Shown here: one piece after another, positions 1-64,000 of the stretch
Position numbering within the stretch: the stretch's first letter is position 1
How the letters are laid out: the number at the start of each line of letters is the position of its first letter
Source of the DNA: a phage
Sequence record: PX667085.1
Length of the DNA stretch: 64,000 nucleotides
Direction: 5' to 3' (one strand)
The notes under the pieces: generated by a model
Seen by the model: only the letters and a program-made list of their open reading frames with translations
Told to the model about the DNA's origin: nothing
Databases searched by the model: none
Translations under genes and position numbers: made by a program

Positions 1-29
1 GGGCTGGAAGTGAAACACATAAGCAAGAT

Positions 30-509
30 TTGGCTATCTTGCCCGATTTTGGTAAAGATCTTACAATATGTGGTTTTCGTAGGGATTCTGAAGTTTTAAG
101 TAGTCGTGAATGGTCTGTAATCAGAGAAAATGTAGCACCAACTTGTGTTTATGAAGGTGTAAGACCATATGCCAACTACATGGAATCTTACGATGGTCAT
201 CAAATCAGTCTTGCGCCACTGATTGATAACGTGTTTAATAATGCAAAAAGCAATCTTAAAATTCTTGAGGCAGGTGCTAAGGGTTTACCTTTGATCTGTT
301 CTCCTCGTGAGAATTATCATACACAAGAGTTTAAAGATCTGTTGTTCTTTGCTGAAACACCTTCCGAGTGGAAAGATATTACGGAATACTTATTAAGTGC
401 TCCCGATGTTTGCATGGAGAAAGGATTAGCATTAGCTAAGTATGTCAGGACTCATTATCACATTGATGTGTTGAATGAGCGTCGTAGACTTTTATTTGAG
501 GAGCTATAA
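30..509 (+). CDS. hypothetical protein
   Basis: ORF track, 159 aa, no motif recognised; first gene of plus-strand block, start may lie upstream of window. Confidence 0.4.
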   Translation: MAILPDFGKDLTICGFRRDSEVLSSREWSVIRENVAPTCVYEGVRPYANYMESYDGHQISLAPLIDNVFNNAKSNLKILEAGAKGLPLICSPRENYHTQEFKDLLFFAETPSEWKDITEYLLSAPDVCMEKGLALAKYVRTHYHIDVLNERRRLLFEEL

Positions 510-787
510 TGATTAACACTTTTGATTTTGAATACACCACTCGTAACGGGAAAGCCTTAGTTGTGGAGGTGGATTACTATTATGAAGAGCCTAACCCGCT
601 TTCTCGTGAAAGTGATTGGGATTACCACGGAGGGCTTTTAATTGACGGTATTCGTTTTTATGAAGGCTCTACAGAAGTTTTTGAAAAAGATTTAAATGTA
701 ACTGTAGCAGAAATTGCTTTCCAATTTAGAAAGCATATGGAAGAACTAGAAGCAGAATATATGATGGAGACTAACGAACCATTTTAA
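509..787 (+). CDS. hypothetical protein
   Basis: 92 aa ORF; start overlaps stop of previous ORF (coupled). Confidence 0.4.
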   Translation: MINTFDFEYTTRNGKALVVEVDYYYEEPNPLSRESDWDYHGGLLIDGIRFYEGSTEVFEKDLNVTVAEIAFQFRKHMEELEAEYMMETNEPF

Positions 788-799
788 CAGGAGAACAAA

Positions 800-2578
800 G
801 TGTCGCACATTATAACTAAATATGGATTTGATGTTGATCTTAGCAAGGAAGGGCATACAGGTTGTCCGCGCTGCATGAAAAATGGCAAGGATCGCTCTCG
901 TAATAACCTGATGGTTTATGGATTAGATTCTAATGGAGAGCATAAAGGTGCTAAGTGCTTTGCGTGTGAATACACTATTCCTAGCGTAGAATGGTTACGA
1001 GAAAATGGTGAAGTTTTAGAAGAAGAGGAGGAGATTGTGGGTTCGGAATTTAATAAACAGATTCATCGTAAAATTGTTCAAGAAACATCAACCAACCCAC
1101 GTGGTTATCGAGGAATTAAAGAAAAAGTTTCATCTTTCTATGGTGTTCGTTATGAATACCGTCAGGAAGGGGATCAGATGGTAGTAGAAAGTTGTTTATA
1201 TCCGACTACTATCGGTAAAGAATTGGTTGGTTTTAAGCGTCGTATTCATCCTAAAGATTTCAGTAAACCTATTGGTCAAGTAGGTAAAGATGTAGATCTT
1301 TTTGGACAAATTCGTTTTGCAGACCGTTCTCATACTGTGGTAATTACAGGTGGTGAACACGATGCTCTGGCAGCTTATCAAATGCTATCTGAAAACTTGG
1401 ACAACAAGTATGAACTTCCAGCAGTAGTTAGTGGCACAACTGGTGAAACCAGTATGTATAAACAAGTTCAGGCACAATATCCTTTCTTTGAAAAATTTAA
1501 GAAGATTATTGTTTGCATGGATAATGACAAAGCAGGTAATGAAGCATTTGAAAATATTGTTAAGGTGCTGCCTCGTAACAAAGTCTACCGTATGCAGATG
1601 GATCTTAAGGATGCCAATCAGTATCTGGAAGAAGGTCGTGCAAAAGATTTCGTAAAAGCTTTTTGGAGTGCTCGTCTATACACCCCAGCAGGTGTTTATG
1701 CTTCTAATGTCTTGTATGAAGCTGCATTAGAATGCTTGGAATCCAAGATGATTACCTTGCCTCCTTTTATGCGTGTAGCTGCAAACATGCTGGGTGGTGG
1801 TTTAGTAGAGGAAGAGATTACAGTCATCCTGGCAAAGACCAGTATCGGTAAAACTTTAATGGTGAACGAGATCACCAAACATATTATTGTTGCGCACCCA
1901 GAACATACCCTAGGTATCCTGTCCTTGGAAGCAACTTATAAGAAATATTCTCGTAACCTGTTGTCCTCGTTCCTGCATATTCCTCTACACAGGAAAACAC
2001 CGGAAGAGAAATTTCAAATCTTGGAAGAGAATAAAGAAAAAATCCTAGATTTTTACGAAAGAGAAGATGGATCACCACGTTTTTATGTGTGTGATGATCG
2101 TGGAGCAGATGTGGAGTCTATCAAAGAAAAAGTTTTGGAGATGATCATCTATTTTGGAGTAACAATTCTTGTTATCGACCCTTATTCTGATTTGCTTTCT
2201 GGTATGGATGTTCAAGCCCAGGAAGAGTTAGCAACATGGTTGAAGCGCATCATGAAAGAGTATGCTATAACTATTATCGTCATCTCACACGTTAAGAAAT
2301 CGGCTAATGGTGGCAATGAACACTTAACAGAGGACGATGCAATGGGTAGTAGTTTCTTGGCTAAAGGTGCTGGTATTACCTTGGCTTTGGAACGAGATAA
2401 AGCCGCTGAAGACCCTGTAGAACGCAATACGACTCATTGCTTTATCCTAAAAAACCGTGAGTTCTCGGAAACTGGTCCGGCAGGGCAGTTTTACTATGAC
2501 ATTAGAACTGCAACTCTGCATGACAAAGAGCAGTATTTCAACAATCCTGCTAATTTGCCTACGGATAGCAACTATTAA
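800..2578 (+). CDS. bifunctional DNA primase-helicase (T7 gp4-like architecture)
   Basis: GTG start after AGGAGAA; N-terminal zinc ribbon CPRCMKNGKD...CFACEY; TOPRIM-like ITGGEHDALAAYQ and CMDNDKAGNEA; DnaB-type Walker A LAKTSIGKT and Walker B ILVIDPYSDL. Confidence 0.8.
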   Translation: MSHIITKYGFDVDLSKEGHTGCPRCMKNGKDRSRNNLMVYGLDSNGEHKGAKCFACEYTIPSVEWLRENGEVLEEEEEIVGSEFNKQIHRKIVQETSTNPRGYRGIKEKVSSFYGVRYEYRQEGDQMVVESCLYPTTIGKELVGFKRRIHPKDFSKPIGQVGKDVDLFGQIRFADRSHTVVITGGEHDALAAYQMLSENLDNKYELPAVVSGTTGETSMYKQVQAQYPFFEKFKKIIVCMDNDKAGNEAFENIVKVLPRNKVYRMQMDLKDANQYLEEGRAKDFVKAFWSARLYTPAGVYASNVLYEAALECLESKMITLPPFMRVAANMLGGGLVEEEITVILAKTSIGKTLMVNEITKHIIVAHPEHTLGILSLEATYKKYSRNLLSSFLHIPLHRKTPEEKFQILEENKEKILDFYEREDGSPRFYVCDDRGADVESIKEKVLEMIIYFGVTILVIDPYSDLLSGMDVQAQEELATWLKRIMKEYAITIIVISHVKKSANGGNEHLTEDDAMGSSFLAKGAGITLALERDKAAEDPVERNTTHCFILKNREFSETGPAGQFYYDIRTATLHDKEQYFNNPANLPTDSNY

Positions 2579-2597
2579 GGGCTTCGGCCCTTTTATT
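2579..2597 (+). terminator. rho-independent terminator after primase-helicase
   Basis: GGGCTTCGGCCC hairpin followed by TTTTATT directly after stop codon. Confidence 0.55.
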
Positions 2598-2608
2598 AAA
2601 AATACCTG

Positions 2609-2638
2609 TTGACAACTTTGCGGAAGGGACTTATACTT
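2609..2638 (+). promoter_or_regulatory. sigma70-like promoter TTGACA-N18-TATACT
   Basis: TTGACA at 2609-2614, TATACT at 2633-2638, about 30 nt upstream of the 2671 ORF. Confidence 0.55.
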
Positions 2639-2670
2639 GTCTCATCAACCAAACAAGAGGAGAAGTAAAA

Positions 2671-3102
2671 ATGCGTATGACAATCGATCTGAATGCAAAA
2701 GTTAAAGCTGCTGGTGCTCTGGGTGCTGGTGTTATTAAACACAAACAAGCGTTGGCATTTGCCATCCCACATATGATTGTTGAGGATCATCCTGAAGAGT
2801 TTGCTGTAAAAGTTGTTGAGAACAATGTCTCTGTTATTGAACATCTTCCAACTGGACGTTCTTACCGTGTTGTTTCTTCTAAAGGTTTCCGTTTCGATGT
2901 AAGCCCTTCTTTCACAAAAGGTGCTGGTCGTAGTAAAGTGGGTATTCTTTCTTACAAATATTATATCGATAAAGTTGCAGATGGTGTTGCATTCTGTCGT
3001 GTAAGTGAAGGTAAAGTAGATATCATCTTTAAAAATACTAAAAACATGGTTATTTCTGATGATGGTAAAGTTGACCTCACTATTGAGTTCGCTAACAACT
3101 AA
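2671..3102 (+). CDS. hypothetical protein
   Basis: 143 aa ORF with SD GAGGAGAAG upstream; no motif recognised. Confidence 0.45.
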   Translation: MRMTIDLNAKVKAAGALGAGVIKHKQALAFAIPHMIVEDHPEEFAVKVVENNVSVIEHLPTGRSYRVVSSKGFRFDVSPSFTKGAGRSKVGILSYKYYIDKVADGVAFCRVSEGKVDIIFKNTKNMVISDDGKVDLTIEFANN

Positions 3103-3111
3103 GGAGGACTA

Positions 3112-3906
3112 TTGAGCAAGTTGAACACACTTGATCAATATTACACTAACCCCGCTTATGCGGGGTTCTTATGTGATAAGATCAAAGAAATTTTTGGAGA
3201 GGAAGCTAACTACGTAGAACCATCTGCGGGAGAAGGAGCTTTCTCTTCTTGTTTTAAAAACATAACTTCTTTTGATATTGACCCTAAGTTTGAAGATTGT
3301 ATTGAGGCAGATTTTTTAGCTCAATCTGTTGAGTCTGTTGGTAGTGTAACTGCTTTTGTCGGTAATCCTCCATTTGGAAAAAATGCTAGTCTTGCCATTA
3401 AATTCTTTAACCATTGTGCTGAAATGCTGGATAACGAAGGTGGTATTTGTTTTATCTTGCCTCGCACATTTCAAAAAATCTTTTTTGCACACAAGCTAAA
3501 TCCCCATATGCATCTTCTTTACGAAGAAGAATGTCCAAAAGGATCTTTTATTCTTCATGGAGAACCTTGGGATGTTCCTTGTGTATTCCAGGTATGGATT
3601 AAACGCAACGAGAAGCGTTCTCCCGTTGTTTTAGGAGAGAATCGACTATTCGTATTAGGTAACAGTAAAGACTACGATATAGCCGTTAGGAGAGCGGGAG
3701 CAAGTGCAGGTAAAGTGTTATCAGAAGAAGATTCTTTATCTGAAGCATCTACCTATTTTTTAAAAGCCTTGACTTCTGATCTTAAAACGCGTATCATTGA
3801 GGCTTACCCGTTACTTAAAGCTGAAGCTAGTAAAACTGCGGGAGTAAGAAGTTTAAGTTTAAAAGAACTTCAGTGGGTTCTGGAGAACATTAGAAAGGAG
3901 GAATAG
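3112..3906 (+). CDS. putative N6-adenine DNA methyltransferase
   Basis: TTG start after AAGGAGG; AdoMet motif I-like VEPSAGEGAF then catalytic motif IV GNPPFGK about 45 residues later. Confidence 0.55.
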   Translation: MSKLNTLDQYYTNPAYAGFLCDKIKEIFGEEANYVEPSAGEGAFSSCFKNITSFDIDPKFEDCIEADFLAQSVESVGSVTAFVGNPPFGKNASLAIKFFNHCAEMLDNEGGICFILPRTFQKIFFAHKLNPHMHLLYEEECPKGSFILHGEPWDVPCVFQVWIKRNEKRSPVVLGENRLFVLGNSKDYDIAVRRAGASAGKVLSEEDSLSEASTYFLKALTSDLKTRIIEAYPLLKAEASKTAGVRSLSLKELQWVLENIRKEE

Positions 3907-6503
3907 TGAGTAAGTTTACATGGGATATTGAAGCAAACGGATTGTTGAATAATGACACTATTGATTATTTAGCTAGTCCTTATCGTCTCAAAGACACATT
4001 TCAAATGCACTGTATTGTCTTAGAGAACCATGAAACAGGAGAAATAGTAGCTTTCCACGATGGCCCTAAATACATCTTTGATGGGCGTCCTTACGAAGAG
4101 TCAGATGGTAAATACACATATGTTCTTAAAGAGTATGTGGCGCAAGATTACACACATTTTCAACTAAAAGATTTCCCAGATTTTATTAATCATGAAGGTT
4201 ATTTTAAAGACAAGCCTGAATATCTAGTTGAAATGGCTGTGGCTCACAACGGTATCAACTACGACTGGTTGGCTACAAAACTGTTTTATGGATTAGATTA
4301 CAGTGTTAAATATAATACGTGGGGCAAAAATAAGGTAAAACTTATTGACTCCTTGATTTTGAGTAAAGTGTTAAACCCAGATCGAAAGATTGAGGGCAAA
4401 TCAGGACATAGCTTGGCAGCACTTTCTCGAAAAGCAGGTGGTGATGTAAAAATAGATTTCCGTAAAGAGATTCCAGAAGAAGATCGATTTAAGACTTTTG
4501 CTGCGGATATGCTTTATTACTGTATCTATGACAACAAAGCCAATACGAGCGTATATAATTACCTTATGGAAGAATGGGGTGATTATGATAAATGGGAAGG
4601 TCCATTTGAACTTGAACAACGTGTAGCAGACATTATTACACGCCAGGAACACCGTGGGTTTGCTTTTAACATGAAACAAGCAGAAGAGAACCTTGCTTTT
4701 TTGGATGCAGAAATGGAGCGTCTTCGTTTACTCGTTGAGCCTATTTTGCCACCTAAACCAGCAACAAAAGGTTATCTTAAGGCTTTTATTCCACCTAAGT
4801 TGCAAATTAAAAAGAACTTAGAGCCAACTAACCATATGATCAATTTTGCTAAGAAACATGATGGTCATTTGGAAGAGAGGGATGGCGATTGGTGGTTAGT
4901 TATGTTGGGGAAAGAGTGGAAACTGCCAGTTGCAGCAGATGAGCCTCTATGTGATCCTAACATTCCTGCAACATTGAACGATACAACCCATATTAAAAAC
5001 TGGCTTGTAGGATTAGGTTGGGTACCGTCTGAATATAAAGATAAAGACTTGACGCTTAAATCTGGCACCAAAATTAAAAAGAGCGAGGAAGAACTTCAGA
5101 AAGGTATTAGAGCTTACGTTGAGCAAACTCTATCTTCTAATTTTTGTCAGGATCGTTGTGATCATCTGGAGTGCACACCGGAAACTTTGGAAAGGAAGAT
5201 TCAAGAGCGTATAGCAAAAGGTAAAGGTCGCGGTCTTAAAGTATTGACTAACCCGTGTTTTACCAAAGGTCAGGAAAAAGAAATTTGTCCTAACCTGCAA
5301 GCTTTGGGTGAGAAGTTTCCTTATGCTACACAGATTGTAGAATACTTAACGTATAAGCATCGTAGGAACTCTATTTTAGGTGGCGGTGCTGATTGGGAAG
5401 AAGATGAAGAAGATCAAGAATACGATAAAGGTTTCTTAGCCGCAGTAAGGGCAGATGGTCGTATTCCTACCCCAGCCGCTACATGTGATGCTGCAACTTC
5501 TCGTATGAAGCACAGATCTGTAGCTAATATTCCTCGTGTCACATCTTTGTTTGGATGGGAGATGCGTAACTTGTTTGGTGTAGAGGTTCCTAAATACTTC
5601 CAGATTGGCTACGACTTCGACTCTTTAGAAGCAAAAATTGAATCGCATTACTGTTGGCGGTACGAGCCGGAGCCACACGAATATTGTAACGCTCTGTTGT
5701 TAGAGAAACCTAATGATGTTCACACAATGATGGCAAAACGTATCACTGAAACTATTGGACGCAAATTTGAACGTAGTCCTGCTAAATCTGTTAAGTATGG
5801 TATTACCTATGGTGCACAAGCCGACAAGGTTGCTAAAACAATTGGTAGTGATAAGTTTACAGGTCAGTTGGTGTTCGATGCTTTCTGGGAAGCTGCGTTC
5901 CCATTGGCGCGTCTTAAAGAACGTTTAAACGATTTCTGGGTTAAGACTGGTAAACAATATGTTTTAGGTATTGACGGTCGTAAGGTTCCTACTCGTTCTG
6001 CTCACGCGATTCTTAACTCTCTGTTCCAAAGCGGTGGGGTTATCTGTGCTAAACGTGCAATGGTTATTTATGACGATATGATCGAAGAAGAAGGACTAAG
6101 TGTTGACTTCTTTAAAGATGACTGGAAGAATAAAGACTTCGTGCAACAAATGATTGCATATCACGATGAAGCCCAGCTTGAAGTTTCTCGTAACCTTGTA
6201 GAATTCAAATGGTTTTCACCGGAATCATTAGGTTGGAAGAAAGTAGACGATCCTGAAGAACAAAAGAAAATTGATAAAGAATGCCTTGCTAAAGTTGAAG
6301 AATGGAAGCATAATAAGGAAAAAGAGACAGGGCAAATTTGGGCTAACATTCATGAATCTCCCAAAGGTGGATGGTTTACAGCTTATAGTCGGGCAGGTGA
6401 ACTTGCTGCTTTAGCTGTTACTAAGGCTGGAGAATTTTACAATCTTAACGTTCAGCTTACTGCCGGATATGATGTGGGTAATTCCTGGGCGTCTTGTCAC
6501 TAG
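3906..6503 (+). CDS. DNA polymerase, family A, with 3'-5' exonuclease domain
   Basis: Exo motifs DIEANGL, HNGINYDW, YCIYDNKA; polymerase motif A DFDSLEAKI, motif B RSPAKSVKYGITYG, motif C YHDEAQLEV. Confidence 0.85.
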   Translation: MSKFTWDIEANGLLNNDTIDYLASPYRLKDTFQMHCIVLENHETGEIVAFHDGPKYIFDGRPYEESDGKYTYVLKEYVAQDYTHFQLKDFPDFINHEGYFKDKPEYLVEMAVAHNGINYDWLATKLFYGLDYSVKYNTWGKNKVKLIDSLILSKVLNPDRKIEGKSGHSLAALSRKAGGDVKIDFRKEIPEEDRFKTFAADMLYYCIYDNKANTSVYNYLMEEWGDYDKWEGPFELEQRVADIITRQEHRGFAFNMKQAEENLAFLDAEMERLRLLVEPILPPKPATKGYLKAFIPPKLQIKKNLEPTNHMINFAKKHDGHLEERDGDWWLVMLGKEWKLPVAADEPLCDPNIPATLNDTTHIKNWLVGLGWVPSEYKDKDLTLKSGTKIKKSEEELQKGIRAYVEQTLSSNFCQDRCDHLECTPETLERKIQERIAKGKGRGLKVLTNPCFTKGQEKEICPNLQALGEKFPYATQIVEYLTYKHRRNSILGGGADWEEDEEDQEYDKGFLAAVRADGRIPTPAATCDAATSRMKHRSVANIPRVTSLFGWEMRNLFGVEVPKYFQIGYDFDSLEAKIESHYCWRYEPEPHEYCNALLLEKPNDVHTMMAKRITETIGRKFERSPAKSVKYGITYGAQADKVAKTIGSDKFTGQLVFDAFWEAAFPLARLKERLNDFWVKTGKQYVLGIDGRKVPTRSAHAILNSLFQSGGVICAKRAMVIYDDMIEEEGLSVDFFKDDWKNKDFVQQMIAYHDEAQLEVSRNLVEFKWFSPESLGWKKVDDPEEQKKIDKECLAKVEEWKHNKEKETGQIWANIHESPKGGWFTAYSRAGELAALAVTKAGEFYNLNVQLTAGYDVGNSWASCH

Positions 6504-6520
6504 TTAACTCATTGTTTTAT

Positions 6521-6542
6521 AAGGGGCTTCTGCCCCTTTATA
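6521..6542 (+). terminator. possible weak terminator after DNA polymerase
   Basis: AGGGGCTTCTGCCCCT hairpin followed by TTATAGG (short T tract). Confidence 0.35.
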
Positions 6543-6551
6543 GGAGGAGAT

Positions 6552-6743
6552 ATGCATTACGATTTAGATTGTCTTGGTATGCCTTACCTACCAGATGAAT
6601 TTGAAGGTGAAGAAGAACGTGAATGGGACGATGGGGATATCCGTTGTTGGTCTTGTGGTAAAGATATGTCTTATGAACAACATATGCACAATGATGGTTT
6701 CTGCATACATTGTTATAATGAAATTGATCTGGAGGAAGATTAA
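6552..6743 (+). CDS. small acidic zinc-ribbon protein
   Basis: 63 aa; CWSCG...CIHC cysteine pairs; very acidic; SD AGGAGGAGA upstream. Confidence 0.4.
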   Translation: MHYDLDCLGMPYLPDEFEGEEEREWDDGDIRCWSCGKDMSYEQHMHNDGFCIHCYNEIDLEED

Positions 6744-6910
6744 TGGGAAATGGTATCATGATTTGCTATAAAATTGTGCGTATTGTCGGAGACGAAATTA
6801 CCACTCGGTATTTTATGATAGAGTCTCAAGCCGATGAGGTTTACAATGACTGGCTTGAAAAAGGTGGATACGATTTTGTATCTAAAGAAACTTTCCGTTT
6901 AGAAGTATAA
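6743..6910 (+). CDS. small hypothetical protein (55 aa, below track cutoff)
   Basis: ATG at 6743 overlaps upstream stop as TAATG; translated by eye MGNGIMICYKIV...FRLEV. Confidence 0.3.
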   Translation: MGNGIMICYKIVRIVGDEITTRYFMIESQADEVYNDWLEKGGYDFVSKETFRLEV

Positions 6911-6920
6911 GGAGAAAACA

Positions 6921-7139
6921 ATGCGTAAATTAGTGAGCTTTAATGTTTCAATTCTTGTTGATGAACAAAATGAAGATGTTATTAAAGGTCTTGCAAATAA
7001 GATTGCAGGTGGAATGACGGAAGCTGAAGTGTGGGAAGAATGTGCTCGACTTTATGAGGAAGGTGTTATTGAGGTCTTGGGGGATGAGATTAATATGGAC
7101 GATGTTGTAAAAGTAACTGTGGAGCGTATCAATGACTAA
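6921..7139 (+). CDS. hypothetical protein
   Basis: 72 aa ORF with SD AAGGAGAAAA upstream. Confidence 0.35.
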   Translation: MRKLVSFNVSILVDEQNEDVIKGLANKIAGGMTEAEVWEECARLYEEGVIEVLGDEINMDDVVKVTVERIND

Positions 7140-7725
7140 ATCAAAACAAATCAATATTGCCAAAGAAATTCTTACCGTATTAAAGATCGCTGATCCTAAT
7201 TCTGTCTTGGCTGGCGGTGCTGTTCGTGATTGGCGTATTCTTGATATTGCTGGACGTGATCTGGATTTCTATACATCCCTTCCTGCACATCGGACTGAAG
7301 AACAAATACAAGGATTAATTGCATCTGCTTTAATGGGAACCAATATTCGTAAACTAGGAAACAAAGAGGCTTCTGACAATTATGAAGGTGTTACTGGTCT
7401 TAAACACGTTTTTGAGTTTGAACGTGATGGTCAGCTTTGCAACCTTATGATTATGGAACCAAGCGTAATGACAACCTTTCTAAATGAGTTCGATCTGTCC
7501 ATCTGCCAGGCTGCATTTGATGGGAAGGATTGTTATTATTCTAAAGATTTTGAAACAACCTTGGAAACAGGGATCTGCTTCTTGCACAAAGACGTTAGAG
7601 AAGATGCCAAACACGTTATTAAAATTGCTACACGTTTCCCATATCTTCGTTTTGTGAAAGAGGTTAAGGTTCCACGTCCACCTCAAGTAGATACCAGATT
7701 GGAAGAAGATGATATTCCTTGGTAA
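7132..7725 (+). CDS. Pol-beta-superfamily nucleotidyltransferase, CCA-adding/poly(A)-polymerase head-like
   Basis: LAGGAVRDWRILDIAGRDLDFY = GGxVRD plus DxD signature; only 197 aa (head domain size); C-terminus EEDDIPW. Confidence 0.55.
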   Translation: MTKSKQINIAKEILTVLKIADPNSVLAGGAVRDWRILDIAGRDLDFYTSLPAHRTEEQIQGLIASALMGTNIRKLGNKEASDNYEGVTGLKHVFEFERDGQLCNLMIMEPSVMTTFLNEFDLSICQAAFDGKDCYYSKDFETTLETGICFLHKDVREDAKHVIKIATRFPYLRFVKEVKVPRPPQVDTRLEEDDIPW

Positions 7726-7732
7726 TTAAAGC

Positions 7733-7762
7733 TTGACAATATTAAACATTTTATGATAGGAT
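7733..7762 (+). promoter_or_regulatory. putative promoter TTGACA-N18-TAGGAT
   Basis: TTGACA at 7733-7738; weak -10 candidates TATGAT/TAGGAT; precedes 7771 ORF. Confidence 0.35.
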
Positions 7763-7770
7763 AGCATTCA

Positions 7771-8163
7771 ATGACTGAACGTTCTAAGATAGCTGTTGAA
7801 ACTGTTTATGGAAACTATACCAGTTTGACACTAGTTGAGAAAAATGTTGTAGGTCTTGACAACTCTTTTTATTTTCAAATTTTGGTTATTCAAGGTGGAA
7901 ACAAGAAGCTAACTGCTCGTGTTGAAACATCTGAAATAATTGAAACCACTGTTACAAACAAAGAATTCATTTCACTGCAAGATACAATCCGAAACGTTAT
8001 AGACGAAGAAGGCAAAGCTGCCACAATTAAACTCGGAGGTTTCCCAGTGCAAATAGTTCATTTTCCTAATGGTGAAATTGGAGTTGGAATAGGTAAAGGT
8101 AAATACCTGTTAGAGCAAGATGATATGGAAAGACTCCGTTCTTTCTGTGCAAAATTAATGTAA
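7771..8163 (+). CDS. hypothetical protein
   Basis: 130 aa ORF, no motif recognised. Confidence 0.4.
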   Translation: MTERSKIAVETVYGNYTSLTLVEKNVVGLDNSFYFQILVIQGGNKKLTARVETSEIIETTVTNKEFISLQDTIRNVIDEEGKAATIKLGGFPVQIVHFPNGEIGVGIGKGKYLLEQDDMERLRSFCAKLM

Positions 8164-8179
8164 TGTAGAGGAGATAATA

Positions 8180-9067
8180 ATGTCCGTAATTAATACTGAA
8201 ACTGATCGTAAAGGCAAAACCGTAACTTATGCAACTGGTATCGTAGACTACGTTAAACTGGATAAATTCGCTGAACCTAAAACTTTTCATTGGGAAGGAA
8301 AAACGATTGTTTCAACTCACCGAGCTTCTCTTGTTCTGAAAGAGAAAGGTGCTAAACCAGATGAGAAAGGTGTTTGGATTTCTCTTGGTGACATTGAACT
8401 GAAAGAAGGTTATGAAAACCTGCAAGTCAAAGAAGGTGATAATTGGATCACTATTGAAAAAGGTGTAGAAGTAAGTATTGATATTGATCGCGTTGATAAT
8501 AAAGGCGGTAAAACTTACTACAATACTAAAAAATCTCGTATTACAGTATTGTCTACCGATGGTGTTCAGAAGTCTAACAAATCTTCTGGCAATAAAGGTT
8601 CCAACGATGCTGCTCCTAAGCAATCCTATAAAAAACGTGATACTGTAGGTCTGGAAACTGGTCACGCAGTAAATGGTGCACTGGAACTGATTCGTAATGG
8701 TGTTAAAGGCGATGCTTTCGATATCGCTGGGGTTGTTCAATCTGCAACTGTCACGCTGAAATCGGAAATTGCTGAATCTCGTGGCGTTGATATTAATGAT
8801 TATGATCTTGGGGCATCTGTTGGTCACGCTATTCTTAATGCTTGTAAAGACCATACCATTAAGACTGTATCTGTAGAAGATCTGATTGACTCTGCTCGTA
8901 AAGTTCTAGCTCTGTCTGATAAAGTTGCTGCTGCCATTCGTGGTTCCGCAGAACAACCTAAGAAAGAAGAGAAGAAAGAAGTTAAAAAGCCTGAACCACA
9001 ACCAGAACCAACTCCAAGCAATCAAGAAGAACCTCCAATGGACTTCGATGATGATATTCCATTCTGA
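8180..9067 (+). CDS. single-stranded DNA-binding protein (SSB-like)
   Basis: C-terminus PMDFDDDIPF matches the canonical acidic SSB tail; low-complexity linker PKKEEKKEVKKPEPQPEP before the tail; sits in replication block. Confidence 0.6.
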   Translation: MSVINTETDRKGKTVTYATGIVDYVKLDKFAEPKTFHWEGKTIVSTHRASLVLKEKGAKPDEKGVWISLGDIELKEGYENLQVKEGDNWITIEKGVEVSIDIDRVDNKGGKTYYNTKKSRITVLSTDGVQKSNKSSGNKGSNDAAPKQSYKKRDTVGLETGHAVNGALELIRNGVKGDAFDIAGVVQSATVTLKSEIAESRGVDINDYDLGASVGHAILNACKDHTIKTVSVEDLIDSARKVLALSDKVAAAIRGSAEQPKKEEKKEVKKPEPQPEPTPSNQEEPPMDFDDDIPF

Positions 9068-9101
9068 TCTTATTGATTTATAAAGAGTTTTTATAAAAGA
9101 A

Positions 9102-9130
9102 AAGGGAACCTTTGCGGGTTCCCTTTTTTA
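9102..9130. terminator. bidirectional terminator between convergent blocks
   Basis: GGGAACC-TTTGCG-GGTTCCC hairpin flanked by A/T tracts on both sides (AAAAGAAAA upstream, TTTTTTATT downstream). Confidence 0.6.
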
Positions 9131-11806
9131 TTAGTCGTAATATTTCAAACCTGTAATGAACTTCGATCCCCAATCCGCACTTGCGGCGGTGAACGTCAAC
9201 ATCCAAGTTGTAGCTGTACCAGTGAAGACCTCTCGTTGCACAGTACCATCAGTGTGGTAAATGTCCACGCCAGTATGTCCATTCTTAGGAATAGTGAAGG
9301 TAACAGCACTGGTAGTGTCTCGTGCATAAGAACAAACAAATGGTGTCCCCGCCCAAACTGGATTTGTCATATCACCCATCTCAAGCTGTGGAACCCAAGC
9401 AATAAGACCTGCCGTACCATCTCCTGCGAAAGTGTCTGATCCACTTGCATTCAAAGCTATAATCTCATAGGTTATAGATGCTTGTTTGGCAACTGTCACT
9501 TTGTGTAGAATTACACGATACCAACCGTTCCCCATATCGATTATGTTTGCATCTGCACCTGTAAATGTTCCAGCTACAAGATCATAAGTCCCTTCGTTAA
9601 TCTCATCTCCTGAAGTCAATTTGAGTTTCACTTTAGTGATCCCGTCTGGCTTCAAGAATACGGATGCCGCCCAGTGCTTACCTGCTGTAATATCAGAAGC
9701 TGTATTCACTGCTGATAAAATATGTTGTCCTGAAGTTGTAGAAGGTGTTAACTTGTAAGTGTTAGCCGTAGTTCCAACCGGAGAGTTGATTGTTGATGCT
9801 GTGACTGTCAAGTTCGTCTTCAACCACGGGGAAGCTGTTGTCAAGTTATTGTTGATAAAGATATGTGTACGGTTGGCTGCTACAACACGTCTACCTTGTG
9901 GAGTTGTACCAACATATTCTAAAGGTGCTACGGGAGCAGAACTCTCTGTAGGTACAAGGATATCTCCAGAAGCCCTGGCATAACGGTTACTCCTGTTGAC
10001 CTTTACATCCGCCGGAATAGTTTCTTGCGTCAAATCATAGTCCATCACAATGACCACAGCATTCACTGTGAGATAAGAACTATCTTCGGCAGTTACCACA
10101 CCTTGATAAGTTGCTCTACAACCGATACGACAACCTCCATCAGCAACCGCTGTAATAACGCCTGTAACGGGGTCAACTGTTGCTACCGTAGGGTCATTAG
10201 AGAAATACTCAACAACCATACCAGGTAAGCTTGCTGCTCCTGTTGGCGTTATTTCTGCTACCATTGTTTGTGTTGTTCCTACATCCATCGCAGATAAGCT
10301 AGGAGTGTAAACGCTCAATGTTGAAGCATATCCTCCAGAGGTATCTGATAAAGTTGTTCCTTCAGCGTTTAAGGCTGTCATACCTGCATCAAAACCACCT
10401 TCTGCATGGAAAGTCATTAAACCAGTAGATGATATTGTCATGTTTGCAGGGGCAGAAGAAGTGTATTTAATATTGAAAAGTTTACCTCCTTCTGGGCTAA
10501 CAGAATGTGTCAACTGTTTAGTTCCACCTACAATACAAATTCCTAAAGAATCTGTAGTTAAGCCAGTTGCCAGAATATCACCCGTAATCACGGAGCTTGC
10601 TATTGGTGTGAATTTATTATAGTTTAGACCACTATTGAACAGATACGAGGCTTTCCCATCTTTCCAAATACCGGAATAATACATATCCCCGTTATAAACG
10701 AAAAAGGTTCCTTGATAACCTAATTGGTTAGTAATATCCATATTCAGCGTATGAACGCTTGTGAGCTTGTTTATATCCCAGGAACCCACTCCTTCAGGTT
10801 TAACTGGTTTTCCCACTTGGAGTGGATCTCCGCTCGCAGAATCATACCCCAAACCTAAGTTTGCAGTGTAGTTCTTACCAATAGCCCACAAGGAATTGTT
10901 GATCCCAACGAAAAAAGAGTGGCGGTTTGGTGGAAATTTCCATGTTGAGAAACCTGCTGCAAAGGTATCCAGTTTAGTGTAGGTTGTTTCTGTATTAGAC
11001 CTGACATATAAGTAGTTTACCGTGCCCGTACCACCGGAGGTATCTCCTACAACTATTGTCTGGGAAACTGTATTGATGTAATCTTTGACATACACTGTTT
11101 CAGTAGCGGATATCGTGGCATTGACAAAAGCGGTTGTTGTGTTATTATTACCTGCTAAACCTTTACTAGCTCCACAAACACGCAAGGTTCCCACATTGTT
11201 GACATAAGAGCATTGGTTGTAACCTGCATCAAAAGCAACTGCTGAACTTGTTATCTGACGAGGAGTAGAAACTTCGTTAGTAGTGCTTGCACCTAAACTA
11301 CCTACTGTGTTTTGACCCGATCCATAAAGAACACCACTATTCATTAACCAGAGAGTATTGTTATACCCTCCTTTAACCTCTTTAAGATTGGCTAAAGAAA
11401 TAGTCCCTGTTATTACAGATGGAAAGCTGGTCCAAGTAGTTACACATGCATCCGTACCACCTGCTGCTATAGATCCTACCAACCCTGCTGTCAATCCTGA
11501 ATATTGCCATCCCCCACTGTTAGTTTTAATAACAAAACAACGATCTGCGGTAAACACATCCGCTACTACAGTAGAAGCTAAGTGGAAATTATTGAATCGT
11601 GCACTACGAGTTCCATCTGCAATCTCACCAAAGAGGTTTGCGCCTTGAGTAAACAATCTACCATCATTAAGCAAAATTGCCAAACTGCTGTTAGAATTAC
11701 CAGCGTTATCTGGGTAATCTAAAGTAATTACTTTTTTAACAATACCTGCTGGCAGAGGAACGACACCAGTGCTGGTCATAATAGTAAATATTGGAATTGG
11801 AAACAT
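9131..11806 (-). CDS. tail fibre / receptor-binding protein
   Basis: 891 aa, Gly/Thr/Ser/Asn-rich, last gene of minus-strand structural block; SD GGAGGG upstream. Confidence 0.5.
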   Translation of the reverse strand: MFPIPIFTIMTSTGVVPLPAGIVKKVITLDYPDNAGNSNSSLAILLNDGRLFTQGANLFGEIADGTRSARFNNFHLASTVVADVFTADRCFVIKTNSGGWQYSGLTAGLVGSIAAGGTDACVTTWTSFPSVITGTISLANLKEVKGGYNNTLWLMNSGVLYGSGQNTVGSLGASTTNEVSTPRQITSSAVAFDAGYNQCSYVNNVGTLRVCGASKGLAGNNNTTTAFVNATISATETVYVKDYINTVSQTIVVGDTSGGTGTVNYLYVRSNTETTYTKLDTFAAGFSTWKFPPNRHSFFVGINNSLWAIGKNYTANLGLGYDSASGDPLQVGKPVKPEGVGSWDINKLTSVHTLNMDITNQLGYQGTFFVYNGDMYYSGIWKDGKASYLFNSGLNYNKFTPIASSVITGDILATGLTTDSLGICIVGGTKQLTHSVSPEGGKLFNIKYTSSAPANMTISSTGLMTFHAEGGFDAGMTALNAEGTTLSDTSGGYASTLSVYTPSLSAMDVGTTQTMVAEITPTGAASLPGMVVEYFSNDPTVATVDPVTGVITAVADGGCRIGCRATYQGVVTAEDSSYLTVNAVVIVMDYDLTQETIPADVKVNRSNRYARASGDILVPTESSAPVAPLEYVGTTPQGRRVVAANRTHIFINNNLTTASPWLKTNLTVTASTINSPVGTTANTYKLTPSTTSGQHILSAVNTASDITAGKHWAASVFLKPDGITKVKLKLTSGDEINEGTYDLVAGTFTGADANIIDMGNGWYRVILHKVTVAKQASITYEIIALNASGSDTFAGDGTAGLIAWVPQLEMGDMTNPVWAGTPFVCSYARDTTSAVTFTIPKNGHTGVDIYHTDGTVQREVFTGTATTWMLTFTAASADWGSKFITGLKYYD

Positions 11807-11818
11807 TTAAACCCTCCA

Positions 11819-11846
11819 TAAAAAGAAAGCCCCTTTCGGGGCTTCT
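11819..11846 (-). terminator. terminator after collagen-like fibre gene
   Basis: minus-strand AAGCCCC-GAAA-GGGGCTT hairpin followed by TTCTTTTT. Confidence 0.5.
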
Positions 11847-11847
11847 G

Positions 11848-13872
11848 TTATCGTGTTACAACAACCATGTCCACGATATTACCCACACCAGGATACGTTA
11901 ATTGCAAAATTGTTACTGCGTTAGCAGTAGTTGCTATTTCTGTATCATTCAGTGCTCCATAAGACGCATCTAGTGTAACCGTGTGTCCCGTTGTATCTTG
12001 AATCAAATAAATCATTGCTGAAAATGCTTTAGGTTTTGTAGATCCAGTGACACCAGGCCATGCTCCAACTGTCAGAGCGTCAGTTACTGTAACAACATAC
12101 ATATTGGAAGTTCCAGAAGGAGTCCAAGATGCTCCAGAGTTGGCAGTAGTTGTTTCAAGTTCCATGAAACCTGCTGTAACTTTAGTTGGTGTTATAGCTT
12201 CTGTAGGATCTGATCCTGATATTTCGATCCAGTTCCCATCAGAACGACCATACGTCAAGCCGTCTTGAGGTGCTTCTGGTATACTAGGAAGAGTTCCTAT
12301 AAGTGTCCACGTAGAAGAATCTGTTTTCTTGAACACTGCTCCAGTGGTAGTATTGAAGGCGTAATCATTGATAACACCATCTCCTGCGACTGGATTAGTT
12401 GTTGCTACAAACCACTGTGCGCCGTCCTTACCGTTGGTCCCATCTGTACCGTTGGTTCCGTTTGTTCCAGGATCACCCTTATCTCCTTTATCCCCTTTTT
12501 CACCTTTGTCGCCTTTAATACTTCCCATGTCAACAAAAGATGCGGAATTGGTGTCTTGATCGTAGGTATAGATATAAAGATTACTAGTATCTTCAGTTAA
12601 GTAGGCATCACCATAGTTATTATAAACAGGGAGAGCTTCACTGTTCGGAACATGACCTTTAGCTGTAATTGATGTTCCTCCAAGACTGCCAACATTCATC
12701 CATTCTGTAGCATCTTGAACCCAAACATACAAATCATTATTAATTTTATATGCATCACCTACTTCTCCAGTAGGAGGAAGTTCAGCTTCACTGTTCAGAA
12801 CCCCGATAATCTCTAAGCCTGATCCTGTTGCACCCACTGGTCCTTGTGGACCTAGTTCACCTTGTGGACCTCGCTCTCCTTGATCACCCTTGTCTCCTTT
12901 TGGACCTTTAAGTGAGGCAATAAAATCTACTTCTGTCCCTTCATTACCAGCATCCAGCCAACTTTGATATGCAGATTTCCCTTCATCTCCATCTGTTCCA
13001 TCAAGACCGTCTTTACCTGCCTCACCTTGTGGACCTTGAGGACCAACAATATTACCCATGTTGACCCAAGCTGTCCCATTAGAGACATAAAGATTACCAT
13101 TGATAGAATAAGCTTGGCTTACGTTTTCAGAGTTAGGTTGTGGTAAGTTACTTGTAGAAGGTAAATCCCCACGATAATCAAAACCGTTGGCGTTAACACC
13201 AGGTGCTCCCTGTGGCCCTGTAGGACCAACATCACCTTTATCACCTTTTATAGAGGTAAGAAAGTCATAAACAGATCCTGTATTACCATCTGCCAACCAT
13301 ACCTCATAAGCTGATTTCCCTTCTGGTCCAAGAGAAGAAATAAGTTTCCAAACAGAACCATCCCAAGCATAGATTACATCGCCTACGATATAACCGTCCC
13401 CTGCAACGTTACCTGTAGATGGTAGCTCACTAGTGCTTGCTAATGATCCTTTAATATTAAGTTGAGCACCAGTATCTCCTTTCAAAGAAGCAAGCCATTG
13501 TGCTTCTGTTCCAACAAAACCATTATCAAGTGCGATCTGATAAGCTGATTTACCAGCTTCAGGTATTGTTTCCGACAGATCATCGATCTGTTGCTGCACT
13601 GCCGTAAACTTGGCATTGATAATTGCTATATCATCAGCGGTCCCAACATTTTGCCATGCAAGGGAAGAAATACCACCTGTGGTGGCTGGTGTAGAGTTTG
13701 CTGGAACTACTTTAGGAAAAGTTCCTTTCCATTGGTAATAATTCCCTTCTGCTGCTAACAGCAAAACTTCACGGGAATTACGTAATGTAAAACCTGCCTC
13801 AAAACTGCGACGTTTTCGATAAGTAGCTTCTACCAGATCGGCTATCGCACTATTAGGTCTTGTTAAATTCAT
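11848..13872 (-). CDS. tail fibre with collagen-like Gly-X-Y tracts and internal repeats
   Basis: GDKGDVGPTGPQGAPG, GPQGPQGEAGKDGLDGTDGDEGKSAY, GPKGDKGDQGERGPQGELGPQGPVGATG; repeated block GKSAY..W..G..G...DF..S.KG. Confidence 0.65.
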   Translation of the reverse strand: MNLTRPNSAIADLVEATYRKRRSFEAGFTLRNSREVLLLAAEGNYYQWKGTFPKVVPANSTPATTGGISSLAWQNVGTADDIAIINAKFTAVQQQIDDLSETIPEAGKSAYQIALDNGFVGTEAQWLASLKGDTGAQLNIKGSLASTSELPSTGNVAGDGYIVGDVIYAWDGSVWKLISSLGPEGKSAYEVWLADGNTGSVYDFLTSIKGDKGDVGPTGPQGAPGVNANGFDYRGDLPSTSNLPQPNSENVSQAYSINGNLYVSNGTAWVNMGNIVGPQGPQGEAGKDGLDGTDGDEGKSAYQSWLDAGNEGTEVDFIASLKGPKGDKGDQGERGPQGELGPQGPVGATGSGLEIIGVLNSEAELPPTGEVGDAYKINNDLYVWVQDATEWMNVGSLGGTSITAKGHVPNSEALPVYNNYGDAYLTEDTSNLYIYTYDQDTNSASFVDMGSIKGDKGEKGDKGDKGDPGTNGTNGTDGTNGKDGAQWFVATTNPVAGDGVINDYAFNTTTGAVFKKTDSSTWTLIGTLPSIPEAPQDGLTYGRSDGNWIEISGSDPTEAITPTKVTAGFMELETTTANSGASWTPSGTSNMYVVTVTDALTVGAWPGVTGSTKPKAFSAMIYLIQDTTGHTVTLDASYGALNDTEIATTANAVTILQLTYPGVGNIVDMVVVTR

Positions 13873-13899
13873 TTATCTCTCCTATCATTAGACCATTCT

Positions 13900-13927
13900 A
13901 TTGGAAGAAGAGGGGGAATCCCCCCTC
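13900..13927 (-). terminator. possible terminator
   Basis: AGAGGGGG-AAT-CCCCCTCT hairpin; trailing U tract weak. Confidence 0.35.
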
Positions 13928-13934
13928 TATTCCA

Positions 13935-16900
13935 TTAGGTTGTTGGCACATCTACTACTGGCGTTGGGCGAATAACCGCAGTATTACCTACAGAAACATT
14001 ACTGGAATCATTAGGTATGGTTTTAATTCTAACTCCAGCACTTGTAGGCGTTACAATTGGATCTGCAATGTCTATTTTAACTGGGTTAGTCCACGTATCA
14101 TTATCTTGATAAGGTGCACGAGTAATAACTGTGTCCAAATCTGCTCCACCTACGCCAGCACCAGGAATACGGATACGTGTCCCTGCTGACAGAGGGTAAT
14201 GATACAACCAAGAAGCATTTGTTGCTGTCCCGTTAGGAGTCAAGTTCTGTGTCAGGAAGGTATCTCCTGCCTGTGTAGCTCGAATACCGAAAGCTGGGAT
14301 ATCTGGAATATATGCCCCACTTGTTGTTACAAGGAAGAACGTATTATCCGCCTTGACTATCATATCACCTTTGTCAAACTCTTTCCCTGTTGGGAAATGC
14401 ATTCCATCAATGTTTCGACTAGGATTAGGCTCTAAGTAATAAACTTTGCCCGTTGTCCCTACAATAGCTCCAATACCACCTGCGATATTGGTATACATAT
14501 TAGCTTCAACATTACAGTTGACACGATGAATATCCGAGTAACGGCAACGGCTCCACTGTGGACGACCAGTAACCATCGTCTTGCCATCTGGGTAACAGTT
14601 TACGTTAACCATTTCAAGAACAGATTTTTCTCTACGGAAGAATCCATCATAAAATGTCCCTGGACCAGATTCAGGTTGACCAACACAATCGAAGATATTA
14701 CAGGTGATGTTAGACATTGAAAGCCAAGAAGCTATACCGAACAACTGCAATGCAGCGCAACGAATATTTTCAAAGCTAACTCTGTTTTCATAACCTGGCC
14801 CAGCGGAAACTCCCGCAAAAACACGCCCAGTTTTGGTGTGAATGTTACGAACAGAATAGTTAAAACATGGATTTGAAGGTCTGCCCTGTGCCGGAACTAC
14901 CGGATTACCCTCTTCGTCCAGAACTGCGTTAGTTCCCCACTCCAAATAAATCATACGGATATTACTTGCAAGTGTGCTACCGTCTGTTTTAGGCTCTCCA
15001 TAAACACCGTCAATCGTAAAATCTTTACTTCCGTACATTACAACTGCGCCAGTTGCCAAACCTGTCCCAACAGATACAGTCTGATCTGGATCGCCATGAA
15101 TGTTTTCGATAGAGATATTACGACCAACTTCTACGTGGACAATCTGACGACAACGTTTTGCAAAAACGTTACGAATTGTAATATTCTTGCAATATTGATC
15201 ATCAGGGATTCCGTAACCATATGGTCCTTTACCAGCTACACCGATACCGATACCCCAGTTGGACAGAGGAATAGGAGCGTTAGTCCCATCGATATTAGAC
15301 AGGTAAATATTCTCAATCACACAACCATCGTCATAATGTTTATTGATGACGTTCAGTTCTATTGCATCACCTTGCATGTCCATGAAGGTAAGGTTACGGA
15401 AGACACCACGTGTTACTGGTTCCCCTGTTCCTTGTTGAAGGATGCCATACAACCCGTTTTTAAAAGTACAGTTATCAATTTCAAAAGTACCTGATATTGG
15501 GTTGCCTTGGAATACCAAGCTACCAACTTGACCTGCGCGAGGAGCACCGTCCCACAAACAATCGAACATGCGCACAGCACCACCCCAATACATAACACGA
15601 GAGTTACGGAAAGTTGTGCCTTCTACTGTAGCATTTTGCACACGATAGTCGCGTTGACCACGGAACACACCCCCACGCAAAGTGATACCTTGAATATCAA
15701 AAGAGCTTGTCGTGAAAGTCATATCGCAACCGTAAGCATCGAGAATCTTGCTTTTCGAAGATTTTGCTGCTAACAGTGCCGCTTGGAAAGCTGCTTCTGG
15801 TGTGGTATAGGTAGTTGTATTGTTAGCAAATTCGGACAAGTAGACAACATCGAATAAATCGTTGTATGTTCCACCACGAGGGGTTAACAGTCCTTCTGTA
15901 TTAGTCAGAACCCATGCATTTGGACCTAATCCTCCGCTCGTCTCCAAGGTATCGGAAGCCAAAATACTTTTTGGTAAACTTCCAGCCCAACGATAACGAC
16001 CAGCGCCACGTCCAATCGTCTGATTTTTAGCTGTCAGAGTTACATTATTACCAAAGCTTGTAGGCAAATGAACAAACTGTCCACGCTCAACAGCCAGTGC
16101 AGAAAGGTCTACAGATCCTCCAGAATAAGTCATTACTCCAGAAACAGACAAGGATGTTAAAGTGCCTGTAATGTTAGGAGGTAATGTGTAGGAAGACTGC
16201 GCTACCGGATCATACAGAGCTTTAATCCCTGTTAACGATTGACCTGCTGTTGCGTAAGCCACCTCATCATCTAACAAACCATACTTACGAGCAATAGTTT
16301 GCAGAGGGACTTTATCCATGCTTTCTGTTAGTTCTTCCGTTTTTGTTTCTAAACTAACAAGACGGTTCTCTAGATTAGGATCTGTATCTGCTGAAGCTAC
16401 GATTTTGCCAATATAAGCAAAAAGTTTGTTTGGCAGTCCTGTTGCAGGATCGTGTCCCAAAGGTTCAGATAAGATGATCTTACTATCTTCTATACGGAAA
16501 GCTTCCCCCAGAACCTGAATAACACCATTGATCGTAACAATAGCACTATCAAAGATGTAAGGAGGACTAATTACTGTTTCATAACCAGTTGCACCAGAAT
16601 ATACCCAAGGGGTGACTTCTGTTGCCAATTGTTCTGTCTTCAGTCCCCACAATACCCAGTTGTTATCTCCTACTGGAGTCCCTTGCATAGGGATTGGGTT
16701 AACCAATGTAGCGTTAGGGGCATAGTAATAACCGCTCAATACTCCATTCTGGAAATAACGAAGTTGGTTAAAAACTGTTTCGTTTGTGCCTTGCGCCCAA
16801 TCCAATGGGCTTTTAAAGAAAAAGTTGTCAACAAGGGCTTTTCTCAGGGTTGGTATCAACCCTGATTCTGTTTCAATACTCTCTGTAGCACTTCCATTAA

Positions 16901-16988
16901 TAACATCATGGAGTTGGTTAGATGAGAAAATAACCAGGTCTACGCCCTGTTCGAGAGACGTTGCTGGATATGTTGGGAATGTTGCCAT
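13935..16988 (-). CDS. tailspike-like protein, probable parallel beta-helix
   Basis: 1017 aa; recurring short N/G/I/V-rich turns (e.g. NITIRNVFAKRCRQIVHVEVGRNISIENIHGD) typical of beta-helix depolymerase spikes. Confidence 0.5.
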   Translation of the reverse strand: MATFPTYPATSLEQGVDLVIFSSNQLHDVINGSATESIETESGLIPTLRKALVDNFFFKSPLDWAQGTNETVFNQLRYFQNGVLSGYYYAPNATLVNPIPMQGTPVGDNNWVLWGLKTEQLATEVTPWVYSGATGYETVISPPYIFDSAIVTINGVIQVLGEAFRIEDSKIILSEPLGHDPATGLPNKLFAYIGKIVASADTDPNLENRLVSLETKTEELTESMDKVPLQTIARKYGLLDDEVAYATAGQSLTGIKALYDPVAQSSYTLPPNITGTLTSLSVSGVMTYSGGSVDLSALAVERGQFVHLPTSFGNNVTLTAKNQTIGRGAGRYRWAGSLPKSILASDTLETSGGLGPNAWVLTNTEGLLTPRGGTYNDLFDVVYLSEFANNTTTYTTPEAAFQAALLAAKSSKSKILDAYGCDMTFTTSSFDIQGITLRGGVFRGQRDYRVQNATVEGTTFRNSRVMYWGGAVRMFDCLWDGAPRAGQVGSLVFQGNPISGTFEIDNCTFKNGLYGILQQGTGEPVTRGVFRNLTFMDMQGDAIELNVINKHYDDGCVIENIYLSNIDGTNAPIPLSNWGIGIGVAGKGPYGYGIPDDQYCKNITIRNVFAKRCRQIVHVEVGRNISIENIHGDPDQTVSVGTGLATGAVVMYGSKDFTIDGVYGEPKTDGSTLASNIRMIYLEWGTNAVLDEEGNPVVPAQGRPSNPCFNYSVRNIHTKTGRVFAGVSAGPGYENRVSFENIRCAALQLFGIASWLSMSNITCNIFDCVGQPESGPGTFYDGFFRREKSVLEMVNVNCYPDGKTMVTGRPQWSRCRYSDIHRVNCNVEANMYTNIAGGIGAIVGTTGKVYYLEPNPSRNIDGMHFPTGKEFDKGDMIVKADNTFFLVTTSGAYIPDIPAFGIRATQAGDTFLTQNLTPNGTATNASWLYHYPLSAGTRIRIPGAGVGGADLDTVITRAPYQDNDTWTNPVKIDIADPIVTPTSAGVRIKTIPNDSSNVSVGNTAVIRPTPVVDVPTT

Positions 16989-16991
16989 TAA

Positions 16992-17327
16992 TTACCCCTT
17001 ATTCTGTGTACGTTTAACTATGTCATCTAGCATCATTTGGATAGTCGCATTCTTGAGGTCCATAATCTTTTCAATTTTTTGCTCAAGGGTGTTATTATTT
17101 GCCATTAATGTAGAGTTAATTTGATTTAGCATCTGGGTAAGTTCGGCTTTAGTTGCATAAGTTGATTCAACAAAGACCAACTTCTTCTCTAGCTCTCGAC
17201 TTTTCTCCTCCATTTCCTCAAGATCAGAGCCGAATTTATCCATTTTTTGTTTGAAAAAGAACCAGATGACTCCGATTAAAGGGATTATTGCATCCTTTGC
17301 AAGTCCCCATGCTTCTTGAAATTCCAT
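16992..17327 (-). CDS. hypothetical membrane-anchored coiled-coil protein
   Basis: 111 aa; hydrophobic segment AIIPLIGVIWFFF then charged helical region. Confidence 0.35.
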   Translation of the reverse strand: MEFQEAWGLAKDAIIPLIGVIWFFFKQKMDKFGSDLEEMEEKSRELEKKLVFVESTYATKAELTQMLNQINSTLMANNNTLEQKIEKIMDLKNATIQMMLDDIVKRTQNKG

Positions 17328-17336
17328 AGTGATCCC

Positions 17337-17882
17337 TTATTCTGTCGGTAATGTAGGCCAATCTATAGCGTAAGGATAGTCTTTTTGAAGCGGAACACGA
17401 TTTAGTTTAACTACATAAACTTGAAGATTTTTAAGATAAGCTAATTCGTCTTCAGTAGCCATTTCTAAATCTTTAGCATACTGTAAAGGTGTTATAAGTG
17501 CTACCGCTGTTTCTTGTAAAGAGCGAATTTTTGCACTAGCTTGTGTCATCAACTCTTCACGGGAATACTCTTTATCCTTAAGAGTTAAGGTTTCTAAATC
17601 CAGAACCTTGTTCCTAATATCCTCAAAAGTATCTATATTAAAGTCTACTTGTGCTATAGAAAGATCTTCAGGGCAAAGTAGTGTAGGATCAGTATTCCAA
17701 AACACAATACGATTTTGATCATCAAAAACGACTTTCATTTTATCGTTATTGAATTCTGTGCTACGTAAATCATACCAATCGTAACCTTGATCGCAACGAA
17801 GAAAAAGAATGTTCTCTGCTTCTACCAATTCTTTTAGTTCAGGGTCTTCAGGAATATATTTTTTAAAGTTTGTAAATATCAT
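17337..17882 (-). CDS. hypothetical protein (possible fibre assembly factor)
   Basis: 181 aa ORF immediately downstream of fibre gene; no motif. Confidence 0.3.
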   Translation of the reverse strand: MIFTNFKKYIPEDPELKELVEAENILFLRCDQGYDWYDLRSTEFNNDKMKVVFDDQNRIVFWNTDPTLLCPEDLSIAQVDFNIDTFEDIRNKVLDLETLTLKDKEYSREELMTQASAKIRSLQETAVALITPLQYAKDLEMATEDELAYLKNLQVYVVKLNRVPLQKDYPYAIDWPTLPTE

Positions 17883-18944
17883 TTAGCCTCCAATATCGTA
17901 CCAGTTTCCGTTAACGTTGCGCTGGAGGCGTTTGAAGTAAACCCCACCGATGTTATCCGCAGAGCTACGTCCTGTTTCCTGTACGATAATACCAGAAAGA
18001 ACATAACCAGAAGAACAGATATAAGTCCAAGAAACCTCGTTCCCTGGTGGATAATACACACCTTGGCTAGTATAACGAATATCTCTTACAAAGGTTCCGT
18101 TAGCATAATTGTAGTTATTTGTAATCTGACTTTGATGATTACTTTCTACATTGTTTATACGGGAAGAAAGGTTGCTGTTAACATTATTCAAGTTATTTTG
18201 AACAGTGTTAATATTCGTCTGCAATGTGTTCTGAAGGGAAGTCAAACGAGAGTTCAGATAATCTAAACGAACTAAAGCATTTCCGTTAGAAGTATCTTGT
18301 CCACTGTTTGATCTTGGATTATCTATTAGAACATAACCTGCATCATATAAACGAACACCTGCCGATACACTACCTGTGCTAGGATTTCTACGATAAATAT
18401 AAAGCTGACCTCCGCTTTGATACTCGGCAGAAATCTCACCATTTGTTTGTCCTGCAAAGTTTTTGAAGAACAGTGTTGCAGGATCTGTTGTGGAAGTACC
18501 GTTAACATAAACATCGCCACCATAAATAGCACCACCCGCATCACGTTTTACCAGCACGTTTGGTGTTACTGTTGAACTAGTGGCATCTGTAATGTTTGCC
18601 GACAAGTGATTATGACTGTTATCTTGAACCTGGATAGATAAAGTAACTTCTTTGTTACCGTTCCAAGTGGCCTCACCAGTAGCATCACCTGCCATTGTAA
18701 TCTTAGTTCCCACTAAAGGCAAGTAGGTATTAGGTAAAGTTGGAAGAAAATCATCCACCAAATAGCGAATCCATAAACCGATATTATTAAGAATCCAGTT
18801 CATTTCTTCGCAAGTCATGATTTGACCATAATCCATACCAACTGTGCGGATGGTTTCTTTAGGTCTAATTTTGTTTGTGTTTAAAGTTCCTGGGAGCGTT
18901 ACAGTTTGTGTAGCCCAGTCAGGATAATATATTGGCTTCGCCAT
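17883..18944 (-). CDS. tail fibre protein
   Basis: 353 aa, Asn/Ser/Thr/Gly-rich with helical N-S-rich stretch NTLQTNINTVQNNLNNVNSNLSSRINNVESN. Confidence 0.45.
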   Translation of the reverse strand: MAKPIYYPDWATQTVTLPGTLNTNKIRPKETIRTVGMDYGQIMTCEEMNWILNNIGLWIRYLVDDFLPTLPNTYLPLVGTKITMAGDATGEATWNGNKEVTLSIQVQDNSHNHLSANITDATSSTVTPNVLVKRDAGGAIYGGDVYVNGTSTTDPATLFFKNFAGQTNGEISAEYQSGGQLYIYRRNPSTGSVSAGVRLYDAGYVLIDNPRSNSGQDTSNGNALVRLDYLNSRLTSLQNTLQTNINTVQNNLNNVNSNLSSRINNVESNHQSQITNNYNYANGTFVRDIRYTSQGVYYPPGNEVSWTYICSSGYVLSGIIVQETGRSSADNIGGVYFKRLQRNVNGNWYDIGG

Positions 18945-18953
18945 TTAAACTCC

Positions 18954-19583
18954 TTAATCTATTTGCTTGAGAAGCGTACACATGCGTCCTGTTTCATCCC
19001 CAGTAGATTCCATGTACAGGGAACCTAAACCACCAATACCATGAGGCGGTTTGGTAGCATAATAAGAACTAAAACCAAAAGCTGATCCTGCTTTTGCTCC
19101 AAGACGGTAGCTACTAATAATAGGGAAAACACTTAGCAACTGCTCTAAAGCTTGATCAGATTGAAGACACAGGTTGTAGAAAAACACATCAAAGGTTTTA
19201 TTCAAACCTACGTAAGTATTAAGCGTTTCACGCTCTGTTCCTGTGAAACGGGCGAAGATATCAATTATGTCGCCACGAGTCCCCGATGAGGCTACGCGGT
19301 AAGCCCTGATTTTTAATATTGTTCTATACTCTTCATCATCAGAGCCATTACGTTCGATCCCCATTTCTTCCCCTAGAATATCTAGGTATTTGCCTGTGGC
19401 TGTAGAGATCAAGCGGTGTTTAGCAAGATAGATCATTGCCTGATCTATCTTTTGCTTTTCACTGGATACGATGTAGAGGAGCTTGACAATGTTAGGAGAA
19501 GATTTAAAATCTTCAATCAGAAGGTTTTTAACATCTTCATTGATACTGGCCCAAGTTGTTACATGGTCAACACTCACTGCCAT
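18954..19583 (-). CDS. baseplate-region structural protein
   Basis: 209 aa ORF by position in tail module. Confidence 0.3.
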   Translation of the reverse strand: MAVSVDHVTTWASINEDVKNLLIEDFKSSPNIVKLLYIVSSEKQKIDQAMIYLAKHRLISTATGKYLDILGEEMGIERNGSDDEEYRTILKIRAYRVASSGTRGDIIDIFARFTGTERETLNTYVGLNKTFDVFFYNLCLQSDQALEQLLSVFPIISSYRLGAKAGSAFGFSSYYATKPPHGIGGLGSLYMESTGDETGRMCTLLKQID

Positions 19584-19585
19584 TT

Positions 19586-21073
19586 TTACACTCCATACTC
19601 GTAAGAAATGTTATCAAGGTCAAAAGAAGGGACAACATTATAAGCAGGAACTATATTATTCTCTGTATATTTACTGTCATCCTCAGTATTAAGTTTAACA
19701 TAAACACGAAGAGAAGTCAAGCGTCCAAAAGCAAGTGCTGCATAAATAACACCTTTGATTTGATCGTTCGTTACTGAAGAACCTAACTCAAAGTAAGCTT
19801 GCAGGTTTTGCAAAGCTTCTACGATGTTTTGTTTTTCTGTTCCACTTAAAGTTGTTCCGTTGACAGTTTGATAAACAAGTTTTACGGAATACATAGCAGA
19901 AGCACCAGGAGAGAAGCGAATAATTTCTTGTCCTCCATCTTCTGTTGTAACTGTTATGTTAGTTGTTCCGTGTGTCAAAGTGTTGATTGGTTTGGTTTTA
20001 TAGATAACATTTGCAATTTCTTCTGCACTGCCACCATAAACTATAGTCTGGAAAGTCATAGCTGGAGCATGTTCTTGATCGTGTAATGTGGGGTTATCGT
20101 AGATTTTCACTTTGGTAACACCATCTGTAAGCAGCAGTGCTTTCACAATAGCTGCTCGTGTCCCCGCATTAGCTTCATCCACATTATCATTGAAACGAGA
20201 GCGGAATTCTGCATCTGTCTCAACATCTCGACCAGGAGAAAACGAATAGAAGTTACCACTATCAAGATAACCTGTAAAGGTAGAAGATATCCCTGTAATA
20301 GACTCCACACCCACCGGATTGTATCCTTTCTCTGCTGCAACTACCGGAATTTCACTCCATTTGGTTCCAACTGGAACACTAGCATAAAATTTGATAGGAG
20401 TTACTAGTCCCACTGGAGTATCGCTGGTTAAAGAAGTAAAACCAATTGACAAGTTACCAGAATCAGAAAATACAAGACTACGATCAGCTTCTGTTAAATT
20501 CGCCTTGATAAAAGTTTCAAGATCGGTTATAAATGTAGAAGAACCAGGTGCAAGTGTTTTACTGTTTAGTCCTCCATCCACCGCACTTTGTGCATAAAAA
20601 GTAATATTTGGAACACCTGTAGCAGTTGCATTAGCACGGGAGATTTGATAAGCTGCAATCTTAGCATTCAACATAGTTGGTGTGCTAACATAGTAGTTCA
20701 TATCACTATCAGAGTTGAAATAAATATCTGTGCCTAGCTCATAAGTCCAAGCTGCTTTGTTATTACTCTTAACATATGCATAACCTGTACTTGCTGCTGC
20801 ACCTGCTCGATAGAAACCGCGTTTAGAAAAGATTTCATCAAGATAAATACCTTCTGCACCATCCAGTGTTTGAGTATTATAAACACCTTGCATACCTTCC
20901 CACAATGTGTAATCTGTGTATGCAATTATTCTAAACAGTTGTCCGATCACAGTATCTTCCGAAGTGGCTGCATCTGCACCAAATGTGTTTTTTACTGCTG
21001 TCATGTAGTTGTTTAAAACATCGTCAAAAGTCGGGATTACAAATCCCGCATCTGTCAAACCATATTCGTCCAT
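19586..21073 (-). CDS. baseplate structural protein
   Basis: 495 aa ORF by position and composition. Confidence 0.35.
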   Translation of the reverse strand: MDEYGLTDAGFVIPTFDDVLNNYMTAVKNTFGADAATSEDTVIGQLFRIIAYTDYTLWEGMQGVYNTQTLDGAEGIYLDEIFSKRGFYRAGAAASTGYAYVKSNNKAAWTYELGTDIYFNSDSDMNYYVSTPTMLNAKIAAYQISRANATATGVPNITFYAQSAVDGGLNSKTLAPGSSTFITDLETFIKANLTEADRSLVFSDSGNLSIGFTSLTSDTPVGLVTPIKFYASVPVGTKWSEIPVVAAEKGYNPVGVESITGISSTFTGYLDSGNFYSFSPGRDVETDAEFRSRFNDNVDEANAGTRAAIVKALLLTDGVTKVKIYDNPTLHDQEHAPAMTFQTIVYGGSAEEIANVIYKTKPINTLTHGTTNITVTTEDGGQEIIRFSPGASAMYSVKLVYQTVNGTTLSGTEKQNIVEALQNLQAYFELGSSVTNDQIKGVIYAALAFGRLTSLRVYVKLNTEDDSKYTENNIVPAYNVVPSFDLDNISYEYGV

Positions 21074-21336
21074 TAGTCATCCTCTTTGGTAGATTGTGAT
21101 CTGCCCCAACGTAAATCAATAAGATTTTTCATGAGGCGAGAAGGGGTTATCATGAAAACAAAAGCCCAACCCATCCATTCAGGAATTTCTTTTTCTATTC
21201 CTAAAAAGATAAACATGCCTGTCATAACCGACATGCCTACAGCGTTCCAGACTTTCGTAGAGCTTACCCCGTTGCCGGGGTAAGTGCAGAACATTCCACG
21301 AATAAATTTTTTAAAACCGTTTTTCTCTTTAGCCAT
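21073..21336 (-). CDS. small two-helix membrane protein (holin-like topology)
   Basis: 87 aa; two hydrophobic segments VGMSVMTGMFIFLGI and WMGWAFVFMITP; charged C-terminus RWGRSQSTKEDD. Confidence 0.35.
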   Translation of the reverse strand: MAKEKNGFKKFIRGMFCTYPGNGVSSTKVWNAVGMSVMTGMFIFLGIEKEIPEWMGWAFVFMITPSRLMKNLIDLRWGRSQSTKEDD

Positions 21337-21672
21337 GAGTACCTCTAAGTGAGATATAAAGATTGAAATACCGCCTAAGCGGTATTATTTACTTTCTAGG
21401 GTTGCAAGCCTTTCTTCAAGAGCTTTTAACTTTTTACGTTGATAAGCCATCTCAATAAAAAACATTTGGTCAGCGCGGATACCCCATCGCGATCCTGCTG
21501 GAGTTATTTCGATAGTTTCTACAACATCTTCTACGATTGTTACTGGATTACCTTACAACCTTCCCCTTCATCAAATAAAGGGATTTCTTTTTGTCCCGTA
21601 ACAACACTATCGTACATAACAGGGTATTCATCATAACACAGAAAAGCATACTTACAATCTTAGTTATTTTAT

Positions 21673-23283
21673 TTATACTATATTGATGGTCCCCGATATA
21701 CTTATGGCTCTTGCTGAACCGTCAGATACATCTGTCCAGTGTGCGTACCGAGTAGTTCCATCTATGAATGTTAATAAGAACTTAGCTGTATTATCTGACA
21801 CCACCTCTAAGGAAACATCGTATAATTGTTTAGCTGAGTTTGCTGTAGCATAGTAAAATGCGTACAGGCCGCCCCTAACTGTACCTCCAAATCCAGATTT
21901 AATGCCATAAACAGGAGCTATATTTACAATTACATCACCTGTTGCTGACGGTATAGCTGCTACTGTTGTAGCTATGGAAAAACTTAATGTGTTATACCAT
22001 ATTCCAGAGGTCAGAGTTTGGCTCGACATCGTTACACCATCAGCACTTGCAAGAACAGCCCCTGAATTGGGTCCAAAGGTCATTCCTGTACGCATTTTTT
22101 CAGCATATCCATAACCTGAAATGTGATTTCTGGCTATCCCTGAATTGTTTTCAAATGAAATCCATATGTCTGTTACATATTGCTCACCCGAAACCTGAAA
22201 ATCTTTTATTGTCGATCTTTGAGTCGTGGTGATCATTGGTAAGGTACTTTTTGCTACTGTGTCATGTCTGGACGGTAATACAAGAATCCCATCAAGAACG
22301 CAGTCCCATGCATCACAAATTACACCAACCCCACCATTACTTCTAGATGGTGCATTATTGGTGTTTTTCCTTACCGGAGTATCAAGAATAATATTTGAAT
22401 ATGTAGAAAAACCTGCGTTCTCTGTGATTACGATACCAACATTCATCTTCCCCATCACGCCTACGCGATTATCAACAGTGTTTCCCCAGGGGTGTGCTTT
22501 ATCAACCACATTTGCGCTCTTATTAAACTTTAGCCCAATTGAATAACCAACTGGCGAAAGTTCACTAAACCAACTGTCAGTTGAATTACTTTCAAATCCT
22601 ACAGAGTTATCAAGCCTTGTATTTGCTACAACCATCGTGAATTTGCTGGCTTTTCCTTCGTAGTTGTTCGTCTCATAGAACCCGCCATTATTAAAACCGA
22701 TGATTGCCCCTCCTTCGTAAGTCCATCCGTAGCAATGGCGAACACAAACACCTTTAGCAGAAATACCTGTTGTGTAATCCTCTGCTACTAAGAAGAGGTT
22801 ATAGCAATTTGTTTTGTTAGCTTTAGTAAAGTGATGGGAACTGCTGTATGTAGGAGTATCTGCTCCACCATCCATTATATAAGCATATTCAGCAGTTAAT
22901 CCTGACTTAACTTTAGCTACAGCGTTCCATCGCACAGTTACATTCTCTTTGTGCATAATAGGAAGGGATGTAAAGAGTATGTCCTCATTGACGAATAGTG
23001 TGCCACCACCATTAGCTGACAACTCAGACATCGCGGCGTTAAAACCTTCTTCTCCGGCCCCCCATCCCCGTACATCACCTTCATCTCTCCAGCGTGACAT
23101 TTGAAGTTCTGGGTACTTGGTAGCTCCAGAAATATCTTTTAACTGGGTGGCTAAAACCACCCCAGTGTCAGTAAGAAAGTTGGAAACTGTGCTTTTAACA
23201 GTCTTATCAGGTTGGTCTAAAACCAGGTAATCAGAACCATTAACTTTTGATGTTTCGGGTAAATTAGTAATTGTAGTTGACAT
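21673..23283 (-). CDS. tailspike-like protein
   Basis: 536 aa; Gly/Asn/Thr-rich repeat character. Confidence 0.4.
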   Translation of the reverse strand: MSTTITNLPETSKVNGSDYLVLDQPDKTVKSTVSNFLTDTGVVLATQLKDISGATKYPELQMSRWRDEGDVRGWGAGEEGFNAAMSELSANGGGTLFVNEDILFTSLPIMHKENVTVRWNAVAKVKSGLTAEYAYIMDGGADTPTYSSSHHFTKANKTNCYNLFLVAEDYTTGISAKGVCVRHCYGWTYEGGAIIGFNNGGFYETNNYEGKASKFTMVVANTRLDNSVGFESNSTDSWFSELSPVGYSIGLKFNKSANVVDKAHPWGNTVDNRVGVMGKMNVGIVITENAGFSTYSNIILDTPVRKNTNNAPSRSNGGVGVICDAWDCVLDGILVLPSRHDTVAKSTLPMITTTQRSTIKDFQVSGEQYVTDIWISFENNSGIARNHISGYGYAEKMRTGMTFGPNSGAVLASADGVTMSSQTLTSGIWYNTLSFSIATTVAAIPSATGDVIVNIAPVYGIKSGFGGTVRGGLYAFYYATANSAKQLYDVSLEVVSDNTAKFLLTFIDGTTRYAHWTDVSDGSARAISISGTINIV

Positions 23284-23291
23284 TTTTACTC

Positions 23292-25445
23292 CTATATATA
23301 AAATTTTTGTGTTGTTACTAAATCTTCTCCAGATTTAGTGGCTAATGTAATTCCACTTATGGTGGCAATCTCAACATTTACCTGTTTAAGAGTGATATCC
23401 TGTAAATAAACGTTCAAAGGCACGTTACCCATATAGAAAACTTGGGATTGAGAATTAACTACCGTGATAGAATCGTGCATTATTTGAGGATAGGCCCATA
23501 TATATTGTGTAAGTCCATTGAACTTATTGGCGTTCAACACTATGTTACCTATAATCATCTTCCAAAGATATGTGCGGTAGTTTGATTCAGGATCAAAGCC
23601 ATACAAAGGTGCAAGAGTAGCATCTGGAACAAAACCTGCAAGATAGTGAATATCAGAATATTCAAAACCTAATTTTTCATGTGGTATGGTAATTGCATCA
23701 AATGCTTTCATCATTTTACCTTCCAGAAGCCAGTCGTAACACTCCGAACAGTAAAAATCAAAAGCTTCAGGAATGTAGTAATCAGACGGAAAGTTAACTT
23801 TCTCCATCAACCCGTTGCCAATAATTGATGGTAAGAATGGAAGCAATGTTACTTTAGCTCCTGGATAAGTTGCTCTAGTATCTGTTGCAAACTTTGTAAC
23901 TCTTAACCCTAGTTTACGAGACAAAAATGCATAGTATTCGTCAAATGGCGTTCCTGTTTTATAATTATCTATTGTTCCTGCATCTTGTGCAAATAAGCCT
24001 GTTTCTGTATTGAATGCCAGTTTGGTAGTGTAATCATATATACAAGGCATTTTACTTGCTGTATTATACCACCACCAAGGTTCACCAATTTGAATGACGA
24101 CTGGAATATTGTTAGCTTGAGAAATAGATGCTATTTTGTTAATAACATTTTGCAAATATTCCATACCTTCATCAATTGTTGGAGATAACACATAACTAGG
24201 CGGCTCATAACCTGTTGCTGCAAGAGCATCGTTCCAATCATGTTGAACCCATTCTACAGGACAAACTGTGCTCATCAACTCAAAACTCAAAGAGTTCATT
24301 ATTGTGTAGCCATTTTCATTAGCTATAGAATGGAAACTGTTAAGCCAAGCTTCTGTAGCCGGATTCAGGAAAACAGATCTATTCAAAGCCCAAGATGTTC
24401 CGTTCCATGAGAACTCATAATAGTGAGACATTCCGTTGTAATGGTTAATCATTCCACGATAACCTAGTGCATATGTATTATAAATAACTCTCTCTGGAGT
24501 CAGGTTATACATATCATCATAAGATGTGCACATGCGAATATCATGTTCAGGCTGGACAAGGTTGCTGACTTTCATCATACTGTAACCAGAAGTAGGTTCA
24601 AGAAGAGTGAAAGTAAACCAAGCCTCTTGACTGGCAATAGGCACAATCTCTTCTATTTCTTCATACCTTGCTGTAATCAAAGAGAAGAAAATATTATCTA
24701 CAGCACTCATATCCAAAGGAATATCATTATTAGGGCCAGAAAAGATATTACCAAAATCTAACTTGATTGTGGCTGTTTTACCATCTTCTGAAATATCTGA
24801 AGCGTAGAATCCTAAACTGACATAATGAACACTTTTATCCAAGAGAGTTACAGTCAAAGTCGGCACCAAAGGTTCTTCTTTAAAACCTGGCATGTTTTGA
24901 CTAATTTCCATTTTAAACCAAAGTTTCTCTGAACTTAAATCTGTGTGGGGTAAATACCCAACACCTTTGTGATCATATTTGTCAACTGTGCTCCAGATAA
25001 CCCCTGCCAAACCTGCTGTTGTTCTGTTTACAAATCTTGCAGTAAAAGAGTCTCCATGAGATACAATAGAACAACTTTCCGTTGCTTGAGAATCTATTGT
25101 CCAATACATAGGAGAGAACATTTTAACGTCTTTTGTAGTCCAAGTTATTGGAGTAGTATTTTCTTGGATAGTAGTTATAATACAATTGATGGTTGTTTCA
25201 ACCATCATGTTATTTTGACTAATCCCTGAAACTTGGAGGGAGAAGTTAAGATCTATTGAGTTCTTTGGTCGTTCAAATACTTCAACCACAATAGTAGCAG
25301 AATCAGCATCATCAGGGAACACAAGTGTTCCCGATTTTGCAATATAATCTCTACCAGCGACTGCTGTTCCATCAACAGTCGTGTAGTTAAATGAACTCGC
25401 ATTTACTCTCTTGTCTCGCGTGACAGTAAATATAGCTTGTTTCAT
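23292..25445 (-). CDS. large tail-associated protein (possible host-specificity protein)
   Basis: 717 aa ORF; N-terminal VDGTAVAGRDYIAKSGTLVF resembles a Calx-beta-like adhesion fold. Confidence 0.35.
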   Translation of the reverse strand: MKQAIFTVTRDKRVNASSFNYTTVDGTAVAGRDYIAKSGTLVFPDDADSATIVVEVFERPKNSIDLNFSLQVSGISQNNMMVETTINCIITTIQENTTPITWTTKDVKMFSPMYWTIDSQATESCSIVSHGDSFTARFVNRTTAGLAGVIWSTVDKYDHKGVGYLPHTDLSSEKLWFKMEISQNMPGFKEEPLVPTLTVTLLDKSVHYVSLGFYASDISEDGKTATIKLDFGNIFSGPNNDIPLDMSAVDNIFFSLITARYEEIEEIVPIASQEAWFTFTLLEPTSGYSMMKVSNLVQPEHDIRMCTSYDDMYNLTPERVIYNTYALGYRGMINHYNGMSHYYEFSWNGTSWALNRSVFLNPATEAWLNSFHSIANENGYTIMNSLSFELMSTVCPVEWVQHDWNDALAATGYEPPSYVLSPTIDEGMEYLQNVINKIASISQANNIPVVIQIGEPWWWYNTASKMPCIYDYTTKLAFNTETGLFAQDAGTIDNYKTGTPFDEYYAFLSRKLGLRVTKFATDTRATYPGAKVTLLPFLPSIIGNGLMEKVNFPSDYYIPEAFDFYCSECYDWLLEGKMMKAFDAITIPHEKLGFEYSDIHYLAGFVPDATLAPLYGFDPESNYRTYLWKMIIGNIVLNANKFNGLTQYIWAYPQIMHDSITVVNSQSQVFYMGNVPLNVYLQDITLKQVNVEIATISGITLATKSGEDLVTTQKFYI

Positions 25446-25453
25446 TTTACCCC

Positions 25454-28330
25454 TTACTCAGTAACGTCCACACTAATGTTTGCCATTGTCAAAACAGTAA
25501 GTGCAGGAATATTGCTCGAATCCAAAACAGGTAATGCATTTTGGGGATTAAGTTTTTTGTATAAAGCATACAACCCAAAACCACGTAACAACTCTCCAGC
25601 GTGGAAGCCAAAGAAGACTCCGTTATCACTGTCTGGTCTAGGAGCGGCACTCCAACAACCATTCATAACGTGATTAGGACCAAGAACAATATAATTTTCC
25701 TGAATAAGTTCAAAACAGCGGTCTGCTACTATTTTAATGTTAGGAATTTCTGAATCATATCCAGCCATCCCCATTATAGCACATCCCGCCATAAAGAGCG
25801 CAGACATGTGACTTGTAAAGTCATCTACAGGCGCAGCCACTTCTCCGTTAGGATAAAATATTGTTGGTGTTCTTCCTTCGTTGTTATCTTGGAACCACTT
25901 CAGATAGTTGATCCAGTTTTTACAAACTGTTAAAAGTTTTTCAGGAACTTCTGCTCCTCGTTGTTTCAGTTCGTATACTGTATGACACGCACAGAAGAAT
26001 GCTCGTGCTTCATAACCATCCCAAGCTTTATCGTTCCAATGATACATTGTGAACTCATTCTTGTTTCCGTATTTATGAGCATCCCAACGATCCCAAACAT
26101 AAGCTTGTGCCATTGGCCCAGGCATTACAGGGGCAAACTTATTATAAAACCACATTTGTGAATCATATAAAAAGTCTATACTGTTGTTCATACGAACCCA
26201 GTCAATATCTCTCCCTTTAAAACAATATAAGGATGGGTATTGATAACCTGGGTAAGGAATACCACGCCAACCGTCATATAATGCTGTATTAGGATCACTA
26301 ATATTGGAAAATGGAATGATTCCTGGAGTATAATTCAAACTGTCAAGTTTGTAGTCCAGTATTGTACAATCTCCAAGTTTTGCTGTATAAGGATTTTCAG
26401 ATGAAACTGTAACCCTGAAATACATTGTGTAATCATCACCAGCGGCTGAAGAATACAAAGATGGGATATCGTTAACGCAATAAAAGTCGATTGCCCCTGT
26501 CAAGCCATTTGCAGGTTCAGAATCCAATGCAATGTTGATCTGATCAACAGCAGTCAGGTTTATTGACGAAGGTTTTGTCTCTGTGTCATCGTGATTAGGT
26601 TGCCAAGTACTTAATTTGAAATCAGCAGGACTTAAAGCTTTAGTAACCCATGCAGAATTTGTTTTTTCTAACATAGCCCACCATCTCCAACCTGCGGAAT
26701 CCGTAATAGTGATGTTAAAATCATCTGCGTATGAACGATACGTAATAGATTTTAAATTGGCTGTTTTAGTTGGTGTTAACCAAAACCCAATAGTAAAACC
26801 ACCATCTGAATCCATATTAGCAGAAACTATCTGATCACTATTTGTCCCAGCAATACCAGTTGCATATTTATATTGTATCACAGTATTGCTTCCCCAGTCA
26901 ACAATGATTCTAGGTTCAGCAATAATATATACACCACCTCCAGGAGGTTCAGTGCGCATAAAACTGGATAAAGGTATATCCATCTTAGTCATATTAGCTG
27001 CACCAAGAGGTAAGCCACAACGATATGTCACTGTGTCTGTTTCACTCTTAGTCTTGCTTAATTCTAACTCTGGACGGAAAAGAACACCTTCCCCTGCATC
27101 ATCTACGCCTTGAAACTCAATACGTAGTTTTGAATTCTGATCCACTCTGAACCAAACTGCCTGTTGTTCTAGAGTTGTTTGTGCTGCAACATCTTGGCGA
27201 ATTACTGTGTATCCTAATTCGTCACGAGAATATTTAGGTATTGCTGTAGATGGGTATGAGTAATCATAAGAAATACCATCTGTAAAAGGAATTATTGCTG
27301 TCGTAGATCTACGGAAGAATTTATCAAACATATCGATGTTTGAGTAGTCTTGACACAGCAATAAAGAAGATTGCCAGCAAAGCCAGTATTTTCTCTCTCC
27401 TGTGATCTGATACATCAAGTAGTTTGCATCACACCACCACGTTTCAGCATCGGAAGCATTATCTTGATAACCTAACTCTACCGGAACGTTTACAGGACGG
27501 TTATGCCACATCTCATTACGTTTAAGTAGATACCCACCGTGTTCTACAGGGTTGCATGTAGCATAGTTGAATTTATAGTCACCGTTCACAGAAGCGTTTT
27601 TAAGTTGCACTGTTCCATATTCTGCAAAGCTATGACCAGTAGATAAAATGTTACCATCCCAATCAACTTTACGTCCTAGACGGTCTATAATCCATTCAAC
27701 GTCCCACTGATCTCCATATTCTTTCCAGTTGGTTGAACCATCTGGGTTAGTTGCATACACTGTTGCGTTAACAGAGTTCCAACCAAGATTACCATTGAAA
27801 GCAAACCAAGCTTTATCTAAGTATTCTCCCCAGTGTGGCGCACCTTTAGGAATAATAGTCCTTCCGTTAATCCAAGTCATCATGCTACCTTTGAACCCAC
27901 CGTGCGTAGGATACCCATCATCTGTGAGAGGGTAATGTGCTAAACGTGGTTCTTTACCATTGATGATCCAGTTGGGACGATATTTAGCCGGAGGATCAGG
28001 AATAGGTTGGCCCCCGAAGAAGTGATCTATATAAGCTTGCCAATACTTCTCGGCAGATTCAAGATATTTTTTATCCCCTGTAGCCAAATATGCATAAGCA
28101 AAACCAGTGATAAGCACAGATTGACCTTCGGTAGTAGCGTCACCGTTTGGTTGCCCTTCCTGCGCTGTCCAGTTAATAAAGTGTCTGTTGTTCGCCAATA
28201 CGTTTTGTGGGTTGATAATGTAATGCTGAACCGTAGGATCTATGGTAAGCCCAGTATTTCTTTCCAAAAACTGAACCAACCCTTCAATCAACTGAAACGT
28301 GTTGTCAATATTGTGCTTAACTCTTGACAT
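25454..28330 (-). CDS. large tail-associated protein, possible polysaccharide-degrading domain
   Basis: 958 aa; aromatic-rich; no catalytic motif confidently recognised. Confidence 0.35.
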   Translation of the reverse strand: MSRVKHNIDNTFQLIEGLVQFLERNTGLTIDPTVQHYIINPQNVLANNRHFINWTAQEGQPNGDATTEGQSVLITGFAYAYLATGDKKYLESAEKYWQAYIDHFFGGQPIPDPPAKYRPNWIINGKEPRLAHYPLTDDGYPTHGGFKGSMMTWINGRTIIPKGAPHWGEYLDKAWFAFNGNLGWNSVNATVYATNPDGSTNWKEYGDQWDVEWIIDRLGRKVDWDGNILSTGHSFAEYGTVQLKNASVNGDYKFNYATCNPVEHGGYLLKRNEMWHNRPVNVPVELGYQDNASDAETWWCDANYLMYQITGERKYWLCWQSSLLLCQDYSNIDMFDKFFRRSTTAIIPFTDGISYDYSYPSTAIPKYSRDELGYTVIRQDVAAQTTLEQQAVWFRVDQNSKLRIEFQGVDDAGEGVLFRPELELSKTKSETDTVTYRCGLPLGAANMTKMDIPLSSFMRTEPPGGGVYIIAEPRIIVDWGSNTVIQYKYATGIAGTNSDQIVSANMDSDGGFTIGFWLTPTKTANLKSITYRSYADDFNITITDSAGWRWWAMLEKTNSAWVTKALSPADFKLSTWQPNHDDTETKPSSINLTAVDQINIALDSEPANGLTGAIDFYCVNDIPSLYSSAAGDDYTMYFRVTVSSENPYTAKLGDCTILDYKLDSLNYTPGIIPFSNISDPNTALYDGWRGIPYPGYQYPSLYCFKGRDIDWVRMNNSIDFLYDSQMWFYNKFAPVMPGPMAQAYVWDRWDAHKYGNKNEFTMYHWNDKAWDGYEARAFFCACHTVYELKQRGAEVPEKLLTVCKNWINYLKWFQDNNEGRTPTIFYPNGEVAAPVDDFTSHMSALFMAGCAIMGMAGYDSEIPNIKIVADRCFELIQENYIVLGPNHVMNGCWSAAPRPDSDNGVFFGFHAGELLRGFGLYALYKKLNPQNALPVLDSSNIPALTVLTMANISVDVTE

Positions 28331-28803
28331 TAAATAACTCCTGCTAAAACTAAGCTACCTGTCCAAGTTGCACCATTATCATAACTGATAAACTCAAAAG
28401 TGTCTGTTGCACCTTGACGATAACTCAAAACTGGGGGACGACCAAAACTCCATTTTACAGAAGAAGGCCATACGACTTTATTTGCACCACTTCCTTGACG
28501 CAAAGCTAAAGTAAAGTTTAAAACTGCATTTGTTGCTACTGGAATATTAGTAAAACTAATTGTGCACGTTGCAGAAGATAAAGTTGCTGAAAAATATTCT
28601 GCTGAACTAATATCTAATGCCAAGGTGCTAGTTACTGTTCCCCGTGCATTCAGACGGTTTCTAGTTACCCCTGCACCACTCAACAGCACTTTCAAAGAAG
28701 TTTTCTTTGTTATTCCAGCCTGATCTGTTACAAAGAAATCTGTATCAGATACAGAGGTTGTTTGTGTAAGATCAGAAATTTTGATCGTAGTTAAATCTGC
28801 CAT
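28330..28803 (-). CDS. tail/baseplate structural protein
   Basis: 157 aa ORF, coupled to neighbours. Confidence 0.3.
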   Translation of the reverse strand: MADLTTIKISDLTQTTSVSDTDFFVTDQAGITKKTSLKVLLSGAGVTRNRLNARGTVTSTLALDISSAEYFSATLSSATCTISFTNIPVATNAVLNFTLALRQGSGANKVVWPSSVKWSFGRPPVLSYRQGATDTFEFISYDNGATWTGSLVLAGVI

Positions 28804-29429
28804 TACTCTTCTACTCCTGTCATAGCTGTTATACCGAAATCATTGTTTGTAGCTAATGCATCACCTTTTTCGTTAACCATGATTCTTTCCACTGCTGACT
28901 CTGTGGACCATTCATTCCACCAAGTAGAGTAGGTATCACGTGGCAAACCAACAAAGTTGATAAAGCGATAAAGTCTATTCGAATTCTCAACAATACTGTA
29001 AGCTTCACAAATGATCGCTGCATTGTCTTCGCCAGCTTCAGGGTAAATAAACTCTTCAGAAGGTTGAGTATTGAATATAGATGTTACTGTATCTGCTCCA
29101 ACTGTGACCATAACTGTCATTGAGTAATAACGTTGGTCCATATCATAAGCAGATTTATAACTGTTTATTGTATCGATGTAAACGTTTTTGGCAATCTCTG
29201 CTAAAAATATTCTGTCTACAATATCTTTCTTTCTGGCAACACCAATAATCTCTTGTAAGTAAGGAACACCAAAGTTAGTATTTAAAAACCACTCCCCACG
29301 ATACGTGTTCAGAGTTATCCCAAGAGTTTGTGCTGCAATTTCTGTTCTGGTTGTGGTAAGGACCAAATCCCCATCGTCCATGATGAGGTCGTTGTTTGGT
29401 CCAAGTTTTAAGTCAAAAGGGATTCCCAT
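28803..29429 (-). CDS. baseplate protein
   Basis: 208 aa ORF by position. Confidence 0.3.
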   Translation of the reverse strand: MGIPFDLKLGPNNDLIMDDGDLVLTTTRTEIAAQTLGITLNTYRGEWFLNTNFGVPYLQEIIGVARKKDIVDRIFLAEIAKNVYIDTINSYKSAYDMDQRYYSMTVMVTVGADTVTSIFNTQPSEEFIYPEAGEDNAAIICEAYSIVENSNRLYRFINFVGLPRDTYSTWWNEWSTESAVERIMVNEKGDALATNNDFGITAMTGVEE

Positions 29430-29430
29430 G

Positions 29431-30165
29431 TTAGGCTCCTGTTGGTTTTAAGGACTCGGCACTTGAGCTACCGCTCTGAATGTTACGAACCGTGTGCGTG
29501 TGAGTATGGAATCCGATGCCATTACCATCTGTCATCAAACCGTTCTGATCTATTTTAAGACCATTGATATCTGCTACGCCGCCTTTGAAAGTTAAATTAC
29601 CACCTTTTAGATCCAAAGTCCCTGTGCCATCTGTAATAGTAATACCGGAGGTAGTAATGTCTATTTTCATCCCTTGACTATTCCATATTGAAATATTACC
29701 TGTAGGGTCGAAAGAAGCGTACGTGTTTTTGTTATTAGAAATAACTACCTTTTCAGAATCTACAGCTTCTGTTGAATCTGTTCCTGTAGCTATTTTGGGA
29801 ATAAAACAAATAGGGTATAATCCACAAGGCTGCATAAAAGTGGATGATGAAGAAGTTTCCCCACTAGTTTGCAGTGCATTAGAAGGATCTCGTTCAGAAA
29901 ATATAACGGTCCCTAAATCTCCTGATTTAATAGGGAATGAGATTCTTCCTGTCCCACCACCATTAACCATGAAAGGAACATCTTCAAAAGTAGGATAATC
30001 TATTTCATCTTCACTAGATCGTGTGTTTTTAACAATAGATTCTAAGGTGACAGTCTTAGCACCATAATTAACGCCAGTCACACGGACTGGCAAGGCTGTA
30101 TGGACTTCTGCTAATTGTTCTGTCATTAAGCCACGCATTGCTGTGACAAAATTCAATGCATCCAT
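29431..30165 (-). CDS. baseplate spike-like protein
   Basis: 244 aa; C-terminal GIGFHTHTHTV His-Thr repeat reminiscent of metal-binding spike apex. Confidence 0.4.
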   Translation of the reverse strand: MDALNFVTAMRGLMTEQLAEVHTALPVRVTGVNYGAKTVTLESIVKNTRSSEDEIDYPTFEDVPFMVNGGGTGRISFPIKSGDLGTVIFSERDPSNALQTSGETSSSSTFMQPCGLYPICFIPKIATGTDSTEAVDSEKVVISNNKNTYASFDPTGNISIWNSQGMKIDITTSGITITDGTGTLDLKGGNLTFKGGVADINGLKIDQNGLMTDGNGIGFHTHTHTVRNIQSGSSSAESLKPTGA

Positions 30166-31175
30166 TATTTCTCCTTAGTCATTATTTCAGACACGGATAC
30201 ACACTCCACTTCAGTAACCCACTCTTTACCTTCTTTATCTCCGTTGTGAGAAACAGAAACTACTTTAAATGGACCATCATAATCTCGGCTTTTTAACCAG
30301 ATTGTTTTTTCTGGTAATATTGCACCATTCATTTGGCATTTGAATTTAACACCATCTGTAGGTTTCTTTGCCTTCTTAGATGACTTGGTAACTTTTTTAG
30401 TAGGTTTTATATCGTTGTGGAATGGTTCTGGACTTCCTATCAGACCAGTTTCAGGGCTAATGTAGGCGCTACGTGCACTAGACATTTGTGAACGAGGAGT
30501 GACATAAACAGATCCATCTTGTATTGACACATTGTGATCAATACTTTTACAAATATGTTCTAGGTAATGTGAAGTGTTTCCACACATAGCTGTTGCTGAG
30601 GATAAGGTTTGATCATTATCTACGTGTATATTACCTTCTGTAGTTCCTAAATCCTTTACCAAATCTGTCACAACACGTTTGATTTTAGTTCCTTTTGGAT
30701 AACTGCGGCTTGTTCTTGCTTCTGCAATGTTAATACCGCCATCCAAACAGTGTAAAGTGGTTTTCCTGTCTACCGAGTCAAAAGTATCACTAACCCACTG
30801 GATAGTTCCTTTGAAGACCATAACCAACTCTTCACCTTCGTATCCTACCGCTAAAGCAACAGCCAAGTTATTTCGGATACCACGGTTTATATAGTTAACA
30901 GTATCATCCGAAAGGTTATAAACTACAATCTCTGCTTGGTTAGGATCTTTGTTATTATCTTTCTTAATACTGAAGGTTATTTGATGGTCTTGCAACAAAT
31001 ACAAATTAGAAGAGGATTTTTCTGTTGTTCCTAACTTGGTATCCAAATCTACTGTAGATTTAAATGCCGAGTTCTTAGTTCTCTTCTGTATTGTGTTTGT
31101 GGCAGAACCAATTAATAATTTGTATGCCCTGTTTAAATTAGGGGCAGGAGCTTTTGTATACTCTCTTTCTGCCAT
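30165..31175 (-). CDS. baseplate hub-region protein
   Basis: 336 aa ORF by position next to spike. Confidence 0.35.
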   Translation of the reverse strand: MAEREYTKAPAPNLNRAYKLLIGSATNTIQKRTKNSAFKSTVDLDTKLGTTEKSSSNLYLLQDHQITFSIKKDNNKDPNQAEIVVYNLSDDTVNYINRGIRNNLAVALAVGYEGEELVMVFKGTIQWVSDTFDSVDRKTTLHCLDGGINIAEARTSRSYPKGTKIKRVVTDLVKDLGTTEGNIHVDNDQTLSSATAMCGNTSHYLEHICKSIDHNVSIQDGSVYVTPRSQMSSARSAYISPETGLIGSPEPFHNDIKPTKKVTKSSKKAKKPTDGVKFKCQMNGAILPEKTIWLKSRDYDGPFKVVSVSHNGDKEGKEWVTEVECVSVSEIMTKEK

Positions 31176-31184
31176 ATTATCTCC

Positions 31185-31598
31185 TTACGCCTGATTAGGT
31201 TTGTTATCAATATAAACCAATACAAAACGTTTATCTCGACCTGTAGTTGTATACCCAGGACGACCATTAATCTTAACTGTATCTACTATATACAATTGAC
31301 CATCTGGCACACTTTCAAGATATTTATAAGGTTTAAGAAGATCTAAACCATTTGTAACTTTGAAACTTATACTTGGATCATCTCCAGATAATCCAATCTG
31401 ACATTGCCAAGACTCGTCCCTAGTGTTCCACCTTAAACGAATGTCATAATCAACTCCATCCAATGTAACTGTATATGTTTGATCAGGATACTCTTCAGTT
31501 TTCAGATACCATGCAAAATAAGTAGAATGGTCCTCTAGATAAACTGCACTGTAGCCTGTATTACTTGTAGACCTTGTTGTTTTAGAATAAGTTGTCAC
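31185..31598 (-). CDS. tail structural protein
   Basis: 137 aa ORF. Confidence 0.3.
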   Translation of the reverse strand: MTTYSKTTRSTSNTGYSAVYLEDHSTYFAWYLKTEEYPDQTYTVTLDGVDYDIRLRWNTRDESWQCQIGLSGDDPSISFKVTNGLDLLKPYKYLESVPDGQLYIVDTVKINGRPGYTTTGRDKRFVLVYIDNKPNQA

Positions 31599-31600
31599 TA

Positions 31601-32302
31601 TTAACCTCCGTTGTTTGTTGGGGTATTAGTAGCTTCAGCAGTTCTTACTGTAATATCTGACTTAGGACCATTCGAAGCAACTTGACCTTTCACATCACCA
31701 CCAGTCGATTTATTTGGTGCTGTTTTTACAGCAATAGCATTAGTAGTGGCCTTAGAAACGAGACGGATTTGTTCAAACTCTAAATCAAATTGCATAGCAA
31801 ATTCAGATTTATAATCATAAGAGTAGCCTTTGAGAATAACATTTTCAAAAGTCCTGTGTTCTGTCAAAAGAACTATTGGTTGTCTTGACTCAAATATTTG
31901 ATCTAGATATTCTATTGCTTGAGAAATCCTTGCCCCATTTACACCTGCACTGTATAATTGATCTCGCATAAGCCGAATTGGTGTTTCGGTAATTATACCT
32001 GAAAGTTTAAATCTGTTGTTTTTTATTTGAACGTGGTCACTTACATCCGATCCTGATTCTACTGGAAAACTTGTAACATCTGCCTCACGAGTTACACCTA
32101 CTTCAGGGACCGAATCGAAAGTAATTGCTTTAAAGTTTTGAATGTATTGATCACTTGAACTATTATAAACACTTGCTAAAATGCAGAAACCATTATCACC
32201 CTTTACAGTAGATGCCGAGGTATTTTTATTCTCGGTAGAGTTGATTTCCTGTTCTGCCTTATAGACGGCTCTCACCGACTGTTGTGGAGTCATTGCTGCC
32301 AT
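31601..32302 (-). CDS. tail structural protein
   Basis: 233 aa ORF directly downstream of tape measure gene. Confidence 0.3.
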   Translation of the reverse strand: MAAMTPQQSVRAVYKAEQEINSTENKNTSASTVKGDNGFCILASVYNSSSDQYIQNFKAITFDSVPEVGVTREADVTSFPVESGSDVSDHVQIKNNRFKLSGIITETPIRLMRDQLYSAGVNGARISQAIEYLDQIFESRQPIVLLTEHRTFENVILKGYSYDYKSEFAMQFDLEFEQIRLVSKATTNAIAVKTAPNKSTGGDVKGQVASNGPKSDITVRTAEATNTPTNNGG

Positions 32303-32395
32303 GATAACCTCGTAGTAATGATAATGCCAAAAGGAAGATGCAAGATCTTCCCATATTGATTATTGTAACACATATAGAAACTTCGTGTCAAGGGA

Positions 32396-32421
32396 AACGA
32401 AAAAACCCCGCCGAAGCGAGG
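32396..32421 (-). terminator. rho-independent terminator after tape measure gene
   Basis: minus-strand CCTCGC-TTCG-GCGGGG hairpin followed by TTTTTTCG. Confidence 0.55.
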
Positions 32422-32428
32422 TATTTTA

Positions 32429-34417
32429 TTAACCACCAGTGTTAGATTGTCCACTTAGAGTTGAAAGAGATAAACGTTGGAAAATGCTATTTCCGCTATT
32501 TTGAATTCTTGCATCAAGAATATTTCCAAACTCGGAAGAAGGACTGATCGTAACTTTGATAAGATCACTTGGTATTGCTACCGTATTCTCAACAACAGGT
32601 TGATTACGAGCCAAACTTACGTTAGGTGTATAGGCTGATTCACGTAAATCTTCAAGAGGATTACCAAATCCAAAAGCACGTGTCCTTGTTTGTTCTCCTC
32701 TCCACATACGACCAATATCTTGTGTATCAATACCTGTTAAATTGTACAACCAATCTGCTACAGGATTGCTGTCTCCACTTTGCGTTGCCTCGTATGCTTT
32801 TTGTGCCATAGATTTATTAGGATCTGTGTTGTCTCCGAATGTATCTGGGAATGTTTCTTTAAGCCAATTGGTAAAAGATCCGAAACCATCTCCCAATTCT
32901 TTAGCAAAACCTCCTAATTGAACTGTTGTCTTACCGAGTTCTTCACCTAAATCTTTGGCAAACTGATCTAGCACTTTAACGTTATCCAACCAAGAATCAT
33001 CTTTAGGTAACGCTTTCACAAAACCCTCTAAGAAGTGGTTCTGCATACCTTGACCTACAAGCTGAACTGTTGCAGCAAAACGAGTAAACTCCTTAGAAGC
33101 ATCTATTTGTTCTTGAGTTAATGTTGCACCTGTTCTTTGAAGCATTTTCAATACTTCATTGTATCCTTCGCCGTTTTTACTAAACATTCGTTGGTAGTGC
33201 ATAAGGTCGTCACCAAGGTTTTCAAGAAGTCGCCCGATTTGAGCAGAGTTCATACCTCGACGTTCACCTTCATTAACAGTAGCCTGAATAAAAGCTAAAG
33301 GATCGTTCTGTAAAGGTTTAAGCTGTTCTGGATTCCATCCAAACAAGTTCATAATGTCATTTATGCCATTATCACCGCCTTTCCACTTCCCTTCTTTCTC
33401 ATTCCATTTTGAGGCTAAAACTGTATTACCAAGACGTTCACGAACGTCTTTAATATTATCTATTGACTTAATAATATTTGCAGAGTCTACACCGTTCTGT
33501 TCACCCCAAGCTGTCATTGCCAAAATAGCGTTGGCGTTTGTCTGAACGTTTTCAGCACCACGACTTACAAGTTTAATTCTTTCGTTAGTATTCATCAACG
33601 TGTTACCAACTACAGAACCACCTGCAAACAGCCCAGCACCTATTAAAGAGGATGCAATCATGCGTGGATTAAGACCTGCTGCACCTTCTTTTAATTGTCC
33701 ATATCGACGATCACGATCACGTTTTTGTTGAGCTAATTCACGCTTACGGTTGCGTTCTATATCTCTAAGTTCACGATTTCGCATACGTATACGCATTTTA
33801 GCTTCTGCTTCTAGCTCTCTACGAATACGGCGACGACCGCGAACCTCGTCTTCTATTTCAGCATTCTTTTCACGATGAGATCTGCGTAAGGCATCTAACT
33901 GGTGAGCAAGAGCTTGGTTCATACGTTGAAGAGTTATTTCACCCTTTTTGTATTGCTCTACAGCTTTACCCATAACGTCTCTAGCTTCTTGCATAGCGCC
34001 AGGACTAGCTTTACTAAATGCTCTTGCTCGATAGTTAAAGTTCTGCAAACGAAGATTACCTAAATCTTCCCTACGTGCTGCTGCTTTAGCTTCGCGTTCA
34101 GCAGCTTTACGAGCTTTTTCTTCTTCTCTTCCTTGCGGGGTTTTAGGAGTTCTAGGTCTACCAGATCCGCCTACAGGAGCACCCGCTCCAGCGGGAGTAG
34201 GTGCTCGCATAGGTTTTTGACTTTGAGTTTGAGCTTTCTTAAGTTCACGCTCAATCTCTTTCATTTGTTGTCTAAACTTGGTCATGTTCATAGTGGGTTG
34301 CATTTTATTTGCAAACTTCTGAACACTCAACACGGCATCTTTTGCTTCCTTGAGACTGTTCTTGTCCACCTTAAACGTAACCACGTTACTAATTTTGGAG
34401 GCGTTAATTTCTAACAA
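32429..34417 (-). CDS. tail tape measure protein
   Basis: 662 aa; long charged coiled-coil (REEEKARKAAEREAKAAARRE...) and Gly-rich segments; follows chaperone pair with frameshift site. Confidence 0.6.
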   Translation of the reverse strand: MLEINASKISNVVTFKVDKNSLKEAKDAVLSVQKFANKMQPTMNMTKFRQQMKEIERELKKAQTQSQKPMRAPTPAGAGAPVGGSGRPRTPKTPQGREEEKARKAAEREAKAAARREDLGNLRLQNFNYRARAFSKASPGAMQEARDVMGKAVEQYKKGEITLQRMNQALAHQLDALRRSHREKNAEIEDEVRGRRRIRRELEAEAKMRIRMRNRELRDIERNRKRELAQQKRDRDRRYGQLKEGAAGLNPRMIASSLIGAGLFAGGSVVGNTLMNTNERIKLVSRGAENVQTNANAILAMTAWGEQNGVDSANIIKSIDNIKDVRERLGNTVLASKWNEKEGKWKGGDNGINDIMNLFGWNPEQLKPLQNDPLAFIQATVNEGERRGMNSAQIGRLLENLGDDLMHYQRMFSKNGEGYNEVLKMLQRTGATLTQEQIDASKEFTRFAATVQLVGQGMQNHFLEGFVKALPKDDSWLDNVKVLDQFAKDLGEELGKTTVQLGGFAKELGDGFGSFTNWLKETFPDTFGDNTDPNKSMAQKAYEATQSGDSNPVADWLYNLTGIDTQDIGRMWRGEQTRTRAFGFGNPLEDLRESAYTPNVSLARNQPVVENTVAIPSDLIKVTISPSSEFGNILDARIQNSGNSIFQRLSLSTLSGQSNTGG

Positions 34418-34437
34418 AGTATGTTCCTCGTGTTGGA

Positions 34438-35186
34438 TTAAACAAGTTTCTTAAACAAATCTGACATTTTATTTGTCTGGTTTTGATGTTTTCTCTTTAT
34501 TGAAGTGTCTTTAACATACATGGCTTCAACATACTCTTCGTATGTTAAATACTCATATAGTTTTAAAAGATAATCTACACCGTAGTTATCCAATGTTTTC
34601 AGTGTTTCCGAGGTATCTTTAACGACTTTGCAAAGAATAACCTCATACCACTTCAAAGTAAGGGTTTTCGTTGCTATGTCGATAGCATGTTCAATCGCAG
34701 GTGTTAATTTGCTGCTAAACTCGTCATCGCCTGAAGCTGTGTGAACAGTTTTCCGAAACCTCGTTTGAAAAAAGGGCCGTAGTTTACCTCCAGAACTTTA
34801 GCAGTAAGATCTAACACTAGTTCTGGGTGAGCCATAAATAATTCATCAAAATTTTCTGCAACGTTATAACCGTCTTGAGTATAAACCTCATCTAAAATTT
34901 TACGCAAAAAGACAGTTAAATTCTTTTCTTCCAAACCTGCAAAAAGTTGGATCAATGCCATAGCAATACGTGACTCAAGGTCTTCGTCTGCGGACATTGT
35001 TGCTGTGCTATACATAGTCATAGGAACAACCAGAACACTACCTAATTCTGGAATCCTGTCAAACACTTTAGATGGACTCCACTTCATAATACGGAAAGTA
35101 ACAGATCTGTTTCCATCTAACGGAATCTCAACTACTTCTTCTGGTCGAGCATATTTTTGAATTGTGTTATCTTGTTCTTGTGACAT
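34438..35186 (-). CDS. tail assembly chaperone G-T fusion by programmed -1 frameshift
   Basis: minus-strand C-CCT-TTT-TTC (plus 34767-34776); the -1 frame is open from the slip site to the stop at 34438 and matches the track ORF 34438..34656. Confidence 0.55.
34704..35186 (-). CDS. tail assembly chaperone (G-like, zero-frame product)
   Basis: 160 aa ORF between tube and tape measure genes; strong SD GAGAGGAAAAT; contains slippery site near its 3' end. Confidence 0.5.
   Translation of the reverse strand: MSQEQDNTIQKYARPEEVVEIPLDGNRSVTFRIMKWSPSKVFDRIPELGSVLVVPMTMYSTATMSADEDLESRIAMALIQLFAGLEEKNLTVFLRKILDEVYTQDGYNVAENFDELFMAHPELVLDLTAKVLEVNYGPFFKRGFGKLFTQLQAMTSLAAN
34767..34773 (-). other. slippery heptamer T_TTT_TTC for -1 ribosomal frameshift
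   Basis: zero-frame codons CCT TTT TTC read as G-P-F-F; heptamer X_XXY_YYZ. Confidence 0.5.
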
Positions 35187-35199
35187 ATTTTCCTCTCTA

Positions 35200-35225
35200 A
35201 TGATAAAAAGGGCATTTCTGCCCTT
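35200..35225 (-). terminator. terminator after tail tube gene
   Basis: AAGGGCA-TTTC-TGCCCTT hairpin with T tracts on both strands. Confidence 0.5.
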
Positions 35226-35231
35226 TATTTA

Positions 35232-35711
35232 TTATTGAATTGTCAGAGCAGAGATTGAGTTAAGGGTGCTCAAACCTACACCAACTTCATTACGCAGAAG
35301 GCTTGCATCTTTAAGACCAATAACCCATTGGTTCTCTGTAATCATTTCGCCAATAGTATCTTCAGGCTGACTTTGAATCCATCCAATCGTGCTAATGTAA
35401 TAGCCACGTGGGTCTTCTAAATAAACACTGAACGCTACTTGACGAGTAGAATACATTGTTTGTGCATATGTTGCAAGTACTTCGTTAGCTGGAGATGTGC
35501 GTTGCAAAGACATTGTGAGTGTTCCCAAACGGTTACGACTCAAAGCTAGTGAAACGTCGCCATCAGTCCCTGCATAAGGGTTGATAATATCGTTAGATTT
35601 AGCAATAACGATTTTAGTATCAGCCGCAAAACCCCACGGTTCCCAACCACCTAATGAAAGGATAACTTGAGATGGGTCGTAGGCCATTACGCCAGTAAGC
35701 ATTTTATCCAT
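35232..35711 (-). CDS. tail tube protein
   Basis: 159 aa ORF immediately downstream of sheath gene. Confidence 0.45.
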   Translation of the reverse strand: MDKMLTGVMAYDPSQVILSLGGWEPWGFAADTKIVIAKSNDIINPYAGTDGDVSLALSRNRLGTLTMSLQRTSPANEVLATYAQTMYSTRQVAFSVYLEDPRGYYISTIGWIQSQPEDTIGEMITENQWVIGLKDASLLRNEVGVGLSTLNSISALTIQ

Positions 35712-35757
35712 TATAGATCCTCTTTATTTTGATAACGGGGGCTTAACCCCCGCCGTA

Positions 35758-37131
35758 TTAGTTTGCAGTACGGTTAGTCAGGACGTTGACCTGAACTTTA
35801 ACGTAATGGAAGAAGCCAGCGTAAACATATTCAATCTTCATCCCATCGACCAGACGAGCATTGATTTGCGCATCAGTCATATCGGCACGAGAAGGAATAT
35901 AAACAATAGGTTTCAGATCGACACGCAAACCAGTCTCTTCAGAAGTAACAACTTCATTAGCGATGGAACCGTTGAGGATACCTACTTGGATCGGGTTAGC
36001 CAGAACAGCTTGTCGAATCAAAGCCAGACCGTTTGAAGTAGCACGAACACCACCACCCAGCATAGACTGTTGTTTAAACAGTGTAAACAGTGATTCTTCT
36101 GTGCGAGCTTTAAACCACAAAGCATGAACAACATAGTCAACAAAGAAACCGCTAACCATCAATCCATCACGATAGAACAGAGTTCCATGCTCTTTACGAT
36201 AGATGTTACCGTTCTGTTGAACAATATTGTTTTCCGAAGTCTGATCCAGTTTCTCGATCTCTACACCTACCAGTGTTTTACCGTGAAGAGTAGTTAAACC
36301 AGGTTGACGAGAACAGATTGCACCAACAACTGCCGCTTCTGGGAATACAGAATCTGCATCGGTCATCCACAAAGCAAAGCAAGTGTTATTATAACCGAGG
36401 TCATTCAGTCGTTCCAGAACGTTATCTTCTGCTTTCGTTTTAATTCCAGGTTCAGAGCTAGAGAAGAAGTAAACTTTATCATTCTCTTCTACCCATGCAG
36501 CCAAAGCTAGAACATCTTCTGTTTCATGGGAATCTGAAAGGGTCCAGAACCAGCTACTATCGATATCATGCAGAGCAGCAATATCTTCCGTAATAGCATT
36601 AGCATAGACAGTTTCTTGAGTGAAACCTGTGCTGTCAATAGAACCAAACTTACCTTCTACTGGAGTGAAAGTCATTGCAGCGCCGTTGTTAGCTACTGTA
36701 AACAGTGGGCCATAAACAAGATCTGCATTGATCATTTCAGTCAGACCAACTACAATCTCTTGTGCAGTTGCAGTGTCATCAGCAATGAATTTAAATTCTT
36801 TTTTCTTGGTACCATTTTTGATGGTAATTGTGTAAGTTGCACTATCTTCTACGATTGGAGTTAGAGTAAAGTTTGTAACTTCACGCTTACCAACCATGAC
36901 TTGATCTGGTGGGAACAAACCGTTAAACAGTTTGACTGCCATAATATACGCTGGATCATTTAATCCATAACCTGCTTCCAAAAGTGCATCGGAAGAAGAG
37001 TAATATTGAATCGCTTCGCCAGTTACGTTCTGACCTGTAAGGATCAGGGGAATATCGAACTGGGTTTCACGAATTGATGTAGCACCATACAGTAAAGTTA
37101 CGGTTGCTACCTTTTCACGAAAAGTTGCCAT
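35758..37131 (-). CDS. tail sheath protein
   Basis: 457 aa ORF upstream of tube and chaperones, sheath-typical size and position. Confidence 0.5.
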   Translation of the reverse strand: MATFREKVATVTLLYGATSIRETQFDIPLILTGQNVTGEAIQYYSSSDALLEAGYGLNDPAYIMAVKLFNGLFPPDQVMVGKREVTNFTLTPIVEDSATYTITIKNGTKKKEFKFIADDTATAQEIVVGLTEMINADLVYGPLFTVANNGAAMTFTPVEGKFGSIDSTGFTQETVYANAITEDIAALHDIDSSWFWTLSDSHETEDVLALAAWVEENDKVYFFSSSEPGIKTKAEDNVLERLNDLGYNNTCFALWMTDADSVFPEAAVVGAICSRQPGLTTLHGKTLVGVEIEKLDQTSENNIVQQNGNIYRKEHGTLFYRDGLMVSGFFVDYVVHALWFKARTEESLFTLFKQQSMLGGGVRATSNGLALIRQAVLANPIQVGILNGSIANEVVTSEETGLRVDLKPIVYIPSRADMTDAQINARLVDGMKIEYVYAGFFHYVKVQVNVLTNRTAN

Positions 37132-37165
37132 TTATGCTCCTGTTAGAAACTTAATTCCAATGAGT

Positions 37166-37825
37166 TTATTCGGTAGGGTTGTTAAATAATGATCCATTTT
37201 GATTGACTGACGAGTATTCGCCTGGAACCAAAGTAATTGCATAAACCCTGTTTAGAATTAAATCTAAAGGGATAGGATCATTGTAACTATCTCTGAATGA
37301 ACGGATGTGCATGTTGATTGCTTCTATTGGTGTAGTAGCAATATCTTCAATACTCATACGAGTGTTGAACGTCATAACCATACGCGCTCTTAATTCAGTC
37401 TTATCTCCGTCTACAATTGTATTGGCTTGAGCTATATTGGAGGCTCCTAAAAAACCAAGACCTTTAGAATAGAGATGTTTGTATTTTAATTCCTCTGCAC
37501 CACGGAGAGCAGCCAGAACATAGCTCATCAAAGTGGTAGGTCTTCCACGATAGGCTACAAGTTCAATCTCGTAGGTATTATCCATCTCGTAGGAATACAT
37601 ATCATTTTGAATAGAGCTTCGGTAAGACCAACCTCCAGAATCGCTGGAAGTGATAATACGTAGTGCTAGGTAAGGAGTATCCGGTTTAATGAATGGCTTA
37701 TCCATAACATAGACTGGCAACCCCACTAATTCTTGAAGGAAGCCACCTATATTTAAGTAGATGGCATTTTCGTATGCTTCTATTTGTTGGTAAATATTAG
37801 CCAAAGTTTCCTCCTTCTGTTCCAT
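37166..37825 (-). CDS. virion morphogenesis protein
   Basis: 219 aa ORF between head and tail modules. Confidence 0.3.
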   Translation of the reverse strand: MEQKEETLANIYQQIEAYENAIYLNIGGFLQELVGLPVYVMDKPFIKPDTPYLALRIITSSDSGGWSYRSSIQNDMYSYEMDNTYEIELVAYRGRPTTLMSYVLAALRGAEELKYKHLYSKGLGFLGASNIAQANTIVDGDKTELRARMVMTFNTRMSIEDIATTPIEAINMHIRSFRDSYNDPIPLDLILNRVYAITLVPGEYSSVNQNGSLFNNPTE

Positions 37826-38246
37826 AAGACCAGGAGTTGTTTTGATCGTCTAATATTGCAACACAGTGATGATGGACTAAGAAAGATGTTCTGGTCCAAT
37901 CTTTAAGGGAATAAACAGAATACCATTTACCATCTATCAATATCTGATCTGATAACTGTTCTGTTCCTTGTTGTAACCCCTTCATTTCTGTTTTAGTCCA
38001 GAAACTATATTGAGCCTTAGATCTGTAACCTTCGGGTAGTGCATTCAGTGTTTTACCAGATATCGGTTGTAAGCTTGCCGCTTCAATAGTAAATGGTTCA
38101 TATTCTACACTACTTTCTAAGTTAGCAATAACTGAACCAACGGCCTCTTTGTAGACTCGTCTACGACCTTGGTATTCAGTTAGATCAAGGAGAGTAAATT
38201 GATCTAGTAACACTTGTATCTCCTTTTTAGTATACATCAAAAACAA
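37797..38246 (-). CDS. virion morphogenesis protein
   Basis: 149 aa ORF overlapping neighbour. Confidence 0.3.
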   Translation of the reverse strand: MFLMYTKKEIQVLLDQFTLLDLTEYQGRRRVYKEAVGSVIANLESSVEYEPFTIEAASLQPISGKTLNALPEGYRSKAQYSFWTKTEMKGLQQGTEQLSDQILIDGKWYSVYSLKDWTRTSFLVHHHCVAILDDQNNSWSYGTEGGNFG

Positions 38247-38258
38247 AGTTTATGCAAG

Positions 38259-38747
38259 TTATTTTTTAGACTTGCTTTTTGTGATTTTTGTTTCGATTGC
38301 ATTTATCATGTGTGCCGTATCTATTAAGATATGATTAGAATAGTTGCCTTTATCTTGTCGTATCTTAATTGTCACAGGAGATAAAGGACGATAACGTTGC
38401 ATTGCAATCGCTTGAGCTATTCCTTCTCTAGAGGCTCTCGCTATAGGCTCAAAAACAGCTAACCCGACATTATTCAGTAAGTAATTTGCAAACACCTGCT
38501 TCATCTTTTTAGCGATATTGTTCTGTGAGATAACAGCACCATCTGTTATAAAAGGGCGAGCAGGTATGTTGTTTGTTTCATTACCATATTGTTGAATAGC
38601 TGCTATTGCAGGAATAGTGAGATCTGATTCAGGATGCCTTTTGTTTGTTAAAAAACCAGCTTCGATTTGAACTTGTTCAAGATCCATCATCTTTTTGATA
38701 ATGGTTTCCCAATCTGTATCGTCACCTGGTAAGATCTCACTTTCCAT
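38259..38747 (-). CDS. virion morphogenesis protein
   Basis: 162 aa ORF. Confidence 0.3.
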   Translation of the reverse strand: MESEILPGDDTDWETIIKKMMDLEQVQIEAGFLTNKRHPESDLTIPAIAAIQQYGNETNNIPARPFITDGAVISQNNIAKKMKQVFANYLLNNVGLAVFEPIARASREGIAQAIAMQRYRPLSPVTIKIRQDKGNYSNHILIDTAHMINAIETKITKSKSKK

Positions 38748-39295
38748 TATTTGTCCCTACGATAAAAAGAAACAGGTCCGTAATTTCGCAAATAATTAAC
38801 GTTGCGGGTATTACGATCAACACTTGCAACATTACCAAGACCATTCACAGAGTTAGGATCGCTGTTTACTCGATCAATCTCACGAGCATCAACACCGCCA
38901 ATAAGAACTTTACTGGTTGCTCCTCGTCCTGCCGTGCACCCAGGAATGACCATAAGACCATTTAAATAGTTATGATAGATATCTTCCCACGGAGACTTAT
39001 AAGTTACTTGACCGTTGTTAAATTTAACTTCAACTTCGACTTCACCCATCTTTTCTCTGCGGGACATAGCTCCTCCTGTTTGAGTACTATTGTTAAGAAC
39101 ATCGTTGTTCCATAAATACTCTAAAACAGAAATCAAGCTGTTCCACAATACTGCACACTTATCCTTATCTTCATTCCCTATAATATCAATCCAAGTTTGG
39201 ATAATCTGAATCAGCATTGCATCTGGCAATACTTCTTGAGAAGGGTTATAAACAAGAATTCGGATCAGTGGTGCCAACTCTACCGCATTCAGCAT
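38747..39295 (-). CDS. virion morphogenesis protein
   Basis: 182 aa ORF. Confidence 0.3.
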   Translation of the reverse strand: MLNAVELAPLIRILVYNPSQEVLPDAMLIQIIQTWIDIIGNEDKDKCAVLWNSLISVLEYLWNNDVLNNSTQTGGAMSRREKMGEVEVEVKFNNGQVTYKSPWEDIYHNYLNGLMVIPGCTAGRGATSKVLIGGVDAREIDRVNSDPNSVNGLGNVASVDRNTRNVNYLRNYGPVSFYRRDK

Positions 39296-39304
39296 AAGCC
39301 CACC

Positions 39305-39648
39305 TTATTTTTTACGAAGGGAACGTTTTTTAGCTGGAGTGTCTACCGCTTCTACTTTTAAAACTTCTTCTTTGATTTTTACAGGTGCATAGTCTTCGTA
39401 ACTTACAAGATAGTAACCCATGTGTTCTTCACTTGCAAAAGGATGCACAAGAATACCTGTTTCTTCTCTCAAACGCGTGAGGAAGTGAATGAAGTTTCCA
39501 CCTAATGCAATACGACCATCTTTCAGATAGAAAGACATTGGTGGCGCAGATACTAATGTTTTATCAGCATCGATCAGTGGTGAAAGCGATTCGAAATCAC
39601 GAATCATTTCGTGATAACTAAAGTAACGTTTCAATTCTGGGTTTGACA
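39305..39648 (-). CDS. head-tail joining region protein (start revised)
   Basis: track ORF starts at 39703 inside the terminator hairpin; internal ATG at 39646-39648 has SD GAGGAGA, giving MSNPELKRYF... Confidence 0.35.
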
Positions 39649-39678
39649 TATCAATCTCCTCGTTGTAAACTCTTATTG

Positions 39679-39713
39679 TAAACAGAAAAGGCTCGCCCAT
39701 CACGGACGAGCCT
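39679..39713 (-). terminator. rho-independent terminator after major capsid gene
   Basis: minus-strand AGGCTCG...CGAGCCT hairpin followed by TTTTCTGTTT. Confidence 0.6.
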
Positions 39714-39733
39714 CTAATCTTAACAGAGTTCTA

Positions 39734-40735
39734 TTAAGCCGTAGTCAGTTTAACTACCAGTTCTGGACGGGTGTTAACTGCGAGCAGCGAGAATTCAGAC
39801 TGAAGCTGAATAGTGCGGTGCTGGCTGATCATGAAGGTATACAGTTCACGAGCCTGGGTGTTAGCCAGTTCTGGAGTATCCGCAGGAGCGTAGTGCGCCT
39901 GGAACATACCTTCGATACCCATAGGCAGAACATATGCTTCACCAGCAGGGATGTTACCGTGGATATCTTCAATGTAAGTTACACCGTTCCATTCGAACAC
40001 CTGAACATCCATGTTACCGCTAAGGCGATCACGCAGAAGGTTAGGAGTTCCCTGGAAATACTGATATGCCTGGCGAACAAATGGAGAGTTAACCAGAGAT
40101 GCGAAAAATTCACGAGAACACAGAGCTACGATACGAGTAGCGGTAGAGCCATCTTGTTTAGTATCGATGATGTAAGCACGAGCTTCTTTCTCGATAGTGG
40201 CTGCTGGAGAAACAGTGGTAGAAGCAAAGTCTACAGCAACAGATTTCTGGGTAGCACCCCATTCGGTATACCAGTTGTATGCAGAGTTAGCTGCACCACC
40301 TACGCCGTTATAGGCACGACCCATAACTGCTTCTGCAAAGATTTTCTCTTTGGTTTTTGCTACGTCACGCAGAATCTGGGACATATAGCGGTTAACAACT
40401 TCAGCGTCTGTGCGCAGAGAGTCATTGATTCCTGCCATTGCAAAGCTACGGAAAGATTGAATATCTTGAGCTTTGATGTTTTTATCCAGAGGGAAGAACG
40501 GAATGCGGAACGCTTTCAGTTCTGGATTTTTCATGCTCAGGAAGTTACGCTCACCACCACGCTCACGAGCGGAGATCAGAGCATCTTCAGCTTTTTCTTT
40601 ACCGATTTCAATAGCGGTAGTTGAATGATAGTCAACACTGAACAGATTCAGGCTGGCAATCAGTGTATCAGGGGAATCCTGAAGTTCGATCATAGGGCTG
40701 AAATCTACAACCTGATCTAAAATTACTGCTGGCAT
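39734..40735 (-). CDS. major capsid protein (lambda gpE-like)
   Basis: 333 aa; position after decoration and scaffold genes; C-terminal LANTQARELYTF resembles lambda E LGNTQARGLRTY. Confidence 0.7.
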   Translation of the reverse strand: MPAVILDQVVDFSPMIELQDSPDTLIASLNLFSVDYHSTTAIEIGKEKAEDALISARERGGERNFLSMKNPELKAFRIPFFPLDKNIKAQDIQSFRSFAMAGINDSLRTDAEVVNRYMSQILRDVAKTKEKIFAEAVMGRAYNGVGGAANSAYNWYTEWGATQKSVAVDFASTTVSPAATIEKEARAYIIDTKQDGSTATRIVALCSREFFASLVNSPFVRQAYQYFQGTPNLLRDRLSGNMDVQVFEWNGVTYIEDIHGNIPAGEAYVLPMGIEGMFQAHYAPADTPELANTQARELYTFMISQHRTIQLQSEFSLLAVNTRPELVVKLTTA

Positions 40736-40756
40736 TATATTAATCTCCTATTAAAA

Positions 40757-41155
40757 TTAAGAAGTGAAAACGACTTTTTCGGTCAGTTTCAGATCATGTG
40801 TTTCCAGTGCTGCTACGCCAGCGTCATCTACCAGGGAGCCATCTTTGTAGTATACTGCAAAGCGGTTCAGAGTAAGATCACGTACGCCAACAACTGCGGT
40901 GAAAGTGTCACCTACTGCTACATCGTCAATACCGAACAGAGCATCAGTCCAAATCAGAACTTTAGCAGCATCGGCAGCTTCAGCTTTAGCAGCTTCAGTG
41001 TTGTCAGCTTTCAGGATAGAACCAATTTTCATGGTTGCTGTTTTAACCAGGTTAACTTCACGTACACAGTGTCCAAGGTCAGAGCTAAACACTCCACCCA
41101 GAACCAGGTGTCCGAATTCCTGGCGAGAGTTAGATAAAGTAATTCCTTTAGCCAT
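40757..41155 (-). CDS. head decoration protein (gpD-like)
   Basis: 132 aa; Ala/Gly/Val-rich, immediately upstream of capsid gene. Confidence 0.5.
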   Translation of the reverse strand: MAKGITLSNSRQEFGHLVLGGVFSSDLGHCVREVNLVKTATMKIGSILKADNTEAAKAEAADAAKVLIWTDALFGIDDVAVGDTFTAVVGVRDLTLNRFAVYYKDGSLVDDAGVAALETHDLKLTEKVVFTS

Positions 41156-41174
41156 TTAATTTAATCTCCTAAGA

Positions 41175-42290
41175 TTATTGTTTCTGGGCTTTTTTAAGTT
41201 CAGCAGCTTTCTGACTAATCAGTTCAGAAGAAGATTTAGCTACAGGTTGAGTATTGATCACGTCAACACCACGTTCTGTTCCAAATTCTTTCTTAACTGC
41301 GTCCACTTCTGCACGTGCTTTTTCGAATGCTTTGACGATAGTTTCAGCGATATCTTTATTGTCTACCAGATATTTAACGAGAGCTTCAACTTTGTCTTCT
41401 TCTACGAAAGAATAGGATTTAACAACAGTTGTATATTCTTCTTCGATACGAGCTTGTTCAGCTTTACGAAGTTCTTCTGCTTCCTGTTCTGCCTTAGCGA
41501 TTTTTTCCTGTGCTTCAAGTTCTGCGGCTGCACGTGCATCTGCTGCTGCTTTTTCTACAGCTTCAGCGATCTGTGCTTTCATCAGTTCTTGGAATTCAGC
41601 AGATTTCAGGAATTCTTCTTTGTTGATATTTTCCAAAGGGGTTTCTCCTTTATTGATTCCAGTTGTGTTTGCAGATTTATCACCTGCGGGGTTAGCCTCT
41701 GCATCCACAGAGTTTGTATTAGCTTTAGCGTGAGCTTTCACTAAATAATCTTTAACTTGACTTTGTTTCAAGGAACTCTTAACGAGATTACTCAAAGCAT
41801 CGTCTAAAACGTCCTCAAAGAAATCAATGGAGATCATTACATCACCATCAACAACTTGATAATCAGTAACACGAACAACAGGTTTAGCAACCTCTTCAAC
41901 TTCAACATTCAGTCCGTCAACTTTAAAGCCAACAGAGAACATACCGTTATCTGAACAGAAAATTGCAACGTTCGCATCGAAGTCAGCATCAATAACGTAA
42001 ACCCAATCCCAACCAGCTTCAAATTTTTCACGCACTTTTTCAGAAATGCGATCCATCACTTGTTGAATATAGCTTTTACGTAACTCTGTAACATCTTCTC
42101 CCATTTTAGTGAGAGCTTCTAACTTTTCAAAAGTTATGTCTGGAGATCCGTCTGACTTAAATAAAAGGGGGGTATTATAACCAGATGCCGCTCCACCTTG
42201 AAAATCAAAAGTGTAAGCAATATGAGCACCTAGTGACTCTTCCGTAGCTTTTCCTGAAAAGTCTACGTTAGTTAAATATGTATTTGCCAC
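41175..42290 (-). CDS. scaffolding protein
   Basis: 371 aa; C-terminal half highly helical and charged (AEAVEKAAADARAAAELEAQEKIAKAEQEAEELRKAEQ). Confidence 0.5.
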   Translation of the reverse strand: MANTYLTNVDFSGKATEESLGAHIAYTFDFQGGAASGYNTPLLFKSDGSPDITFEKLEALTKMGEDVTELRKSYIQQVMDRISEKVREKFEAGWDWVYVIDADFDANVAIFCSDNGMFSVGFKVDGLNVEVEEVAKPVVRVTDYQVVDGDVMISIDFFEDVLDDALSNLVKSSLKQSQVKDYLVKAHAKANTNSVDAEANPAGDKSANTTGINKGETPLENINKEEFLKSAEFQELMKAQIAEAVEKAAADARAAAELEAQEKIAKAEQEAEELRKAEQARIEEEYTTVVKSYSFVEEDKVEALVKYLVDNKDIAETIVKAFEKARAEVDAVKKEFGTERGVDVINTQPVAKSSSELISQKAAELKKAQKQ

Positions 42291-42292
42291 GA

Positions 42293-42772
42293 TTAGTCCT
42301 TCTTGACTTTAACGCCCATTGCGCCTATACTCAAACCTTTAAGAACGCCGTCTTTACGAGCTTGATATAATTCAGGGTCGTTGAATTGGATTTTAACGAG
42401 GGGAGTTCCTTCCACAACGAGTTCGTCACCAATGTAACAATCGACTTCATTTACCCAAGCTTTAATTGGAGAAAACTTATCGGTGTTCTTCATGTGACCA
42501 AGATTACCACTAATGTTGGTAATATTCTCATTGAAGTTGTCAACCATCTTCCTGATTTCCAAATCAGACATGCGCTCTCCGTGGAGATCGTCTTCTTCAG
42601 GTGGACAATACAAGACCTCAATAACCTGCATCTTTTCTTCATCAAATTTATTTTGTTTGACTAGAGTTTCAGGTTTTTGAGATGGTATAGAATCTTGTTG
42701 GGATTCAGAAGTCTCTTTAAAACCAGCGAAGGTTTTGAAGAGTTCCCACAGTGTATCTTTATTGAGTTCCAT
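42293..42772 (-). CDS. possible prohead protease
   Basis: 159 aa ORF between portal and scaffold; no catalytic motif confirmed. Confidence 0.3.
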   Translation of the reverse strand: MELNKDTLWELFKTFAGFKETSESQQDSIPSQKPETLVKQNKFDEEKMQVIEVLYCPPEEDDLHGERMSDLEIRKMVDNFNENITNISGNLGHMKNTDKFSPIKAWVNEVDCYIGDELVVEGTPLVKIQFNDPELYQARKDGVLKGLSIGAMGVKVKKD

Positions 42773-42865
42773 TTGAAACCTCTTAAAAACAGATATCCCA
42801 TAAATCTTAGTCTACAGGATATTTGTTGTTTTGTCAATAGAAAAATTAAAAAATATTAAATATTT

Positions 42866-44431
42866 TTAATTCGACAGGTTTTGTGCTGAAGGATCTAGAG
42901 CAGAAACAGTATCAGACGTTCCAGTTCCCGCTGTAGCTAAACCATCTCCTGATCGTGAAGTTTTGTCAGGCATATAGTTATCCATGAATTCAAAGAATTT
43001 CTCTTTATTGGCAACAATATCATCAGGGATGCGATATTCAAAACCAATTTTTTCAAGAAACTCGTTAATAACTTCTGGGGTTAAAGGTATCGCACCAGAG
43101 GCTACCAACTGCTGAATAGCTTTAGCATTTACTTCAATATCAGGATCACCCATTTCACCACTGACAAACTTAGGCATATCTTCATCAGAAAGGAAGATAT
43201 TGTTTAGTCGTAGTGTTTGAGGGATCAGTTGAGAGTTTATAGCTTCTACAACAATATCTACATCTCGCTCAATAAAATGAGACAATAGTGTTTGTTTGTT
43301 GTCAGAAAGCGCAAAACTTCCTGCATCACCATCACCCATAATCAACACACCCGCACCAAAGCGGTTATAAATATCCAGTTTACGTTGTTTGATTAGTGCT
43401 TGAGTGTCAAACTGTTTACCCGTGCCATCAACACCTTGGAATACAAGATCGTATTGACGCATCACTGTGCCTTCATAAACGTCTGAAGGCAACACCATGT
43501 AGGCTTGCTCACCAGAGTGCAGGTTAGCGATGTTGGCTTGGAGAACTCGAAGAGATTGTGCTTCATCCCCCGCAGGATCTAAAGATGCCCTGTTTAGAAT
43601 GTCACTTGGAACCTTAAGAACTGGCATACCGCCTAAATCTTTAGATACCCCAATAACCTCAAATTCCTGAATAAGAGATTTTTCACGCCAGCTACGATAT
43701 ACAGCTAACAGCGGACTAACTCCTAATGGGTTATTCTCTGTAATGTTGCTACCAACAAATAAAACTTTACTGAAAGGAATTTCTTTAATACCCGTTTCTA
43801 AAGTTGTATTACCTGGAGCTAACATCGTATTGGTGATATTCTGGTTAACAGATAGAATAGAACGTCCGTCTGCCGAATATGTAAAAGGTTGAGCCATGTG
43901 AAGAGTGTCTTGTGGTCTAAAAGCCAATTTGGTCAACCGCCAATACCCAAAGTAAGGACTTTTAGGATCTTCATCCAACTCATAAACTTTCTCTGCGAAT
44001 GCAAAACCATATTGCTTATATGTCAAAAGTGATCTAACATATTGACGTAGAGGGGCTTGCATATTGCGTAACATGTAATCAATAAACTTAGCAGCTTTTC
44101 TTGACTTTGCCGAGTTTACATTGTATTTTATCTTGAAATCAAAGAATGCTCTATCTACAAAGATATATGTAGCGTCAAGAGCAGTAGCTACATCAGGGTC
44201 TTCACCCATCTCTTTAAAAGTGCGAATACATTCTGGGAAACGAGTCTCATAGGGTTGCATGAAATTCGTAAATGCTTTGATTGAGTTTAATCCGATCGTT
44301 CCTATTTCAGGTGACAGGAGTAACGTTTTCTCTTTCTCTGCTTCTTTTGTTGGAGAGAGAGCAGCTTTATTTGCAGCACCTTTGTCCCAGTATTCTGACT
44401 TTTTAGTGTACGTTCTTTTTCCTGTTGACAC
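42866..44431 (-). CDS. portal protein
   Basis: 521 aa ORF immediately downstream of terminase large subunit. Confidence 0.6.
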   Translation of the reverse strand: MSTGKRTYTKKSEYWDKGAANKAALSPTKEAEKEKTLLLSPEIGTIGLNSIKAFTNFMQPYETRFPECIRTFKEMGEDPDVATALDATYIFVDRAFFDFKIKYNVNSAKSRKAAKFIDYMLRNMQAPLRQYVRSLLTYKQYGFAFAEKVYELDEDPKSPYFGYWRLTKLAFRPQDTLHMAQPFTYSADGRSILSVNQNITNTMLAPGNTTLETGIKEIPFSKVLFVGSNITENNPLGVSPLLAVYRSWREKSLIQEFEVIGVSKDLGGMPVLKVPSDILNRASLDPAGDEAQSLRVLQANIANLHSGEQAYMVLPSDVYEGTVMRQYDLVFQGVDGTGKQFDTQALIKQRKLDIYNRFGAGVLIMGDGDAGSFALSDNKQTLLSHFIERDVDIVVEAINSQLIPQTLRLNNIFLSDEDMPKFVSGEMGDPDIEVNAKAIQQLVASGAIPLTPEVINEFLEKIGFEYRIPDDIVANKEKFFEFMDNYMPDKTSRSGDGLATAGTGTSDTVSALDPSAQNLSN

Positions 44432-44500
44432 TTGTTCCTCCAGTCAGGTATAAAATCGTTAAGGCAAGGCTGTATTATATACAACCTCACCTATCTAGTT

Positions 44501-44529
44501 ATAATACACTTTAAAGTGACTTTTGTCAA
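44501..44529 (-). promoter_or_regulatory. sigma70-like promoter TTGACA-N17-TATTAT upstream of portal gene
   Basis: minus-strand TTGACA (plus 44524-44529) and TATTAT (plus 44501-44506). Confidence 0.5.
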
Positions 44530-44532
44530 CAA

Positions 44533-46608
44533 TTATCTTTTACGGACACTATACGGTTGGTGAAATCCGCTGTTCATTCTACTGTATCCTGTAGGAGCAT
44601 TTGTTGTTGTAGGGATAGCTACTGCCTTGAAAGTATTCTCTTTTGACAGAGTATTAAAACAAGAGGCAGCAGCATCGGGAATGTCATCTTTAATAGTGGC
44701 TGTAGATCTTTCACCATTGAAAGATTCCAATTCTTTATAAAAGTGGGTTAAAGTTTCCACATTAGGGAAAGAATCTTCAACAATATAAACAAAACCGTTT
44801 TGACACGCACTACTAAAAGGCATAAAACGCTGAAGCTTTTTCTTGTTGCCTGGCATAGCATCTGGTTTAACAACAAAACCTTCTAGAATAAGTTTCTTTG
44901 CAGACTCTGTGTATTCTATTGTCCCAGCACCAGATGGGTCTTTAGGAAGCACTACTGTAACTTCTGGTCCATCAATCTTACATTGATTTAGAATCAGGTT
45001 ATCCCTTTCCCCAGGTAGTCTTCGAAACCTTCCGAAAATTTTACTTTTCTCATCCACAGCATCATAATCATAGTCGCCAAAGATGTAGATATTACCATCT
45101 TGATCTTTACCCATTTTGACAGATGTTGTATAGTCTGGATAACGGTAAGTTTCTGTAGGAACTGAAACAGCTTTATCCCATGCTCGCATTAGTTTAAGAT
45201 TGTTAGGAACATCTTTATAAGATATTTTATGTAACCATTCACGTTGAAAGAAAGATTCTTTCTGGATACGTGCAAACCAACAACCGTCCAGAAGCTGTGC
45301 TCTTTTGATAGCTGTTTGTGATTTAAGTTGTGCTAAGTAATTAGGGTTAAGCCTAATGAGTTCTGGGTTATCAAATATTGTCCCACCAATAAATACGAAA
45401 GTTTGTGGTTCAATAACAACTGTCTCCCCTGTATTAGGGTTTTCCATGAAACAGTTTTCTGGATATTTTTCTTTCAGTTCTTCAGGTGTGTCAGCAAAAA
45501 CAGGTTCATCGTTAACAATGATGAAATATTTTTGTTTACCACACATATCTTCTCTAGGATAACCACCCTCATCAAGATAAGGTAACACCCAATTCAAAAC
45601 CCAACTATCTGCGTCAGGGTTACATGTGCACAACATGAAACTTGTTTCTGACTCTGAACGCATACGTCCCAGAAGATAGAGCATTTCATATTGTGTGAAG
45701 TGGGTTAACTCGTCAAAACCTACCATTGAATACTGTGTACCCTGATGGTTTGTTTCTGCTGTTACGTTATCATTTTCCAAATGGTCAAATTTGAGGGTTC
45801 CACCACCAGTGGCTTCAAAAATGATATCCATTGTACTTTCTTTTACGTGCGGTTGTAAAGGAAGATACAAACGTTTTGCTTCTGTAAACAGACCACCTGG
45901 TTTACGGTGAGCAGTGGTGTTCTTACGGAAAAGTATTCCACCAAACAAAGGGTCTTTGTAGGCGTATTTTAAAGCTTTCAGCAATAGCAGACGAGACTTG
46001 CCGCTATTCCCAGTAACGAAGCAGTGATCGCCACGTCTAAAGACAATATAGCTGCTTGGAGTCTCAAAACAATATTTCTTATCATCTGTTGAAATAACCT
46101 CGTGTATTTTTAAGTAAGTGCTCTTTTTACCAGGTATGTTAAAAGGAACACGTTTACCGAATGGATTTTCTACATAACCTTGCAGGGGTTTTCCTATTTG
46201 CTGTAATGCAATAAGATCTCCTACAAGAATCTCGAAATGTTTCTTTGATTTCTTTTTCTTATAGAATACAAAACGGTGTTCCATACTAAGTTCTTGGAAC
46301 AATCCTACACCATTTGTTATTCTGTATAGGTTATCTCCATTTAAATCATATTCTACAAAATAAGGTGTTACCAATTCTAAACGCTTATTCTTAGGATTGT
46401 ATTGGTAAATATCCTCTCCCGAATATTCACTAATCTGCCTCCAACCATCTTTTGTAAGATATTCCGTTTCAGCAGAAACACATCCAGCGGCACCACCATA
46501 AATCATAACTTCTGGCATTAAATCCATTGCAAGAGTCTGTTTACCTGGTTGAGCCTTTACCTCAATATCTACTCCAGCTAAACTACCTGCTGCCTTTTTC
46601 TTTGCCAC
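44533..46608 (-). CDS. terminase large subunit, interrupted by a mini-intein
   Basis: P-loop YGGAAG / SGKS split by 159 residues; Walker B MVGFDELTHF; 691 aa. Confidence 0.85.
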   Translation of the reverse strand: MAKKKAAGSLAGVDIEVKAQPGKQTLAMDLMPEVMIYGGAAGCVSAETEYLTKDGWRQISEYSGEDIYQYNPKNKRLELVTPYFVEYDLNGDNLYRITNGVGLFQELSMEHRFVFYKKKKSKKHFEILVGDLIALQQIGKPLQGYVENPFGKRVPFNIPGKKSTYLKIHEVISTDDKKYCFETPSSYIVFRRGDHCFVTGNSGKSRLLLLKALKYAYKDPLFGGILFRKNTTAHRKPGGLFTEAKRLYLPLQPHVKESTMDIIFEATGGGTLKFDHLENDNVTAETNHQGTQYSMVGFDELTHFTQYEMLYLLGRMRSESETSFMLCTCNPDADSWVLNWVLPYLDEGGYPREDMCGKQKYFIIVNDEPVFADTPEELKEKYPENCFMENPNTGETVVIEPQTFVFIGGTIFDNPELIRLNPNYLAQLKSQTAIKRAQLLDGCWFARIQKESFFQREWLHKISYKDVPNNLKLMRAWDKAVSVPTETYRYPDYTTSVKMGKDQDGNIYIFGDYDYDAVDEKSKIFGRFRRLPGERDNLILNQCKIDGPEVTVVLPKDPSGAGTIEYTESAKKLILEGFVVKPDAMPGNKKKLQRFMPFSSACQNGFVYIVEDSFPNVETLTHFYKELESFNGERSTATIKDDIPDAAASCFNTLSKENTFKAVAIPTTTNAPTGYSRMNSGFHQPYSVRKR
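46006..46482 (-). other. mini-intein (Hint domain, no homing endonuclease) in terminase Walker A
   Basis: insert begins CVSAETEYLTKDGW and ends FVTGN followed by S; removal restores GGAAGSGKS. Confidence 0.6.
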
Positions 46609-46617
46609 ATTCCCTCC

Positions 46618-46962
46618 TTATTCAGCAATAATACCTTTTTCTTGCAGTGTTTTAATATATGTTTGTAAACCTAAAACCTTTCGTCTATCTTGCTCCCAAA
46701 GAGCATTGTTTTGAGTTTGGTTGTTAACAACTTCAGATCTACTAACCCCTTTTGCAATTTGATTTTTAGTGTATGGCACAGGTGTCGATACTTTATCCAT
46801 CAAGTCCGAATCTGGACCTTTAACCTTTTCTATGGCTACAGCCTTACACTCATCAATAAGAACTGGGGAAACTTTTGTTGATGATGAACAACCCGTCATC
46901 ATTAGGGGCAAAGCAAGACATACTGCCAGAATTAGTTTTTGCATAATTCGTTGTATCCTCAT
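46618..46962 (-). CDS. outer-membrane lipoprotein, o-spanin-like
   Basis: signal peptide with lipobox-like LMMTGC; overlaps 3' end of upstream membrane protein gene. Confidence 0.45.
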   Translation of the reverse strand: MRIQRIMQKLILAVCLALPLMMTGCSSSTKVSPVLIDECKAVAIEKVKGPDSDLMDKVSTPVPYTKNQIAKGVSRSEVVNNQTQNNALWEQDRRKVLGLQTYIKTLQEKGIIAE

Positions 46963-47245
46963 TGATCGTTTGTTTCTTCTTCTCTAAATCTGCTTTTAAT
47001 TGTGCATTGTTTTTAGACAAGTTGTTTATTTGAGTATTTAATAATGCTCTTTCTTCGTCTGCTCTTTTTTGAAGAACATCAAAATCTTGTTTTGCTTTTG
47101 CTTGGGCTGCTTGATATACTTGCGTTTGATAGGCAACACCATCTTTGTAGCCAGACTCACGTATCTTGTTATAAGCAAACATTCCGGCAAGAATAAGAAC
47201 AACAATTAAAACAAAACTTAATACAGTTTTAGTCTTTAGATTCAT
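46853..47245 (-). CDS. i-spanin-like protein
   Basis: N-terminal TM TVLSFVLIVVLILAGMFAY then coiled coil; SD GAGGAAG; 3' end overlaps lipoprotein gene. Confidence 0.45.
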   Translation of the reverse strand: MNLKTKTVLSFVLIVVLILAGMFAYNKIRESGYKDGVAYQTQVYQAAQAKAKQDFDVLQKRADEERALLNTQINNLSKNNAQLKADLEKKKQTINEDTTNYAKTNSGSMSCFAPNDDGLFIINKSFPSSY

Positions 47246-47294
47246 TATCTTCTACTTCCTCATAAAATTTTATTTTAGGAAGAGAAGGGGCGTT

Positions 47295-47465
47295 GTTAAC
47301 TATCTTCTTCACTTCCATCGGTTGAGCCTCCGCTAGGATCTCTTCCCACGTCTTCTCTGTCATCATAAAGTTCTTCCTCCAAGTTCCAAGCCCGTGTGTA
47401 ATCATTCTTTTTATCTTTATGATAAGAAGAACGGTTAAAATCATTTTTAACTACAAAATTGCGCA
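47295..47465 (-). CDS. small acidic protein (56 aa, below track cutoff)
   Basis: ATG preceded by GAGGAGGATAAAAT and TTGCAA-N17-TAAGAT; product ends DPSGGSTDGSEEDS. Confidence 0.3.
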
Positions 47466-47520
47466 TATTTTATCCTCCTCATATCTGATCTTATCACAAA
47501 ATGATATACAATTGCAAGCA

Positions 47521-47558
47521 TTAAAAATAAAAAAGCCCCTAACCTTTCGGAGAGGGGT
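47521..47558 (-). terminator. rho-independent terminator
   Basis: minus-strand CCCCTCTCCGAAAGGTTAGGGG hairpin followed by CTTTTTTATTTTT. Confidence 0.6.
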
Positions 47559-47606
47559 GTTAAAAATAACAAGGAGGAGGGGCAAAGCCCCAAGAGAGGA
47601 GAGGGA

Positions 47607-47903
47607 TTAGATTACGATCTTTTTAGGAACGTCATCTGTATTCTGCACGGCAGGGGTTTCTTCTTCCATAGCTTCATAATGTTCTTCTAACCATTCTTCT
47701 ACTTGCTCTTTAATAGCTTTAGCTGCTTGGAAGCGGAGAGGTTTTGCTGCATCCTTATCATTAACAAGTTCAACAATATACCGCATAGCTTCTAAATAAT
47801 GCTCTGCAAATAATTCTTTTACACTTGCTTGCGCCGCATCCATTGCGTAAATCTGTTGCATTTCGGCTGTTGGTCTTCCACGACCACGTTTTAGTTTAGG
47901 CAT
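47607..47903 (-). CDS. hypothetical protein
   Basis: 98 aa; N-terminal basic MPKLKRGRGRP; first minus-strand gene after tRNA array. Confidence 0.4.
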   Translation of the reverse strand: MPKLKRGRGRPTAEMQQIYAMDAAQASVKELFAEHYLEAMRYIVELVNDKDAAKPLRFQAAKAIKEQVEEWLEEHYEAMEEETPAVQNTDDVPKKIVI

Positions 47904-47967
47904 AATAAAATCCTCCTAAACTTTATCTTAACATATAAAAAATAATAAGTCAAGTTTTATTCAATAG

Positions 47968-47995
47968 ATAGCAAAAAGCCTCCAATAAGGAGGCT
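47968..47995 (-). terminator. terminator at downstream end of tRNA array
   Basis: AGCCTCC-AATAA-GGAGGCT hairpin followed on minus strand by TTTTTGCTAT. Confidence 0.5.
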
Positions 47996-48110
47996 AATAA
48001 ATACTGTTAATTTGAAATGCTTTATTATAATTGTGCGTTAAGGAGTCGCACCCCTCCATCTTAGAAGGAACCAGGCAAGGTCTTCAAAGATACCGCTGGC
48101 AAGCGATATT

Positions 48111-48189
48111 TGGAGGCGGGAATTGGATTTGAACCAATGATCTCCAGCATATGAAACTGGCGAGGACGACCAGACTCCTCTATCCCGCT
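48111..48189 (-). tRNA. tRNA-Met (anticodon CAT)
   Basis: CCA encoded; T-arm ATTGG-ATTTGAA-CCAAT; anticodon loop TTCATAT; 11-nt D-loop; A1-C72 mismatch. Confidence 0.55.
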
Positions 48190-48195
48190 ATTAGG

Positions 48196-48265
48196 TATCC
48201 CGTGCTGGATTCGAACCAGCATCACAATAAGTTGTGGAACTCTTATCCTGTAAGTCTAACGGGAA
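48196..48265 (-). tRNA. tRNA-like element, possibly degenerate
   Basis: clean T-arm GCTGG-ATTCGAA-CCAGC and 6-bp acceptor, but only 70 nt, no CCA, anticodon arm would need a 10-nt loop. Confidence 0.3.
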
Positions 48266-48267
48266 AT

Positions 48268-48341
48268 TGGTTGTTTCGACAAGAATCGAACTTGTGTCTC
48301 ACGATTATCAGTCGTGGGTTCTACCATTGAACTACGAAACA
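48268..48341 (-). tRNA. tRNA-Ile (anticodon GAT)
   Basis: CCA encoded; 7-bp acceptor; T-arm; anticodon stem CACGA/TCGTG with loop CTGATAA. Confidence 0.7.
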
Positions 48342-48347
48342 TTAAAT

Positions 48348-48424
48348 TGGTCGGAATTGCAGGATTCGAACCTGCGACCCTACGCTCCCAAAGCGTATGC
48401 TCTACCAAACTGAGCTAAATTCCG
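48348..48424 (-). tRNA. tRNA-Pro (anticodon TGG)
   Basis: CCA encoded; 7-bp acceptor; T-arm GCAGG-ATTCGAA-CCTGC; anticodon loop TTTGGGA. Confidence 0.7.
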
Positions 48425-48429
48425 TTATA

Positions 48430-48505
48430 TGGCTGGTCTGTCTGGATTTGAACCAAACCTACGACAGTCAAAGTGTCGTGTGCTACCTGACTACACTACA
48501 AACCA
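48430..48505 (-). tRNA. tRNA-Gln (anticodon TTG)
   Basis: CCA encoded; acceptor with one G-U pair; anticodon stem CGACA/TGTCG with loop CTTTGAC. Confidence 0.6.
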
Positions 48506-48603
48506 ATAAATCATTTAATGAAGGGCAACCAGAAGAGGTGTGAGAGAAGGAGAAAACCATGAGTAAAAGAGAAAGTTTTCTGGCAACCCTTTATTAAATA
48601 ATT

Positions 48604-48677
48604 TGGAGCGTTCTACGAGGATCGAACTCGTGCCGCCGACTTGGAAGGACGGAATGCTACCGCTACACCAAGAACGC
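48604..48677 (-). tRNA. tRNA-Gly (anticodon TCC)
   Basis: CCA encoded; perfect acceptor and T-arm ACGAG-GATCGAA-CTCGT; anticodon loop CTTCCAA; one U-U mismatch in anticodon stem. Confidence 0.55.
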
Positions 48678-48688
48678 CCTACCTCTTT

Positions 48689-48718
48689 ACTATACTACAT
48701 TTTACTATTGGTTGTCAA
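48689..48718 (-). promoter_or_regulatory. tRNA-unit promoter 1 (AACTATTGACAA motif, -10 TATAGT)
   Basis: minus-strand TTGACA at plus 48713-48718, TATAGT 18 nt downstream; directly precedes tRNA-Gly. Confidence 0.45.
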
Positions 48719-48993
48719 TAGTTTTATTGAGTGGGACAGTGACGAGTATCCCATTGGGTGACTAGCCCTACGTTCGGTAAGCTAACTTAAAATAATACAA
48801 AACCAAAGTCAAATATTATTCTTCGTTGCTGTCGATGGGAGAGCCGCTTCTTCTTTTGCCCCATCCAACCCTACTCCGGTCAAGTTTCAGGTAACTCTTT
48901 TTGTGTGATCAACACAATACTAAGAACACTGTCTTTCGAACAGACCTTGTGCACAGGATACGACGATCAATCACAGTGCTCTTAATGTTGTGT

Positions 48994-49068
48994 TGGTGCT
49001 CCCACTCTGAATCGAACAGAGATCCACGGATTACAAAACCGTTGTAATAGCCATTATACTATAGGAGC
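48994..49068 (-). tRNA. tRNA-Thr (anticodon TGT)
   Basis: CCA encoded; T-arm CTCTG-AATCGAA-CAGAG; anticodon loop TTTGTAA. Confidence 0.6.
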
Positions 49069-49074
49069 AAAGCT

Positions 49075-49151
49075 GGGACTCGGCAGGATTCGATACCTGC
49101 AATTCCAGAAGCCTCTTGGCGACTGGGGGTTTACCTTAACTCTACAAGTCC
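49075..49151 (-). tRNA. tRNA-like element with atypical 8-nt T-loop, anticodon unresolved
   Basis: acceptor pairs (6 bp plus one G-U) and T-stem GCAGG/CCTGC present, but T-loop is TATCGAAT and no 5-7-5 anticodon arm found; no CCA. Confidence 0.3.
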
Positions 49152-49158
49152 ATAATTC

Positions 49159-49244
49159 TGGCGATGAGTATAGGATTTGAACCTATATCGTTCTTTCGAA
49201 CACGGATTAACAGTCCGCCGCTTAAACCATTCAGCCAACTCATC
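49159..49244 (-). tRNA. tRNA-Asn (anticodon GTT) with extended 15-nt variable arm
   Basis: CCA and G73; perfect acceptor; anticodon arm GCGGA-CTGTTAA-TCCGT; extra hairpin GTTC-GAAA-GAAC before T-arm; 86 nt. Confidence 0.5.
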
Positions 49245-49250
49245 TTAATT

Positions 49251-49338
49251 TGGTGGTGAGTGATGGAGTCGAACCACCCGAATCGCAATGATAACAGATT
49301 TACAGTCTGCCCCGCTACCCCTACGGAATTAACTCACC
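49251..49338 (-). tRNA. tRNA-Tyr (anticodon GTA), class II
   Basis: CCA, A73, perfect acceptor; anticodon arm CAGACTGTAAATCTG; long variable arm; 88 nt. Confidence 0.7.
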
Positions 49339-49468
49339 TAAATACTAATATTTAAATTCTTTTTAAAATAGCCAGTGTTCACACCACTAACTATGAGTTA
49401 TCGGTAAGATGGTGGAGGCCATCTGCCGAAAGTTTACTCTATTAAAGTAAGCTATATTAAAAAGAACT

Positions 49469-49554
49469 TGGCGGTAGATGTAGGACTCGAACCTACACGC
49501 CGTTTCCGACTACAGTTTAGCAAACTGTCGTGGCTACCATTTCACCAATCTACC
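49469..49554 (-). tRNA. tRNA-Ser (anticodon GCT), class II
   Basis: CCA, G73, perfect acceptor; anticodon stem ACAGT/ACTGT with loop TTGCTAA; long variable arm. Confidence 0.7.
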
Positions 49555-49558
49555 AATC

Positions 49559-49649
49559 TGGCGGAAGGAGGGAGAGTCGAACTCCCAAGGCTCTTTCAAG
49601 CTCGGCGGTTTTCAAGACCGTTTTCGTCGCCACGTCGATTTGCCCTTCC
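49559..49649 (-). tRNA. tRNA-Ser (anticodon TGA), class II
   Basis: CCA, G73; anticodon region CGGTCTTGAAAACCG; long variable arm; exact 5' boundary uncertain. Confidence 0.55.
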
Positions 49650-49657
49650 ATACTTAT

Positions 49658-49687
49658 AATCTAACATAAAATAATGTTAGTTGTCAA
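49658..49687 (-). promoter_or_regulatory. tRNA-unit promoter 2 (AACTATTGACAA motif)
   Basis: minus-strand TTGACA at plus 49682-49687, -10 candidate TAGATT; directly precedes tRNA-Ser(TGA). Confidence 0.4.
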
Positions 49688-49883
49688 TAGTTTTTTAAAA
49701 CATTTTACCATGAATGGTGACTCCACCAACCCCCGTTCTCAACGAACGGTGCTCTTCGAGCATTTATGTCTTCTAATATAACCGTGGCCTTTGTTTATAA
49801 TGTCTGACATACTTGCCTCATTCTCTGCCACCATGATCAGTAGTGGGTTCAAATCACTTGAGCTAATTCATGTTAAAATGTTC

Positions 49884-49958
49884 TGGTGTCTTTACAAGGA
49901 ATCGAACCTTGACTAAGAGTTTAGAAGACTCCTGTGCTATCCATTACACCATAAAGAC
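49884..49958 (-). tRNA. tRNA-Arg (anticodon TCT)
   Basis: CCA, perfect acceptor, T-arm CAAGG-AATCGAA-CCTTG; anticodon loop CTTCTAA. Confidence 0.7.
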
Positions 49959-49960
49959 GT

Positions 49961-50035
49961 TGGTGGCCCTGGCTGGTTTCGATCCAGCTACCTATCGGTT
50001 ATGAGCCGACAGCTCTCCCATTGAGCTACAGGGCC
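49961..50035 (-). tRNA. tRNA with anticodon CAT (Met or lysidine-type Ile)
   Basis: CCA, perfect acceptor; anticodon loop CTCATAA; T-loop reads ATCGAAA (A at position 54). Confidence 0.6.
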
Positions 50036-50244
50036 ATAAATGTGGTAACAGAGACGCTGACTATTGTAGAGAACCGCTACATTCTCTAAGACCAAGCCCA
50101 ACTTTCAGCGTAAAAGTTCTTGAGCCGAGATTATTCCTTTTCCTCTTTGGTAGCTAACCTCTGAAGAAGTAGTCTCTAACACTACCGCAGTGCAAGCCCA
50201 TCTTAACAAAAGTCAACGACCCTCTTACCACACTTGATGAACGT

Positions 50245-50274
50245 ATCCTAACATATGAAGGATACGTTTGTCAA
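50245..50274 (-). promoter_or_regulatory. tRNA-unit promoter 3 (AACTATTGACAA motif)
   Basis: minus-strand TTGACA at plus 50269-50274, -10 candidate TAGGAT; adjacent inverted repeat ACGTATCCT...AGGATACGT. Confidence 0.4.
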
Positions 50275-50281
50275 TAGTTAT

Positions 50282-50530
50282 TTAAGCATATTCTGCTACT
50301 TCTTCACTATCTTTCTTTTCCAGAAGAGCAACAACCAAAGCTTCTGCGTTAAAAGTATTAATTTCAAGATCCATCTCTCGCATCAGAGCCAAGAAATCAA
50401 TAACTTTAACATCTTTAGTGATTACAATAGAAGTTGTACCATTGTTTTCAGATGTGTATTTTTCTGGATGGAAAAGAAAAACTGCATTGCCGTTACCATC
50501 TTCAAACACGTGTTTTTCTAATAGAGACAT
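50282..50530 (-). CDS. hypothetical protein (start revised)
   Basis: internal ATG at 50528-50530 with SD AGGAGGAACA gives 82 aa MSLLEKHVFEDG...; track start at 50596 overlaps upstream gene. Confidence 0.4.
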   Translation of the reverse strand: MSLLEKHVFEDGNGNAVFLFHPEKYTSENNGTTSIVITKDVKVIDFLALMREMDLEINTFNAEALVVALLEKKDSEEVAEYA

Positions 50531-50538
50531 TGTTCCTC

Positions 50539-50790
50539 CTAATCTGTTAGTTGTTCGTCCTCTACCAAGTTTGACACGAGAACGTCTGTTATACATTGAT
50601 GCTGATAAACCCTTTCGGGACTATCATCAAAAGCCAAACCTGTGCAAATAGAACAGAGGTCTGATTCCTTGATGACTCCATTTTTATCACGTCTGGAGTG
50701 GTTTGTCAAATGCCTATTACAAGCACGGCACCTAAAATAAAAGCTATTTTGCATATATCCTTCGAACCCCAAATGGGGAGTGATCGGCAT
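50539..50790 (-). CDS. small zinc-finger protein
   Basis: 83 aa; CRAC...CSIC cysteine pairs. Confidence 0.4.
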   Translation of the reverse strand: MPITPHLGFEGYMQNSFYFRCRACNRHLTNHSRRDKNGVIKESDLCSICTGLAFDDSPERVYQHQCITDVLVSNLVEDEQLTD

Positions 50791-50827
50791 CTCCTCACTT
50801 CTAGTTTAGCACGAAGGATATCTTAAG

Positions 50828-51013
50828 TCAACTAGGAATAATTTTATCCTTTTTGGTTTCATAACCAGTCCAATCTAAATCCTCCCAGCCTTCATCATCG
50901 TCTAACACATTGTCATCATCATAAGATGCAATGTTATAAATAGAACGTGGATTACAAGACATACAATCTTTAATAGGCACATGATGCCATTTGCACGGAT
51001 TCTCGCTAATCAT
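50828..51013 (-). CDS. small Cys-containing acidic protein
   Basis: 61 aa; CKWHHVPIKDCMSC; acidic tail; first gene leftward of divergence region. Confidence 0.35.
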   Translation of the reverse strand: MISENPCKWHHVPIKDCMSCNPRSIYNIASYDDDNVLDDDEGWEDLDWTGYETKKDKIIPS

Positions 51014-51039
51014 TGCACACCTCCATTCTTGTTAAGATG

Positions 51040-51243
51040 TTCCGTACTGTACTTCATACTGATCTATAGATCAAGTATTATTTATAATAATTTATTATTT
51101 TATTTTTAATTGATAGAAGTTGATCTGTACGTACCAGTTCTGATACACTGTACCTGTTTGTTAGATCTAATAATTATTTATTATTAATATTTAATAATTA
51201 TTAATCTAGTACGGAGTACAGTACTTGAGTACAGAGTACTACA
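51040..51243. promoter_or_regulatory. palindrome- and GTAC-rich AT-rich divergence region (candidate operator array or origin)
   Basis: perfect palindromes TGATCTATAGATCA (51060-51073), GTACGTAC (51127-51134), TTAGATCTAA (51161-51170); five AGTAC in 51208-51243; A/T runs between. Confidence 0.4.
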
Positions 51244-51494
51244 TCAACAACCTAAAACCTTAACTCGCTGCGCTCGTTAATAGATTTCTAGGGTAGCATA
51301 CTTCGAACACAAAAGTCAAGAGTTTTATTAAAAATTATTTTCTGTGTGCAAAAACCTTGCTTAAACAGGTAGCAATAGTATAGCCTATAACATAAGCTTC
51401 ATAAGAGGCTCGTAGAGCAAGTTCACTTACTAGGTAAGGTGATTTATCATCTTATATATAAAAAGTGCGTCAGAGACGCGTTTAGGAGGTTAGA

Positions 51495-51818
51495 ATGAGA
51501 TTTACAAGACAAGAGGTAGTTGTGCTGGACGAAGCAATGACAATGATCGTCTTTTACTATGAGGATATCTTCTGTGCAGCATATCATTTAAATGACATTC
51601 AGATTGAATGGCAGCAGATAGCATTCCTGTTGGACAAGAGTAATCATTTGGATGGCTTTGAGTATTTGGAGTGGGATGGTGCAAAGGAAGTTAAAATTGT
51701 AGGGTTAAATCACGATCAGATTGTTGACATGCAATGTAAGTTGTGTCATTATCAGTTCTCAAACAAAGTCAAACTCGAAAGGCAATTGGAGGTGGTTAAA
51801 GATGATAGCACTAATTAG
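51495..51818 (+). CDS. hypothetical early protein
   Basis: 107 aa; SD TAGGAGG; first gene of plus-strand block. Confidence 0.45.
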   Translation: MRFTRQEVVVLDEAMTMIVFYYEDIFCAAYHLNDIQIEWQQIAFLLDKSNHLDGFEYLEWDGAKEVKIVGLNHDQIVDMQCKLCHYQFSNKVKLERQLEVVKDDSTN

Positions 51819-51914
51819 TGAGAATCCAGTCCTGACAACAATTGTTCTGATTTTTGCCATGTGTGTGGTTCACGATATTCTGGTAAGTTATTTTGACAAC
51901 AAAGGAGGTAAGAA

Positions 51915-52109
51915 ATGAAAGACGTTATTCAAATGGTATTCCGTGTAACTCTAGATGGTATACACGTTGTTAAAGGCACACAGAACTACACAGAAGCGAA
52001 AGAATACTTCTTAGAGTGGATTGATACACTGAAGACACAAGATGTGTCCTACAGCCGTGTTACGCTTACTGGCGACCATACCCCAATCATGGAGTACGTA
52101 AAGAAATGA
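51915..52109 (+). CDS. hypothetical protein
   Basis: 64 aa ORF, SD AAGGAGG. Confidence 0.4.
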   Translation: MKDVIQMVFRVTLDGIHVVKGTQNYTEAKEYFLEWIDTLKTQDVSYSRVTLTGDHTPIMEYVKK

Positions 52110-52345
52110 GCAACTATCCAATTACAGGCGTAACCTATTCTTGTGTAGCAAAAGGTGGTTTATATACAGTAGTGGAATTTCCAAAACCTGCCGGAATATC
52201 TAAAGTGTTTGATCCTGTGGTTATCTATGAAGATCTTAGAACAGGTCAACGTTACTGGAGATTTGTGAATGACTTTTTAGATCGTATGGAGGTAGTAAGT
52301 GGCGAAAACACCGAAGAAGTTATCAAAGCCAAAGAACGTTACTAA
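52106..52345 (+). CDS. hypothetical protein
   Basis: 79 aa ORF, start overlaps previous stop (ATGA). Confidence 0.4.
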   Translation: MSNYPITGVTYSCVAKGGLYTVVEFPKPAGISKVFDPVVIYEDLRTGQRYWRFVNDFLDRMEVVSGENTEEVIKAKERY

Positions 52346-52652
52346 GAAACCGAAAAACGAGGTTCTCAAAGTAGCTAAATCAGTTCCTAAGAAAGATAAA
52401 TTTGATACGGAGGCATTCGTCTTTGACACACCAATCGAGAAGATTGAAGAAGCGTTGCAACGTCTTGAGGAGCAGGAGGCAGATCCGATGGCTGAACCAC
52501 TCACGGCAGACCAAATTTATTGGTGGGGAATATGGACTTTGCAACTGCCAGAAGCAAAAAGAAGAGGAATGACTTCAGTTCCTACTTGTGCAAAAGAAGC
52601 GGCTGTGTTAGGTTTGTATGAGAAATCTAAAAAGAGGAGCAAAAAGAAATGA
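52299..52652 (+). CDS. lysine-rich basic protein (possible nucleic-acid binding)
   Basis: GTG start with SD GGAGG inside the 3' end of upstream gene; Lys-rich N- and C-termini. Confidence 0.4.
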   Translation: MAKTPKKLSKPKNVTKKPKNEVLKVAKSVPKKDKFDTEAFVFDTPIEKIEEALQRLEEQEADPMAEPLTADQIYWWGIWTLQLPEAKRRGMTSVPTCAKEAAVLGLYEKSKKRSKKK

Positions 52653-52930
52653 TCAAGACTTTTCTGAAGTGTGTAAAAGCAACAGATAATGAGTGGTACT
52701 CTGGATTATTCACTGCTGGCAAGAAATACGAGATCCTCAACGGGACAGGCAAGAAGTTTTCTCTCGTTGTAAACGATGAAGGCACGAAGCAAATGGTTTT
52801 TGCTGAAAGTTCTGTTTATGGTATTTTTGAAGTAGTGCAAGAAGGCTCTCCAATGATTCTGGAGTATCATGGCACTAATAAACCATATACTGCTATAGAT
52901 GTTATCAACAACAAGAGGAATGCAAAATGA
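52649..52930 (+). CDS. hypothetical protein
   Basis: 93 aa, coupled. Confidence 0.4.
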   Translation: MIKTFLKCVKATDNEWYSGLFTAGKKYEILNGTGKKFSLVVNDEGTKQMVFAESSVYGIFEVVQEGSPMILEYHGTNKPYTAIDVINNKRNAK

Positions 52931-53109
52931 TTTTACTCTATTCCGGTAAGGCAAAATACATGCAAGGTGTTAAACGTGTAGAGGTTACTAAGACAGTAAC
53001 AATCGGGAAATCTTTTATCGTTTATTATTTCCTTGTTAATGGGAAGGAGTATGCTGTAGCAAAGACCTTGGTTGATAAGGGTAAAACGTGGAAAGTGGAG
53101 GCACTATGA
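52927..53109 (+). CDS. hypothetical protein
   Basis: 60 aa, coupled. Confidence 0.3.
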   Translation: MILLYSGKAKYMQGVKRVEVTKTVTIGKSFIVYYFLVNGKEYAVAKTLVDKGKTWKVEAL

Positions 53110-53312
53110 TCCCTGTAGCTGGGTGGGTGGTATTGGCAACACTTAATGGGAATGTTACTGTGGAGACTAAAACCATCTTCAAAGCACCAGAAGATTGCTA
53201 TAACTCCTTGGTAACTTGGCCTCGTGATGAGGATGATAAGGCAGAGTATCAGTGTTTTTACATTGAGGGTAAGCCTGTAGAATTTGAGGTTAAAGTGAAG
53301 GAGGAAAAATGA
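53088..53312 (+). CDS. hypothetical protein
   Basis: 74 aa with predicted N-terminal hydrophobic segment. Confidence 0.35.
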   Translation: MESGGTMIPVAGWVVLATLNGNVTVETKTIFKAPEDCYNSLVTWPRDEDDKAEYQCFYIEGKPVEFEVKVKEEK

Positions 53313-53779
53313 AAATTAAAGTAACTAAAGCTTACGATGATAACCCGAAGTTTATCTCTTTGAATAAGAGCTATGGTATCGAAAACGGTGATGAGTTCGA
53401 GGTTATCGATCTTTTTGAGGACCACGGGTATATTGTCAAAGCCCCAATCACAGAGCAGGCTATTATCATCTTACGCACAGAGGCTGTTGAGGTAGGTTCT
53501 GATGAGCCTCAATATGACAGCCCATACATGACAGAGTGGATCGTAGCTGTGGATGTTGGAGGTATGGTTTCTGTACTGAAAGCTCCTAATCTCCATCCTG
53601 GTTTTACAGAGAACGGTAAGACAGCTTTGGATTATGGGTTGCCAGAAGATGTTGAGAATACACCGCCAGGTATGTACCGTTGGATTTGCTCTTTCCATGA
53701 AGAGAAGGATTGGGAATCAGGACTTGTTGATGATTGGCATTTTGAAGTGGAAAGTTCTTTTTTGATCATGCCAGCTTAA
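53309..53779 (+). CDS. hypothetical protein
   Basis: 156 aa, SD GGAGGAAAA. Confidence 0.4.
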   Translation: MKIKVTKAYDDNPKFISLNKSYGIENGDEFEVIDLFEDHGYIVKAPITEQAIIILRTEAVEVGSDEPQYDSPYMTEWIVAVDVGGMVSVLKAPNLHPGFTENGKTALDYGLPEDVENTPPGMYRWICSFHEEKDWESGLVDDWHFEVESSFLIMPA

Positions 53780-53789
53780 AGGAGGTTAT

Positions 53790-54134
53790 ATGAAAGTTTG
53801 GATAGATGATATGCGGAACCCAGCCGACTATGGACAGGAAGATGCAATTTGGTTTAAAACGTCACAAGAAGCTATGGCCTTTCTCAATGATCCTGCTAAA
53901 CTGTATCGAAGAGTAACCGAGTGGTCTTTTGACAATGATTTAGGTATGGAGTCAGACCAAGATGGGTATGATGTTTTCCTGCACCTGGAAGAACTTCTGG
54001 CGTTTGGTAAACCTTGCTTTGGTTCACCTACCATTTTCGTGCATACTTCTAATCCCGCCGCTGGGGATAAATTCATGCTTGCAAAAGAATCCATGCAGCG
54101 TTATGGTATTAAAATGATTCGTGTGCACTACTAA
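53790..54134 (+). CDS. hypothetical protein
   Basis: 114 aa, SD AAGGAGG. Confidence 0.4.
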   Translation: MKVWIDDMRNPADYGQEDAIWFKTSQEAMAFLNDPAKLYRRVTEWSFDNDLGMESDQDGYDVFLHLEELLAFGKPCFGSPTIFVHTSNPAAGDKFMLAKESMQRYGIKMIRVHY

Positions 54135-54293
54135 GGAGAGAACATGCATCATTCGGTTTGGTCGGAACAAGAAGAGGACGAAGGTTACTTTATCTACAGA
54201 GAAGAAGAGGATTGGCCCGACACAAGCAATGATCTTTTACTTCCAGATACTAGTTTTTTCGAGGATAATTTAAGAGAGGAGGATTAGGAAACA

Positions 54294-54650
54294 ATGAGTG
54301 GTATTGAAAACAACATTTGTTACCAACCTCTTACCTGGATGGGTGAGGGTCATTATGCGCAACGTGTTATCGTCTGTGCTGCAAATAAGTATATTTTGAA
54401 TAATGGTGAAGAATTAATTATTCCTTGTGTTCGACATGCAAATCCTGTACTATATGCACAGTTAAACGTGTTGAAAGAAGCAGGTGTAATCAACAAAACT
54501 TTGTGCACACCAGATAATCAAGGCTTTATCGATCAGTATTACAATTGGTGGAGTCGTGCGGATGCTTACATCATCGCGGAAAATGCTGACCAAATCGACC
54601 ATGAGCGTAATGGTCACGACCATGAATTATTTAGCGAGGGATTATACTAA
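54294..54650 (+). CDS. hypothetical protein, coupled to RNA-repair-like operon
   Basis: 118 aa; stop overlaps next start (TAATG); no motif resolved. Confidence 0.4.
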   Translation: MSGIENNICYQPLTWMGEGHYAQRVIVCAANKYILNNGEELIIPCVRHANPVLYAQLNVLKEAGVINKTLCTPDNQGFIDQYYNWWSRADAYIIAENADQIDHERNGHDHELFSEGLY

Positions 54651-55201
54651 TGTTTATTACAAGCGATTTGCATTTTATGCATAAACGTATTCGAGAGTTT
54701 GCTCCTGAATATCGTCCGTGGGAAGATATGGACCACATGACAGAAGCCTTGATCGAAGCATGGAACAAATGTGCTACTACTTCTGGTGTTAAGATGTGGC
54801 ATTTGGGCGACTTCTGTTTCGGAACTGAAGAAGATACCCGTAAAATTGCTTCCCGTCTCCAAGGAGATATCACCTACTGTGTTGGGAACCATGACTACAG
54901 CAAACACCGAGAAGTGCTTGCAGAGTATGGAGAAGTGGTGTATTATGACGAAGTGAAATATCAGAAGCTGTTCTTCGTCTTAAGCCATTACCCTATGGCC
55001 TCCTGGAATAAACAAGGTCGTGGATCAATCATGCTACACGGGCATTCCCACGGATCTTTCCCTGATGAAGCTTATGGTAAAATGTTAGATGTGGGTTGGG
55101 ATGCACACGGAAAAATCTTGCATTTTGATGAGATAATTTCTATGATGAGTAAACGAGATATCGTGACTGTAGACCATCACAAAATAATCAAAGGAGAGTA
55201 A
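54650..55201 (+). CDS. calcineurin-like metallophosphoesterase (candidate RNA 3'-phosphatase / 2',3'-cyclic phosphodiesterase)
   Basis: motifs SDLHFMH (DxH), HLGDFCFG (GD), VGNHD (GNHD), later HGHSHG. Confidence 0.6.
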   Translation: MFITSDLHFMHKRIREFAPEYRPWEDMDHMTEALIEAWNKCATTSGVKMWHLGDFCFGTEEDTRKIASRLQGDITYCVGNHDYSKHREVLAEYGEVVYYDEVKYQKLFFVLSHYPMASWNKQGRGSIMLHGHSHGSFPDEAYGKMLDVGWDAHGKILHFDEIISMMSKRDIVTVDHHKIIKGE

Positions 55202-55202
55202 T

Positions 55203-56135
55203 GTGGCTAAATTTAATTGCGACGATTTGGTTGAAAAAGGTTTAGTTCATAAGAAAACATATAAAGAAGGAGAGTATTCTGGTCTATCTGTTCTTAAGTA
55301 TAAGAACAAAGTTTTCTGGGATAACTTATGGAGCATTGATTCTCGTCTTCTAGAATGTCGCGGAATCGTTGTTGATGCTGATGACAATGTTGTTATTTGG
55401 CCTTTCACTAAGATTTTTAATCGTTTTGAGAATGGCACAGATCTACCAGCGGATGAATTTGTAGATGTGGTTCGTAAAGTAAATGGTTTTATGGCCTCTG
55501 TAGGTGTATATAAAGGTCAACTTATTGTATCTACAACAGGAAGCCTTGAATCAGATTTTGCAAGTATTGCAAAGAATCATATTGTTTCAGAGTGTGATGA
55601 CATAGAACACTTCATCAAATGGACAGAGAGTGCAAAAGCAACTTTCCTTTTTGAAATCTGTGATCCTTCTGATCCGCATATTGTCGAAGAAGAACCAGGT
55701 GCATACTTAATTGGTGCCAGAATTCAAAATCCTGATGGGACAAGTTTTATGTTACCTGAAGGTGCTCTTGATGGAATTGCTTCTGTCACCAAATTTAAGC
55801 GTCCTGAAGTTCATCCAATGGTTAAGTTTTCAGATGTTGTTGAAATGTCTAAACATTGTAAACACGAAGGGTTTGTAGTTCGTGAAACAAACTATCCGTT
55901 CAACTTACTTTTAAAAATTAAATCACCACACTATCTTACTAAGAAGTTTCTTATGCGCGGTGGAGATAAAAAGTGGGATCTGATTTGGGATAATCCAAAA
56001 AATGCCAAACAAATGGTTGACGAAGAATATTACGCTTTGTTAGAATGGATTCGAAATAATTTTACGAAGATTCAATGGGCTGCTTTAAATCAGCAAGAGC
56101 GACGTGAAAAAATCGAAAACTTTTTTGGAGGATAA
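55203..56135 (+). CDS. RNA-ligase-like covalent nucleotidyltransferase
   Basis: GTG start after AGGAGAG; motif I RKVNGF (KxNG), motif IV EGFVVRE, motif V LLLKIKS; a separate DNA-ligase-like gene exists at 57283. Confidence 0.55.
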   Translation: MAKFNCDDLVEKGLVHKKTYKEGEYSGLSVLKYKNKVFWDNLWSIDSRLLECRGIVVDADDNVVIWPFTKIFNRFENGTDLPADEFVDVVRKVNGFMASVGVYKGQLIVSTTGSLESDFASIAKNHIVSECDDIEHFIKWTESAKATFLFEICDPSDPHIVEEEPGAYLIGARIQNPDGTSFMLPEGALDGIASVTKFKRPEVHPMVKFSDVVEMSKHCKHEGFVVRETNYPFNLLLKIKSPHYLTKKFLMRGGDKKWDLIWDNPKNAKQMVDEEYYALLEWIRNNFTKIQWAALNQQERREKIENFFGG

Positions 56136-56540
56136 ATGAAACAACTTATCATTTTACGTGGCGTTTCAGGTGCTGGTAAATCTACAGTAGCAGAAATTAT
56201 TTCTGAAGGTTATTGGCCTATCTGTGAGGCAGATCAATATCATTACACAGAGAGTGGTGTTTACGATTGGAAGCCAGAAAATGTAGGTAAAGCACACGCA
56301 TGGTGTCAGGGTATTGTTCGTGATGCTATGGCATCTAATCTTAACAAGATTATTGTTTCTAATACTTCAACCACAGAGAAAGAACTTAAACCTTACCTAG
56401 CTCTTGCTGAAAAGTTTGGTTATCAAGTTATCTCTTTAGTTGTTGAAAATAGGCACGGTAATGATTCAATTCACGAGGTTCCACAATATATCCGTGATCA
56501 GCAAGAGAAACGTCTTCGTGGTTCACTTAAACTTCAATAA
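56136..56540 (+). CDS. P-loop polynucleotide 5'-kinase-like protein
   Basis: Walker A GVSGAGKST; 134 aa kinase-domain size; start abuts upstream stop. Confidence 0.55.
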   Translation: MKQLIILRGVSGAGKSTVAEIISEGYWPICEADQYHYTESGVYDWKPENVGKAHAWCQGIVRDAMASNLNKIIVSNTSTTEKELKPYLALAEKFGYQVISLVVENRHGNDSIHEVPQYIRDQQEKRLRGSLKLQ

Positions 56541-56549
56541 GGAGAAATA

Positions 56550-56876
56550 ATGCAGATTTATACAGATGATCGTAAATATGAGACAATTTTAGATGAAGAT
56601 ACTGGACGAATTACCGTTCTCCGTCACGGTGAAGAGTGGCGTGATGAAACGGGAGACAATTATATCTTGTCTCTGATTCATCTTATTGAACAAATGCGTG
56701 ATGATTACGCTGAACTGCATTATGAAAATGAGGCTAATAAAGTAAAATTTGAAAATGAATTAGAAGAGAAAGAATCCGAAATGGTATATCTAAAAGAAGA
56801 GATCTCCCGTTTGGAGGAAGAGATTGATGCTCTTCAAGAAGAGATTTACGAACTCAACAACGAACTTAACGCTTAA
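56550..56876 (+). CDS. coiled-coil protein
   Basis: 108 aa; C-terminal heptad-like EEISRLEEEIDALQEEIYELNNELN. Confidence 0.4.
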   Translation: MQIYTDDRKYETILDEDTGRITVLRHGEEWRDETGDNYILSLIHLIEQMRDDYAELHYENEANKVKFENELEEKESEMVYLKEEISRLEEEIDALQEEIYELNNELNA

Positions 56877-56885
56877 GGAGGGATT

Positions 56886-57077
56886 ATGAAAAAAGATATC
56901 GTTGTTGTTGGTTGGCTGACTTGCCCTTGTGGTAGTAATGACATAACTGTAAACACAGAGGGTGATAAAAATTATTTATTCTACGGGGATAAAATCACTT
57001 GCAATACCTGCGGACGTGTTGGTATTATAGAAACCGATGATTGTTGTGCTTTTGAATCTTGGGATGAAGAAGAATGA
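56886..57077 (+). CDS. small zinc-ribbon protein
   Basis: 63 aa; CPCG...CNTCG...CC. Confidence 0.4.
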   Translation: MKKDIVVVGWLTCPCGSNDITVNTEGDKNYLFYGDKITCNTCGRVGIIETDDCCAFESWDEEE

Positions 57078-57295
57078 GTACTGCATTTTATGTTCGTAGC
57101 GGAGACGAGGATTTTCTAGCTACTTTTGATGACGGTGATCTTGAAGATATGTATGAAGATATGCTTGACTATGCCAAAAGGCAAGGTTTCACAAGCATTG
57201 ATTACATGTTGGCAACATCTACAACGTTACTCGACGCAGATTTGGATGAAGTGTGTAACAGATTGAAAATTTCAGTTTTTAAATGGGAGGACTAA
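57074..57295 (+). CDS. small acidic protein
   Basis: 73 aa, Asp/Glu-rich. Confidence 0.35.
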   Translation: MSTAFYVRSGDEDFLATFDDGDLEDMYEDMLDYAKRQGFTSIDYMLATSTTLLDADLDEVCNRLKISVFKWED

Positions 57296-58410
57296 TGCAA
57301 CAAACAAATCAAACGCTGTATGGTAAAGATTCAAAAGGAAAACTTAAACAGTGGACAGTGTATACAGATGGTGCAGTTGTTACTGTAGCTCATGGAAGAG
57401 TAGGTGGAAAAATCACAGAAAAATCTTATACAGCAGAAGCAAAAAACATTGGTCGTTCCAATGAAACAACACCGGAAGAACAAGCTGAACTTGAAGCTTT
57501 TGCCAAATGGACAAAACAGTTAAAGAATGGCTATTATAAAACAAAAGAAGAAGCTGAAAACCATGTTCCTTCCACACCAATGAAATGCCAGGATTATAAA
57601 GATTATCCTGAAAGGGTTGTGTTCCCTGGTTATGCACAATACAAACTGAACGGGTTACGTTCTATGATTAACATGAAAGGAGAGTGTTTATCAAAAGCTG
57701 GGGAAGTGTATAACCTGCCACCTCATTGGAAAGGTATTCCAAACTTTATTAGTGAAGTTGTTGGTCATCCTCTTGATGGTGAAGTGTTTGCTGGGTTAGG
57801 TGTCCTTAGTCTGCAACAAATTAACAGCGCCTGGAAGAAGCATAATGCAAATACACCTTTGCTGAATTATTACGTATACGATATTCCAGTTCCAGATCTA
57901 CCGTTTGAAAAACGTGTTGATGTTCTTGCTGCTCTTAAGGCAGTAGTTGAAGATTATGGTCTTGATGAGCTTATTTGTGTAGTTCATACAGAGTATATTG
58001 AAAACCAAGAACAGTTTGATGCTTTCTATGAAAAAGCTTTACTTGAGAAAGCTGAAGGTGTAGTATATCGTAATGCTCACGGAGTTTACGAATTTGATAA
58101 ACGTTCTTATGACGTTATTAAACGTAAGCCTCGCCATACCCTTGAAGTTAAAGTAACAAATTCAAAAAGTGATAAAAATGGCGATGGAGTGTTGACAGGT
58201 GAGATGGAAAATGGTAAAGTAGTCGAATTCTTAATGCGTAAAGATGCTCATGAGACTATCAATTATCGTAAAGCAGAGAATGCTTCTACCTTGATTAATC
58301 AGTTTGTTGAAATAGAGTATGAAGAATTTTCAGATGAAGGTATTCCAACAAAACCTGTTGGTGTTCGTATTCGAGAAATGATCCCAGGCACTTGGGAACC
58401 AGCAGAATAA
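57283..58410 (+). CDS. ATP-dependent DNA ligase
   Basis: motif I KLNGLR, motif III DGEVF, motif IV EGVVYR, motif V VIKRK; 375 aa. Confidence 0.65.
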   Translation: MGGLMQQTNQTLYGKDSKGKLKQWTVYTDGAVVTVAHGRVGGKITEKSYTAEAKNIGRSNETTPEEQAELEAFAKWTKQLKNGYYKTKEEAENHVPSTPMKCQDYKDYPERVVFPGYAQYKLNGLRSMINMKGECLSKAGEVYNLPPHWKGIPNFISEVVGHPLDGEVFAGLGVLSLQQINSAWKKHNANTPLLNYYVYDIPVPDLPFEKRVDVLAALKAVVEDYGLDELICVVHTEYIENQEQFDAFYEKALLEKAEGVVYRNAHGVYEFDKRSYDVIKRKPRHTLEVKVTNSKSDKNGDGVLTGEMENGKVVEFLMRKDAHETINYRKAENASTLINQFVEIEYEEFSDEGIPTKPVGVRIREMIPGTWEPAE

Positions 58411-58419
58411 GGAGGAAAA

Positions 58420-58614
58420 ATGTTCTTAGCCATTTTAATCGTTTTCAGTGTGCTTTCTTTTTATTGTATGAATGCTTCGGAAAGCTTTCCTAAGAATTCA
58501 AAGAAAAGAACCGTATGTATTGCGATTGATTCATGTATGTCTGGAGTTGGGTATGCGGTAGTTTCTTGTTTCTTAGCTTATCATTGTGCAAAATACCTAG
58601 AGGCATTTTTATGA
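58420..58614 (+). CDS. small membrane protein
   Basis: 64 aa with hydrophobic helices. Confidence 0.35.
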   Translation: MFLAILIVFSVLSFYCMNASESFPKNSKKRTVCIAIDSCMSGVGYAVVSCFLAYHCAKYLEAFL

Positions 58615-58793
58615 TAATTTTAGCAACAATTCTTATGATGTTGATAGCCATTGCTATTGTAATTCTGGCATCTTTTCCGGCGGATAAATGGTATTTCAAT
58701 ATTCCGCGTATGCTTGTTTTCGGTTTCGCAGGAATTTACATGGGTGAGACTGTAGTAAATATTAGCAACTTTCTAGAAAGCTATTTTAAATAA
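58611..58793 (+). CDS. small membrane protein (start revised)
   Basis: ATG at 58611 overlaps upstream stop (ATGA); MIILATILMMLIAIAIVILA...; track ORF 58533 is in same frame upstream. Confidence 0.35.
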   Translation: MIILATILMMLIAIAIVILASFPADKWYFNIPRMLVFGFAGIYMGETVVNISNFLESYFK

Positions 58794-58802
58794 GGAGTTA
58801 TA

Positions 58803-59528
58803 ATGATCGAGAATTTTTTTAAAGATATTAAATTCGATACTGAATTTTTCAAAAATGCAGCAAAGCACGTGATTGATTGGAATGCCAAAGCACGAGGTGG
58901 TGAACAACCTGAATTCACTCAAGAGCTATTTATGTCCCAAATCGGGTTCGTTCGTGAAGAGCTTAAAGAGTATGAAACAGCCGCGAAAGTAAACGATCAT
59001 GTAGAACTCTTGGATGCAGCAGCGGATATTTTTGTAGTATCCAGTTATCTTACTTACATGTTCTTTGGTGAAGAACATACGATGAATTTCTTGGACTATG
59101 CTGTAGGCGATGTTTTTACTCCAACTGTGTATACTGATTTTGATGCTTTGGAACAAACATTTACAGAGCCAGTTCAAATGGCACTAATGGCTGCTGGTAT
59201 TATGCGTATGTCTCGTGACACTCTAATCCGTTCAAAATATCCAGAAAAGAAAGTTATTAAAGAGGTATTGAAAAGTAATGATTCCAAGTATCCAACTAAA
59301 CAACAATTGCTGAAAACTTGGAAAACTTCAGATATCGATTCAGCCATTGCACAAGAATGCGCTGCAATTGAAGAACGAAATGCCAATCGTCCAGAAGGGG
59401 CATACACTGGTGTTCATGCTGTTTATAATGAAAAACAGAAAGTGTATGTGTTCTTTGATGATAAAGGTAAGATCATGAAACCATCGACCTTTGTCAAACC
59501 TAATATTGCAGGTATTATTAACAAGTAA
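58803..59528 (+). CDS. MazG-like nucleoside triphosphate pyrophosphohydrolase (tentative)
   Basis: acidic helix REELKEYETAAKVNDHVELLDAAADIFVV resembling the EExxE...D metal-binding motif. Confidence 0.35.
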   Translation: MIENFFKDIKFDTEFFKNAAKHVIDWNAKARGGEQPEFTQELFMSQIGFVREELKEYETAAKVNDHVELLDAAADIFVVSSYLTYMFFGEEHTMNFLDYAVGDVFTPTVYTDFDALEQTFTEPVQMALMAAGIMRMSRDTLIRSKYPEKKVIKEVLKSNDSKYPTKQQLLKTWKTSDIDSAIAQECAAIEERNANRPEGAYTGVHAVYNEKQKVYVFFDDKGKIMKPSTFVKPNIAGIINK

Positions 59529-59584
59529 TGTTGTAAGCCGCCCTTTACGGGCGGTAATGTGAGATGTATTAAATAGGAGGAAAC

Positions 59585-60463
59585 ATGTTTGTAAAATCTT
59601 TTAAATCCGCTCTGCCTATGGTTGTTGGTGACGATGCTTCTGTAGCATCCCTTAACAGCATTACAGATATTCCTCTGGAATTTGTAACAGCAGAAGGCTC
59701 CCAGTCACACACTATCGGTCTTGTTCGTTTCGAAGATGACTCTAAATTTGTAAAAGAGTTTTCAGATCTTGAACTGCTTAATGTAGGTCAATCTGTGAAG
59801 AAGGTAGATAAAAAGAAAGTTAAACGTATTCTGAATGAACGTCTAGAAGAAATGCGTCAGGACATGGAGAGCGAAGGTAAAGAGTTTTATGTCGATAAAG
59901 AAGTAGTCAAAGCAATGAAGGAAGATATTGAATTTGCACTATTGCCTGAAACAGAACCTGAAGATTTCTTTAACTATGTTGTCTTGGATAAAACTACGAA
60001 TCTTCTTTATGTTCTTAATGGAAGTAAAAAGGTTGCAGAAGAGATTACTTCTTTCCTCCGTTCCGTTCTGGGGACTTTCCCTTCGGTAGGTTTTAGTGTG
60101 CACGAAGAAGCTATTGTAAAAGGTTTTGGTGAATTGCTGGAGAATCATGAAGCAGATCGTATTACTCTCGGAAATTATATCAAAATGGAGGATAGCGAGG
60201 GCGTTGTTGTTTGGAGTAAAGAATCCCTATACGAGTCTAAAGCTGTCGAACTAAAAGAAGATGGTAAAGATGTGGTTGCAATCGGTCTTGAATATGACGG
60301 TGTTGTAGATTTTGTAGTGGATAAAGAGTTTAAACTTTCTAAACTACGTTTTCCGAAATATTTTGCAGACGAAGAAGGTAGTATTGAAGCTTCAGTCCTT
60401 CTGTGCTTCAATGAGATTCGAGGTCTGATGGAAGATTTAACCAAAGCAACAATCCTTAAATAA
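59585..60463 (+). CDS. hypothetical protein
   Basis: 292 aa, acidic, SD AGGAGGAAA. Confidence 0.4.
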   Translation: MFVKSFKSALPMVVGDDASVASLNSITDIPLEFVTAEGSQSHTIGLVRFEDDSKFVKEFSDLELLNVGQSVKKVDKKKVKRILNERLEEMRQDMESEGKEFYVDKEVVKAMKEDIEFALLPETEPEDFFNYVVLDKTTNLLYVLNGSKKVAEEITSFLRSVLGTFPSVGFSVHEEAIVKGFGELLENHEADRITLGNYIKMEDSEGVVVWSKESLYESKAVELKEDGKDVVAIGLEYDGVVDFVVDKEFKLSKLRFPKYFADEEGSIEASVLLCFNEIRGLMEDLTKATILK

Positions 60464-60496
60464 GTTCTTGACTTGCGGGATTAGTTATGATATTAT

Positions 60497-60526
60497 GCCT
60501 ACCTACTTAATGAGGTAGGCTTTTTA
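60497..60526 (+). terminator. hairpin plus T tract (terminator or 5' leader structure)
   Basis: GCCTACCT...AGGTAGGC hairpin followed by TTTTT, just before SD of 60536 ORF; overlaps a TTGACT-N17-TATTAT promoter-like pair at 60468-60496. Confidence 0.45.
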
Positions 60527-60535
60527 GGAGGCGTT

Positions 60536-60745
60536 ATGAAAAAGATTCTGACAGTCGTTCTTTTAGCTTTTAGTTTCACAGTAGCAGCAGGTCAAATTAC
60601 TTTAATCTTGTCTGATTCTGAAGTTAATGGCAACACAAAATATTGCTACTATTCTAACGCTAACCAAGATGAAGTTATAGCAATCCCGAAAAGTCGTCAA
60701 TGTCCGTATACTAAAACATTCTCAACAGAGGATGACGATGAATAA
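60536..60745 (+). CDS. small secreted protein
   Basis: 69 aa; signal peptide MKKILTVVLLAFSFTVAAGQ; two Cys; acidic tail. Confidence 0.45.
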   Translation: MKKILTVVLLAFSFTVAAGQITLILSDSEVNGNTKYCYYSNANQDEVIAIPKSRQCPYTKTFSTEDDDE

Positions 60746-60757
60746 TTAGGGGGAAAT

Positions 60758-61876
60758 ATTAGCGGTTATATTTTAATTAAACCTGAAGATCTTCATTTAT
60801 ATGTCAACGAAGAAACAATAGCTGCAATTGATTATGATCAGATCGCTTTCCAAGCAGCATCTGCATTAGAGAAAAGAACAATCATTGCGAAGCACATCCC
60901 TTCAGGTGCTCAAAAGGAATTTAAAAATAAGACAGAGTTTTGGGGTAAAAGCAAGACTAAAATTGGAGGTTGGCTAGGAGATACAAATGCAGAAAGAGCC
61001 TCCAAAAACAAACGTCCCTTCACAAAGGAAGAGTTCGAAATCATTGATAAGCAATACCCGCCAGAAGATATCGGACACACCTTCCAAGCAGCTAAAACAA
61101 AAGTCTTAGGTATTCTAAAACATCTACGTTTAGAAAAATATTGCGGAGTTATTGGCGTAGGAAAAACTTTCAGACACGCCTTCAAAATGCCTGTAGAATA
61201 TAAGTCTGAACGATTAGATATTAAACCACTTCAGCTTTCAGAAACCAAAGATTATCTTGTGGAGTTCCACAATGGTGATGTTGTTACTGTAATAGAGGCT
61301 GACGATGAGTTAGAGAAGTATGGTTTCCAAGGTTATAAAGATTATAAAAGGACGGGTAAATTTTCTTATATCGTAGTGTCTATAGATAAAGATAGTTTAC
61401 ATACTCCTAGTATCCTTTTTAATTTCTACAAAGAGGATGGAGTATTTAAAAATCCAGATATAATTCTTATTGACGAGTCTATTGGCGACATATGGATCGT
61501 AGATAAAGGTAAAAAGAAAGAAGTTAAAGGTTGGGGAAGTTATTGGTTAGCCTATCAGATGCTAATGGGAGATAAAACAGATAGTATCCGACCTTATCAA
61601 GATTTTGATATTAAGTTTGGAGATATTACTTGTTTTAATCTTCTTTCAGCTTGTAAAACTCAAGCAGAGCTTTTCCAAACAGTTAAAGATACTTACTACT
61701 CGTGGTTCCCAGATGGTGTTAATTTTACTTCTTGGGATGGAGAAGAAGTCCATATGACAACAGACGAATGGATAGAAACAATTTTCCAGTTGGTATACAT
61801 GAAACGCTGGGACAATGACGATACAACATTTGAGAGTATGCTTCAGTCATACATCTCACAACAGGAGGCAGAGTGA
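60758..61876 (+). CDS. 5'-3' exonuclease / flap endonuclease (RNase H-like); start codon non-canonical and uncertain
   Basis: motifs IAAIDYDQIAF, VIEADDE, MLMGDKTDSIRP; the first is encoded upstream of first ATG (61187) in an open frame with no ATG/GTG/TTG; ATT at 60758 follows GGGGGAA. Confidence 0.55.
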   Translation: MSGYILIKPEDLHLYVNEETIAAIDYDQIAFQAASALEKRTIIAKHIPSGAQKEFKNKTEFWGKSKTKIGGWLGDTNAERASKNKRPFTKEEFEIIDKQYPPEDIGHTFQAAKTKVLGILKHLRLEKYCGVIGVGKTFRHAFKMPVEYKSERLDIKPLQLSETKDYLVEFHNGDVVTVIEADDELEKYGFQGYKDYKRTGKFSYIVVSIDKDSLHTPSILFNFYKEDGVFKNPDIILIDESIGDIWIVDKGKKKEVKGWGSYWLAYQMLMGDKTDSIRPYQDFDIKFGDITCFNLLSACKTQAELFQTVKDTYYSWFPDGVNFTSWDGEEVHMTTDEWIETIFQLVYMKRWDNDDTTFESMLQSYISQQEAE

Positions 61877-62832
61877 GCAGATTAACAGAAGAGCAGAAAG
61901 CAGATATCCTTAGTATGAGTGCAGAGGGTATGTCTTCTCGCAATATTGCAGCAATTGTTTTAGGTAGTCCAACAAGAAAAAGCACAGTAAATGATTTCCT
62001 TGCACGTTTCGGTGCAAGTAAACAAGAGCCAGTTAAAAAGAAACAACCAGTTATTAAAATTATTGATGTTGAAACTGCACCAGAGATTGCATATACTTTC
62101 CGTCGATTCAAAGCCTTCATTTCTCCAGACCAGGTAATTCGTAGGGGTTATTTGTTATCTTACTCTTCTGCTGATTTGTATACAGGTGAAGTAGAAGGTA
62201 AGAACTTATCTTCTTATCCTCTTTTCGATATCGATCATACAGATGATTGGGAACTTTGCCAAGATCTTTGGAATCTTCTGAATGAAGCTGATGTTGTTGT
62301 GGCTCACAACGGATATAAGTTTGACCGTGCATACATTAACCAACGATTTGCATATCACGATATGGCTCCTCCTTCTAATTATGTAGTTGTTGATACATTG
62401 AAGGCAGCTAAGAAACAATTTGCACTTCCTTCCAACTCCCTTAAAGAAATGGGAGCATATTTCGAAACAGAAAGTGAAAAACTGGATAACGAGGGGTTCC
62501 CTTTATGGAAAGCATGTTGTGAAGGTGATCGTGATGCTTTTGAACGTATGCAGATTTACAATGATGGTGATGTTGTTTCACTCCGTGATTTGTATATGAA
62601 AATCCTTCCGTGGATTCCACAGCATCCTAACTTATCCGCTTATTACCCAGATGAGAAGGTCCGTTGTTCTCGTTGTGGAAGTGATCACGTTCACGTTGTT
62701 ACTGGTAAACAATACCACACTGCGGTAAGTTCTTTCGATATCATTCGTTGTGAATCTTGCGGAGGTTTGTCACGTAGTAGAGCAAACACCAGATCCAAGG
62801 ATAAACGAGCAGCAACTATTATTGGAATCTAA
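61873..62832 (+). CDS. DEDD-family 3'-5' exonuclease with N-terminal HTH and C-terminal zinc ribbon
   Basis: Exo I IIDVETAPE, Exo II VVAHNGYKFDRAY, Exo III YNDGDVVSLRDLY; CSRCGSDH...CESCGG. Confidence 0.6.
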   Translation: MSRLTEEQKADILSMSAEGMSSRNIAAIVLGSPTRKSTVNDFLARFGASKQEPVKKKQPVIKIIDVETAPEIAYTFRRFKAFISPDQVIRRGYLLSYSSADLYTGEVEGKNLSSYPLFDIDHTDDWELCQDLWNLLNEADVVVAHNGYKFDRAYINQRFAYHDMAPPSNYVVVDTLKAAKKQFALPSNSLKEMGAYFETESEKLDNEGFPLWKACCEGDRDAFERMQIYNDGDVVSLRDLYMKILPWIPQHPNLSAYYPDEKVRCSRCGSDHVHVVTGKQYHTAVSSFDIIRCESCGGLSRSRANTRSKDKRAATIIGI

Positions 62833-62838
62833 TAATCA

Positions 62839-62861
62839 GGGAGCTTATTGCTCCCTTTTTT
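62839..62861 (+). terminator. rho-independent terminator
   Basis: GGGAGC-TTATT-GCTCCC followed by TTTTTT. Confidence 0.65.
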
Positions 62862-62862
62862 A

Positions 62863-62891
62863 TTGACAAAAATTTAATATTAGTGTATACT
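62863..62891 (+). promoter_or_regulatory. sigma70-like promoter TTGACA-N17-TATACT
   Basis: TTGACA 62863-62868, TATACT 62886-62891; same arrangement as promoter at 2609. Confidence 0.6.
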
Positions 62892-62918
62892 CTGCTAACC
62901 ACAATAAAAGGAGGAAAT

Positions 62919-63146
62919 ATGAGCATTACATTAACAGGTAACGAAATTTTCGAACTGTTTGAAATGTTAGGTTTAAACTATACCATCGAGAAAGACCCAG
63001 ATTTACTTGACGTTGAAATAACAATTCAAGAAGATACAGCAATCTACAATGATGATGGTGATGTTATCTATCAAGGTAGGGTAGCTTATTATACAGATTA
63101 CCCAGAAGAAGGCGCAGTAGGAATTCAGGAGGAAAATTATGTCTAA
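62919..63146 (+). CDS. hypothetical protein (start revised to ATG with SD)
   Basis: AAAGGAGGAAATATG; product MSITLTGNEIFELF...; track start 62883 lies within the promoter. Confidence 0.4.
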   Translation: MSITLTGNEIFELFEMLGLNYTIEKDPDLLDVEITIQEDTAIYNDDGDVIYQGRVAYYTDYPEEGAVGIQEENYV

Positions 63147-63540
63147 TGCTTTTGATAATCAGGTTGACGGTGATCACTACACAAAAATGGCAATGCAACC
63201 TATTGAACTAGCTTATTTGGTTGGTGGCACACCTTGTTTTTGCAAATTGGCAAAATACGCAACACGTATTAAAGGTGAACGTCAGATTAACCTAGATAAA
63301 GCTATTCATTGTATTGAACTAGAAAGAACCCTTATGCAAAATAACACGTATATGGTTCGTGAAAATTATCCATCTATGACAAATGCAGCTAAACATGATC
63401 AAGCTATGCTTCTTATTGATTTCTTCACAAAAGATCCTTTAATCCGAGTGGCACTGAAACACATGTATAACTCTTCTTATGTAGATGCAATTGAAGCTAT
63501 TAAACAACTTAAGGAACGTATTAGTGGCGAGCAATACTAA
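63139..63540 (+). CDS. hypothetical protein
   Basis: 133 aa, coupled (ATGTCTAATG overlap). Confidence 0.4.
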   Translation: MSNAFDNQVDGDHYTKMAMQPIELAYLVGGTPCFCKLAKYATRIKGERQINLDKAIHCIELERTLMQNNTYMVRENYPSMTNAAKHDQAMLLIDFFTKDPLIRVALKHMYNSSYVDAIEAIKQLKERISGEQY

Positions 63541-63728
63541 ACAATATGGAGCAGGAGAAGTTTATAAAATATTCAACCGAAAAGGTGATAAACTTTTACT
63601 AACTTTGACTATTCCAGAAACAATGTGCAAGGCGGGGTTAGACCGCCTTTTGTTTTTTAAACACAATATCCCACCAGGGGAATATACAGCTAAAAAGGTG
63701 AGCAATATTGGCAGGTGAACCAAAAATA

Positions 63729-64000
63729 ATGTGGGGTGAAGGAACACCCTGGAAAACACAAGCTGAATTTTATACTTATCTTAGGGGATGTTTTAGAAAA
63801 GCATGGATGAGACACCCTAATAAAATTAAGGTTATCAATGCAAGGCGTTTTAAAGTTGATCGAGTAGATAAAGACGGCAATGTGATGATAGACAAGAAAA
63901 CTGGAAAACCAAAACAAGTTTGGAATTGTGAGTGCGAAATATGTGGACATAGAGGAGGAATGAAAGACTTCCAAGTGGATCATATTCACGCAGCAAAACA
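63729..64000 (+). CDS. putative HNH endonuclease, 3'-truncated by window end
   Basis: translated by eye: ...NCECEICGHRGGMKDFQVDHIHAAK, Cys pair plus DH..H; runs off window. Confidence 0.35.
   Translation, partial: MWGEGTPWKTQAEFYTYLRGCFRKAWMRHPNKIKVINARRFKVDRVDKDGNVMIDKKTGKPKQVWNCECEICGHRGGMKDFQVDHIHAAK

Follow-up and report, generated by a model that had tools for sequence, protein, structure and literature searches.

A minimal phage nucleotidyltransferase, probably related to Gad2, with an SSB-like C-terminal tip and a place among replication genes

Gad2 (Gabija anti-defence 2) has been shown experimentally to counter Gabija and contains a predicted nucleotidyltransferase (NTase) domain; a review from February 2026 still gave its mechanism as unknown. 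It comes from Bacillus phage SPbetaL7, with a homologue in a Brevibacillus prophage, and is about 400 aa long. Class-II CCA-adding enzymes, also about 400 aa at full length, have, besides their catalytic head, body and tail domains for binding the elbow of the tRNA. Escherichia coli SSB ends in the acidic C-terminal tip MDFDDDIPF (SSB-Ct), through which SSB recruits its partners, and T7 gp2.5 and gp4 have acidic, Phe-terminated tails analogous to it; the acidic tails of E. coli SSB and T7 gp2.5 compete with ssDNA for basic clefts. Our literature searches found no paper on PF26128, the Pfam 'Gad2' family, none on natural SSB-Ct mimics on enzymes and none on the NTase protein described here.

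The window we analysed is a 64,000-nucleotide stretch of phage DNA (PX667085.1) that derives from a Phapecoctavirus (phAPEC8-like); the primase-helicase, PolA, NTase, 130-aa and SSB-like genes described below lie on its + strand. The NTase gene (7132–7725, stop codon included) starts with ATG, preceded by GGAG 7 nt upstream, and is the orthologue of phAPEC8 gp083, for which the existing annotation is "nucleotidyltransferase". A sequence-only reading had described its product as a minimal CCA-enzyme-like NTase. We found both signatures on which that description was based, GGAVRD at residues 28–33 and RDLDFY at residues 42–47, and the 197-aa product is, as had been stated, about half the length of a full enzyme (48% of the 412-aa E. 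coli Cca). An AF2 model built from 122 sequences indicated that the folded NTase domain, made up of a head of the class-II CCA/PAP type and the beginning of the neck, occupies residues 1–176 (7132–7659) and that the fold ends at about residue 176, where a disordered tail begins. An earlier model built from 12 sequences, with a pLDDT of 65 and meaningless fold matches, was superseded by this one. The tail consists of a predicted-disordered linker (residues 177–190, 7660–7701), with the mean pLDDT of the model dropping to 63 in the penultimate ten-residue block and to 47 in the final one, and an acidic-aromatic tip, EEDDIPW (residues 191–197, 7702–7722).

Motif A spans residues 27–47 (AGGAVRDWRILDIAGRDLDFY; 7210–7272), aligns with motif A of CCA enzymes and supplies the GG loop and the catalytic D43 and D45. 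Among 122 family members, A27, G28, G29, A30, R32, W34, D43 and D45 were invariant; E95, at the position of the third catalytic carboxylate, was acidic in only 55% of the family. Aligned by eye, segments resembling motifs B, C and D were collinear with those of E. coli Cca. The motif-B-like segment (residues 117–130, LNEFDLSICQAAFD; 7480–7521) would correspond to LKRRDLTINALAQ of Cca, with EFD replacing RRD, the motif that serves in recognising ribose, so aligned; the position reads N-E-F-D in this NTase and x-F-[P/S/D] in the family consensus, with no conserved Arg. The same segment also matched FDFTVCMGAFD of Gad2. The motif-D-like helix (residues 157–170, EDAKHVIKIATRFP; 7600–7641), likewise paired by eye with EDPLRVLRVARF of Cca, reads EDAKH...RF where Cca enzymes have EDxxR, their amino-acid template for CTP/ATP. 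Neither E157 nor D158 is conserved, the Arg position is occupied by Tyr or His across the family, and only [H/Y]161, K164, [K/R]168, F169 and P170 are retained.

The best structural matches to the model were class-II tRNA nucleotidyltransferases and bacterial PAP (PDB 1miv, 3h37, 3wfs, 4wby and 3aql), and the protein combines a Pol-beta-type fold with an NTase head bearing motif A (GGxVRD ... DxD) identical in type to that of class-II CCA/PAP enzymes. Single-sequence searches with the NTase gave noise with phmmer against the PDB and sub-threshold or no matches in Pfam, NCBIfam and PADLOC: the PolyA_pol score (PF01743) was 13.9 bits (E = 0.07), below the gathering cut-off of 23, and the NCBIfam CCA models reached only E = 0.04. 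PolyA_pol matched only 9 of 69 family members at E ≤ 0.01, and when the family was compared with E. coli Cca alone, hhalign gave a probability of 10% and aligned only motif A, to which the sequence relationship with class-II enzymes is limited. Because the body and tail domains are missing, RRD is lost, EDxxR is not conserved and the PolyA_pol score falls below the cut-off, the sequence argues against this NTase being a CCA enzyme of the standard kind. NP_344798.1 (PDB 2la3), a stand-alone protein of 191 aa described as a 'CCA-adding enzyme head domain', is uncharacterised but has a solved structure; no sequence relationship to it was detected, as it is absent from the PDB profile search, and an SSB-like tip was not noted for it.

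The sequence-only reading had proposed a profile search to separate a CCA/PAP head from the minimal NTases (MNTs) of toxin–antitoxin systems, and the outcome was a class-II CCA/PAP head fold with no PADLOC match. A toxin–antitoxin enzyme, whether an MNT with a HEPN partner or of the AbiEii or MenT-like type, is thus very improbable: class-II CCA/PAP matches ranked clearly higher, the gene sits in a replication operon and no HEPN or antitoxin gene lies next to it. We therefore rejected this identity, for which neither the closest fold or profile nor an adjacent cognate partner speaks.

Profile comparison pointed to Gad2. With hhalign, the family aligned with seven Gad2 homologues at a probability of 97.1% (E = 7e-11, 115 columns), and the family alignment compared with the Brevibacillus homologue alone gave 91.5%, whereas pairwise BLAST between the NTase and Gad2 was not significant. 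Precomputed PF26128 matches, some of them weak, were present on many family members, including P0009, a tail-bearing protein 60% identical to the NTase, although none was recorded for the 98%-identical cluster representative P0001; NCBIfam holds no Gad2 model. The two phage-borne proteins share a homologous NTase head and the signatures AGG...D.D.YF and FD[FL][ST][IV]C..AFD. The alignment covers only Gad2 residues 22–139: Gad2 is twice as long, and its C-terminal region of about 230 aa has no counterpart in the phage NTase. Gad2 also has ITS where the NTase family has an invariant R-D-W, is encoded in a locus devoted to anti-defence and lacks an SSB-like tip, whereas our NTase belongs to a replication module and could be assigned an anti-Gabija role only by analogy. 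Taken together, the closest sequence relatives of the NTase appear to be Gad2 NTase domains rather than CCA enzymes. A 400-aa family member, P0079, was considered as Gad2 itself and rejected; it had no Bacillus phage matches, and its NTase domain is C-terminal.

The family is large and phage-specific, with 1045 cluster representatives at E ≤ 1e-3, mostly 170–230 aa long, from phages of Escherichia, Klebsiella, Vibrio (including ICP1) and other hosts. These roughly 190-aa NTases can now be set beside the validated anti-Gabija protein Gad2. The N- and C-terminal extensions of ten longer members contained no Pfam domains, so domain fusions give no clue to function. Across diverse phages, family genes lay near primase-helicase or PolA genes in most loci. 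Among the 42 loci on contigs of at least 40 kb, a primase-helicase homologue was found within 8 kb in 27 (8.6 expected; none of 200,000 simulations reached 27) and PolA in 19, and the distance from the NTase gene to a primase-helicase or PolA gene was at most about 170 bp in some 20 of 76 loci. The usual place of the family is between primase-helicase and DNA polymerase.

The conserved neighbours are genes for DNA replication and not for RNA metabolism, which counts, together with the missing RNA-binding extension, against an RNA-tailing enzyme of the poly(A) or oligo(N) polymerase type, one that would tag host mRNAs or RNA primers for degradation or else modify another RNA. The toxic NTase compared with the family was Gp22 of Klebsiella phage fHe-Kpn01 (Drulisvirus), a minimal class-II-like enzyme of 182 aa whose gene immediately follows that of the phage PolA and which is reportedly toxic in E. 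coli. Gp22 shares only motif A with the family; hhalign gave a probability of 58% over 28 columns confined to that motif, and we rejected it as a family member and place it in a separate minimal-NTase lineage. We regard RNA tailing as distinctly unlikely.

The sequence-only reading had favoured a tRNA 3'-end synthesis or repair enzyme, partly on account of two tRNA-like elements (48196–48265 and 49075–49151) lacking an encoded CCA. As described, no CCA follows these elements, and we found in both a 7-bp acceptor stem and a T arm; neither ARAGORN nor Rfam (E ≤ 1) called them tRNAs, and CCA is encoded in each of the 12 recognisable tRNA genes of the array. A minimal CCA-adding or 3'-end repair enzyme, perhaps recruited by its tail, could act on phage or host tRNAs, for example on the two CCA-less elements or on tRNAs trimmed by host defences, and cleaving the 3' tails of tRNAs is among the known strategies of immunity (Cas12a3, PMC12851939). 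The nearest solved folds, the textbook GGAVRD...DxD of motif A, the ED...RF segment retained at the motif-D position and the presence of a 12-tRNA array with two CCA-less elements all favour such an enzyme. By contrast, the domains that would hold a tRNA are absent, motif B is lost, EDxxR is not conserved, the PolyA_pol and NCBIfam CCA matches are poor and the closest relatives are Gad2 NTase domains. In addition, an E. coli host supplies its own Cca, and the NTase gene lies about 40 kb from the tRNA array, inside the replisome operon. Across the family, a tRNA occurred within 8 kb of only 7 of 60 loci, and a 47-kb phage record (a partial genome) bearing a family member contained no tRNA gene. 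The tRNA-repair reading is thus weakly supported, and we consider it unlikely; CCA maturation is a less likely purpose for the NTase than protection of replication. These results also argue against spreading the database label "tRNA nucleotidyltransferase / poly(A) polymerase".

The genes around the NTase run in the order primase-helicase (800–2578), Dam, family-A DNA polymerase (PolA, 3906–6503), NTase, a 130-aa open reading frame (ORF; 7771–8163) and an SSB-like gene (8180–9067). The 130-aa ORF belongs to phrog_16560, whose function is unassigned, and is conserved: in related large myoviruses it always lies between the NTase and SSB-like genes. The SSB-like gene is, as had been claimed, two ORFs downstream of the NTase, and its 295-aa product ends in PPMDFDDDIPF (tip at 9038–9064), an E. 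coli-type SSB-Ct; outside this tip we recognised no domain. A promoter-like site lies at 2609–2637, and the first terminator-like site after it is at 9100–9127. The NTase is probably co-transcribed with the phage replisome genes.

The likeness to an SSB tail, also pointed out earlier, was borne out: the NTase ends in ...TRLEEDDIPW, an SSB-tail-like motif that follows the disordered linker and is conserved. The tip was kept in all ten relatives at 59–98% identity, as DDIPW in nine and DDSFPW in one, while the linker varied in both sequence and length. Within the 64-kb window, the NTase and the SSB-like protein were the only real ORFs with such a tail; a third match to the pattern, a 59-aa ORF (32180–32359) ending in KIFPY, looks spurious. 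Because only these two ORFs carry the tail and the tip is kept despite the varying linker, its resemblance to SSB-Ct is, on sequence grounds, not due to chance. Like SSB-Ct, the tip is acidic, lies at the extreme C-terminus behind a disordered linker and ends in I-P-aromatic, and it shares its operon with a protein bearing the canonical version. It differs in sitting on an enzyme rather than an ssDNA-binding protein, in its shorter acidic run and in its final residue: compared with a docking peptide ending in [IL]-P-F, position and D-D-I-P agree, and the terminal aromatic is Trp instead of Phe.

Since the gene is set among replication genes and carries a conserved SSB-type recruiting peptide, the NTase is more likely to act at the fork than on tRNA. 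We give an even chance to the explanation that it is a Gad2-related NTase tethered to the replisome or an SSB hub, with a possible counter-defence role. The protein, comprising only a class-II head and the first neck helix, is predicted to be an active, template-independent enzyme. We infer that DDIPW docks it onto surfaces that normally receive the SSB tail, which may belong to the phage polymerase or helicase or to host SSB-interacting proteins. Docking would bring the catalytic head to ssDNA and to replication intermediates, and there it might extend a nucleic-acid 3' end by adding nucleotides. As a purpose, protection of phage replication against surveillance by the host would be the most plausible, in the way that Gad2 protects against Gabija. 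This turns the vague label "nucleotidyltransferase" into a concrete and cheaply testable hypothesis, a fork-tethered end-modifying enzyme, and should the tail bind the pockets of SSB partners, it would represent a naturally occurring mimic of SSB-Ct borne by an enzyme.

A more specific proposal, possible but rather unlikely, is that DDIPW is a genuine SSB-tail mimic that plugs a Gad2-family NTase into the SSB hub, either at the phage replisome or through SSB partners of the host, so that 3'-end modification of replication intermediates or genome ends evades defences that sense DNA ends or ssDNA, such as Gabija and related systems. If true, it would provide the first mechanistic handle on Gad2-type enzymes and would be the first case in nature of the SSB-Ct peptide being borrowed by an enzyme. 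Alternatively, the tail itself could be the business end, with catalysis secondary, serving as a decoy in host SSB-tail pockets or, folded back, as an autoinhibitory pseudo-substrate. Within the C-terminal third of the NTase, conservation is indeed highest at the tip, and the competition of acidic SSB tails with ssDNA for basic clefts would suit such a role. However, the catalytic GG and DxD do not vary among 122 members, the majority of them without such a tail, and a decoy acting as a monomer would be a poor competitor of tetrameric SSB; we judge this alternative improbable.

Justusliebigvirus-like relatives (34–38% identity) have differing tips, yet their SSB-like neighbours keep DFDDD[IV]PF, which suggests that exact SSB mimicry is lineage-specific, the SSB-type peptide having been gained in phAPEC8-like phages. 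The tail-bearing neighbours of family members had no Pfam SSB match; with PHROGs, only some could be assigned to the Gp2.5-like SSBs. Three distant family members (P0016, P0121 and P0159) have similar IP[WF] tips; no locus encoding any of them was found in viral contigs, nor one for P0016 in metagenome contigs. Sister clades carry other acidic or aromatic tips after Pro-rich linkers, and tips ending in W also occur on phrog_862 proteins of related modules.

Window positions 6500-9100 matched 72 phage records by megablast, 66 of them with at least 95% identity; these belong to Escherichia phages in the genus Phapecoctavirus, which are phAPEC8-like and about 150 kb long. The phAPEC8 orthologue of ORF 7132-7725 (+) is gp083, and GenBank labels such orthologues "nucleotidyltransferase", "putative tRNA nucleotidyl transferase / poly(A) polymerase" or "hypothetical protein". 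Over this region, phage records assigned to Acinetobacter, Campylobacter and Pseudomonas are about 99% identical to the E. coli phapecoctaviruses, and these host labels look doubtful. The ORF has an ATG start codon, a GGAG lying 7 nt ahead of it and an 8-nt overlap with the small ORF before it, and encodes 197 aa. The motifs described in the sequence-only reading were all present: GGAVRD at residues 28-33, RDLDFY at residues 42-47 and a C-terminal EEDDIPW, together with PPMDFDDDIPF at the end of the SSB-like ORF (8180-9067, +) two genes downstream.

A profile search returned 1045 relatives (E <= 1e-3), mostly of 170-230 aa, from 1.84 billion cluster representatives, and a word-indexed search from a 69-sequence alignment of these added 161 proteins. 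An AF2 model based on 12 sequences was poor (pLDDT 65) and was discarded; one based on a 122-sequence alignment reached a pLDDT of 88.9 and a pTM of 0.83, with residues 1-176 folded. The top 31 PDB matches found by Foldseek comprised only class-II tRNA nucleotidyltransferases and E. coli poly(A) polymerase, with E from 1.2e-5 to 3e-3 and a query TM of about 0.5-0.56. The catalytic head is thus intact and of the class-II CCA/PAP type, as assigned earlier. Among other nucleotidyltransferase folds, the scores were 7.8 for Pol X, 7.3 for MenT1 and 6.2 for the MNT-like TM1012; the class-II CCA/PAP matches ranked clearly above the toxin-antitoxin enzymes. PADLOC gave no match to the protein and no HEPN or antitoxin gene was found among its neighbours; the assignment to a toxin-antitoxin nucleotidyltransferase that could have overturned the reading therefore does not apply, and we regard such a role as extremely improbable.

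The protein is not a standard CCA-adding enzyme. Its sequence link to these enzymes is motif A only: Pfam PolyA_pol gave 13.9 bits where the cut-off is 23, the NCBIfam CCA model gave an E of 0.04, the family profile aligned with CCA enzymes among PDB sequences only over residues 5-45, and hhalign of the family against E. coli Cca gave a probability of 10% over 21 columns. By eye, we infer that the protein may be collinear with E. coli Cca through motif D, with the pairings LNEFDLSICQAAF / LKRRDLTINALAQ, KDFETTLETGICFLH / GDLQNRLLRHV and EDAKHVIKIATRF / EDPLRVLRVARF. Unlike in CCA enzymes, both arginines of motif B are replaced, the second position being an invariant Phe/Met in the family, and conservation across 122 homologues does not extend to the E, D and R of the EDxxR nucleotide template; in the motif-D-like region, only [H/Y]161, K164, [K/R]168, F169 and P170 are conserved. 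Conversely, the family-specific invariants R32, D33 (121/122 members), W34 and Y84 have no equivalent in the CCA motifs, and the tRNA-holding body and tail domains of CCA enzymes are missing. Speculatively, use of dNTPs would fit with the lost ribose-sensing RRD.

The tRNA genes of the phage lent little weight to the proposed tRNA 3'-end enzyme. ARAGORN found ten tRNAs in the window and Rfam added two (49254-49338 and 49563-49649, both -), one with 39 bits on the tRNA model and the other, with a long arm, below the cut-off of the tRNA-Sec model. Both encode CCA, so the array comprises 12 tRNAs rather than 10, and an encoded CCA follows all 12. The two tRNA-like elements cited as lacking CCA (48196-48265 and 49075-49151, both -) lie within the array and do lack it. 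Both form a T arm and an acceptor stem of 7 bp; the D and anticodon arms of both are aberrant, and they are called tRNAs by neither ARAGORN nor Rfam (E <= 1). E. coli carries its own Cca. We regard repair of tRNA CCA ends as an unlikely function.

Precomputed Pfam matches pointed to a different relative. About half of the homologues returned, including P0009 (60% identity to the query, DDIPW tail), match PF26128, named "Gad2" in the locus tables. Gad2, an anti-Gabija protein of 400 aa from Bacillus phage SPbetaL7, is predicted by AlphaFold to contain a nucleotidyltransferase domain; its knockout leaves SPbetaL7 sensitive to Gabija, and a co-expressed Brevibacillus prophage homologue blocks Gabija (10.1101/2023.05.01.538930). 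Its mechanism was still listed as unknown in a February 2026 review (PMC12904381). Using the homologue sequences of Supplementary Table 10 of 10.1101/2023.05.01.538930, hhalign gave a probability of 91.5% for the family alignment against the verified Brevibacillus homologue alone and 97.1% against seven Gad2 homologues (E 7e-11, 115 columns; query 19-152, Gad2 22-139). Both groups share the signatures AGG...[ND]D.D.YF and FD[FL][ST][IV]C..AFD, which places the protein in a large phage family related to Gad2. Pairwise BLAST against Gad2 found nothing significant, and nothing in the protein corresponds to the ~230 C-terminal residues of Gad2; it is therefore no orthologue of Gad2 but a shorter protein distantly related to the Gad2 nucleotidyltransferase domain. 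Vibrio phage ICP1 has a shorter member, ORF223 (~137 aa, matching query residues 4-127; also represented by locus L023, 7956-8369). Because the match extends over two annotated ORFs in many ICP1 isolates, the sequences suggest that this gene is split or truncated.

The gene lies in a replication module. A primase-helicase (800-2578) is followed by a 143-aa ORF, a Dam methylase, PolA (3906-6503), three small ORFs, the nucleotidyltransferase, a 130-aa ORF (7771-8163, +; phrog_16560, no Pfam match) and the SSB-like gene. At 2609-2637 lies a strong promoter-like site, which coincides with a promoter annotated in phAPEC8, and no terminator-like site was found downstream of it before a hairpin at 9100-9127. 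The tRNA array is ~40 kb away. We sampled 76 IMG/VR loci, some near-duplicates, with a family member at 22-38% identity to the query. Within 8 kb, 51 loci had a primase-helicase homologue and 38 had one of PolA, and almost all of these genes share the strand of the family member; in about 20 loci one of the two lay within ~170 bp. On contigs of at least 40 kb, a primase-helicase was near in 27 of 42 (8.6 expected if placed at random; none of 200,000 simulations gave as many as 27) and PolA in 19 of 42 (38 of 200,000 simulations). Any tRNA gene lay within 8 kb in only 7 of 60 family loci. In the partial record of Vibrio phage 1.253.O (47 kb), the family member adjoins a 5'-3' exonuclease, and ARAGORN found no tRNA gene. 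Placement in replication modules is thus a conserved property of the family. In this setting, we consider RNA tailing a rather improbable activity. An unrelated minimal class-II-like nucleotidyltransferase, Gp22 of Klebsiella phage fHe-Kpn01 (Drulisvirus; locus L084, 7894-8442), shares only motif A with the family and directly follows PolA with a 4-nt overlap; more than one origin seems likely for small nucleotidyltransferases beside family-A polymerases. Gp22 is reported to be toxic in E. coli.

Every related large-myovirus locus examined that reaches far enough downstream has the 130-aa ORF between the nucleotidyltransferase and SSB-like genes (L003-L007 and L009; 132 aa in L081), and its product may partner either of these proteins. 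Only the last ~40 residues of the SSB-like protein (phrog_4477, no assigned function) match E. coli-type SSB models, and Pfam recognised no OB/SSB domain in it; its binding of ssDNA is assumed from annotation.

A scan of every stop-to-stop ORF of at least 50 aa in the 64-kb window found SSB-like tails on the nucleotidyltransferase, on the SSB-like ORF and on a 59-aa ORF (32180-32359, ending KIFPY) that looks spurious. Among ten relatives at 59-98% identity the tip was kept in all (DDIPW in nine, DDSFPW in one), while the 10-15 residues ahead of it varied in sequence and length. This pattern shows that the conserved SSB-Ct-like tip is selected for and has not arisen by chance. The last ~20 residues are of low confidence in the AF2 model and predicted to be disordered; the C-terminus is arranged like that of SSB, with a variable linker and then an acidic tip with an I-P-aromatic end. 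In sister clades (Justusliebigvirus and its relatives, 34-38% identity), the order nucleotidyltransferase, 130-aa ORF, SSB-like gene is preserved, and the SSB-like proteins end in DFDDD[IV]PF; their nucleotidyltransferases have a Pro-rich linker and other acidic/aromatic tips (LDEAWDECF, LPDFLDEI, ESPDVFNF). Distant members carry PDDIPW (P0016), NDIPW (P0121), DDGIPF (P0159) and NNIPF (a protein of locus L032), and the majority of 257 collected members have no IP[WF]-type tip. Since sister and distant members bear tips of their own, a putative C-terminal docking peptide has been joined to the catalytic core repeatedly, exact imitation of SSB-Ct being confined to Phapecoctavirus and phiWec-like phages. 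At other loci, the tail-bearing neighbours are T7 Gp2.5-like SSBs (phrog_112) or phrog_862 proteins with tips ending in PW: DGDDVPW (L022, 727-1416), DKDIPW (L028, 5134-5805) and GEDTPW (L037, 7807-8544). The phrog_862 proteins, of ~225-245 aa with Trp-terminated SSB-like tips, come from unrelated phage contigs.

The acidic, Phe-terminated tails of T7 gp2.5 and gp4 dock on a family-A polymerase, a possible precedent for tethering of this kind. The tip would hold the nucleotidyltransferase at sites that receive SSB tails, either on the phage replisome or on host SSB partners. At replication intermediates the enzyme would then lengthen a nucleic-acid 3' end, with counter-defence, as for Gad2, a plausible purpose. 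We give this combined reading roughly an even chance. The same disordered tip could instead act as a decoy or autoinhibitory tail; we find this quite improbable. The gp083 gene with its generic annotation and the Pfam name of the family were already known. Full-text literature searches returned no paper on Gad2 kinship, replisome association or an SSB-Ct-like tip on an enzyme; what appears new is the recognition of phAPEC8 gp083 and about 1000 clusters of mini-nucleotidyltransferases as Gad2 relatives, their systematic association with replisome genes and the SSB-Ct-like tip carried by an enzyme.

The tRNA array (48111-50035) includes Thr(UGU), Gly(UCC), two copies of Met(CAU) and Pro(UGG). 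Five preferred target tRNAs have been reported for the P2 OLD tRNase (10.64898/2026.07.10.737580), and these array tRNAs represent four of the five. The array may supply replacement tRNAs against OLD-type defence.

Follow-up and report, generated by a model that had tools for sequence, protein, structure and literature searches.

Seven large tail genes of Escherichia phage ECO340P1 in a probable phi92-type host-adsorption module

Seven large genes on the minus strand of a phage very probably constitute the host-adsorption module of a contractile-tailed myovirus of the phi92/phAPEC8 type, whose hosts are E. coli and Shigella. They lie in a stretch of 64,000 nucleotides (sequence record PX667085.1), the window of this analysis, at positions 9131-28330, which are 100% identical to Escherichia phage ECO340P1 (GenBank OP172791; genus Phapecoctavirus, subfamily Stephanstirmvirinae). 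The multivalent 'Swiss-army-knife' tail that such genes describe is known from this group of phages, so that the observation on which we build, made in an earlier note on the same DNA, is correct and not new. The note had listed seven open reading frames of 353-1017 codons. We found them at exactly the starts that it gave, encoding proteins of 891, 674, 1017, 353, 536, 717 and 958 residues (g1 to g7), each an annotated CDS of ECO340P1. Frames of this length are far above chance expectation in DNA of 39% G+C and every one of the products has strong homologues; these are therefore real genes. The module and its neighbours are as follows.

9131..11806, minus strand: g1, 891 aa; RCC1 propeller, Big_2 Ig domain and GTA head-spike-type tip
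11848..13872, minus strand: g2, 674 aa; collagen-like tail fibre, phi92 gp151, 60% identity
13935..16988, minus strand: g3, 1017 aa; colanidase-type beta-helix tailspike, phi92 gp150 family
16992..17327, minus strand: conserved small protein, 111 aa; 76% identity to phi92 gp149, annotated there as a lipoprotein
17337..17882, minus strand: tail fibre assembly chaperone for g4; Pfam Caudo_TAP 3.2e-13; phrog_136
17883..18944, minus strand: g4, 353 aa; short tail fibre (phi92 gp147, fibre III); phrog_4465 tail fibre
18954..19583, minus strand: baseplate wedge subunit, gpI-like; Pfam DUF2612, phrog_4056 baseplate protein; 87% identity to phi92 gp146
19586..21073, minus strand: baseplate wedge subunit, gpJ/gp6-like; Pfam Baseplate_J; 80% identity to phi92 gp145
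21073..21336, minus strand: conserved small protein, 87 aa; 83% identity to phi92 gp144, annotated there as a membrane protein
21388..21668, minus strand: relic of an endosialidase chaperone domain, frameshifted and non-coding; tblastn with phi92 gp143
21673..23283, minus strand: g5, 536 aa; beta-helix tailspike in the phi92 gp143 (endosialidase) slot
23292..25445, minus strand: g6, 717 aa; phi92 gp142 orthologue, 77% identity
25454..28330, minus strand: g7, 958 aa; phi92 gp141 orthologue, 83% identity
28330..28803, minus strand: 157-aa protein; 83% identity to phi92 gp140

The likeness to the multi-spike adsorption apparatus of broad-host-range myoviruses, proposed in the earlier note, is well founded, since the phage belongs to the Stephanstirmvirinae and its genes are syntenic with those of phi92 (Justusliebigvirus), a member of the same subfamily. 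The tail proteins are 60-87% identical to those of the phi92 locus (tblastn) and keep the order gp140 to gp151. Six of the seven map one-to-one on phi92 proteins, grouped around the wedge proteins gp145 and gp146 (80-87% identical): gp141 (83%), gp142 (77%), gp143 (N-terminus only), gp147 (75% over aa 1-267), gp150 (75% over the N-terminal 215 aa) and gp151. The sole exception to the conserved order is the chaperone of g4, the gp148 counterpart, for which tblastn gave no phi92 match at 1e-5. None of the seven resembles an internal or a core baseplate protein, the outcome that would have spoken against an adsorption module; the core baseplate proteins (Baseplate_J, gpI-like, hub, spike, plug and Dit-like) are encoded by other, smaller genes in or beside the cluster.

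The two loci differ in that the gp143 slot holds a 918-aa endosialidase in phi92 and the 536-aa spike in ECO340P1, that g3 has an additional block of about 210 residues, that the tip of g4 and its chaperone diverge, and that g1 is a single 891-aa protein of which tblastn finds no more in phi92 than the Ig part (g1 aa 411-587), within gp152. Relatives within Phapecoctavirus are much closer. In phAPEC8, Ro121c4YLVW and ESCO13 the synteny is the same and six of the seven proteins show 99% identity or more, whereas the spike slot alone varies: phAPEC8 has a 921-aa endosialidase-like protein, Ro121c4YLVW a 762-aa spike and a 102-aa fragment, ESCO13 no spike gene, and ECO340P1 the 536-aa spike together with the chaperone-domain relic.

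The multivalent adsorption apparatus of phi92 was published by Schwarzer et al. (2012; J Virol 86:10384), whose table, as given in PMC5380687, names gp141 and gp142 as glycosidases, gp143 as an endosialidase, gp150 as a colanidase spike and gp151 as a fibre. Cryo-EM of phi92 in 2026 revealed three co-expressed sets of fibres, several different ones on a single baseplate, with gp147 as fibre III and with fibres I and III attached to gp145 (PMC13450770). Such simultaneous display was seen on phi92 particles; for ECO340P1 we assume, by analogy with these relatives, that all seven of its proteins are incorporated into the virion. The 157-aa protein, absent from the earlier count of seven, may be an eighth, small appendage protein. 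Its counterpart gp140 was a fibre-like candidate in the 2026 study (PMC13450770). A motif at its N-terminus weakly resembles the N-terminus of g5 (pairwise comparison, E = 0.007).

The spike g5 is an exchangeable tailspike, with a receptor-binding body acquired horizontally onto an adaptor of the clade. Residues 1-112 are 70% identical to phi92 gp143; the clade-specific adaptor proper comprises about residues 1-76 and is alignable to 112. Residues 44-535, on the other hand, are 94% identical to a tail protein of the T7-like phage PH1061. Homologues of this body occur behind four different N-terminal anchors, and those in other phages and prophages are anchored by P22 head-binding, T7-tail-N or Tail_spike_N domains. 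The recombination made use of a short motif at the 5' junction that T7-like and P22-like spikes have in common. Our AlphaFold2 model, of moderate confidence (pLDDT 75), shows a right-handed beta-helix and then a C-terminal beta-sandwich, an arrangement like that of the P22, Sf6, HK620, Det7 gp208 and CBA120 TSP2 spikes. Of the 30 Foldseek matches to the model at E <= 1e-3 (TM 0.3-0.4), nearly all are tailspikes, and the top matches, Det7, Sf6, CBA120 TSP2 and HK620, are all O-antigen tailspikes. Unlike them, g5 is anchored by a phi92 gp143-type N-terminus, and beyond aa 42-92 its sequence resembles no solved spike detectably. A helix body behind an exchangeable particle-binding domain is what defines a beta-helix tailspike, and g5 has both, the helix at the confidence of the model.

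The exchange has left a scar immediately downstream of g5. At 21388..21668, tblastn aligns two segments of phi92 gp143, aa 821-860 (78% identity) and aa 864-918 (96%), which are spread over two frames with an in-frame stop; at the DNA level the identity is 94% with phAPEC8 and 87% with phi92. This is the remnant of the last 98 or so codons of the C-terminal intramolecular chaperone domain of the ancestral endosialidase. An attempt to assign an O-serotype to g5 from E. coli genomes that carry the homologous prophage spike was abandoned, since only three complete genomes have it and none is named by serotype.

The short tail fibre g4 follows the J-like and I-like wedge genes and precedes its Caudo_TAP chaperone, which is the P2 gpH/Mu gpS-type arrangement of short tail fibre genes. 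The C-terminus matches a solved short tail fibre (9cuy_c, 4.9e-23). The conserved residues 1-267 lead to a tip that differs from that of gp147, and the chaperone, with its missing phi92 match, behaves in sequence comparison as if it co-varied with this tip.

We regard the last gene product, g1, as a putative adhesin with only a partial phi92 counterpart. In it an RCC1-type beta-propeller occupies aa ~40-320 and a Big_2 Ig domain aa ~505-559, while the C-terminal domain (aa ~615-831) is of the type seen in GTA head-spike fibres and scores 73.7 bits with NCBIfam GTA_spike_fiber (cut-off 36). The protein, as 'TfpM1', was reported to be absent from Justusliebigvirus (PMC12695924), of which phi92 has the Ig part alone. 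Among solved structures the C-terminal domain of g1 comes closest to the head spike fibre of RcGTA (6tb9, Rcc01080, 5.7e-14) and not to a tail fibre, and this raises the possibility, rather unlikely in our judgement, that g1 is a Hoc-like or GTA-head-spike-like adhesin decorating the head, neck or tail tube and that the tail itself carries six such proteins, not seven. Such a placement would suit the Big_2 domain, of a type common in decoration proteins, the PHROG matches (which include 'structural protein with Ig domain' and 'major tail protein'), the annotation of phi92 gp152 with a lambda gpV-like fold, the position of g1 at the end of the operon and its N-terminus, in which Pfam recognises neither Tail_spike_N nor another anchor. 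However, proteins that share this C-terminal domain are annotated as a tail fibre in RcapMu and as minor tail proteins in siphophages, and g1 directly follows the fibre genes. Moreover, while aa 1-584 are conserved, aa 585-891 are replaced in some Phapecoctavirus genomes; a C-terminal third that is allelic between close relatives is usual for distal receptor-binding tips. Even as a decoration, g1 would still be an adhesin for host glycans.

All seven proteins had been described as fibre or spike-like. The description suits g1 to g5 but not g7, a globular (alpha/alpha)6 barrel, nor g6, which combines Calx-beta and TIM-barrel domains. The barrel of g7 is glycoside-hydrolase-like, retains many invariant polar and aromatic residues, and differs from those of the glycoside hydrolase/epimerase (alpha/alpha)6-barrel superfamily (GH8, GH76, GH88/GH105, AGE; 8-14% sequence identity) in being split by two large beta-sandwich insertions. 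Searches of Pfam, NCBIfam and the PDB (phmmer) and with a 68-sequence profile placed g7 significantly in no GH family, the best profile match being a weak one to GH76 (E = 0.018), and assignment to a family by sequence was dropped. Readings of g7 as a tape measure, a hub or a T4 gp10/gp7-like baseplate protein were rejected on its fold and because the tape measure, hub, spike, plug and Dit-like proteins have genes of their own. The g7 module recurs at receptor-binding positions in unrelated phages: it occupies the gpI position of a P2-like prophage, follows the adaptor in a Kuravirus-like podophage and adjoins a tail fibre gene in a third phage. Natural gene fusions couple g7 both to a gpI wedge domain and to g6. 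In the adsorption apparatus g7 probably serves as the proximal, conserved arm, with a predicted enzymatic activity.

The N-terminal Calx-beta domain noted earlier in one protein is that of g6 (aa 4-82; PF03160, 42.5 bits against a cut-off of 27). It is accompanied by an NCTSP_N domain and a TIM barrel, with homology to gp64 and gp65, the sheath subunits of phage N4 (PF23845, 266.4 bits; PF23844, 60.1 bits; cut-offs 27). The TIM barrel is common to g6 and N4 gp64 (9lc0_M, 6e-30), and NCTSP_N to g6 and the non-contractile sheath protein gp65 (9lc0_I, 2e-12). Whereas gp64 and gp65 wrap a short podovirus tail and gate its plug (PDB 9LC0, 9YF4; PMC13434306), in g6 both domains of an NCTSP receptor module are united with Calx-beta in one 717-aa protein that would belong to a contractile-tail baseplate. 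The phi92-type clade and the Vequintavirinae depend on wecB and the N4 glycan receptor (NGR; nfrA/nfrB/wecB), a dependence that has been linked with homology to N4 Gp64 (PMC8594841, PMC8669472, PMC11990801). N4 and the phi92 group thus both rely, according to the literature, on the wecB/NfrA-linked NGR glycan, and ECO340P1 would do so by relationship; g6 is our candidate, by analogy, for the module that handles this conserved receptor. No NfrA-binding region was identified in it. The annotation of g6 as 'non-contractile tail sheath' might be taken for a sheath-like or siphoviral feature. We rejected this, as it is N4 gp65 that gave rise to the name, and the tail of the phage is of the ordinary contractile kind, complete with an orthologue of the sheath. 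In the literature we found only re-use of the term in annotations; its origin is clear from the N4 matches in the PDB.

Several of the seven, g7 and g6 above all, might instead be structural scaffolds of the baseplate or its arms with no receptor or enzyme role, leaving two or three true receptor-binding proteins (g5, g3 and g4). We think this improbable. The two proteins are indeed as similar to their phi92 counterparts as the gpJ and gpI wedge proteins are and, at 99% identity or above within Phapecoctavirus, unlike typical host-range determinants; yet such conservation is to be expected if the target glycan, the NGR, is itself conserved. Their genes are flanked by the sheath-initiator gene and those of the wedge, whereas in other phages the g7 module stands at the usual fibre position. 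N4 gp64 and gp65 are also architectural, as a sheath around the tail, but they are known for receptor recognition as well. The carbohydrate-active-enzyme fold of g7, with its invariant residues, and the naming of gp141 and gp142 as glycosidases in the 2012 analysis, as given in PMC5380687, argue in the same direction.

With g7 and g6 as glycan-processing proteins, a place for them on the particle can be suggested. The 2026 cryo-EM study left fibre II and the arm of fibre I without gene assignment, and gp141 and gp142 were not among its fibre candidates (PMC13450770), which weighs somewhat against the adsorption reading. We offer, as a tentative proposal that may well prove wrong, that g7 and g6 form fibre II and/or the L-shaped arm of fibre I in phi92-type baseplates. 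In this arrangement g7 would sit on the wedge and carry g6, and the conserved N-terminal 76-110 or so residues of g5/gp143 would plug into the arm. Instead of a trimeric fibre, the arm would be a chain of globular enzymes that process glycans, with the NGR as their target, and the (alpha/alpha)6 module would represent a widespread, unrecognised class of receptor-binding proteins or depolymerases in P2-like, Kuravirus-like and siphoviral prophages. If this is true, screens for fibre-like AlphaFold models missed the arm because it is such a globular chain.

The remaining two proteins are g2 and g3. Collagen-like tracts had been noted in one protein; this is g2, with four G-X-Y runs of 6, 8, 10 and 11 triplets and a Pfam Collagen match behind a Tail_spike_N domain (aa 12-77, 1.9e-19). 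The PDB matches of g2 are 9vvr, 5w6h and 4oj5 for the N-domain and the tail fibre 9cuy_g for the C-terminus. The beta-helical character attributed earlier to several products is evident in g3, as it is in the g5 model: aa 426-1000 of g3 align to the phi92 gp150 crystal structure 6E0V (E = 1.4e-79), which places it in the gp150 family. Residues 1-215 are the well conserved part mentioned above and aa 455-1007 are only 33% identical to phi92. Between them an internal block (aa ~216-425) of tailspike N-terminal-type domains, absent from gp150, includes Pfam Tail_spike_N (aa 302-361); for aa 226-370 the PDB matches are the N-terminal domains of CBA120 TSP3/TSP4 and G7C gp63.1. A WcaM-like segment is also present. 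Degradation of colanic acid has been cited for gp150 (PMC13450770); since the beta-helix is only 33% identical, the same specificity is not assured for g3.

The search for common N-terminal anchors, suggested in the earlier note, yielded little. All-against-all BLASTP of 18 tail-module proteins detected the Tail_spike_N match of g2 and g3 (E = 0.005) and no other common N-termini. A single anchor for all seven was rejected, there being this match and, beyond it, the weak motif of g5 and the 157-aa protein. 'Branched' docking of the ECO340P1 tail proteins is what we would infer from their common N-terminal domains. The Tail_spike_N domains of g2 and g3 and the CBA120-like block of g3 might recall the branched tailspike complex of the Ackermannviridae (CBA120), whose branch starts from gp10-like XD domains in two of the spikes, but this is a very remote prospect here: Pfam finds no gp10-like XD/Gp10_C domain in any of the seven, Tail_spike_N is common to only two of them, and gene order, the P2/Mu-like wedge baseplate and taxonomy are all those of Stephanstirmvirinae.

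In our preferred reading, a simple P2/Mu-like baseplate would be surrounded by virion-borne proteins that bind and cleave glycans, and the module would supply these as a multivalent set. This reading starts from the presence and orthology of the genes, their domain content and folds, the modular swap in g5 and the gpI-g7 and g7-g6 fusions; the specific ligands, enzyme activities and docking partners are those that we infer. Firstly, the conserved pair g7 (glycosidase-like) and g6 (N4 gp64/gp65-type) would handle the enterobacterial NGR and allow passage through the O-antigen layer. Secondly, the g5 spike on its adaptor of about 76-110 residues would recognise, and probably cleave, a strain-specific O-antigen or capsule, while the colanidase-type spike g3 would, thirdly, strip colanic-acid-like slime. 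Fourthly, the collagen-like fibre g2 and the RCC1/Ig/GTA-tip adhesin g1 may supply extra contacts. Finally g4, folded by its chaperone, would bind the LPS core, and its rearrangement would trigger contraction of the sheath, as has been shown for phi92 gp147. Several distinct glycan targets for g1 to g7, as the earlier note anticipated, are a prediction, as is their number.

The g5 slot provides a clean example of host range retuned by recombination, with a relic of the old chaperone domain left behind. New tailspike bodies could be engineered in at a natural plug-in site, which the junction motif and the conserved adaptor (aa 1 to roughly 76) mark out. The gene fusions offer a testable lead on the genes behind the unassigned fibres in the phi92 cryo-EM maps. 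More generally, phi92, phAPEC8 and rV5-type phages, which serve in therapy and biocontrol, owe their broad host recognition to a glycan-active tail battery of this type.

The sequence was scanned for open reading frames, and seven large ORFs were found on the minus strand, beginning in window order at 9131, 11848, 13935, 17883, 21673, 23292 and 25454 and encoding proteins of 891, 674, 1017, 353, 536, 717 and 958 aa (g1–g7, respectively). The 19.2-kb stretch that holds them is 100% identical to Escherichia phage ECO340P1 (OP172791.1; genus Phapecoctavirus, subfamily Stephanstirmvirinae), for which Shigella flexneri DA340 was the isolation host. phAPEC8 and dozens of relatives match at 97–98% identity over 89–93% of the stretch. 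Since the starts are exact and each ORF is an annotated CDS in ECO340P1, the seven large tail genes described in an earlier note are confirmed. Records with other host labels, for example MG065650 ('Campylobacter phage B15'), OP562383 ('Acinetobacter phage vB_AbaM_ABPW7') and OR584014 ('Pseudomonas phage PsgM04F'), carry tail genes 77–99.8% identical to those of this E. coli/Shigella phage. Such labels are hard to reconcile with that identity and may reflect contamination, mislabelling or truly polyvalent phages.

The window genes were mapped to the locus of Escherichia phage phi92 by tblastn.

Tail genes in order from upstream to downstream, with phi92 counterparts.
Upstream of the cluster, same strand: major capsid protein
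Upstream, same strand, after the capsid gene: sheath orthologue (DUF3383), tube, chaperones, tape measure
Upstream, same strand, after the tape measure: Dit-like tube initiator, Pam3-gp18-like plug, E217-gp41-like hub, iron-loaded phi92-type central spike
Between the central spike and the 157-aa protein: 208-aa protein, orthologue of the phi92 sheath initiator gp139
28330–28803, minus: 157-aa protein preceding g7, orthologue of gp140 (83% identity)
From 25454, minus: g7, gp141 (83%)
From 23292, minus: g6, gp142 (77%)
From 21673, minus: g5, gp143 endosialidase precursor (70%, confined to aa 1–112)
21388–21668, minus: endosialidase relic, in the 336-nt gap 21337–21672 downstream of g5
Next in order: 87-aa protein, Baseplate_J-like wedge, gpI-like wedge
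From 17883, minus: g4, gp147 (75% over aa 1–267; tip different)
Next in order: Caudo_TAP chaperone
16992–17327, minus: 111-aa ORF between the fibre chaperone and g3, gp149 (76%)
13935–16988, minus: g3, gp150 (75% over aa 1–215; beta-helix 33%; aa ~216–454 without counterpart)
From 11848, minus: g2, gp151 (60%)
From 9131, minus: g1, gp152 (Ig part alone, aa 411–587)

Six of the seven thus map onto proteins of the phi92 apparatus, and g1 does so by its Ig part; the earlier interpretation of the locus as a multi-spike adsorption apparatus was essentially right. In a review table based on Schwarzer et al. (2012), gp143 is entered as an endosialidase, gp141 and gp142 are called glycosidases, gp150 a colanidase tailspike and gp151 a potential tail fibre (PMC5380687). 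Three fibre types, each in six copies, are seen in the phi92 cryo-EM maps; fibre III is gp147, gp143 has been inferred to lie at the tip of the L-shaped fibre I, and fibre II and the arm of fibre I were left without gene assignment (PMC13450770). In the BASEL papers, the same 'nanosized Swiss army knife' is ascribed to Vequintavirinae and Phapecoctavirus as well as to phi92-like phages. Such a multi-receptor tail is textbook knowledge for this well-studied group of phages, and the genome that carries it here has already been deposited.

The possibility that most of the seven are baseplate or internal virion proteins was not borne out. Smaller ORFs among and beside g1–g7 make up the rest of the tail operon and separately encode the core-baseplate functions; the seven large genes are peripheral. 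The 157-aa protein may be an eighth appendage protein, outside the original seven: it is annotated 'tail fibre protein' in relatives, its N-terminus bears a weak likeness to that of g5, and gp140 is counted among the fibre-like candidates in the 2026 phi92 study (PMC13450770). The 111-aa ORF is annotated 'lipoprotein' in relatives, and a Pfam search gave no informative match for it.

All seven proteins had been called fibre- or spike-like. This holds for g5 and g3 (beta-helix spikes) and for g2 and g4 (fibres), but not for g7, which is modelled as a globular barrel. No sequence match to g7 was found in Pfam, NCBIfam or PDB, and the sole marginal match in a sequence-profile search was to GH76 (E = 0.018). 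The family of g7 is large and conserved: full-length identity is 42–55% among phage and prophage proteins from Enterobacteria, Pseudomonas, Stenotrophomonas and marine bacteria, and more than 80 alignment positions are invariant; acidic residues such as D294, E296, D336, D750 and E913 are among the invariant ones. A confident AlphaFold2 model (68 homologues; pLDDT 88, pTM 0.83) shows a helical barrel that is discontinuous and carries two beta-sandwich insertions. By this predicted fold and the natural fusions and gene contexts of its homologues, g7 is a mobile virion-borne glycosidase-like module of the receptor apparatus, neither fibre nor spike. In a lambda-like siphoviral prophage tail operon (L009, an E. 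coli/Enterobacter prophage contig; 9001–11823), a 940-aa homologue with 53% identity is flanked by a tail-tube-like gene on one side and by the chaperone and tape-measure genes on the other, an unexpected place for a glycosidase-like module; homologues of this type are frequent in the chromosomes of Enterobacter and E. coli.

The N-terminus of g6 is, as had been proposed, a Calx-beta domain (aa 4–82); NCTSP_N (aa 107–292) and the NCTSP TIM barrel (aa 299–658; 266 bits) follow. The protein matches the sheath subunits Gp64 (6e-30) and gp65 (2e-12) of the solved phage N4 tail, which form a receptor-binding non-contractile sheath (PMC13434306), and this homology explains its misleading GenBank name, 'non-contractile tail sheath'. 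Homology of N4 Gp64 to a fibre protein from this clade was tied to a common wecB dependence, later ascribed to the N4 glycan receptor (NGR; PMC8594841, PMC8669472, PMC11990801). In Escherichia phage ESCO13 the g6 orthologue (L007 13697–15760; 687 aa, annotated 'capsid protein') aligns only to g6 aa 1–683 (window 23292–25445) and directly abuts a small membrane-protein gene. It looks like a deletion took the spike together with the g6 C-terminus.

Two natural fusions suggest the order wedge, g7, g6. In a P2-like prophage, P0087 joins a Tail_P2_I wedge domain to a following g7 module and lies directly after gpV, gpW and gpJ, at the gpI position, which the fibre gene H adjoins in P2. P0096, whose gene follows that of the adaptor in a Kuravirus-like podophage, consists of g7, NCTSP_N and the NCTSP TIM barrel, i.e. 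a g7–g6 fusion. Other g7 homologues have a glycine-rich C-terminal domain and an adjoining tail fibre gene. The fusion evidence suggests that gp141/gp142-type proteins might account for the unassigned peripheral density of phi92-type baseplates.

Domain search and comparison of the seven proteins found a single shared domain, Tail_spike_N, in g2 and g3. A gp10-like XD domain was looked for in the seven proteins and none was found. On both counts the locus is not a member of the Ackermannviridae branched complex, although it would work similarly. In phi92, fibre II arises from the base of fibre I (PMC13450770), and this geometry, together with the natural fusions, points by analogy to a branched arrangement.

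g3 matches the phi92 gp150 crystal structure (E = 1.4e-79), and its WcaM-like segment accounts for the 'colanic acid' label. An extra block of ~210–240 residues, absent from gp150, separates the beta-helix of g3 from its phi92-like N-terminus; it resembles N-terminal domains found in CBA120 TSP3/TSP4 and G7C gp63.1 and includes Tail_spike_N at aa 302–361. Judged from sequence, this block could be a docking platform for g2, which starts with the same domain (aa 12–77) and ends in a fibre-tip domain. The collagen-like tracts noted previously are four G-X-Y tracts in g2, with repeated globular modules between them. The short tail fibre g4 differs from gp147 in its tip, and its chaperone gene, immediately downstream, has no tblastn match to phi92 at 1e-5. 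Some close relatives carry a different C-terminal third of g1, as one would expect of a distal binding tip; g1 might conceivably sit on the head or tube.

Over its first ~76 residues g5 is almost the same as phi92 gp143, and the two can be aligned as far as aa 112. The segment aa 44–535 shares 94% identity with the tail protein of phage PH1061 (40 kb) and 86% with that of pO91; proteins of a Hafnia phage and of Salmonella phage LPST94 (157 kb) match it at 67%. In a large protein collection the same body follows P22-type head-binding domains in E. coli prophages, and in other proteins T7 tail-fibre N-termini or Tail_spike_N; NZ_CP070930 and NZ_CM142781 are examples of E. coli genomes whose P22-like prophage has such a spike body. 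An AlphaFold2 model (pLDDT 75) predicts a beta-helix and a C-terminal beta-sandwich, in line with the earlier reading of composition, as is the alignment of g3 to the gp150 structure. Foldseek gave 30 matches at E <= 1e-3, nearly all tailspikes, led by Det7 gp208, Sf6, CBA120 TSP2 and HK620. In phAPEC8 the g5 position is occupied by a 921-aa endosialidase-like protein and in Ro121c4YLVW by a 762-aa spike; ESCO13 has no spike gene there. Each of the remaining six proteins has at least 99% identity in these three genomes. The g5 position is a hotspot within Phapecoctavirus. The relic is frameshifted and interrupted by a stop: spread over two frames, it corresponds to the final ~98 codons of an endosialidase C-terminal intramolecular chaperone domain (78–96% identity to gp143 aa 821–918). 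It is a recombination scar marking the 3' breakpoint of the tailspike cassette replacement; the 5' crossover is in a motif at g5 aa ~44–76 common to T7-like and P22-like spikes.

Orthology, folds and modular exchange are shown by the comparisons and models above; ligands, activities and docking order of g1–g7 are those we infer. The best-supported picture is the one published for this clade. The conserved enzymatic modules g7 and g6 would engage the conserved glycan NGR, so that the O-antigen is bypassed, and strain-specific O-antigen, capsule or colanic acid would fall to g5, g3, g2 and g1, spikes and fibres that are exchangeable or have diverged. Binding of the LPS core would be the task of g4, the short fibre, whose rearrangement would trigger contraction. 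Two points are noteworthy locally: the exchange of the g5 cassette, which left a chaperone-domain relic, and the fusion evidence on gp141/gp142.

What the first reader, a model, noticed from the sequence alone, without database searches (positions are those of the whole stretch)
34438..35186. Programmed -1 frameshift joining the two tail chaperone ORFs upstream of the tape measure gene
Near the 3' end of the 34704-35186 ORF the minus strand reads GGC CCT TTT TTC AAA, giving the slippery heptamer T_TTT_TTC in the zero frame. The -1 frame is open from that point through the 34438-34656 ORF, so a slip would append about 110 residues and end at 34438. This is the conserved G/GT arrangement that sits directly upstream of tape measure genes in lambda and many other tailed phages.
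Basis: partly seen in the sequence, partly recalled or inferred. Interest (0 to 1): 0.55.

Follow-up and report, generated by a model that had tools for sequence, protein, structure and literature searches.

The report
Tail chaperone frameshift site, phAPEC8-like phage
This is a genuine but ordinary example of the ribosome-slipping signal that most long-tailed phages use to make a short and a long version of their tail assembly chaperone; here it sits in a phAPEC8-like E. coli phage, and the public genome records I viewed do not annotate it.

Summary
On the minus strand the tail assembly chaperone gene (34704-35186) reads GGC CCT TTT TTC AAA in its own frame. The -1 frame is open from 34797 to the stop at 34440-34438, just before the tape measure gene. 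A slip yields a 249-aa fusion: 140 chaperone residues plus 109 new ones.

The window is a Phapecoctavirus, a phAPEC8-like E. coli myovirus. In-frame T_TTT_TTC is invariant in every relative examined, about 40 distinct sequences down to about 24-31% protein identity. It is conserved at the nucleotide level, beyond what the protein requires. The codon before it changes amino acid (Pro, Cys, Ser) but always ends in T.

The -1 extension is a conserved protein with coding-type substitution periodicity and no conserved start codon. I found no downstream RNA structure. An SD-like GGAGG lies 13 nt upstream but is only partly conserved.

This is the classical lambda G/GT (P2 E/E+E') arrangement. None of the GenBank and RefSeq records viewed annotates it, and I found no fused protein in two very large protein libraries. 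A 2025 paper describes the same device in sister families.

Verdict: real, a new member of a known kind, low interest. Product and efficiency remain untested, and RNA polymerase slippage on the T6 run cannot be excluded.

The parts
34704..35186 (-). Tail assembly chaperone gene, short product 'G' (160 aa, 18.2 kDa), stop TAA at 34706-34704
   Evidence: Pfam PF21822 Phage_TAC_15 E = 1.3e-23 (84 bits against a cut-off of 22). phrog_3840 'tail assembly chaperone' E = 2.8e-55.
34767..34776 (-). Slippery run CCCTTTTTTC. It holds the universally conserved heptamer T_TTT_TTC (34773-34767) and the overlapping C_CCT_TTT (34776-34770), which is found only in Stephanstirmvirinae-like relatives.
   Evidence: for the sequence. 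In register in 17 + 31 distinct relatives. Codons TTT and TTC are invariant, while the two other invariant Phe columns use both codons.
34438..34767 (-). The -1 frame extension 'T': 109 codons starting with CAA at 34767-34765, then stop TAA at 34440-34438. It includes the 'intergenic' stretch 34657-34703 and the 72-aa ORF that gene finders call at 34438-34656.
   Evidence: Open frame. Protein conserved across relatives. Substitutions per codon position 0.37/0.26/0.63. phrog_16039 E = 1.3e-44. No conserved start codon.
34438..35186 (-). Predicted GT fusion CDS, complement(join(34767..35186, 34438..34767)): 249 aa, 28.8 kDa, junction ...VLEVNYGPFF|QTRFRK...
   Evidence: tblastn of the fusion gives two-piece, two-frame matches in relatives.
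34787..34791 (-). Shine-Dalgarno-like GGAGG inside the chaperone gene, 13 nt 5' of T_TTT_TTC and 10 nt 5' of C_CCT_TTT. A possible stimulator, only partly conserved.
   Evidence: Sequence. GAGG is present at this place in 11 of 17 distinct relatives. Its role is inferred by analogy with dnaX.
32429..34417 (-). Tape measure protein gene (662 aa, TTG start, GAGGAA 7 nt upstream), immediately 3' of the T stop
   Evidence: phrog_16051 'tail length tape measure protein', 1249 bits. for the start.
35232..35711 (-). Tail tube gene, immediately 5' of the chaperone gene
   Evidence: phrog_280 E = 4.1e-35. Pfam KPP10_Orf10 at its cut-off. Annotated as tail tube in related records.
35758..37131 (-). Tail sheath gene, which shows that this is a contractile tail
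   Evidence: phrog_205 'tail sheath' E = 2.9e-100. Pfam DUF3383.

Best explanation
This is a programmed -1 ribosomal frameshift in the tail assembly chaperone gene of a phAPEC8-like myovirus.

Most ribosomes translate 35186->34707 and stop at TAA, giving the 160-aa chaperone G. A minority slip back one base, with tRNA-Phe in both the P and A sites on U_UUU_UUC. In this lineage the slip could instead occur with tRNA-Pro and tRNA-Phe on C_CCU_UUU. The slipped ribosomes continue in the -1 frame to 34441 and make a 249-aa GT protein. GT carries the G domain, a short linker, and a conserved C-terminal domain of about 85 residues predicted, at low confidence, to be helical.

By analogy with lambda gpG/gpGT, many G copies and a few GT copies coat the tape measure protein. 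The T domain recruits the tube subunit to start polymerisation, and both chaperones are left out of the virion.

Shown here: the signal, the frame architecture, their conservation, and the coding nature of the T frame. Inferred: that the fusion is made, its ratio to G, the ribosomal mechanism, and the binding partners.
For: - Anatomy: exact.
- Gene context: sheath, tube, TAC, then TMP.
- Conservation of the heptamer: in-frame T_TTT_TTC is present in all 17 distinct relatives from GenBank and IMG/VR, and in all 31 distinct loci of a second IMG/VR scan. That scan was seeded on a peptide that does not include the FF codons. Protein identity goes down to about 24-31%.
- Conservation of the frames: the -1 extension is 82-92 codons in every locus not cut by a contig end. 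The +1 frame runs 4-20 codons.
- Nucleotide-level selection: of 10 fully conserved degenerate amino-acid columns in G, only TTT and TTC at the site and GGT four codons downstream have an invariant codon. The two other invariant Phe columns use both TTT and TTC. The preceding codon is CCT, TGT, AGT or TCT, so the amino acid changes but the third-position T is kept.
- The T frame is coding: a conserved domain, and substitution rates of 0.37/0.26/0.63 at codon positions 1/2/3.
- No independent initiation: 8 of 17 relatives have no ATG, GTG or TTG between the slip site and the conserved Trp. Where candidates exist they are at different positions. In the window the TTG is preceded by GCAACGAAAACCCTTACT, which has no SD. 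Gene callers start the ORF at six or more different places.
- Heptamer class: all-pyrimidine X_XXU_UUY heptamers are in the frameshift-prone class in E. coli (PMC4066793).
- General mechanism and role of G/GT: PMC5009743.
- Same device in sister myovirus families: PMC12846349.
Against: - There is no experimental evidence for the fusion protein in this lineage. The rV5 genomics and proteomics paper does not mention a frameshift, chaperone or tape measure.
- No stimulatory RNA structure was found. The 94 nt downstream fold no better than shuffles (z = -0.01), RNAalifold predicts 0 conserved pairs in 17 sequences, and there is no Rfam match. Lambda G/GT also needs none (from memory), so this is weak evidence against.
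- The upstream SD-like GGAGG is not universally conserved.
- The FF dipeptide and the dual-coding zone after the site impose some sequence constraint of their own.
- A one-U insertion by RNA polymerase would give the identical protein, so sequence alone cannot separate the two mechanisms.
Confidence: 0.85

Rival explanations
1. Transcriptional slippage. RNA polymerase occasionally adds one extra U while copying the T6 run, and ordinary translation of that minority mRNA gives the same 249-aa GT protein.
For: A U insertion in CCCUUUUUUC gives exactly ...GPFFQTRF..., identical to the frameshift product. According to PMC12846349, which cites Vladimirov et al. 2022 (paper not held), a non-translational route has been suggested for the tail chaperones of T4-like phages. 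No RNA structure of the kind that often accompanies ribosomal frameshifting was found.
Against: Bacterial transcriptional slippage is described for runs of about 9 A or T (PMC5009743). Here the run is exactly 6 in all of about 40 distinct relatives and never lengthens, being always flanked by a non-T 5' base and a 3' C. The run is always in the X_XXY_YYZ codon register, although the conserved FF dipeptide would fix that register anyway.
Confidence: 0.07
2. Two separate genes. The downstream ORF (34438-34656, or a longer version) is translated from its own start as an independent small protein, as the database records annotate it, and the heptamer is incidental.
For: Gene finders call a 72-aa ORF from TTG 34656. 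Several GenBank and RefSeq records annotate such an ORF as a hypothetical protein. PHROGs holds it as its own family, phrog_16039. In the Hena1-like lineage an ATG in the -1 frame overlaps the heptamer.
Against: There is no conserved start. 8 of 17 relatives have no ATG, GTG or TTG before the conserved Trp, and the window's TTG has no SD. Conserved residues (L-[ST]-P..AI..AI..A) lie upstream of the called start and inside the 'intergenic' gap. Annotated starts differ from record to record, and some records call no ORF at all. This reading does not explain the invariant codons TTT and TTC or the retained third-position T.
Confidence: 0.04
3. A chance heptamer, and an untranslated or decaying downstream frame.
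For: About 0.1 in-frame X_XXY_YYZ heptamers are expected by chance in a 30-codon overlap at this composition.
Against: The heptamer is invariant across two subfamilies. The -1 frame stays open for 82-92 codons everywhere, with coding periodicity. It is the only such site in the window.
Confidence: 0.01

Closest known systems
Phage lambda gpG/gpGT tail assembly chaperones (Levin, Hendrix & Casjens 1993; Xu, Hendrix & Duda 2004, 2013, 2014; summarised in PMC5009743)
   Same: Two overlapping frames directly upstream of the tape measure gene. A -1 slip on a simple heptamer near the 3' end of G. A C-terminal extension of about 100 residues. No obligatory RNA structure (from memory for lambda; none found here).
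   Different: The heptamer is T_TTT_TTC (tRNA-Phe) rather than G_GGA_AAG (tRNA-Lys). The tail is contractile, not siphovirus-type. I did no direct comparison with lambda gpG; here G belongs to Pfam Phage_TAC_15. Ratio and partners are untested here.
Phage P2 gpE/gpE+E' (Christie et al. 2002; mentioned in PMC5009743)
   Same: [quoted passage not shown] The slip is a -1 shift on a T-rich heptamer (T_TTT_TTG, from memory).
   Different: The last base of the heptamer differs (C rather than G). There is no detectable homology. P2's efficiency is reported as 2- to 3-fold higher than lambda's. Efficiency here is unknown.
Conserved 'GTTTTT' -1 frameshift site in the tail chaperone genes of Vandenendeviridae (Pakpunavirus, phage Adele) and Andersonviridae (PMC12846349, 2025)
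   Same: Related virion module: the sheath, tube and baseplate proteins here hit KPP10, E217 and DUF3383 families. A poly-T slippery motif lies near the 3' end of TAC-N. The downstream piece is routinely mis-annotated as a hypothetical gene. The argument there is also from an uninterrupted -1 frame across many genomes.
   Different: That paper analysed other families and only notes their relatedness to Vequintavirinae. The motif here is T_TTT_TTC preceded by C or G, with an additional C_CCT_TTT in Stephanstirmvirinae. tblastn with the fusion did not reach those families.
T7 gene 10A/10B -1 frameshift (Condron et al. 1991; cited)
   Same: An A-site UUC decoded by tRNA-Phe re-pairs to UUU (G_GUU_UUC, from memory), and the host is E. 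coli.
   Different: It concerns a capsid protein, not a tail chaperone, and has a different P-site codon and biological role.

Membership tests
Tail assembly chaperone G/GT programmed frameshift (Xu, Hendrix & Duda 2004) | The gene pair lies between the major tail (tube) gene and the tape measure gene, on the same strand | tested here: met
   Sheath 35758-37131, tube 35232-35711, TAC 34704-35186, T 34438-34767, TMP 32429-34417, all on the minus strand.
Tail assembly chaperone G/GT programmed frameshift (Xu, Hendrix & Duda 2004) | The upstream ORF is a tail assembly chaperone | tested here: met
   Pfam PF21822 Phage_TAC_15, 84.3 bits against a cut-off of 22. phrog_3840 E = 2.8e-55.
Tail assembly chaperone G/GT programmed frameshift (Xu, Hendrix & Duda 2004) | A second frame overlaps the 3' end of G and stays open to just before the tape measure gene | tested here: met
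   The -1 frame is open 34797-34441 and stops 20 nt before the TMP start. The overlap with G is 91 nt.
Tail assembly chaperone G/GT programmed frameshift (Xu, Hendrix & Duda 2004) | A slippery sequence in the correct register lies inside the overlap | tested here: met
   T_TTT_TTC and C_CCT_TTT are both in the X_XXY_YYZ register. This is the only such productive site in the window.
Tail assembly chaperone G/GT programmed frameshift (Xu, Hendrix & Duda 2004) | The arrangement and the slip site are conserved among divergent relatives | tested here: met
   17 and 31 distinct sequences, 100% with in-frame T_TTT_TTC. Codon-level invariance.
Tail assembly chaperone G/GT programmed frameshift (Xu, Hendrix & Duda 2004) | The downstream frame has no translation start of its own | tested here: met
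   There is no conserved ATG, GTG or TTG, none at all in 8 of 17 relatives, and no SD before the window's TTG.
Tail assembly chaperone G/GT programmed frameshift (Xu, Hendrix & Duda 2004) | A fusion protein is made at a low, fixed ratio to G, is needed for tail assembly, and is absent from virions | not testable with these tools
   This needs proteomics or immunoblots of infected cells and heptamer mutants. No report was found for this lineage.
Transcriptional slippage recoding sites (bacterial RNA polymerase) | A homopolymeric A or T run of about 9 or more | tested here: not met
   The run is T6, invariant in length in all relatives. The threshold is from PMC5009743.
Transcriptional slippage recoding sites (bacterial RNA polymerase) | mRNA population heterogeneous in run length | not testable with these tools
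   This needs RNA sequencing of infected cells.
Structure-stimulated -1 PRF (dnaX / IS3-type) | A downstream hairpin or pseudoknot 5-8 nt after the heptamer, conserved or covarying | tested here: not met
   MFE -15.9 kcal/mol against a shuffle mean of -15.86 (z = -0.01). RNAalifold predicts 0 pairs in 17 sequences. No Rfam hit.
Structure-stimulated -1 PRF (dnaX / IS3-type) | An upstream SD-like element 10-14 nt 5' of the heptamer | tested here: inconclusive
   GGAGG at 34791-34787 lies 13 nt upstream in the window. GAGG is present in 11 of 17 relatives and absent in Certrevirus-like and some other lineages. It coincides with conserved Leu-Glu-Val codons.

The most novel reading that the evidence does not exclude
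The invariant T6 run may not be, or not only be, a ribosomal slip site. It could be a short transcriptional slippage site used by the host or a phage-modified RNA polymerase, of the kind suggested for T4-like tail chaperones. Alternatively, the tandem overlapping heptamers C_CCT_TTT and T_TTT_TTC, together with the upstream GGAGG in Stephanstirmvirinae, may form a structure-free compound signal that sets a different G:GT ratio from the single heptamer of Vequintavirinae.
Probability: 0.08. Interest if true: 0.45.

Novelty: new member of a known kind. Interest (0 to 1): 0.22.

Why it matters
- Annotation: the downstream piece is recorded as a separate 'hypothetical protein', or not at all, in every record I viewed. 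That covers phAPEC8-, phi92-, rV5- and PVP-SE1-like phages, and tblastn found 359 records with matching sequence. Many of these phages are candidates for phage therapy and biocontrol.
- What the corrected annotation gives: a join at 34767 defines the true 249-aa product and removes a spurious gene family (phrog_16039 and relatives). It also extends the conserved poly-T chaperone frameshift, recently described for Pakpunavirus and Felix O1-like phages, to two more subfamilies. That supports an ancient origin of the signal in this group of myoviruses.
- Limit: it does not change what is understood about frameshifting or tail assembly.

Tried and rejected
- Downstream stimulatory RNA. A single-sequence fold, RNAalifold on 17 sequences and an Rfam E-value scan found nothing. 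The conserved GGTTTCGG after the site is better explained by dual coding (Gly-Phe-Gly in frame 0, Arg-Phe-Arg in frame -1).
- Structure of the T domain. AlphaFold2 on the single sequence gave pLDDT 46 (all-helical, unreliable), so I ran no fold search.
- Solved structures by sequence: no hit for the fusion at E <= 1.
- 'Rosetta stone' fusions or annotated frameshift products. The search for homologous proteins with the fusion returned only G-length proteins of 158-175 aa. The exhaustive search with the T part returned only small ORFs of 55-107 aa, plus one repetitive 3956-aa protein that is a low-complexity artefact.
- Literature on this lineage. Searches for phAPEC8, rV5, PVP-SE1, Vequintavirinae or Stephanstirmvirinae together with frameshift found no description. 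Vladimirov et al. 2022 is not held.
- Other recoding routes. A +1 frameshift and stop-codon readthrough are rejected, because those frames close after 4 and 9 codons.

Full report
**What is in the sequence**

On the minus strand, the ORF 35186->34704 encodes a 160-aa protein. Its zero-frame codons near the 3' end are GGC(34778) CCT(34775) TTT(34772) TTC(34769) AAA(34766).

- The heptamer T_TTT_TTC (34773-34767) is therefore in the X_XXY_YYZ register required for tandem -1 slippage.
- The -1 frame has a stop at 34800-34798. It is then open through the 3' end of the gene, the 47-nt 'intergenic' gap and the 72-aa ORF, down to TAA at 34440-34438.
- A slip at either heptamer, or a one-U insertion in the mRNA, gives the same 249-aa protein: 140 residues of the chaperone frame plus 109 new residues, with junction ...VLEVNYGPFF|QTRFRK....
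- The +1 frame closes after 4 codons, and readthrough of the TAA meets another stop after 9 codons.

**Is it more than chance?**

- ORFs of at least 100 aa in the window contain 68 in-frame X_XXY_YYZ heptamers in 19,500 codons. About 0.1 would therefore be expected in the 30-codon overlap.
- Only the two heptamers at this site lead into a -1 frame that runs at least 30 codons beyond the zero-frame stop.

**Context**

- The stretch 34300-35300 is 100% identical to Escherichia phage Mt1B1_P17 and 99.6-99.7% identical to phAPEC8, ESCO5 and many others. These belong to the genus Phapecoctavirus, subfamily Stephanstirmvirinae.
- The minus-strand neighbours, in order of transcription:
  - tail sheath, 35758-37131 (phrog_205, E = 2.9e-100)
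  - tail tube, 35232-35711 (phrog_280)
  - the chaperone gene (Pfam PF21822 Phage_TAC_15, 84 bits against a cut-off of 22; phrog_3840, E = 2.8e-55)
  - the -1 frame piece (phrog_16039, 'unknown function', E = 1.3e-44)
  - the tape measure gene, 32429-34417 (phrog_16051)
  - baseplate genes.
- This is the gene order of a contractile-tail module, with the chaperone pair in the canonical place.

**Comparative test**

- I collected homologous loci from GenBank phages and from IMG/VR. They cover Phapecoctavirus and Justusliebigvirus, plus Klebsiella phage 05F01, all in Stephanstirmvirinae. They also cover Vequintavirus, Henunavirus, Mydovirus, Seunavirus, Certrevirus and Avunavirus, plus Serratia phage ChuuTotoro, all in Vequintavirinae.
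- In all 17 distinct sequences, down to about 24-31% chaperone identity, T_TTT_TTC is present in the same register. The -1 frame extends 82-92 codons past the G stop, against 4-20 codons for the +1 frame.
- A second IMG/VR scan was seeded on the peptide [KE]V[LV][EK][VI]NY[GA], which lies upstream of the site and does not include the Phe codons. It returned 38 loci, 31 of them distinct, and all have in-frame T_TTT_TTC.
- C_CCT_TTT is confined to the Stephanstirmvirinae-like sequences. The universal signal is therefore T_TTT_TTC.

**Nucleotide-level selection**

- In a codon alignment of the 17 chaperone genes, 10 columns have a fully conserved amino acid with degenerate codons. Seven of them show 2-5 synonymous codons, including the two other invariant Phe columns, which use both TTT and TTC.
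- The only invariant codons are TTT and TTC at the site, and GGT four codons downstream, which lies in the dual-coding zone.
- The codon before the site changes amino acid (Pro CCT, Cys TGT, Ser AGT, and Ser TCT in the second set) yet always ends in T.
- Only 5 of 142 ungapped columns have an invariant third position, and three of those five form the heptamer.

**The -1 frame encodes a protein made only as a fusion**

- The extension aligns across all relatives. After the slip comes [QH]-x-R-F-R, then a linker that is short here and long and Gly/Ser/Asp-rich in Vequintavirinae. A conserved domain follows (L-[ST]-P..AI..AI..A....L.W[YF][DE]..L.....K...SE....L....[VM].YL[LM]K..E[YF][LI]...[DE][YF]).
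- Pairwise differences per codon position in the part beyond the G stop are 0.37/0.26/0.63, the pattern of a translated frame.
- Conserved residues lie inside the 'intergenic' gap, upstream of the TTG that ORF finders use as a start.
- In 8 of 17 relatives there is no ATG, GTG or TTG anywhere between the slip site and the conserved Trp. Elsewhere the candidates sit at different positions. The window's TTG is preceded by GCAACGAAAACCCTTACT, with no Shine-Dalgarno sequence.
- Accordingly, public records call this piece with different starts or not at all. The relatives in a library of 1.84 billion proteins are ORFs of 55-107 aa that begin at query positions 1, 16, 30, 32, 38, 45 or 46.

**Stimulators**

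- The 94 nt from the heptamer onward fold no better than shuffled sequence (-15.9 against -15.86 kcal/mol, z = -0.01).
- RNAalifold finds no conserved pair in 17 sequences, and Rfam has nothing above chance.
- A Shine-Dalgarno-like GGAGG (34791-34787) lies 13 nt 5' of T_TTT_TTC. From memory, that spacing stimulates -1 frameshifting in dnaX.
- However, GAGG is present in only 11 of 17 relatives and coincides with conserved Leu-Glu-Val codons. Its role is open.
- All-pyrimidine X_XXU_UUY heptamers fall in the frameshift-prone classes measured in E. coli, even without stimulators (PMC4066793).

**Mechanism and rivals**

- The best explanation is lambda-type -1 programmed ribosomal frameshifting, producing a majority of G and a minority of GT. 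By analogy, G domains coat the tape measure protein and the T domain recruits the tube subunit (PMC5009743). The signal and its conservation are shown. The product, its ratio to G, and its partners are inferred.
- The main rival is insertion of one U by RNA polymerase on the T6 run, which would give the same protein. Against it, bacterial slippage is described for runs of about 9, and the run here is exactly 6 in every relative.
- Independent translation of the downstream ORF, and chance, are both contradicted by the comparative data.

**What is known**

- The kind is textbook (lambda G/GT, P2 E/E+E'; Xu et al. 2004).
- A 2025 paper describes the same device, with an invariant GTTTTT, in Vandenendeviridae and Andersonviridae, and notes that those families are related to Vequintavirinae (PMC12846349).
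- For the phAPEC8, phi92, rV5 and PVP-SE1 group I found no description in the searchable literature.
- None of the 14 GenBank and RefSeq records I viewed has a joined CDS.
- Neither of two very large protein libraries holds a protein spanning both parts.
- It is therefore a new, unannotated member of a well-known kind. It is useful for annotation and of low surprise.

Noticed in passing
window 35207-35226 (minus strand): An intrinsic-terminator-like hairpin, AAAGGGCAgaaaTGCCCTTT followed by a T-rich tail, lies in the 45-nt gap between the tube gene and the chaperone gene. The phAPEC8 record also annotates it as a putative terminator. It could lower transcription of the chaperone and tape measure genes relative to the sheath and tube genes.
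   Followed up: partly
window 34415-34437 (minus strand): The tape measure gene appears to start with TTG (34417), 7 nt after GAGGAA. The close relatives L005, L006 and L009 also use TTG, while others (L018, L022) have ATG at the equivalent place.
   Followed up: partly
window 48111-50035 (minus strand): A cluster of 10 tRNA genes: Met x2, Ile, Pro(UGG), Gln, Gly, Thr, Asn, Ser, Arg. It includes a tRNA-Pro that reads the CCU of C_CCU_UUU, but no tRNA-Phe. The A-site tRNA for the slip must therefore come from the host.
   Followed up: no
L024 1545-1560 (Erwinia phage Hena1) and protein P0046: In the Hena1-like lineage the sequence GGATGTTTTTTC places an ATG in the -1 frame directly on the heptamer. 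Gene callers then produce an ORF starting MFFQERFR.... This start is lineage-specific and is not conserved elsewhere.
   Followed up: partly
protein P0044 (library hit, related to L010): A public 107-aa protein begins MALFQTRFRK.... That requires ATGGCCCTTTTTCAAACG, a T5 run rather than T6, in its source contig. It is either a homopolymer sequencing error or a natural length variant at the slip site. I could not look up the contig.
   Followed up: no
GenBank records OP562383.1, MG065661.1, MG065652.1, MG065666.1, MG065677.1: Records named 'Acinetobacter phage vB_AbaM_ABPW7' (100% identical to E. coli Phapecoctavirus over the 1-kb query) and several 'Campylobacter phage' records that give the same tblastn match as the rV5-like (Vequintavirus) records. 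The host labels look doubtful.
   Followed up: no
protein P0043 (library hit): A 3956-aa highly repetitive Glu/Thr/Val-rich protein matched the T part in 18 stretches (E = 3.6e-16). By eye this is a compositional or repeat artefact, not a relative.
   Followed up: partly
window 32290-32454 (minus strand): A 54-aa GTG-started ORF overlaps the 3' end of the tape measure gene and the start of the next gene. It has no family match and is probably not a gene.
   Followed up: no
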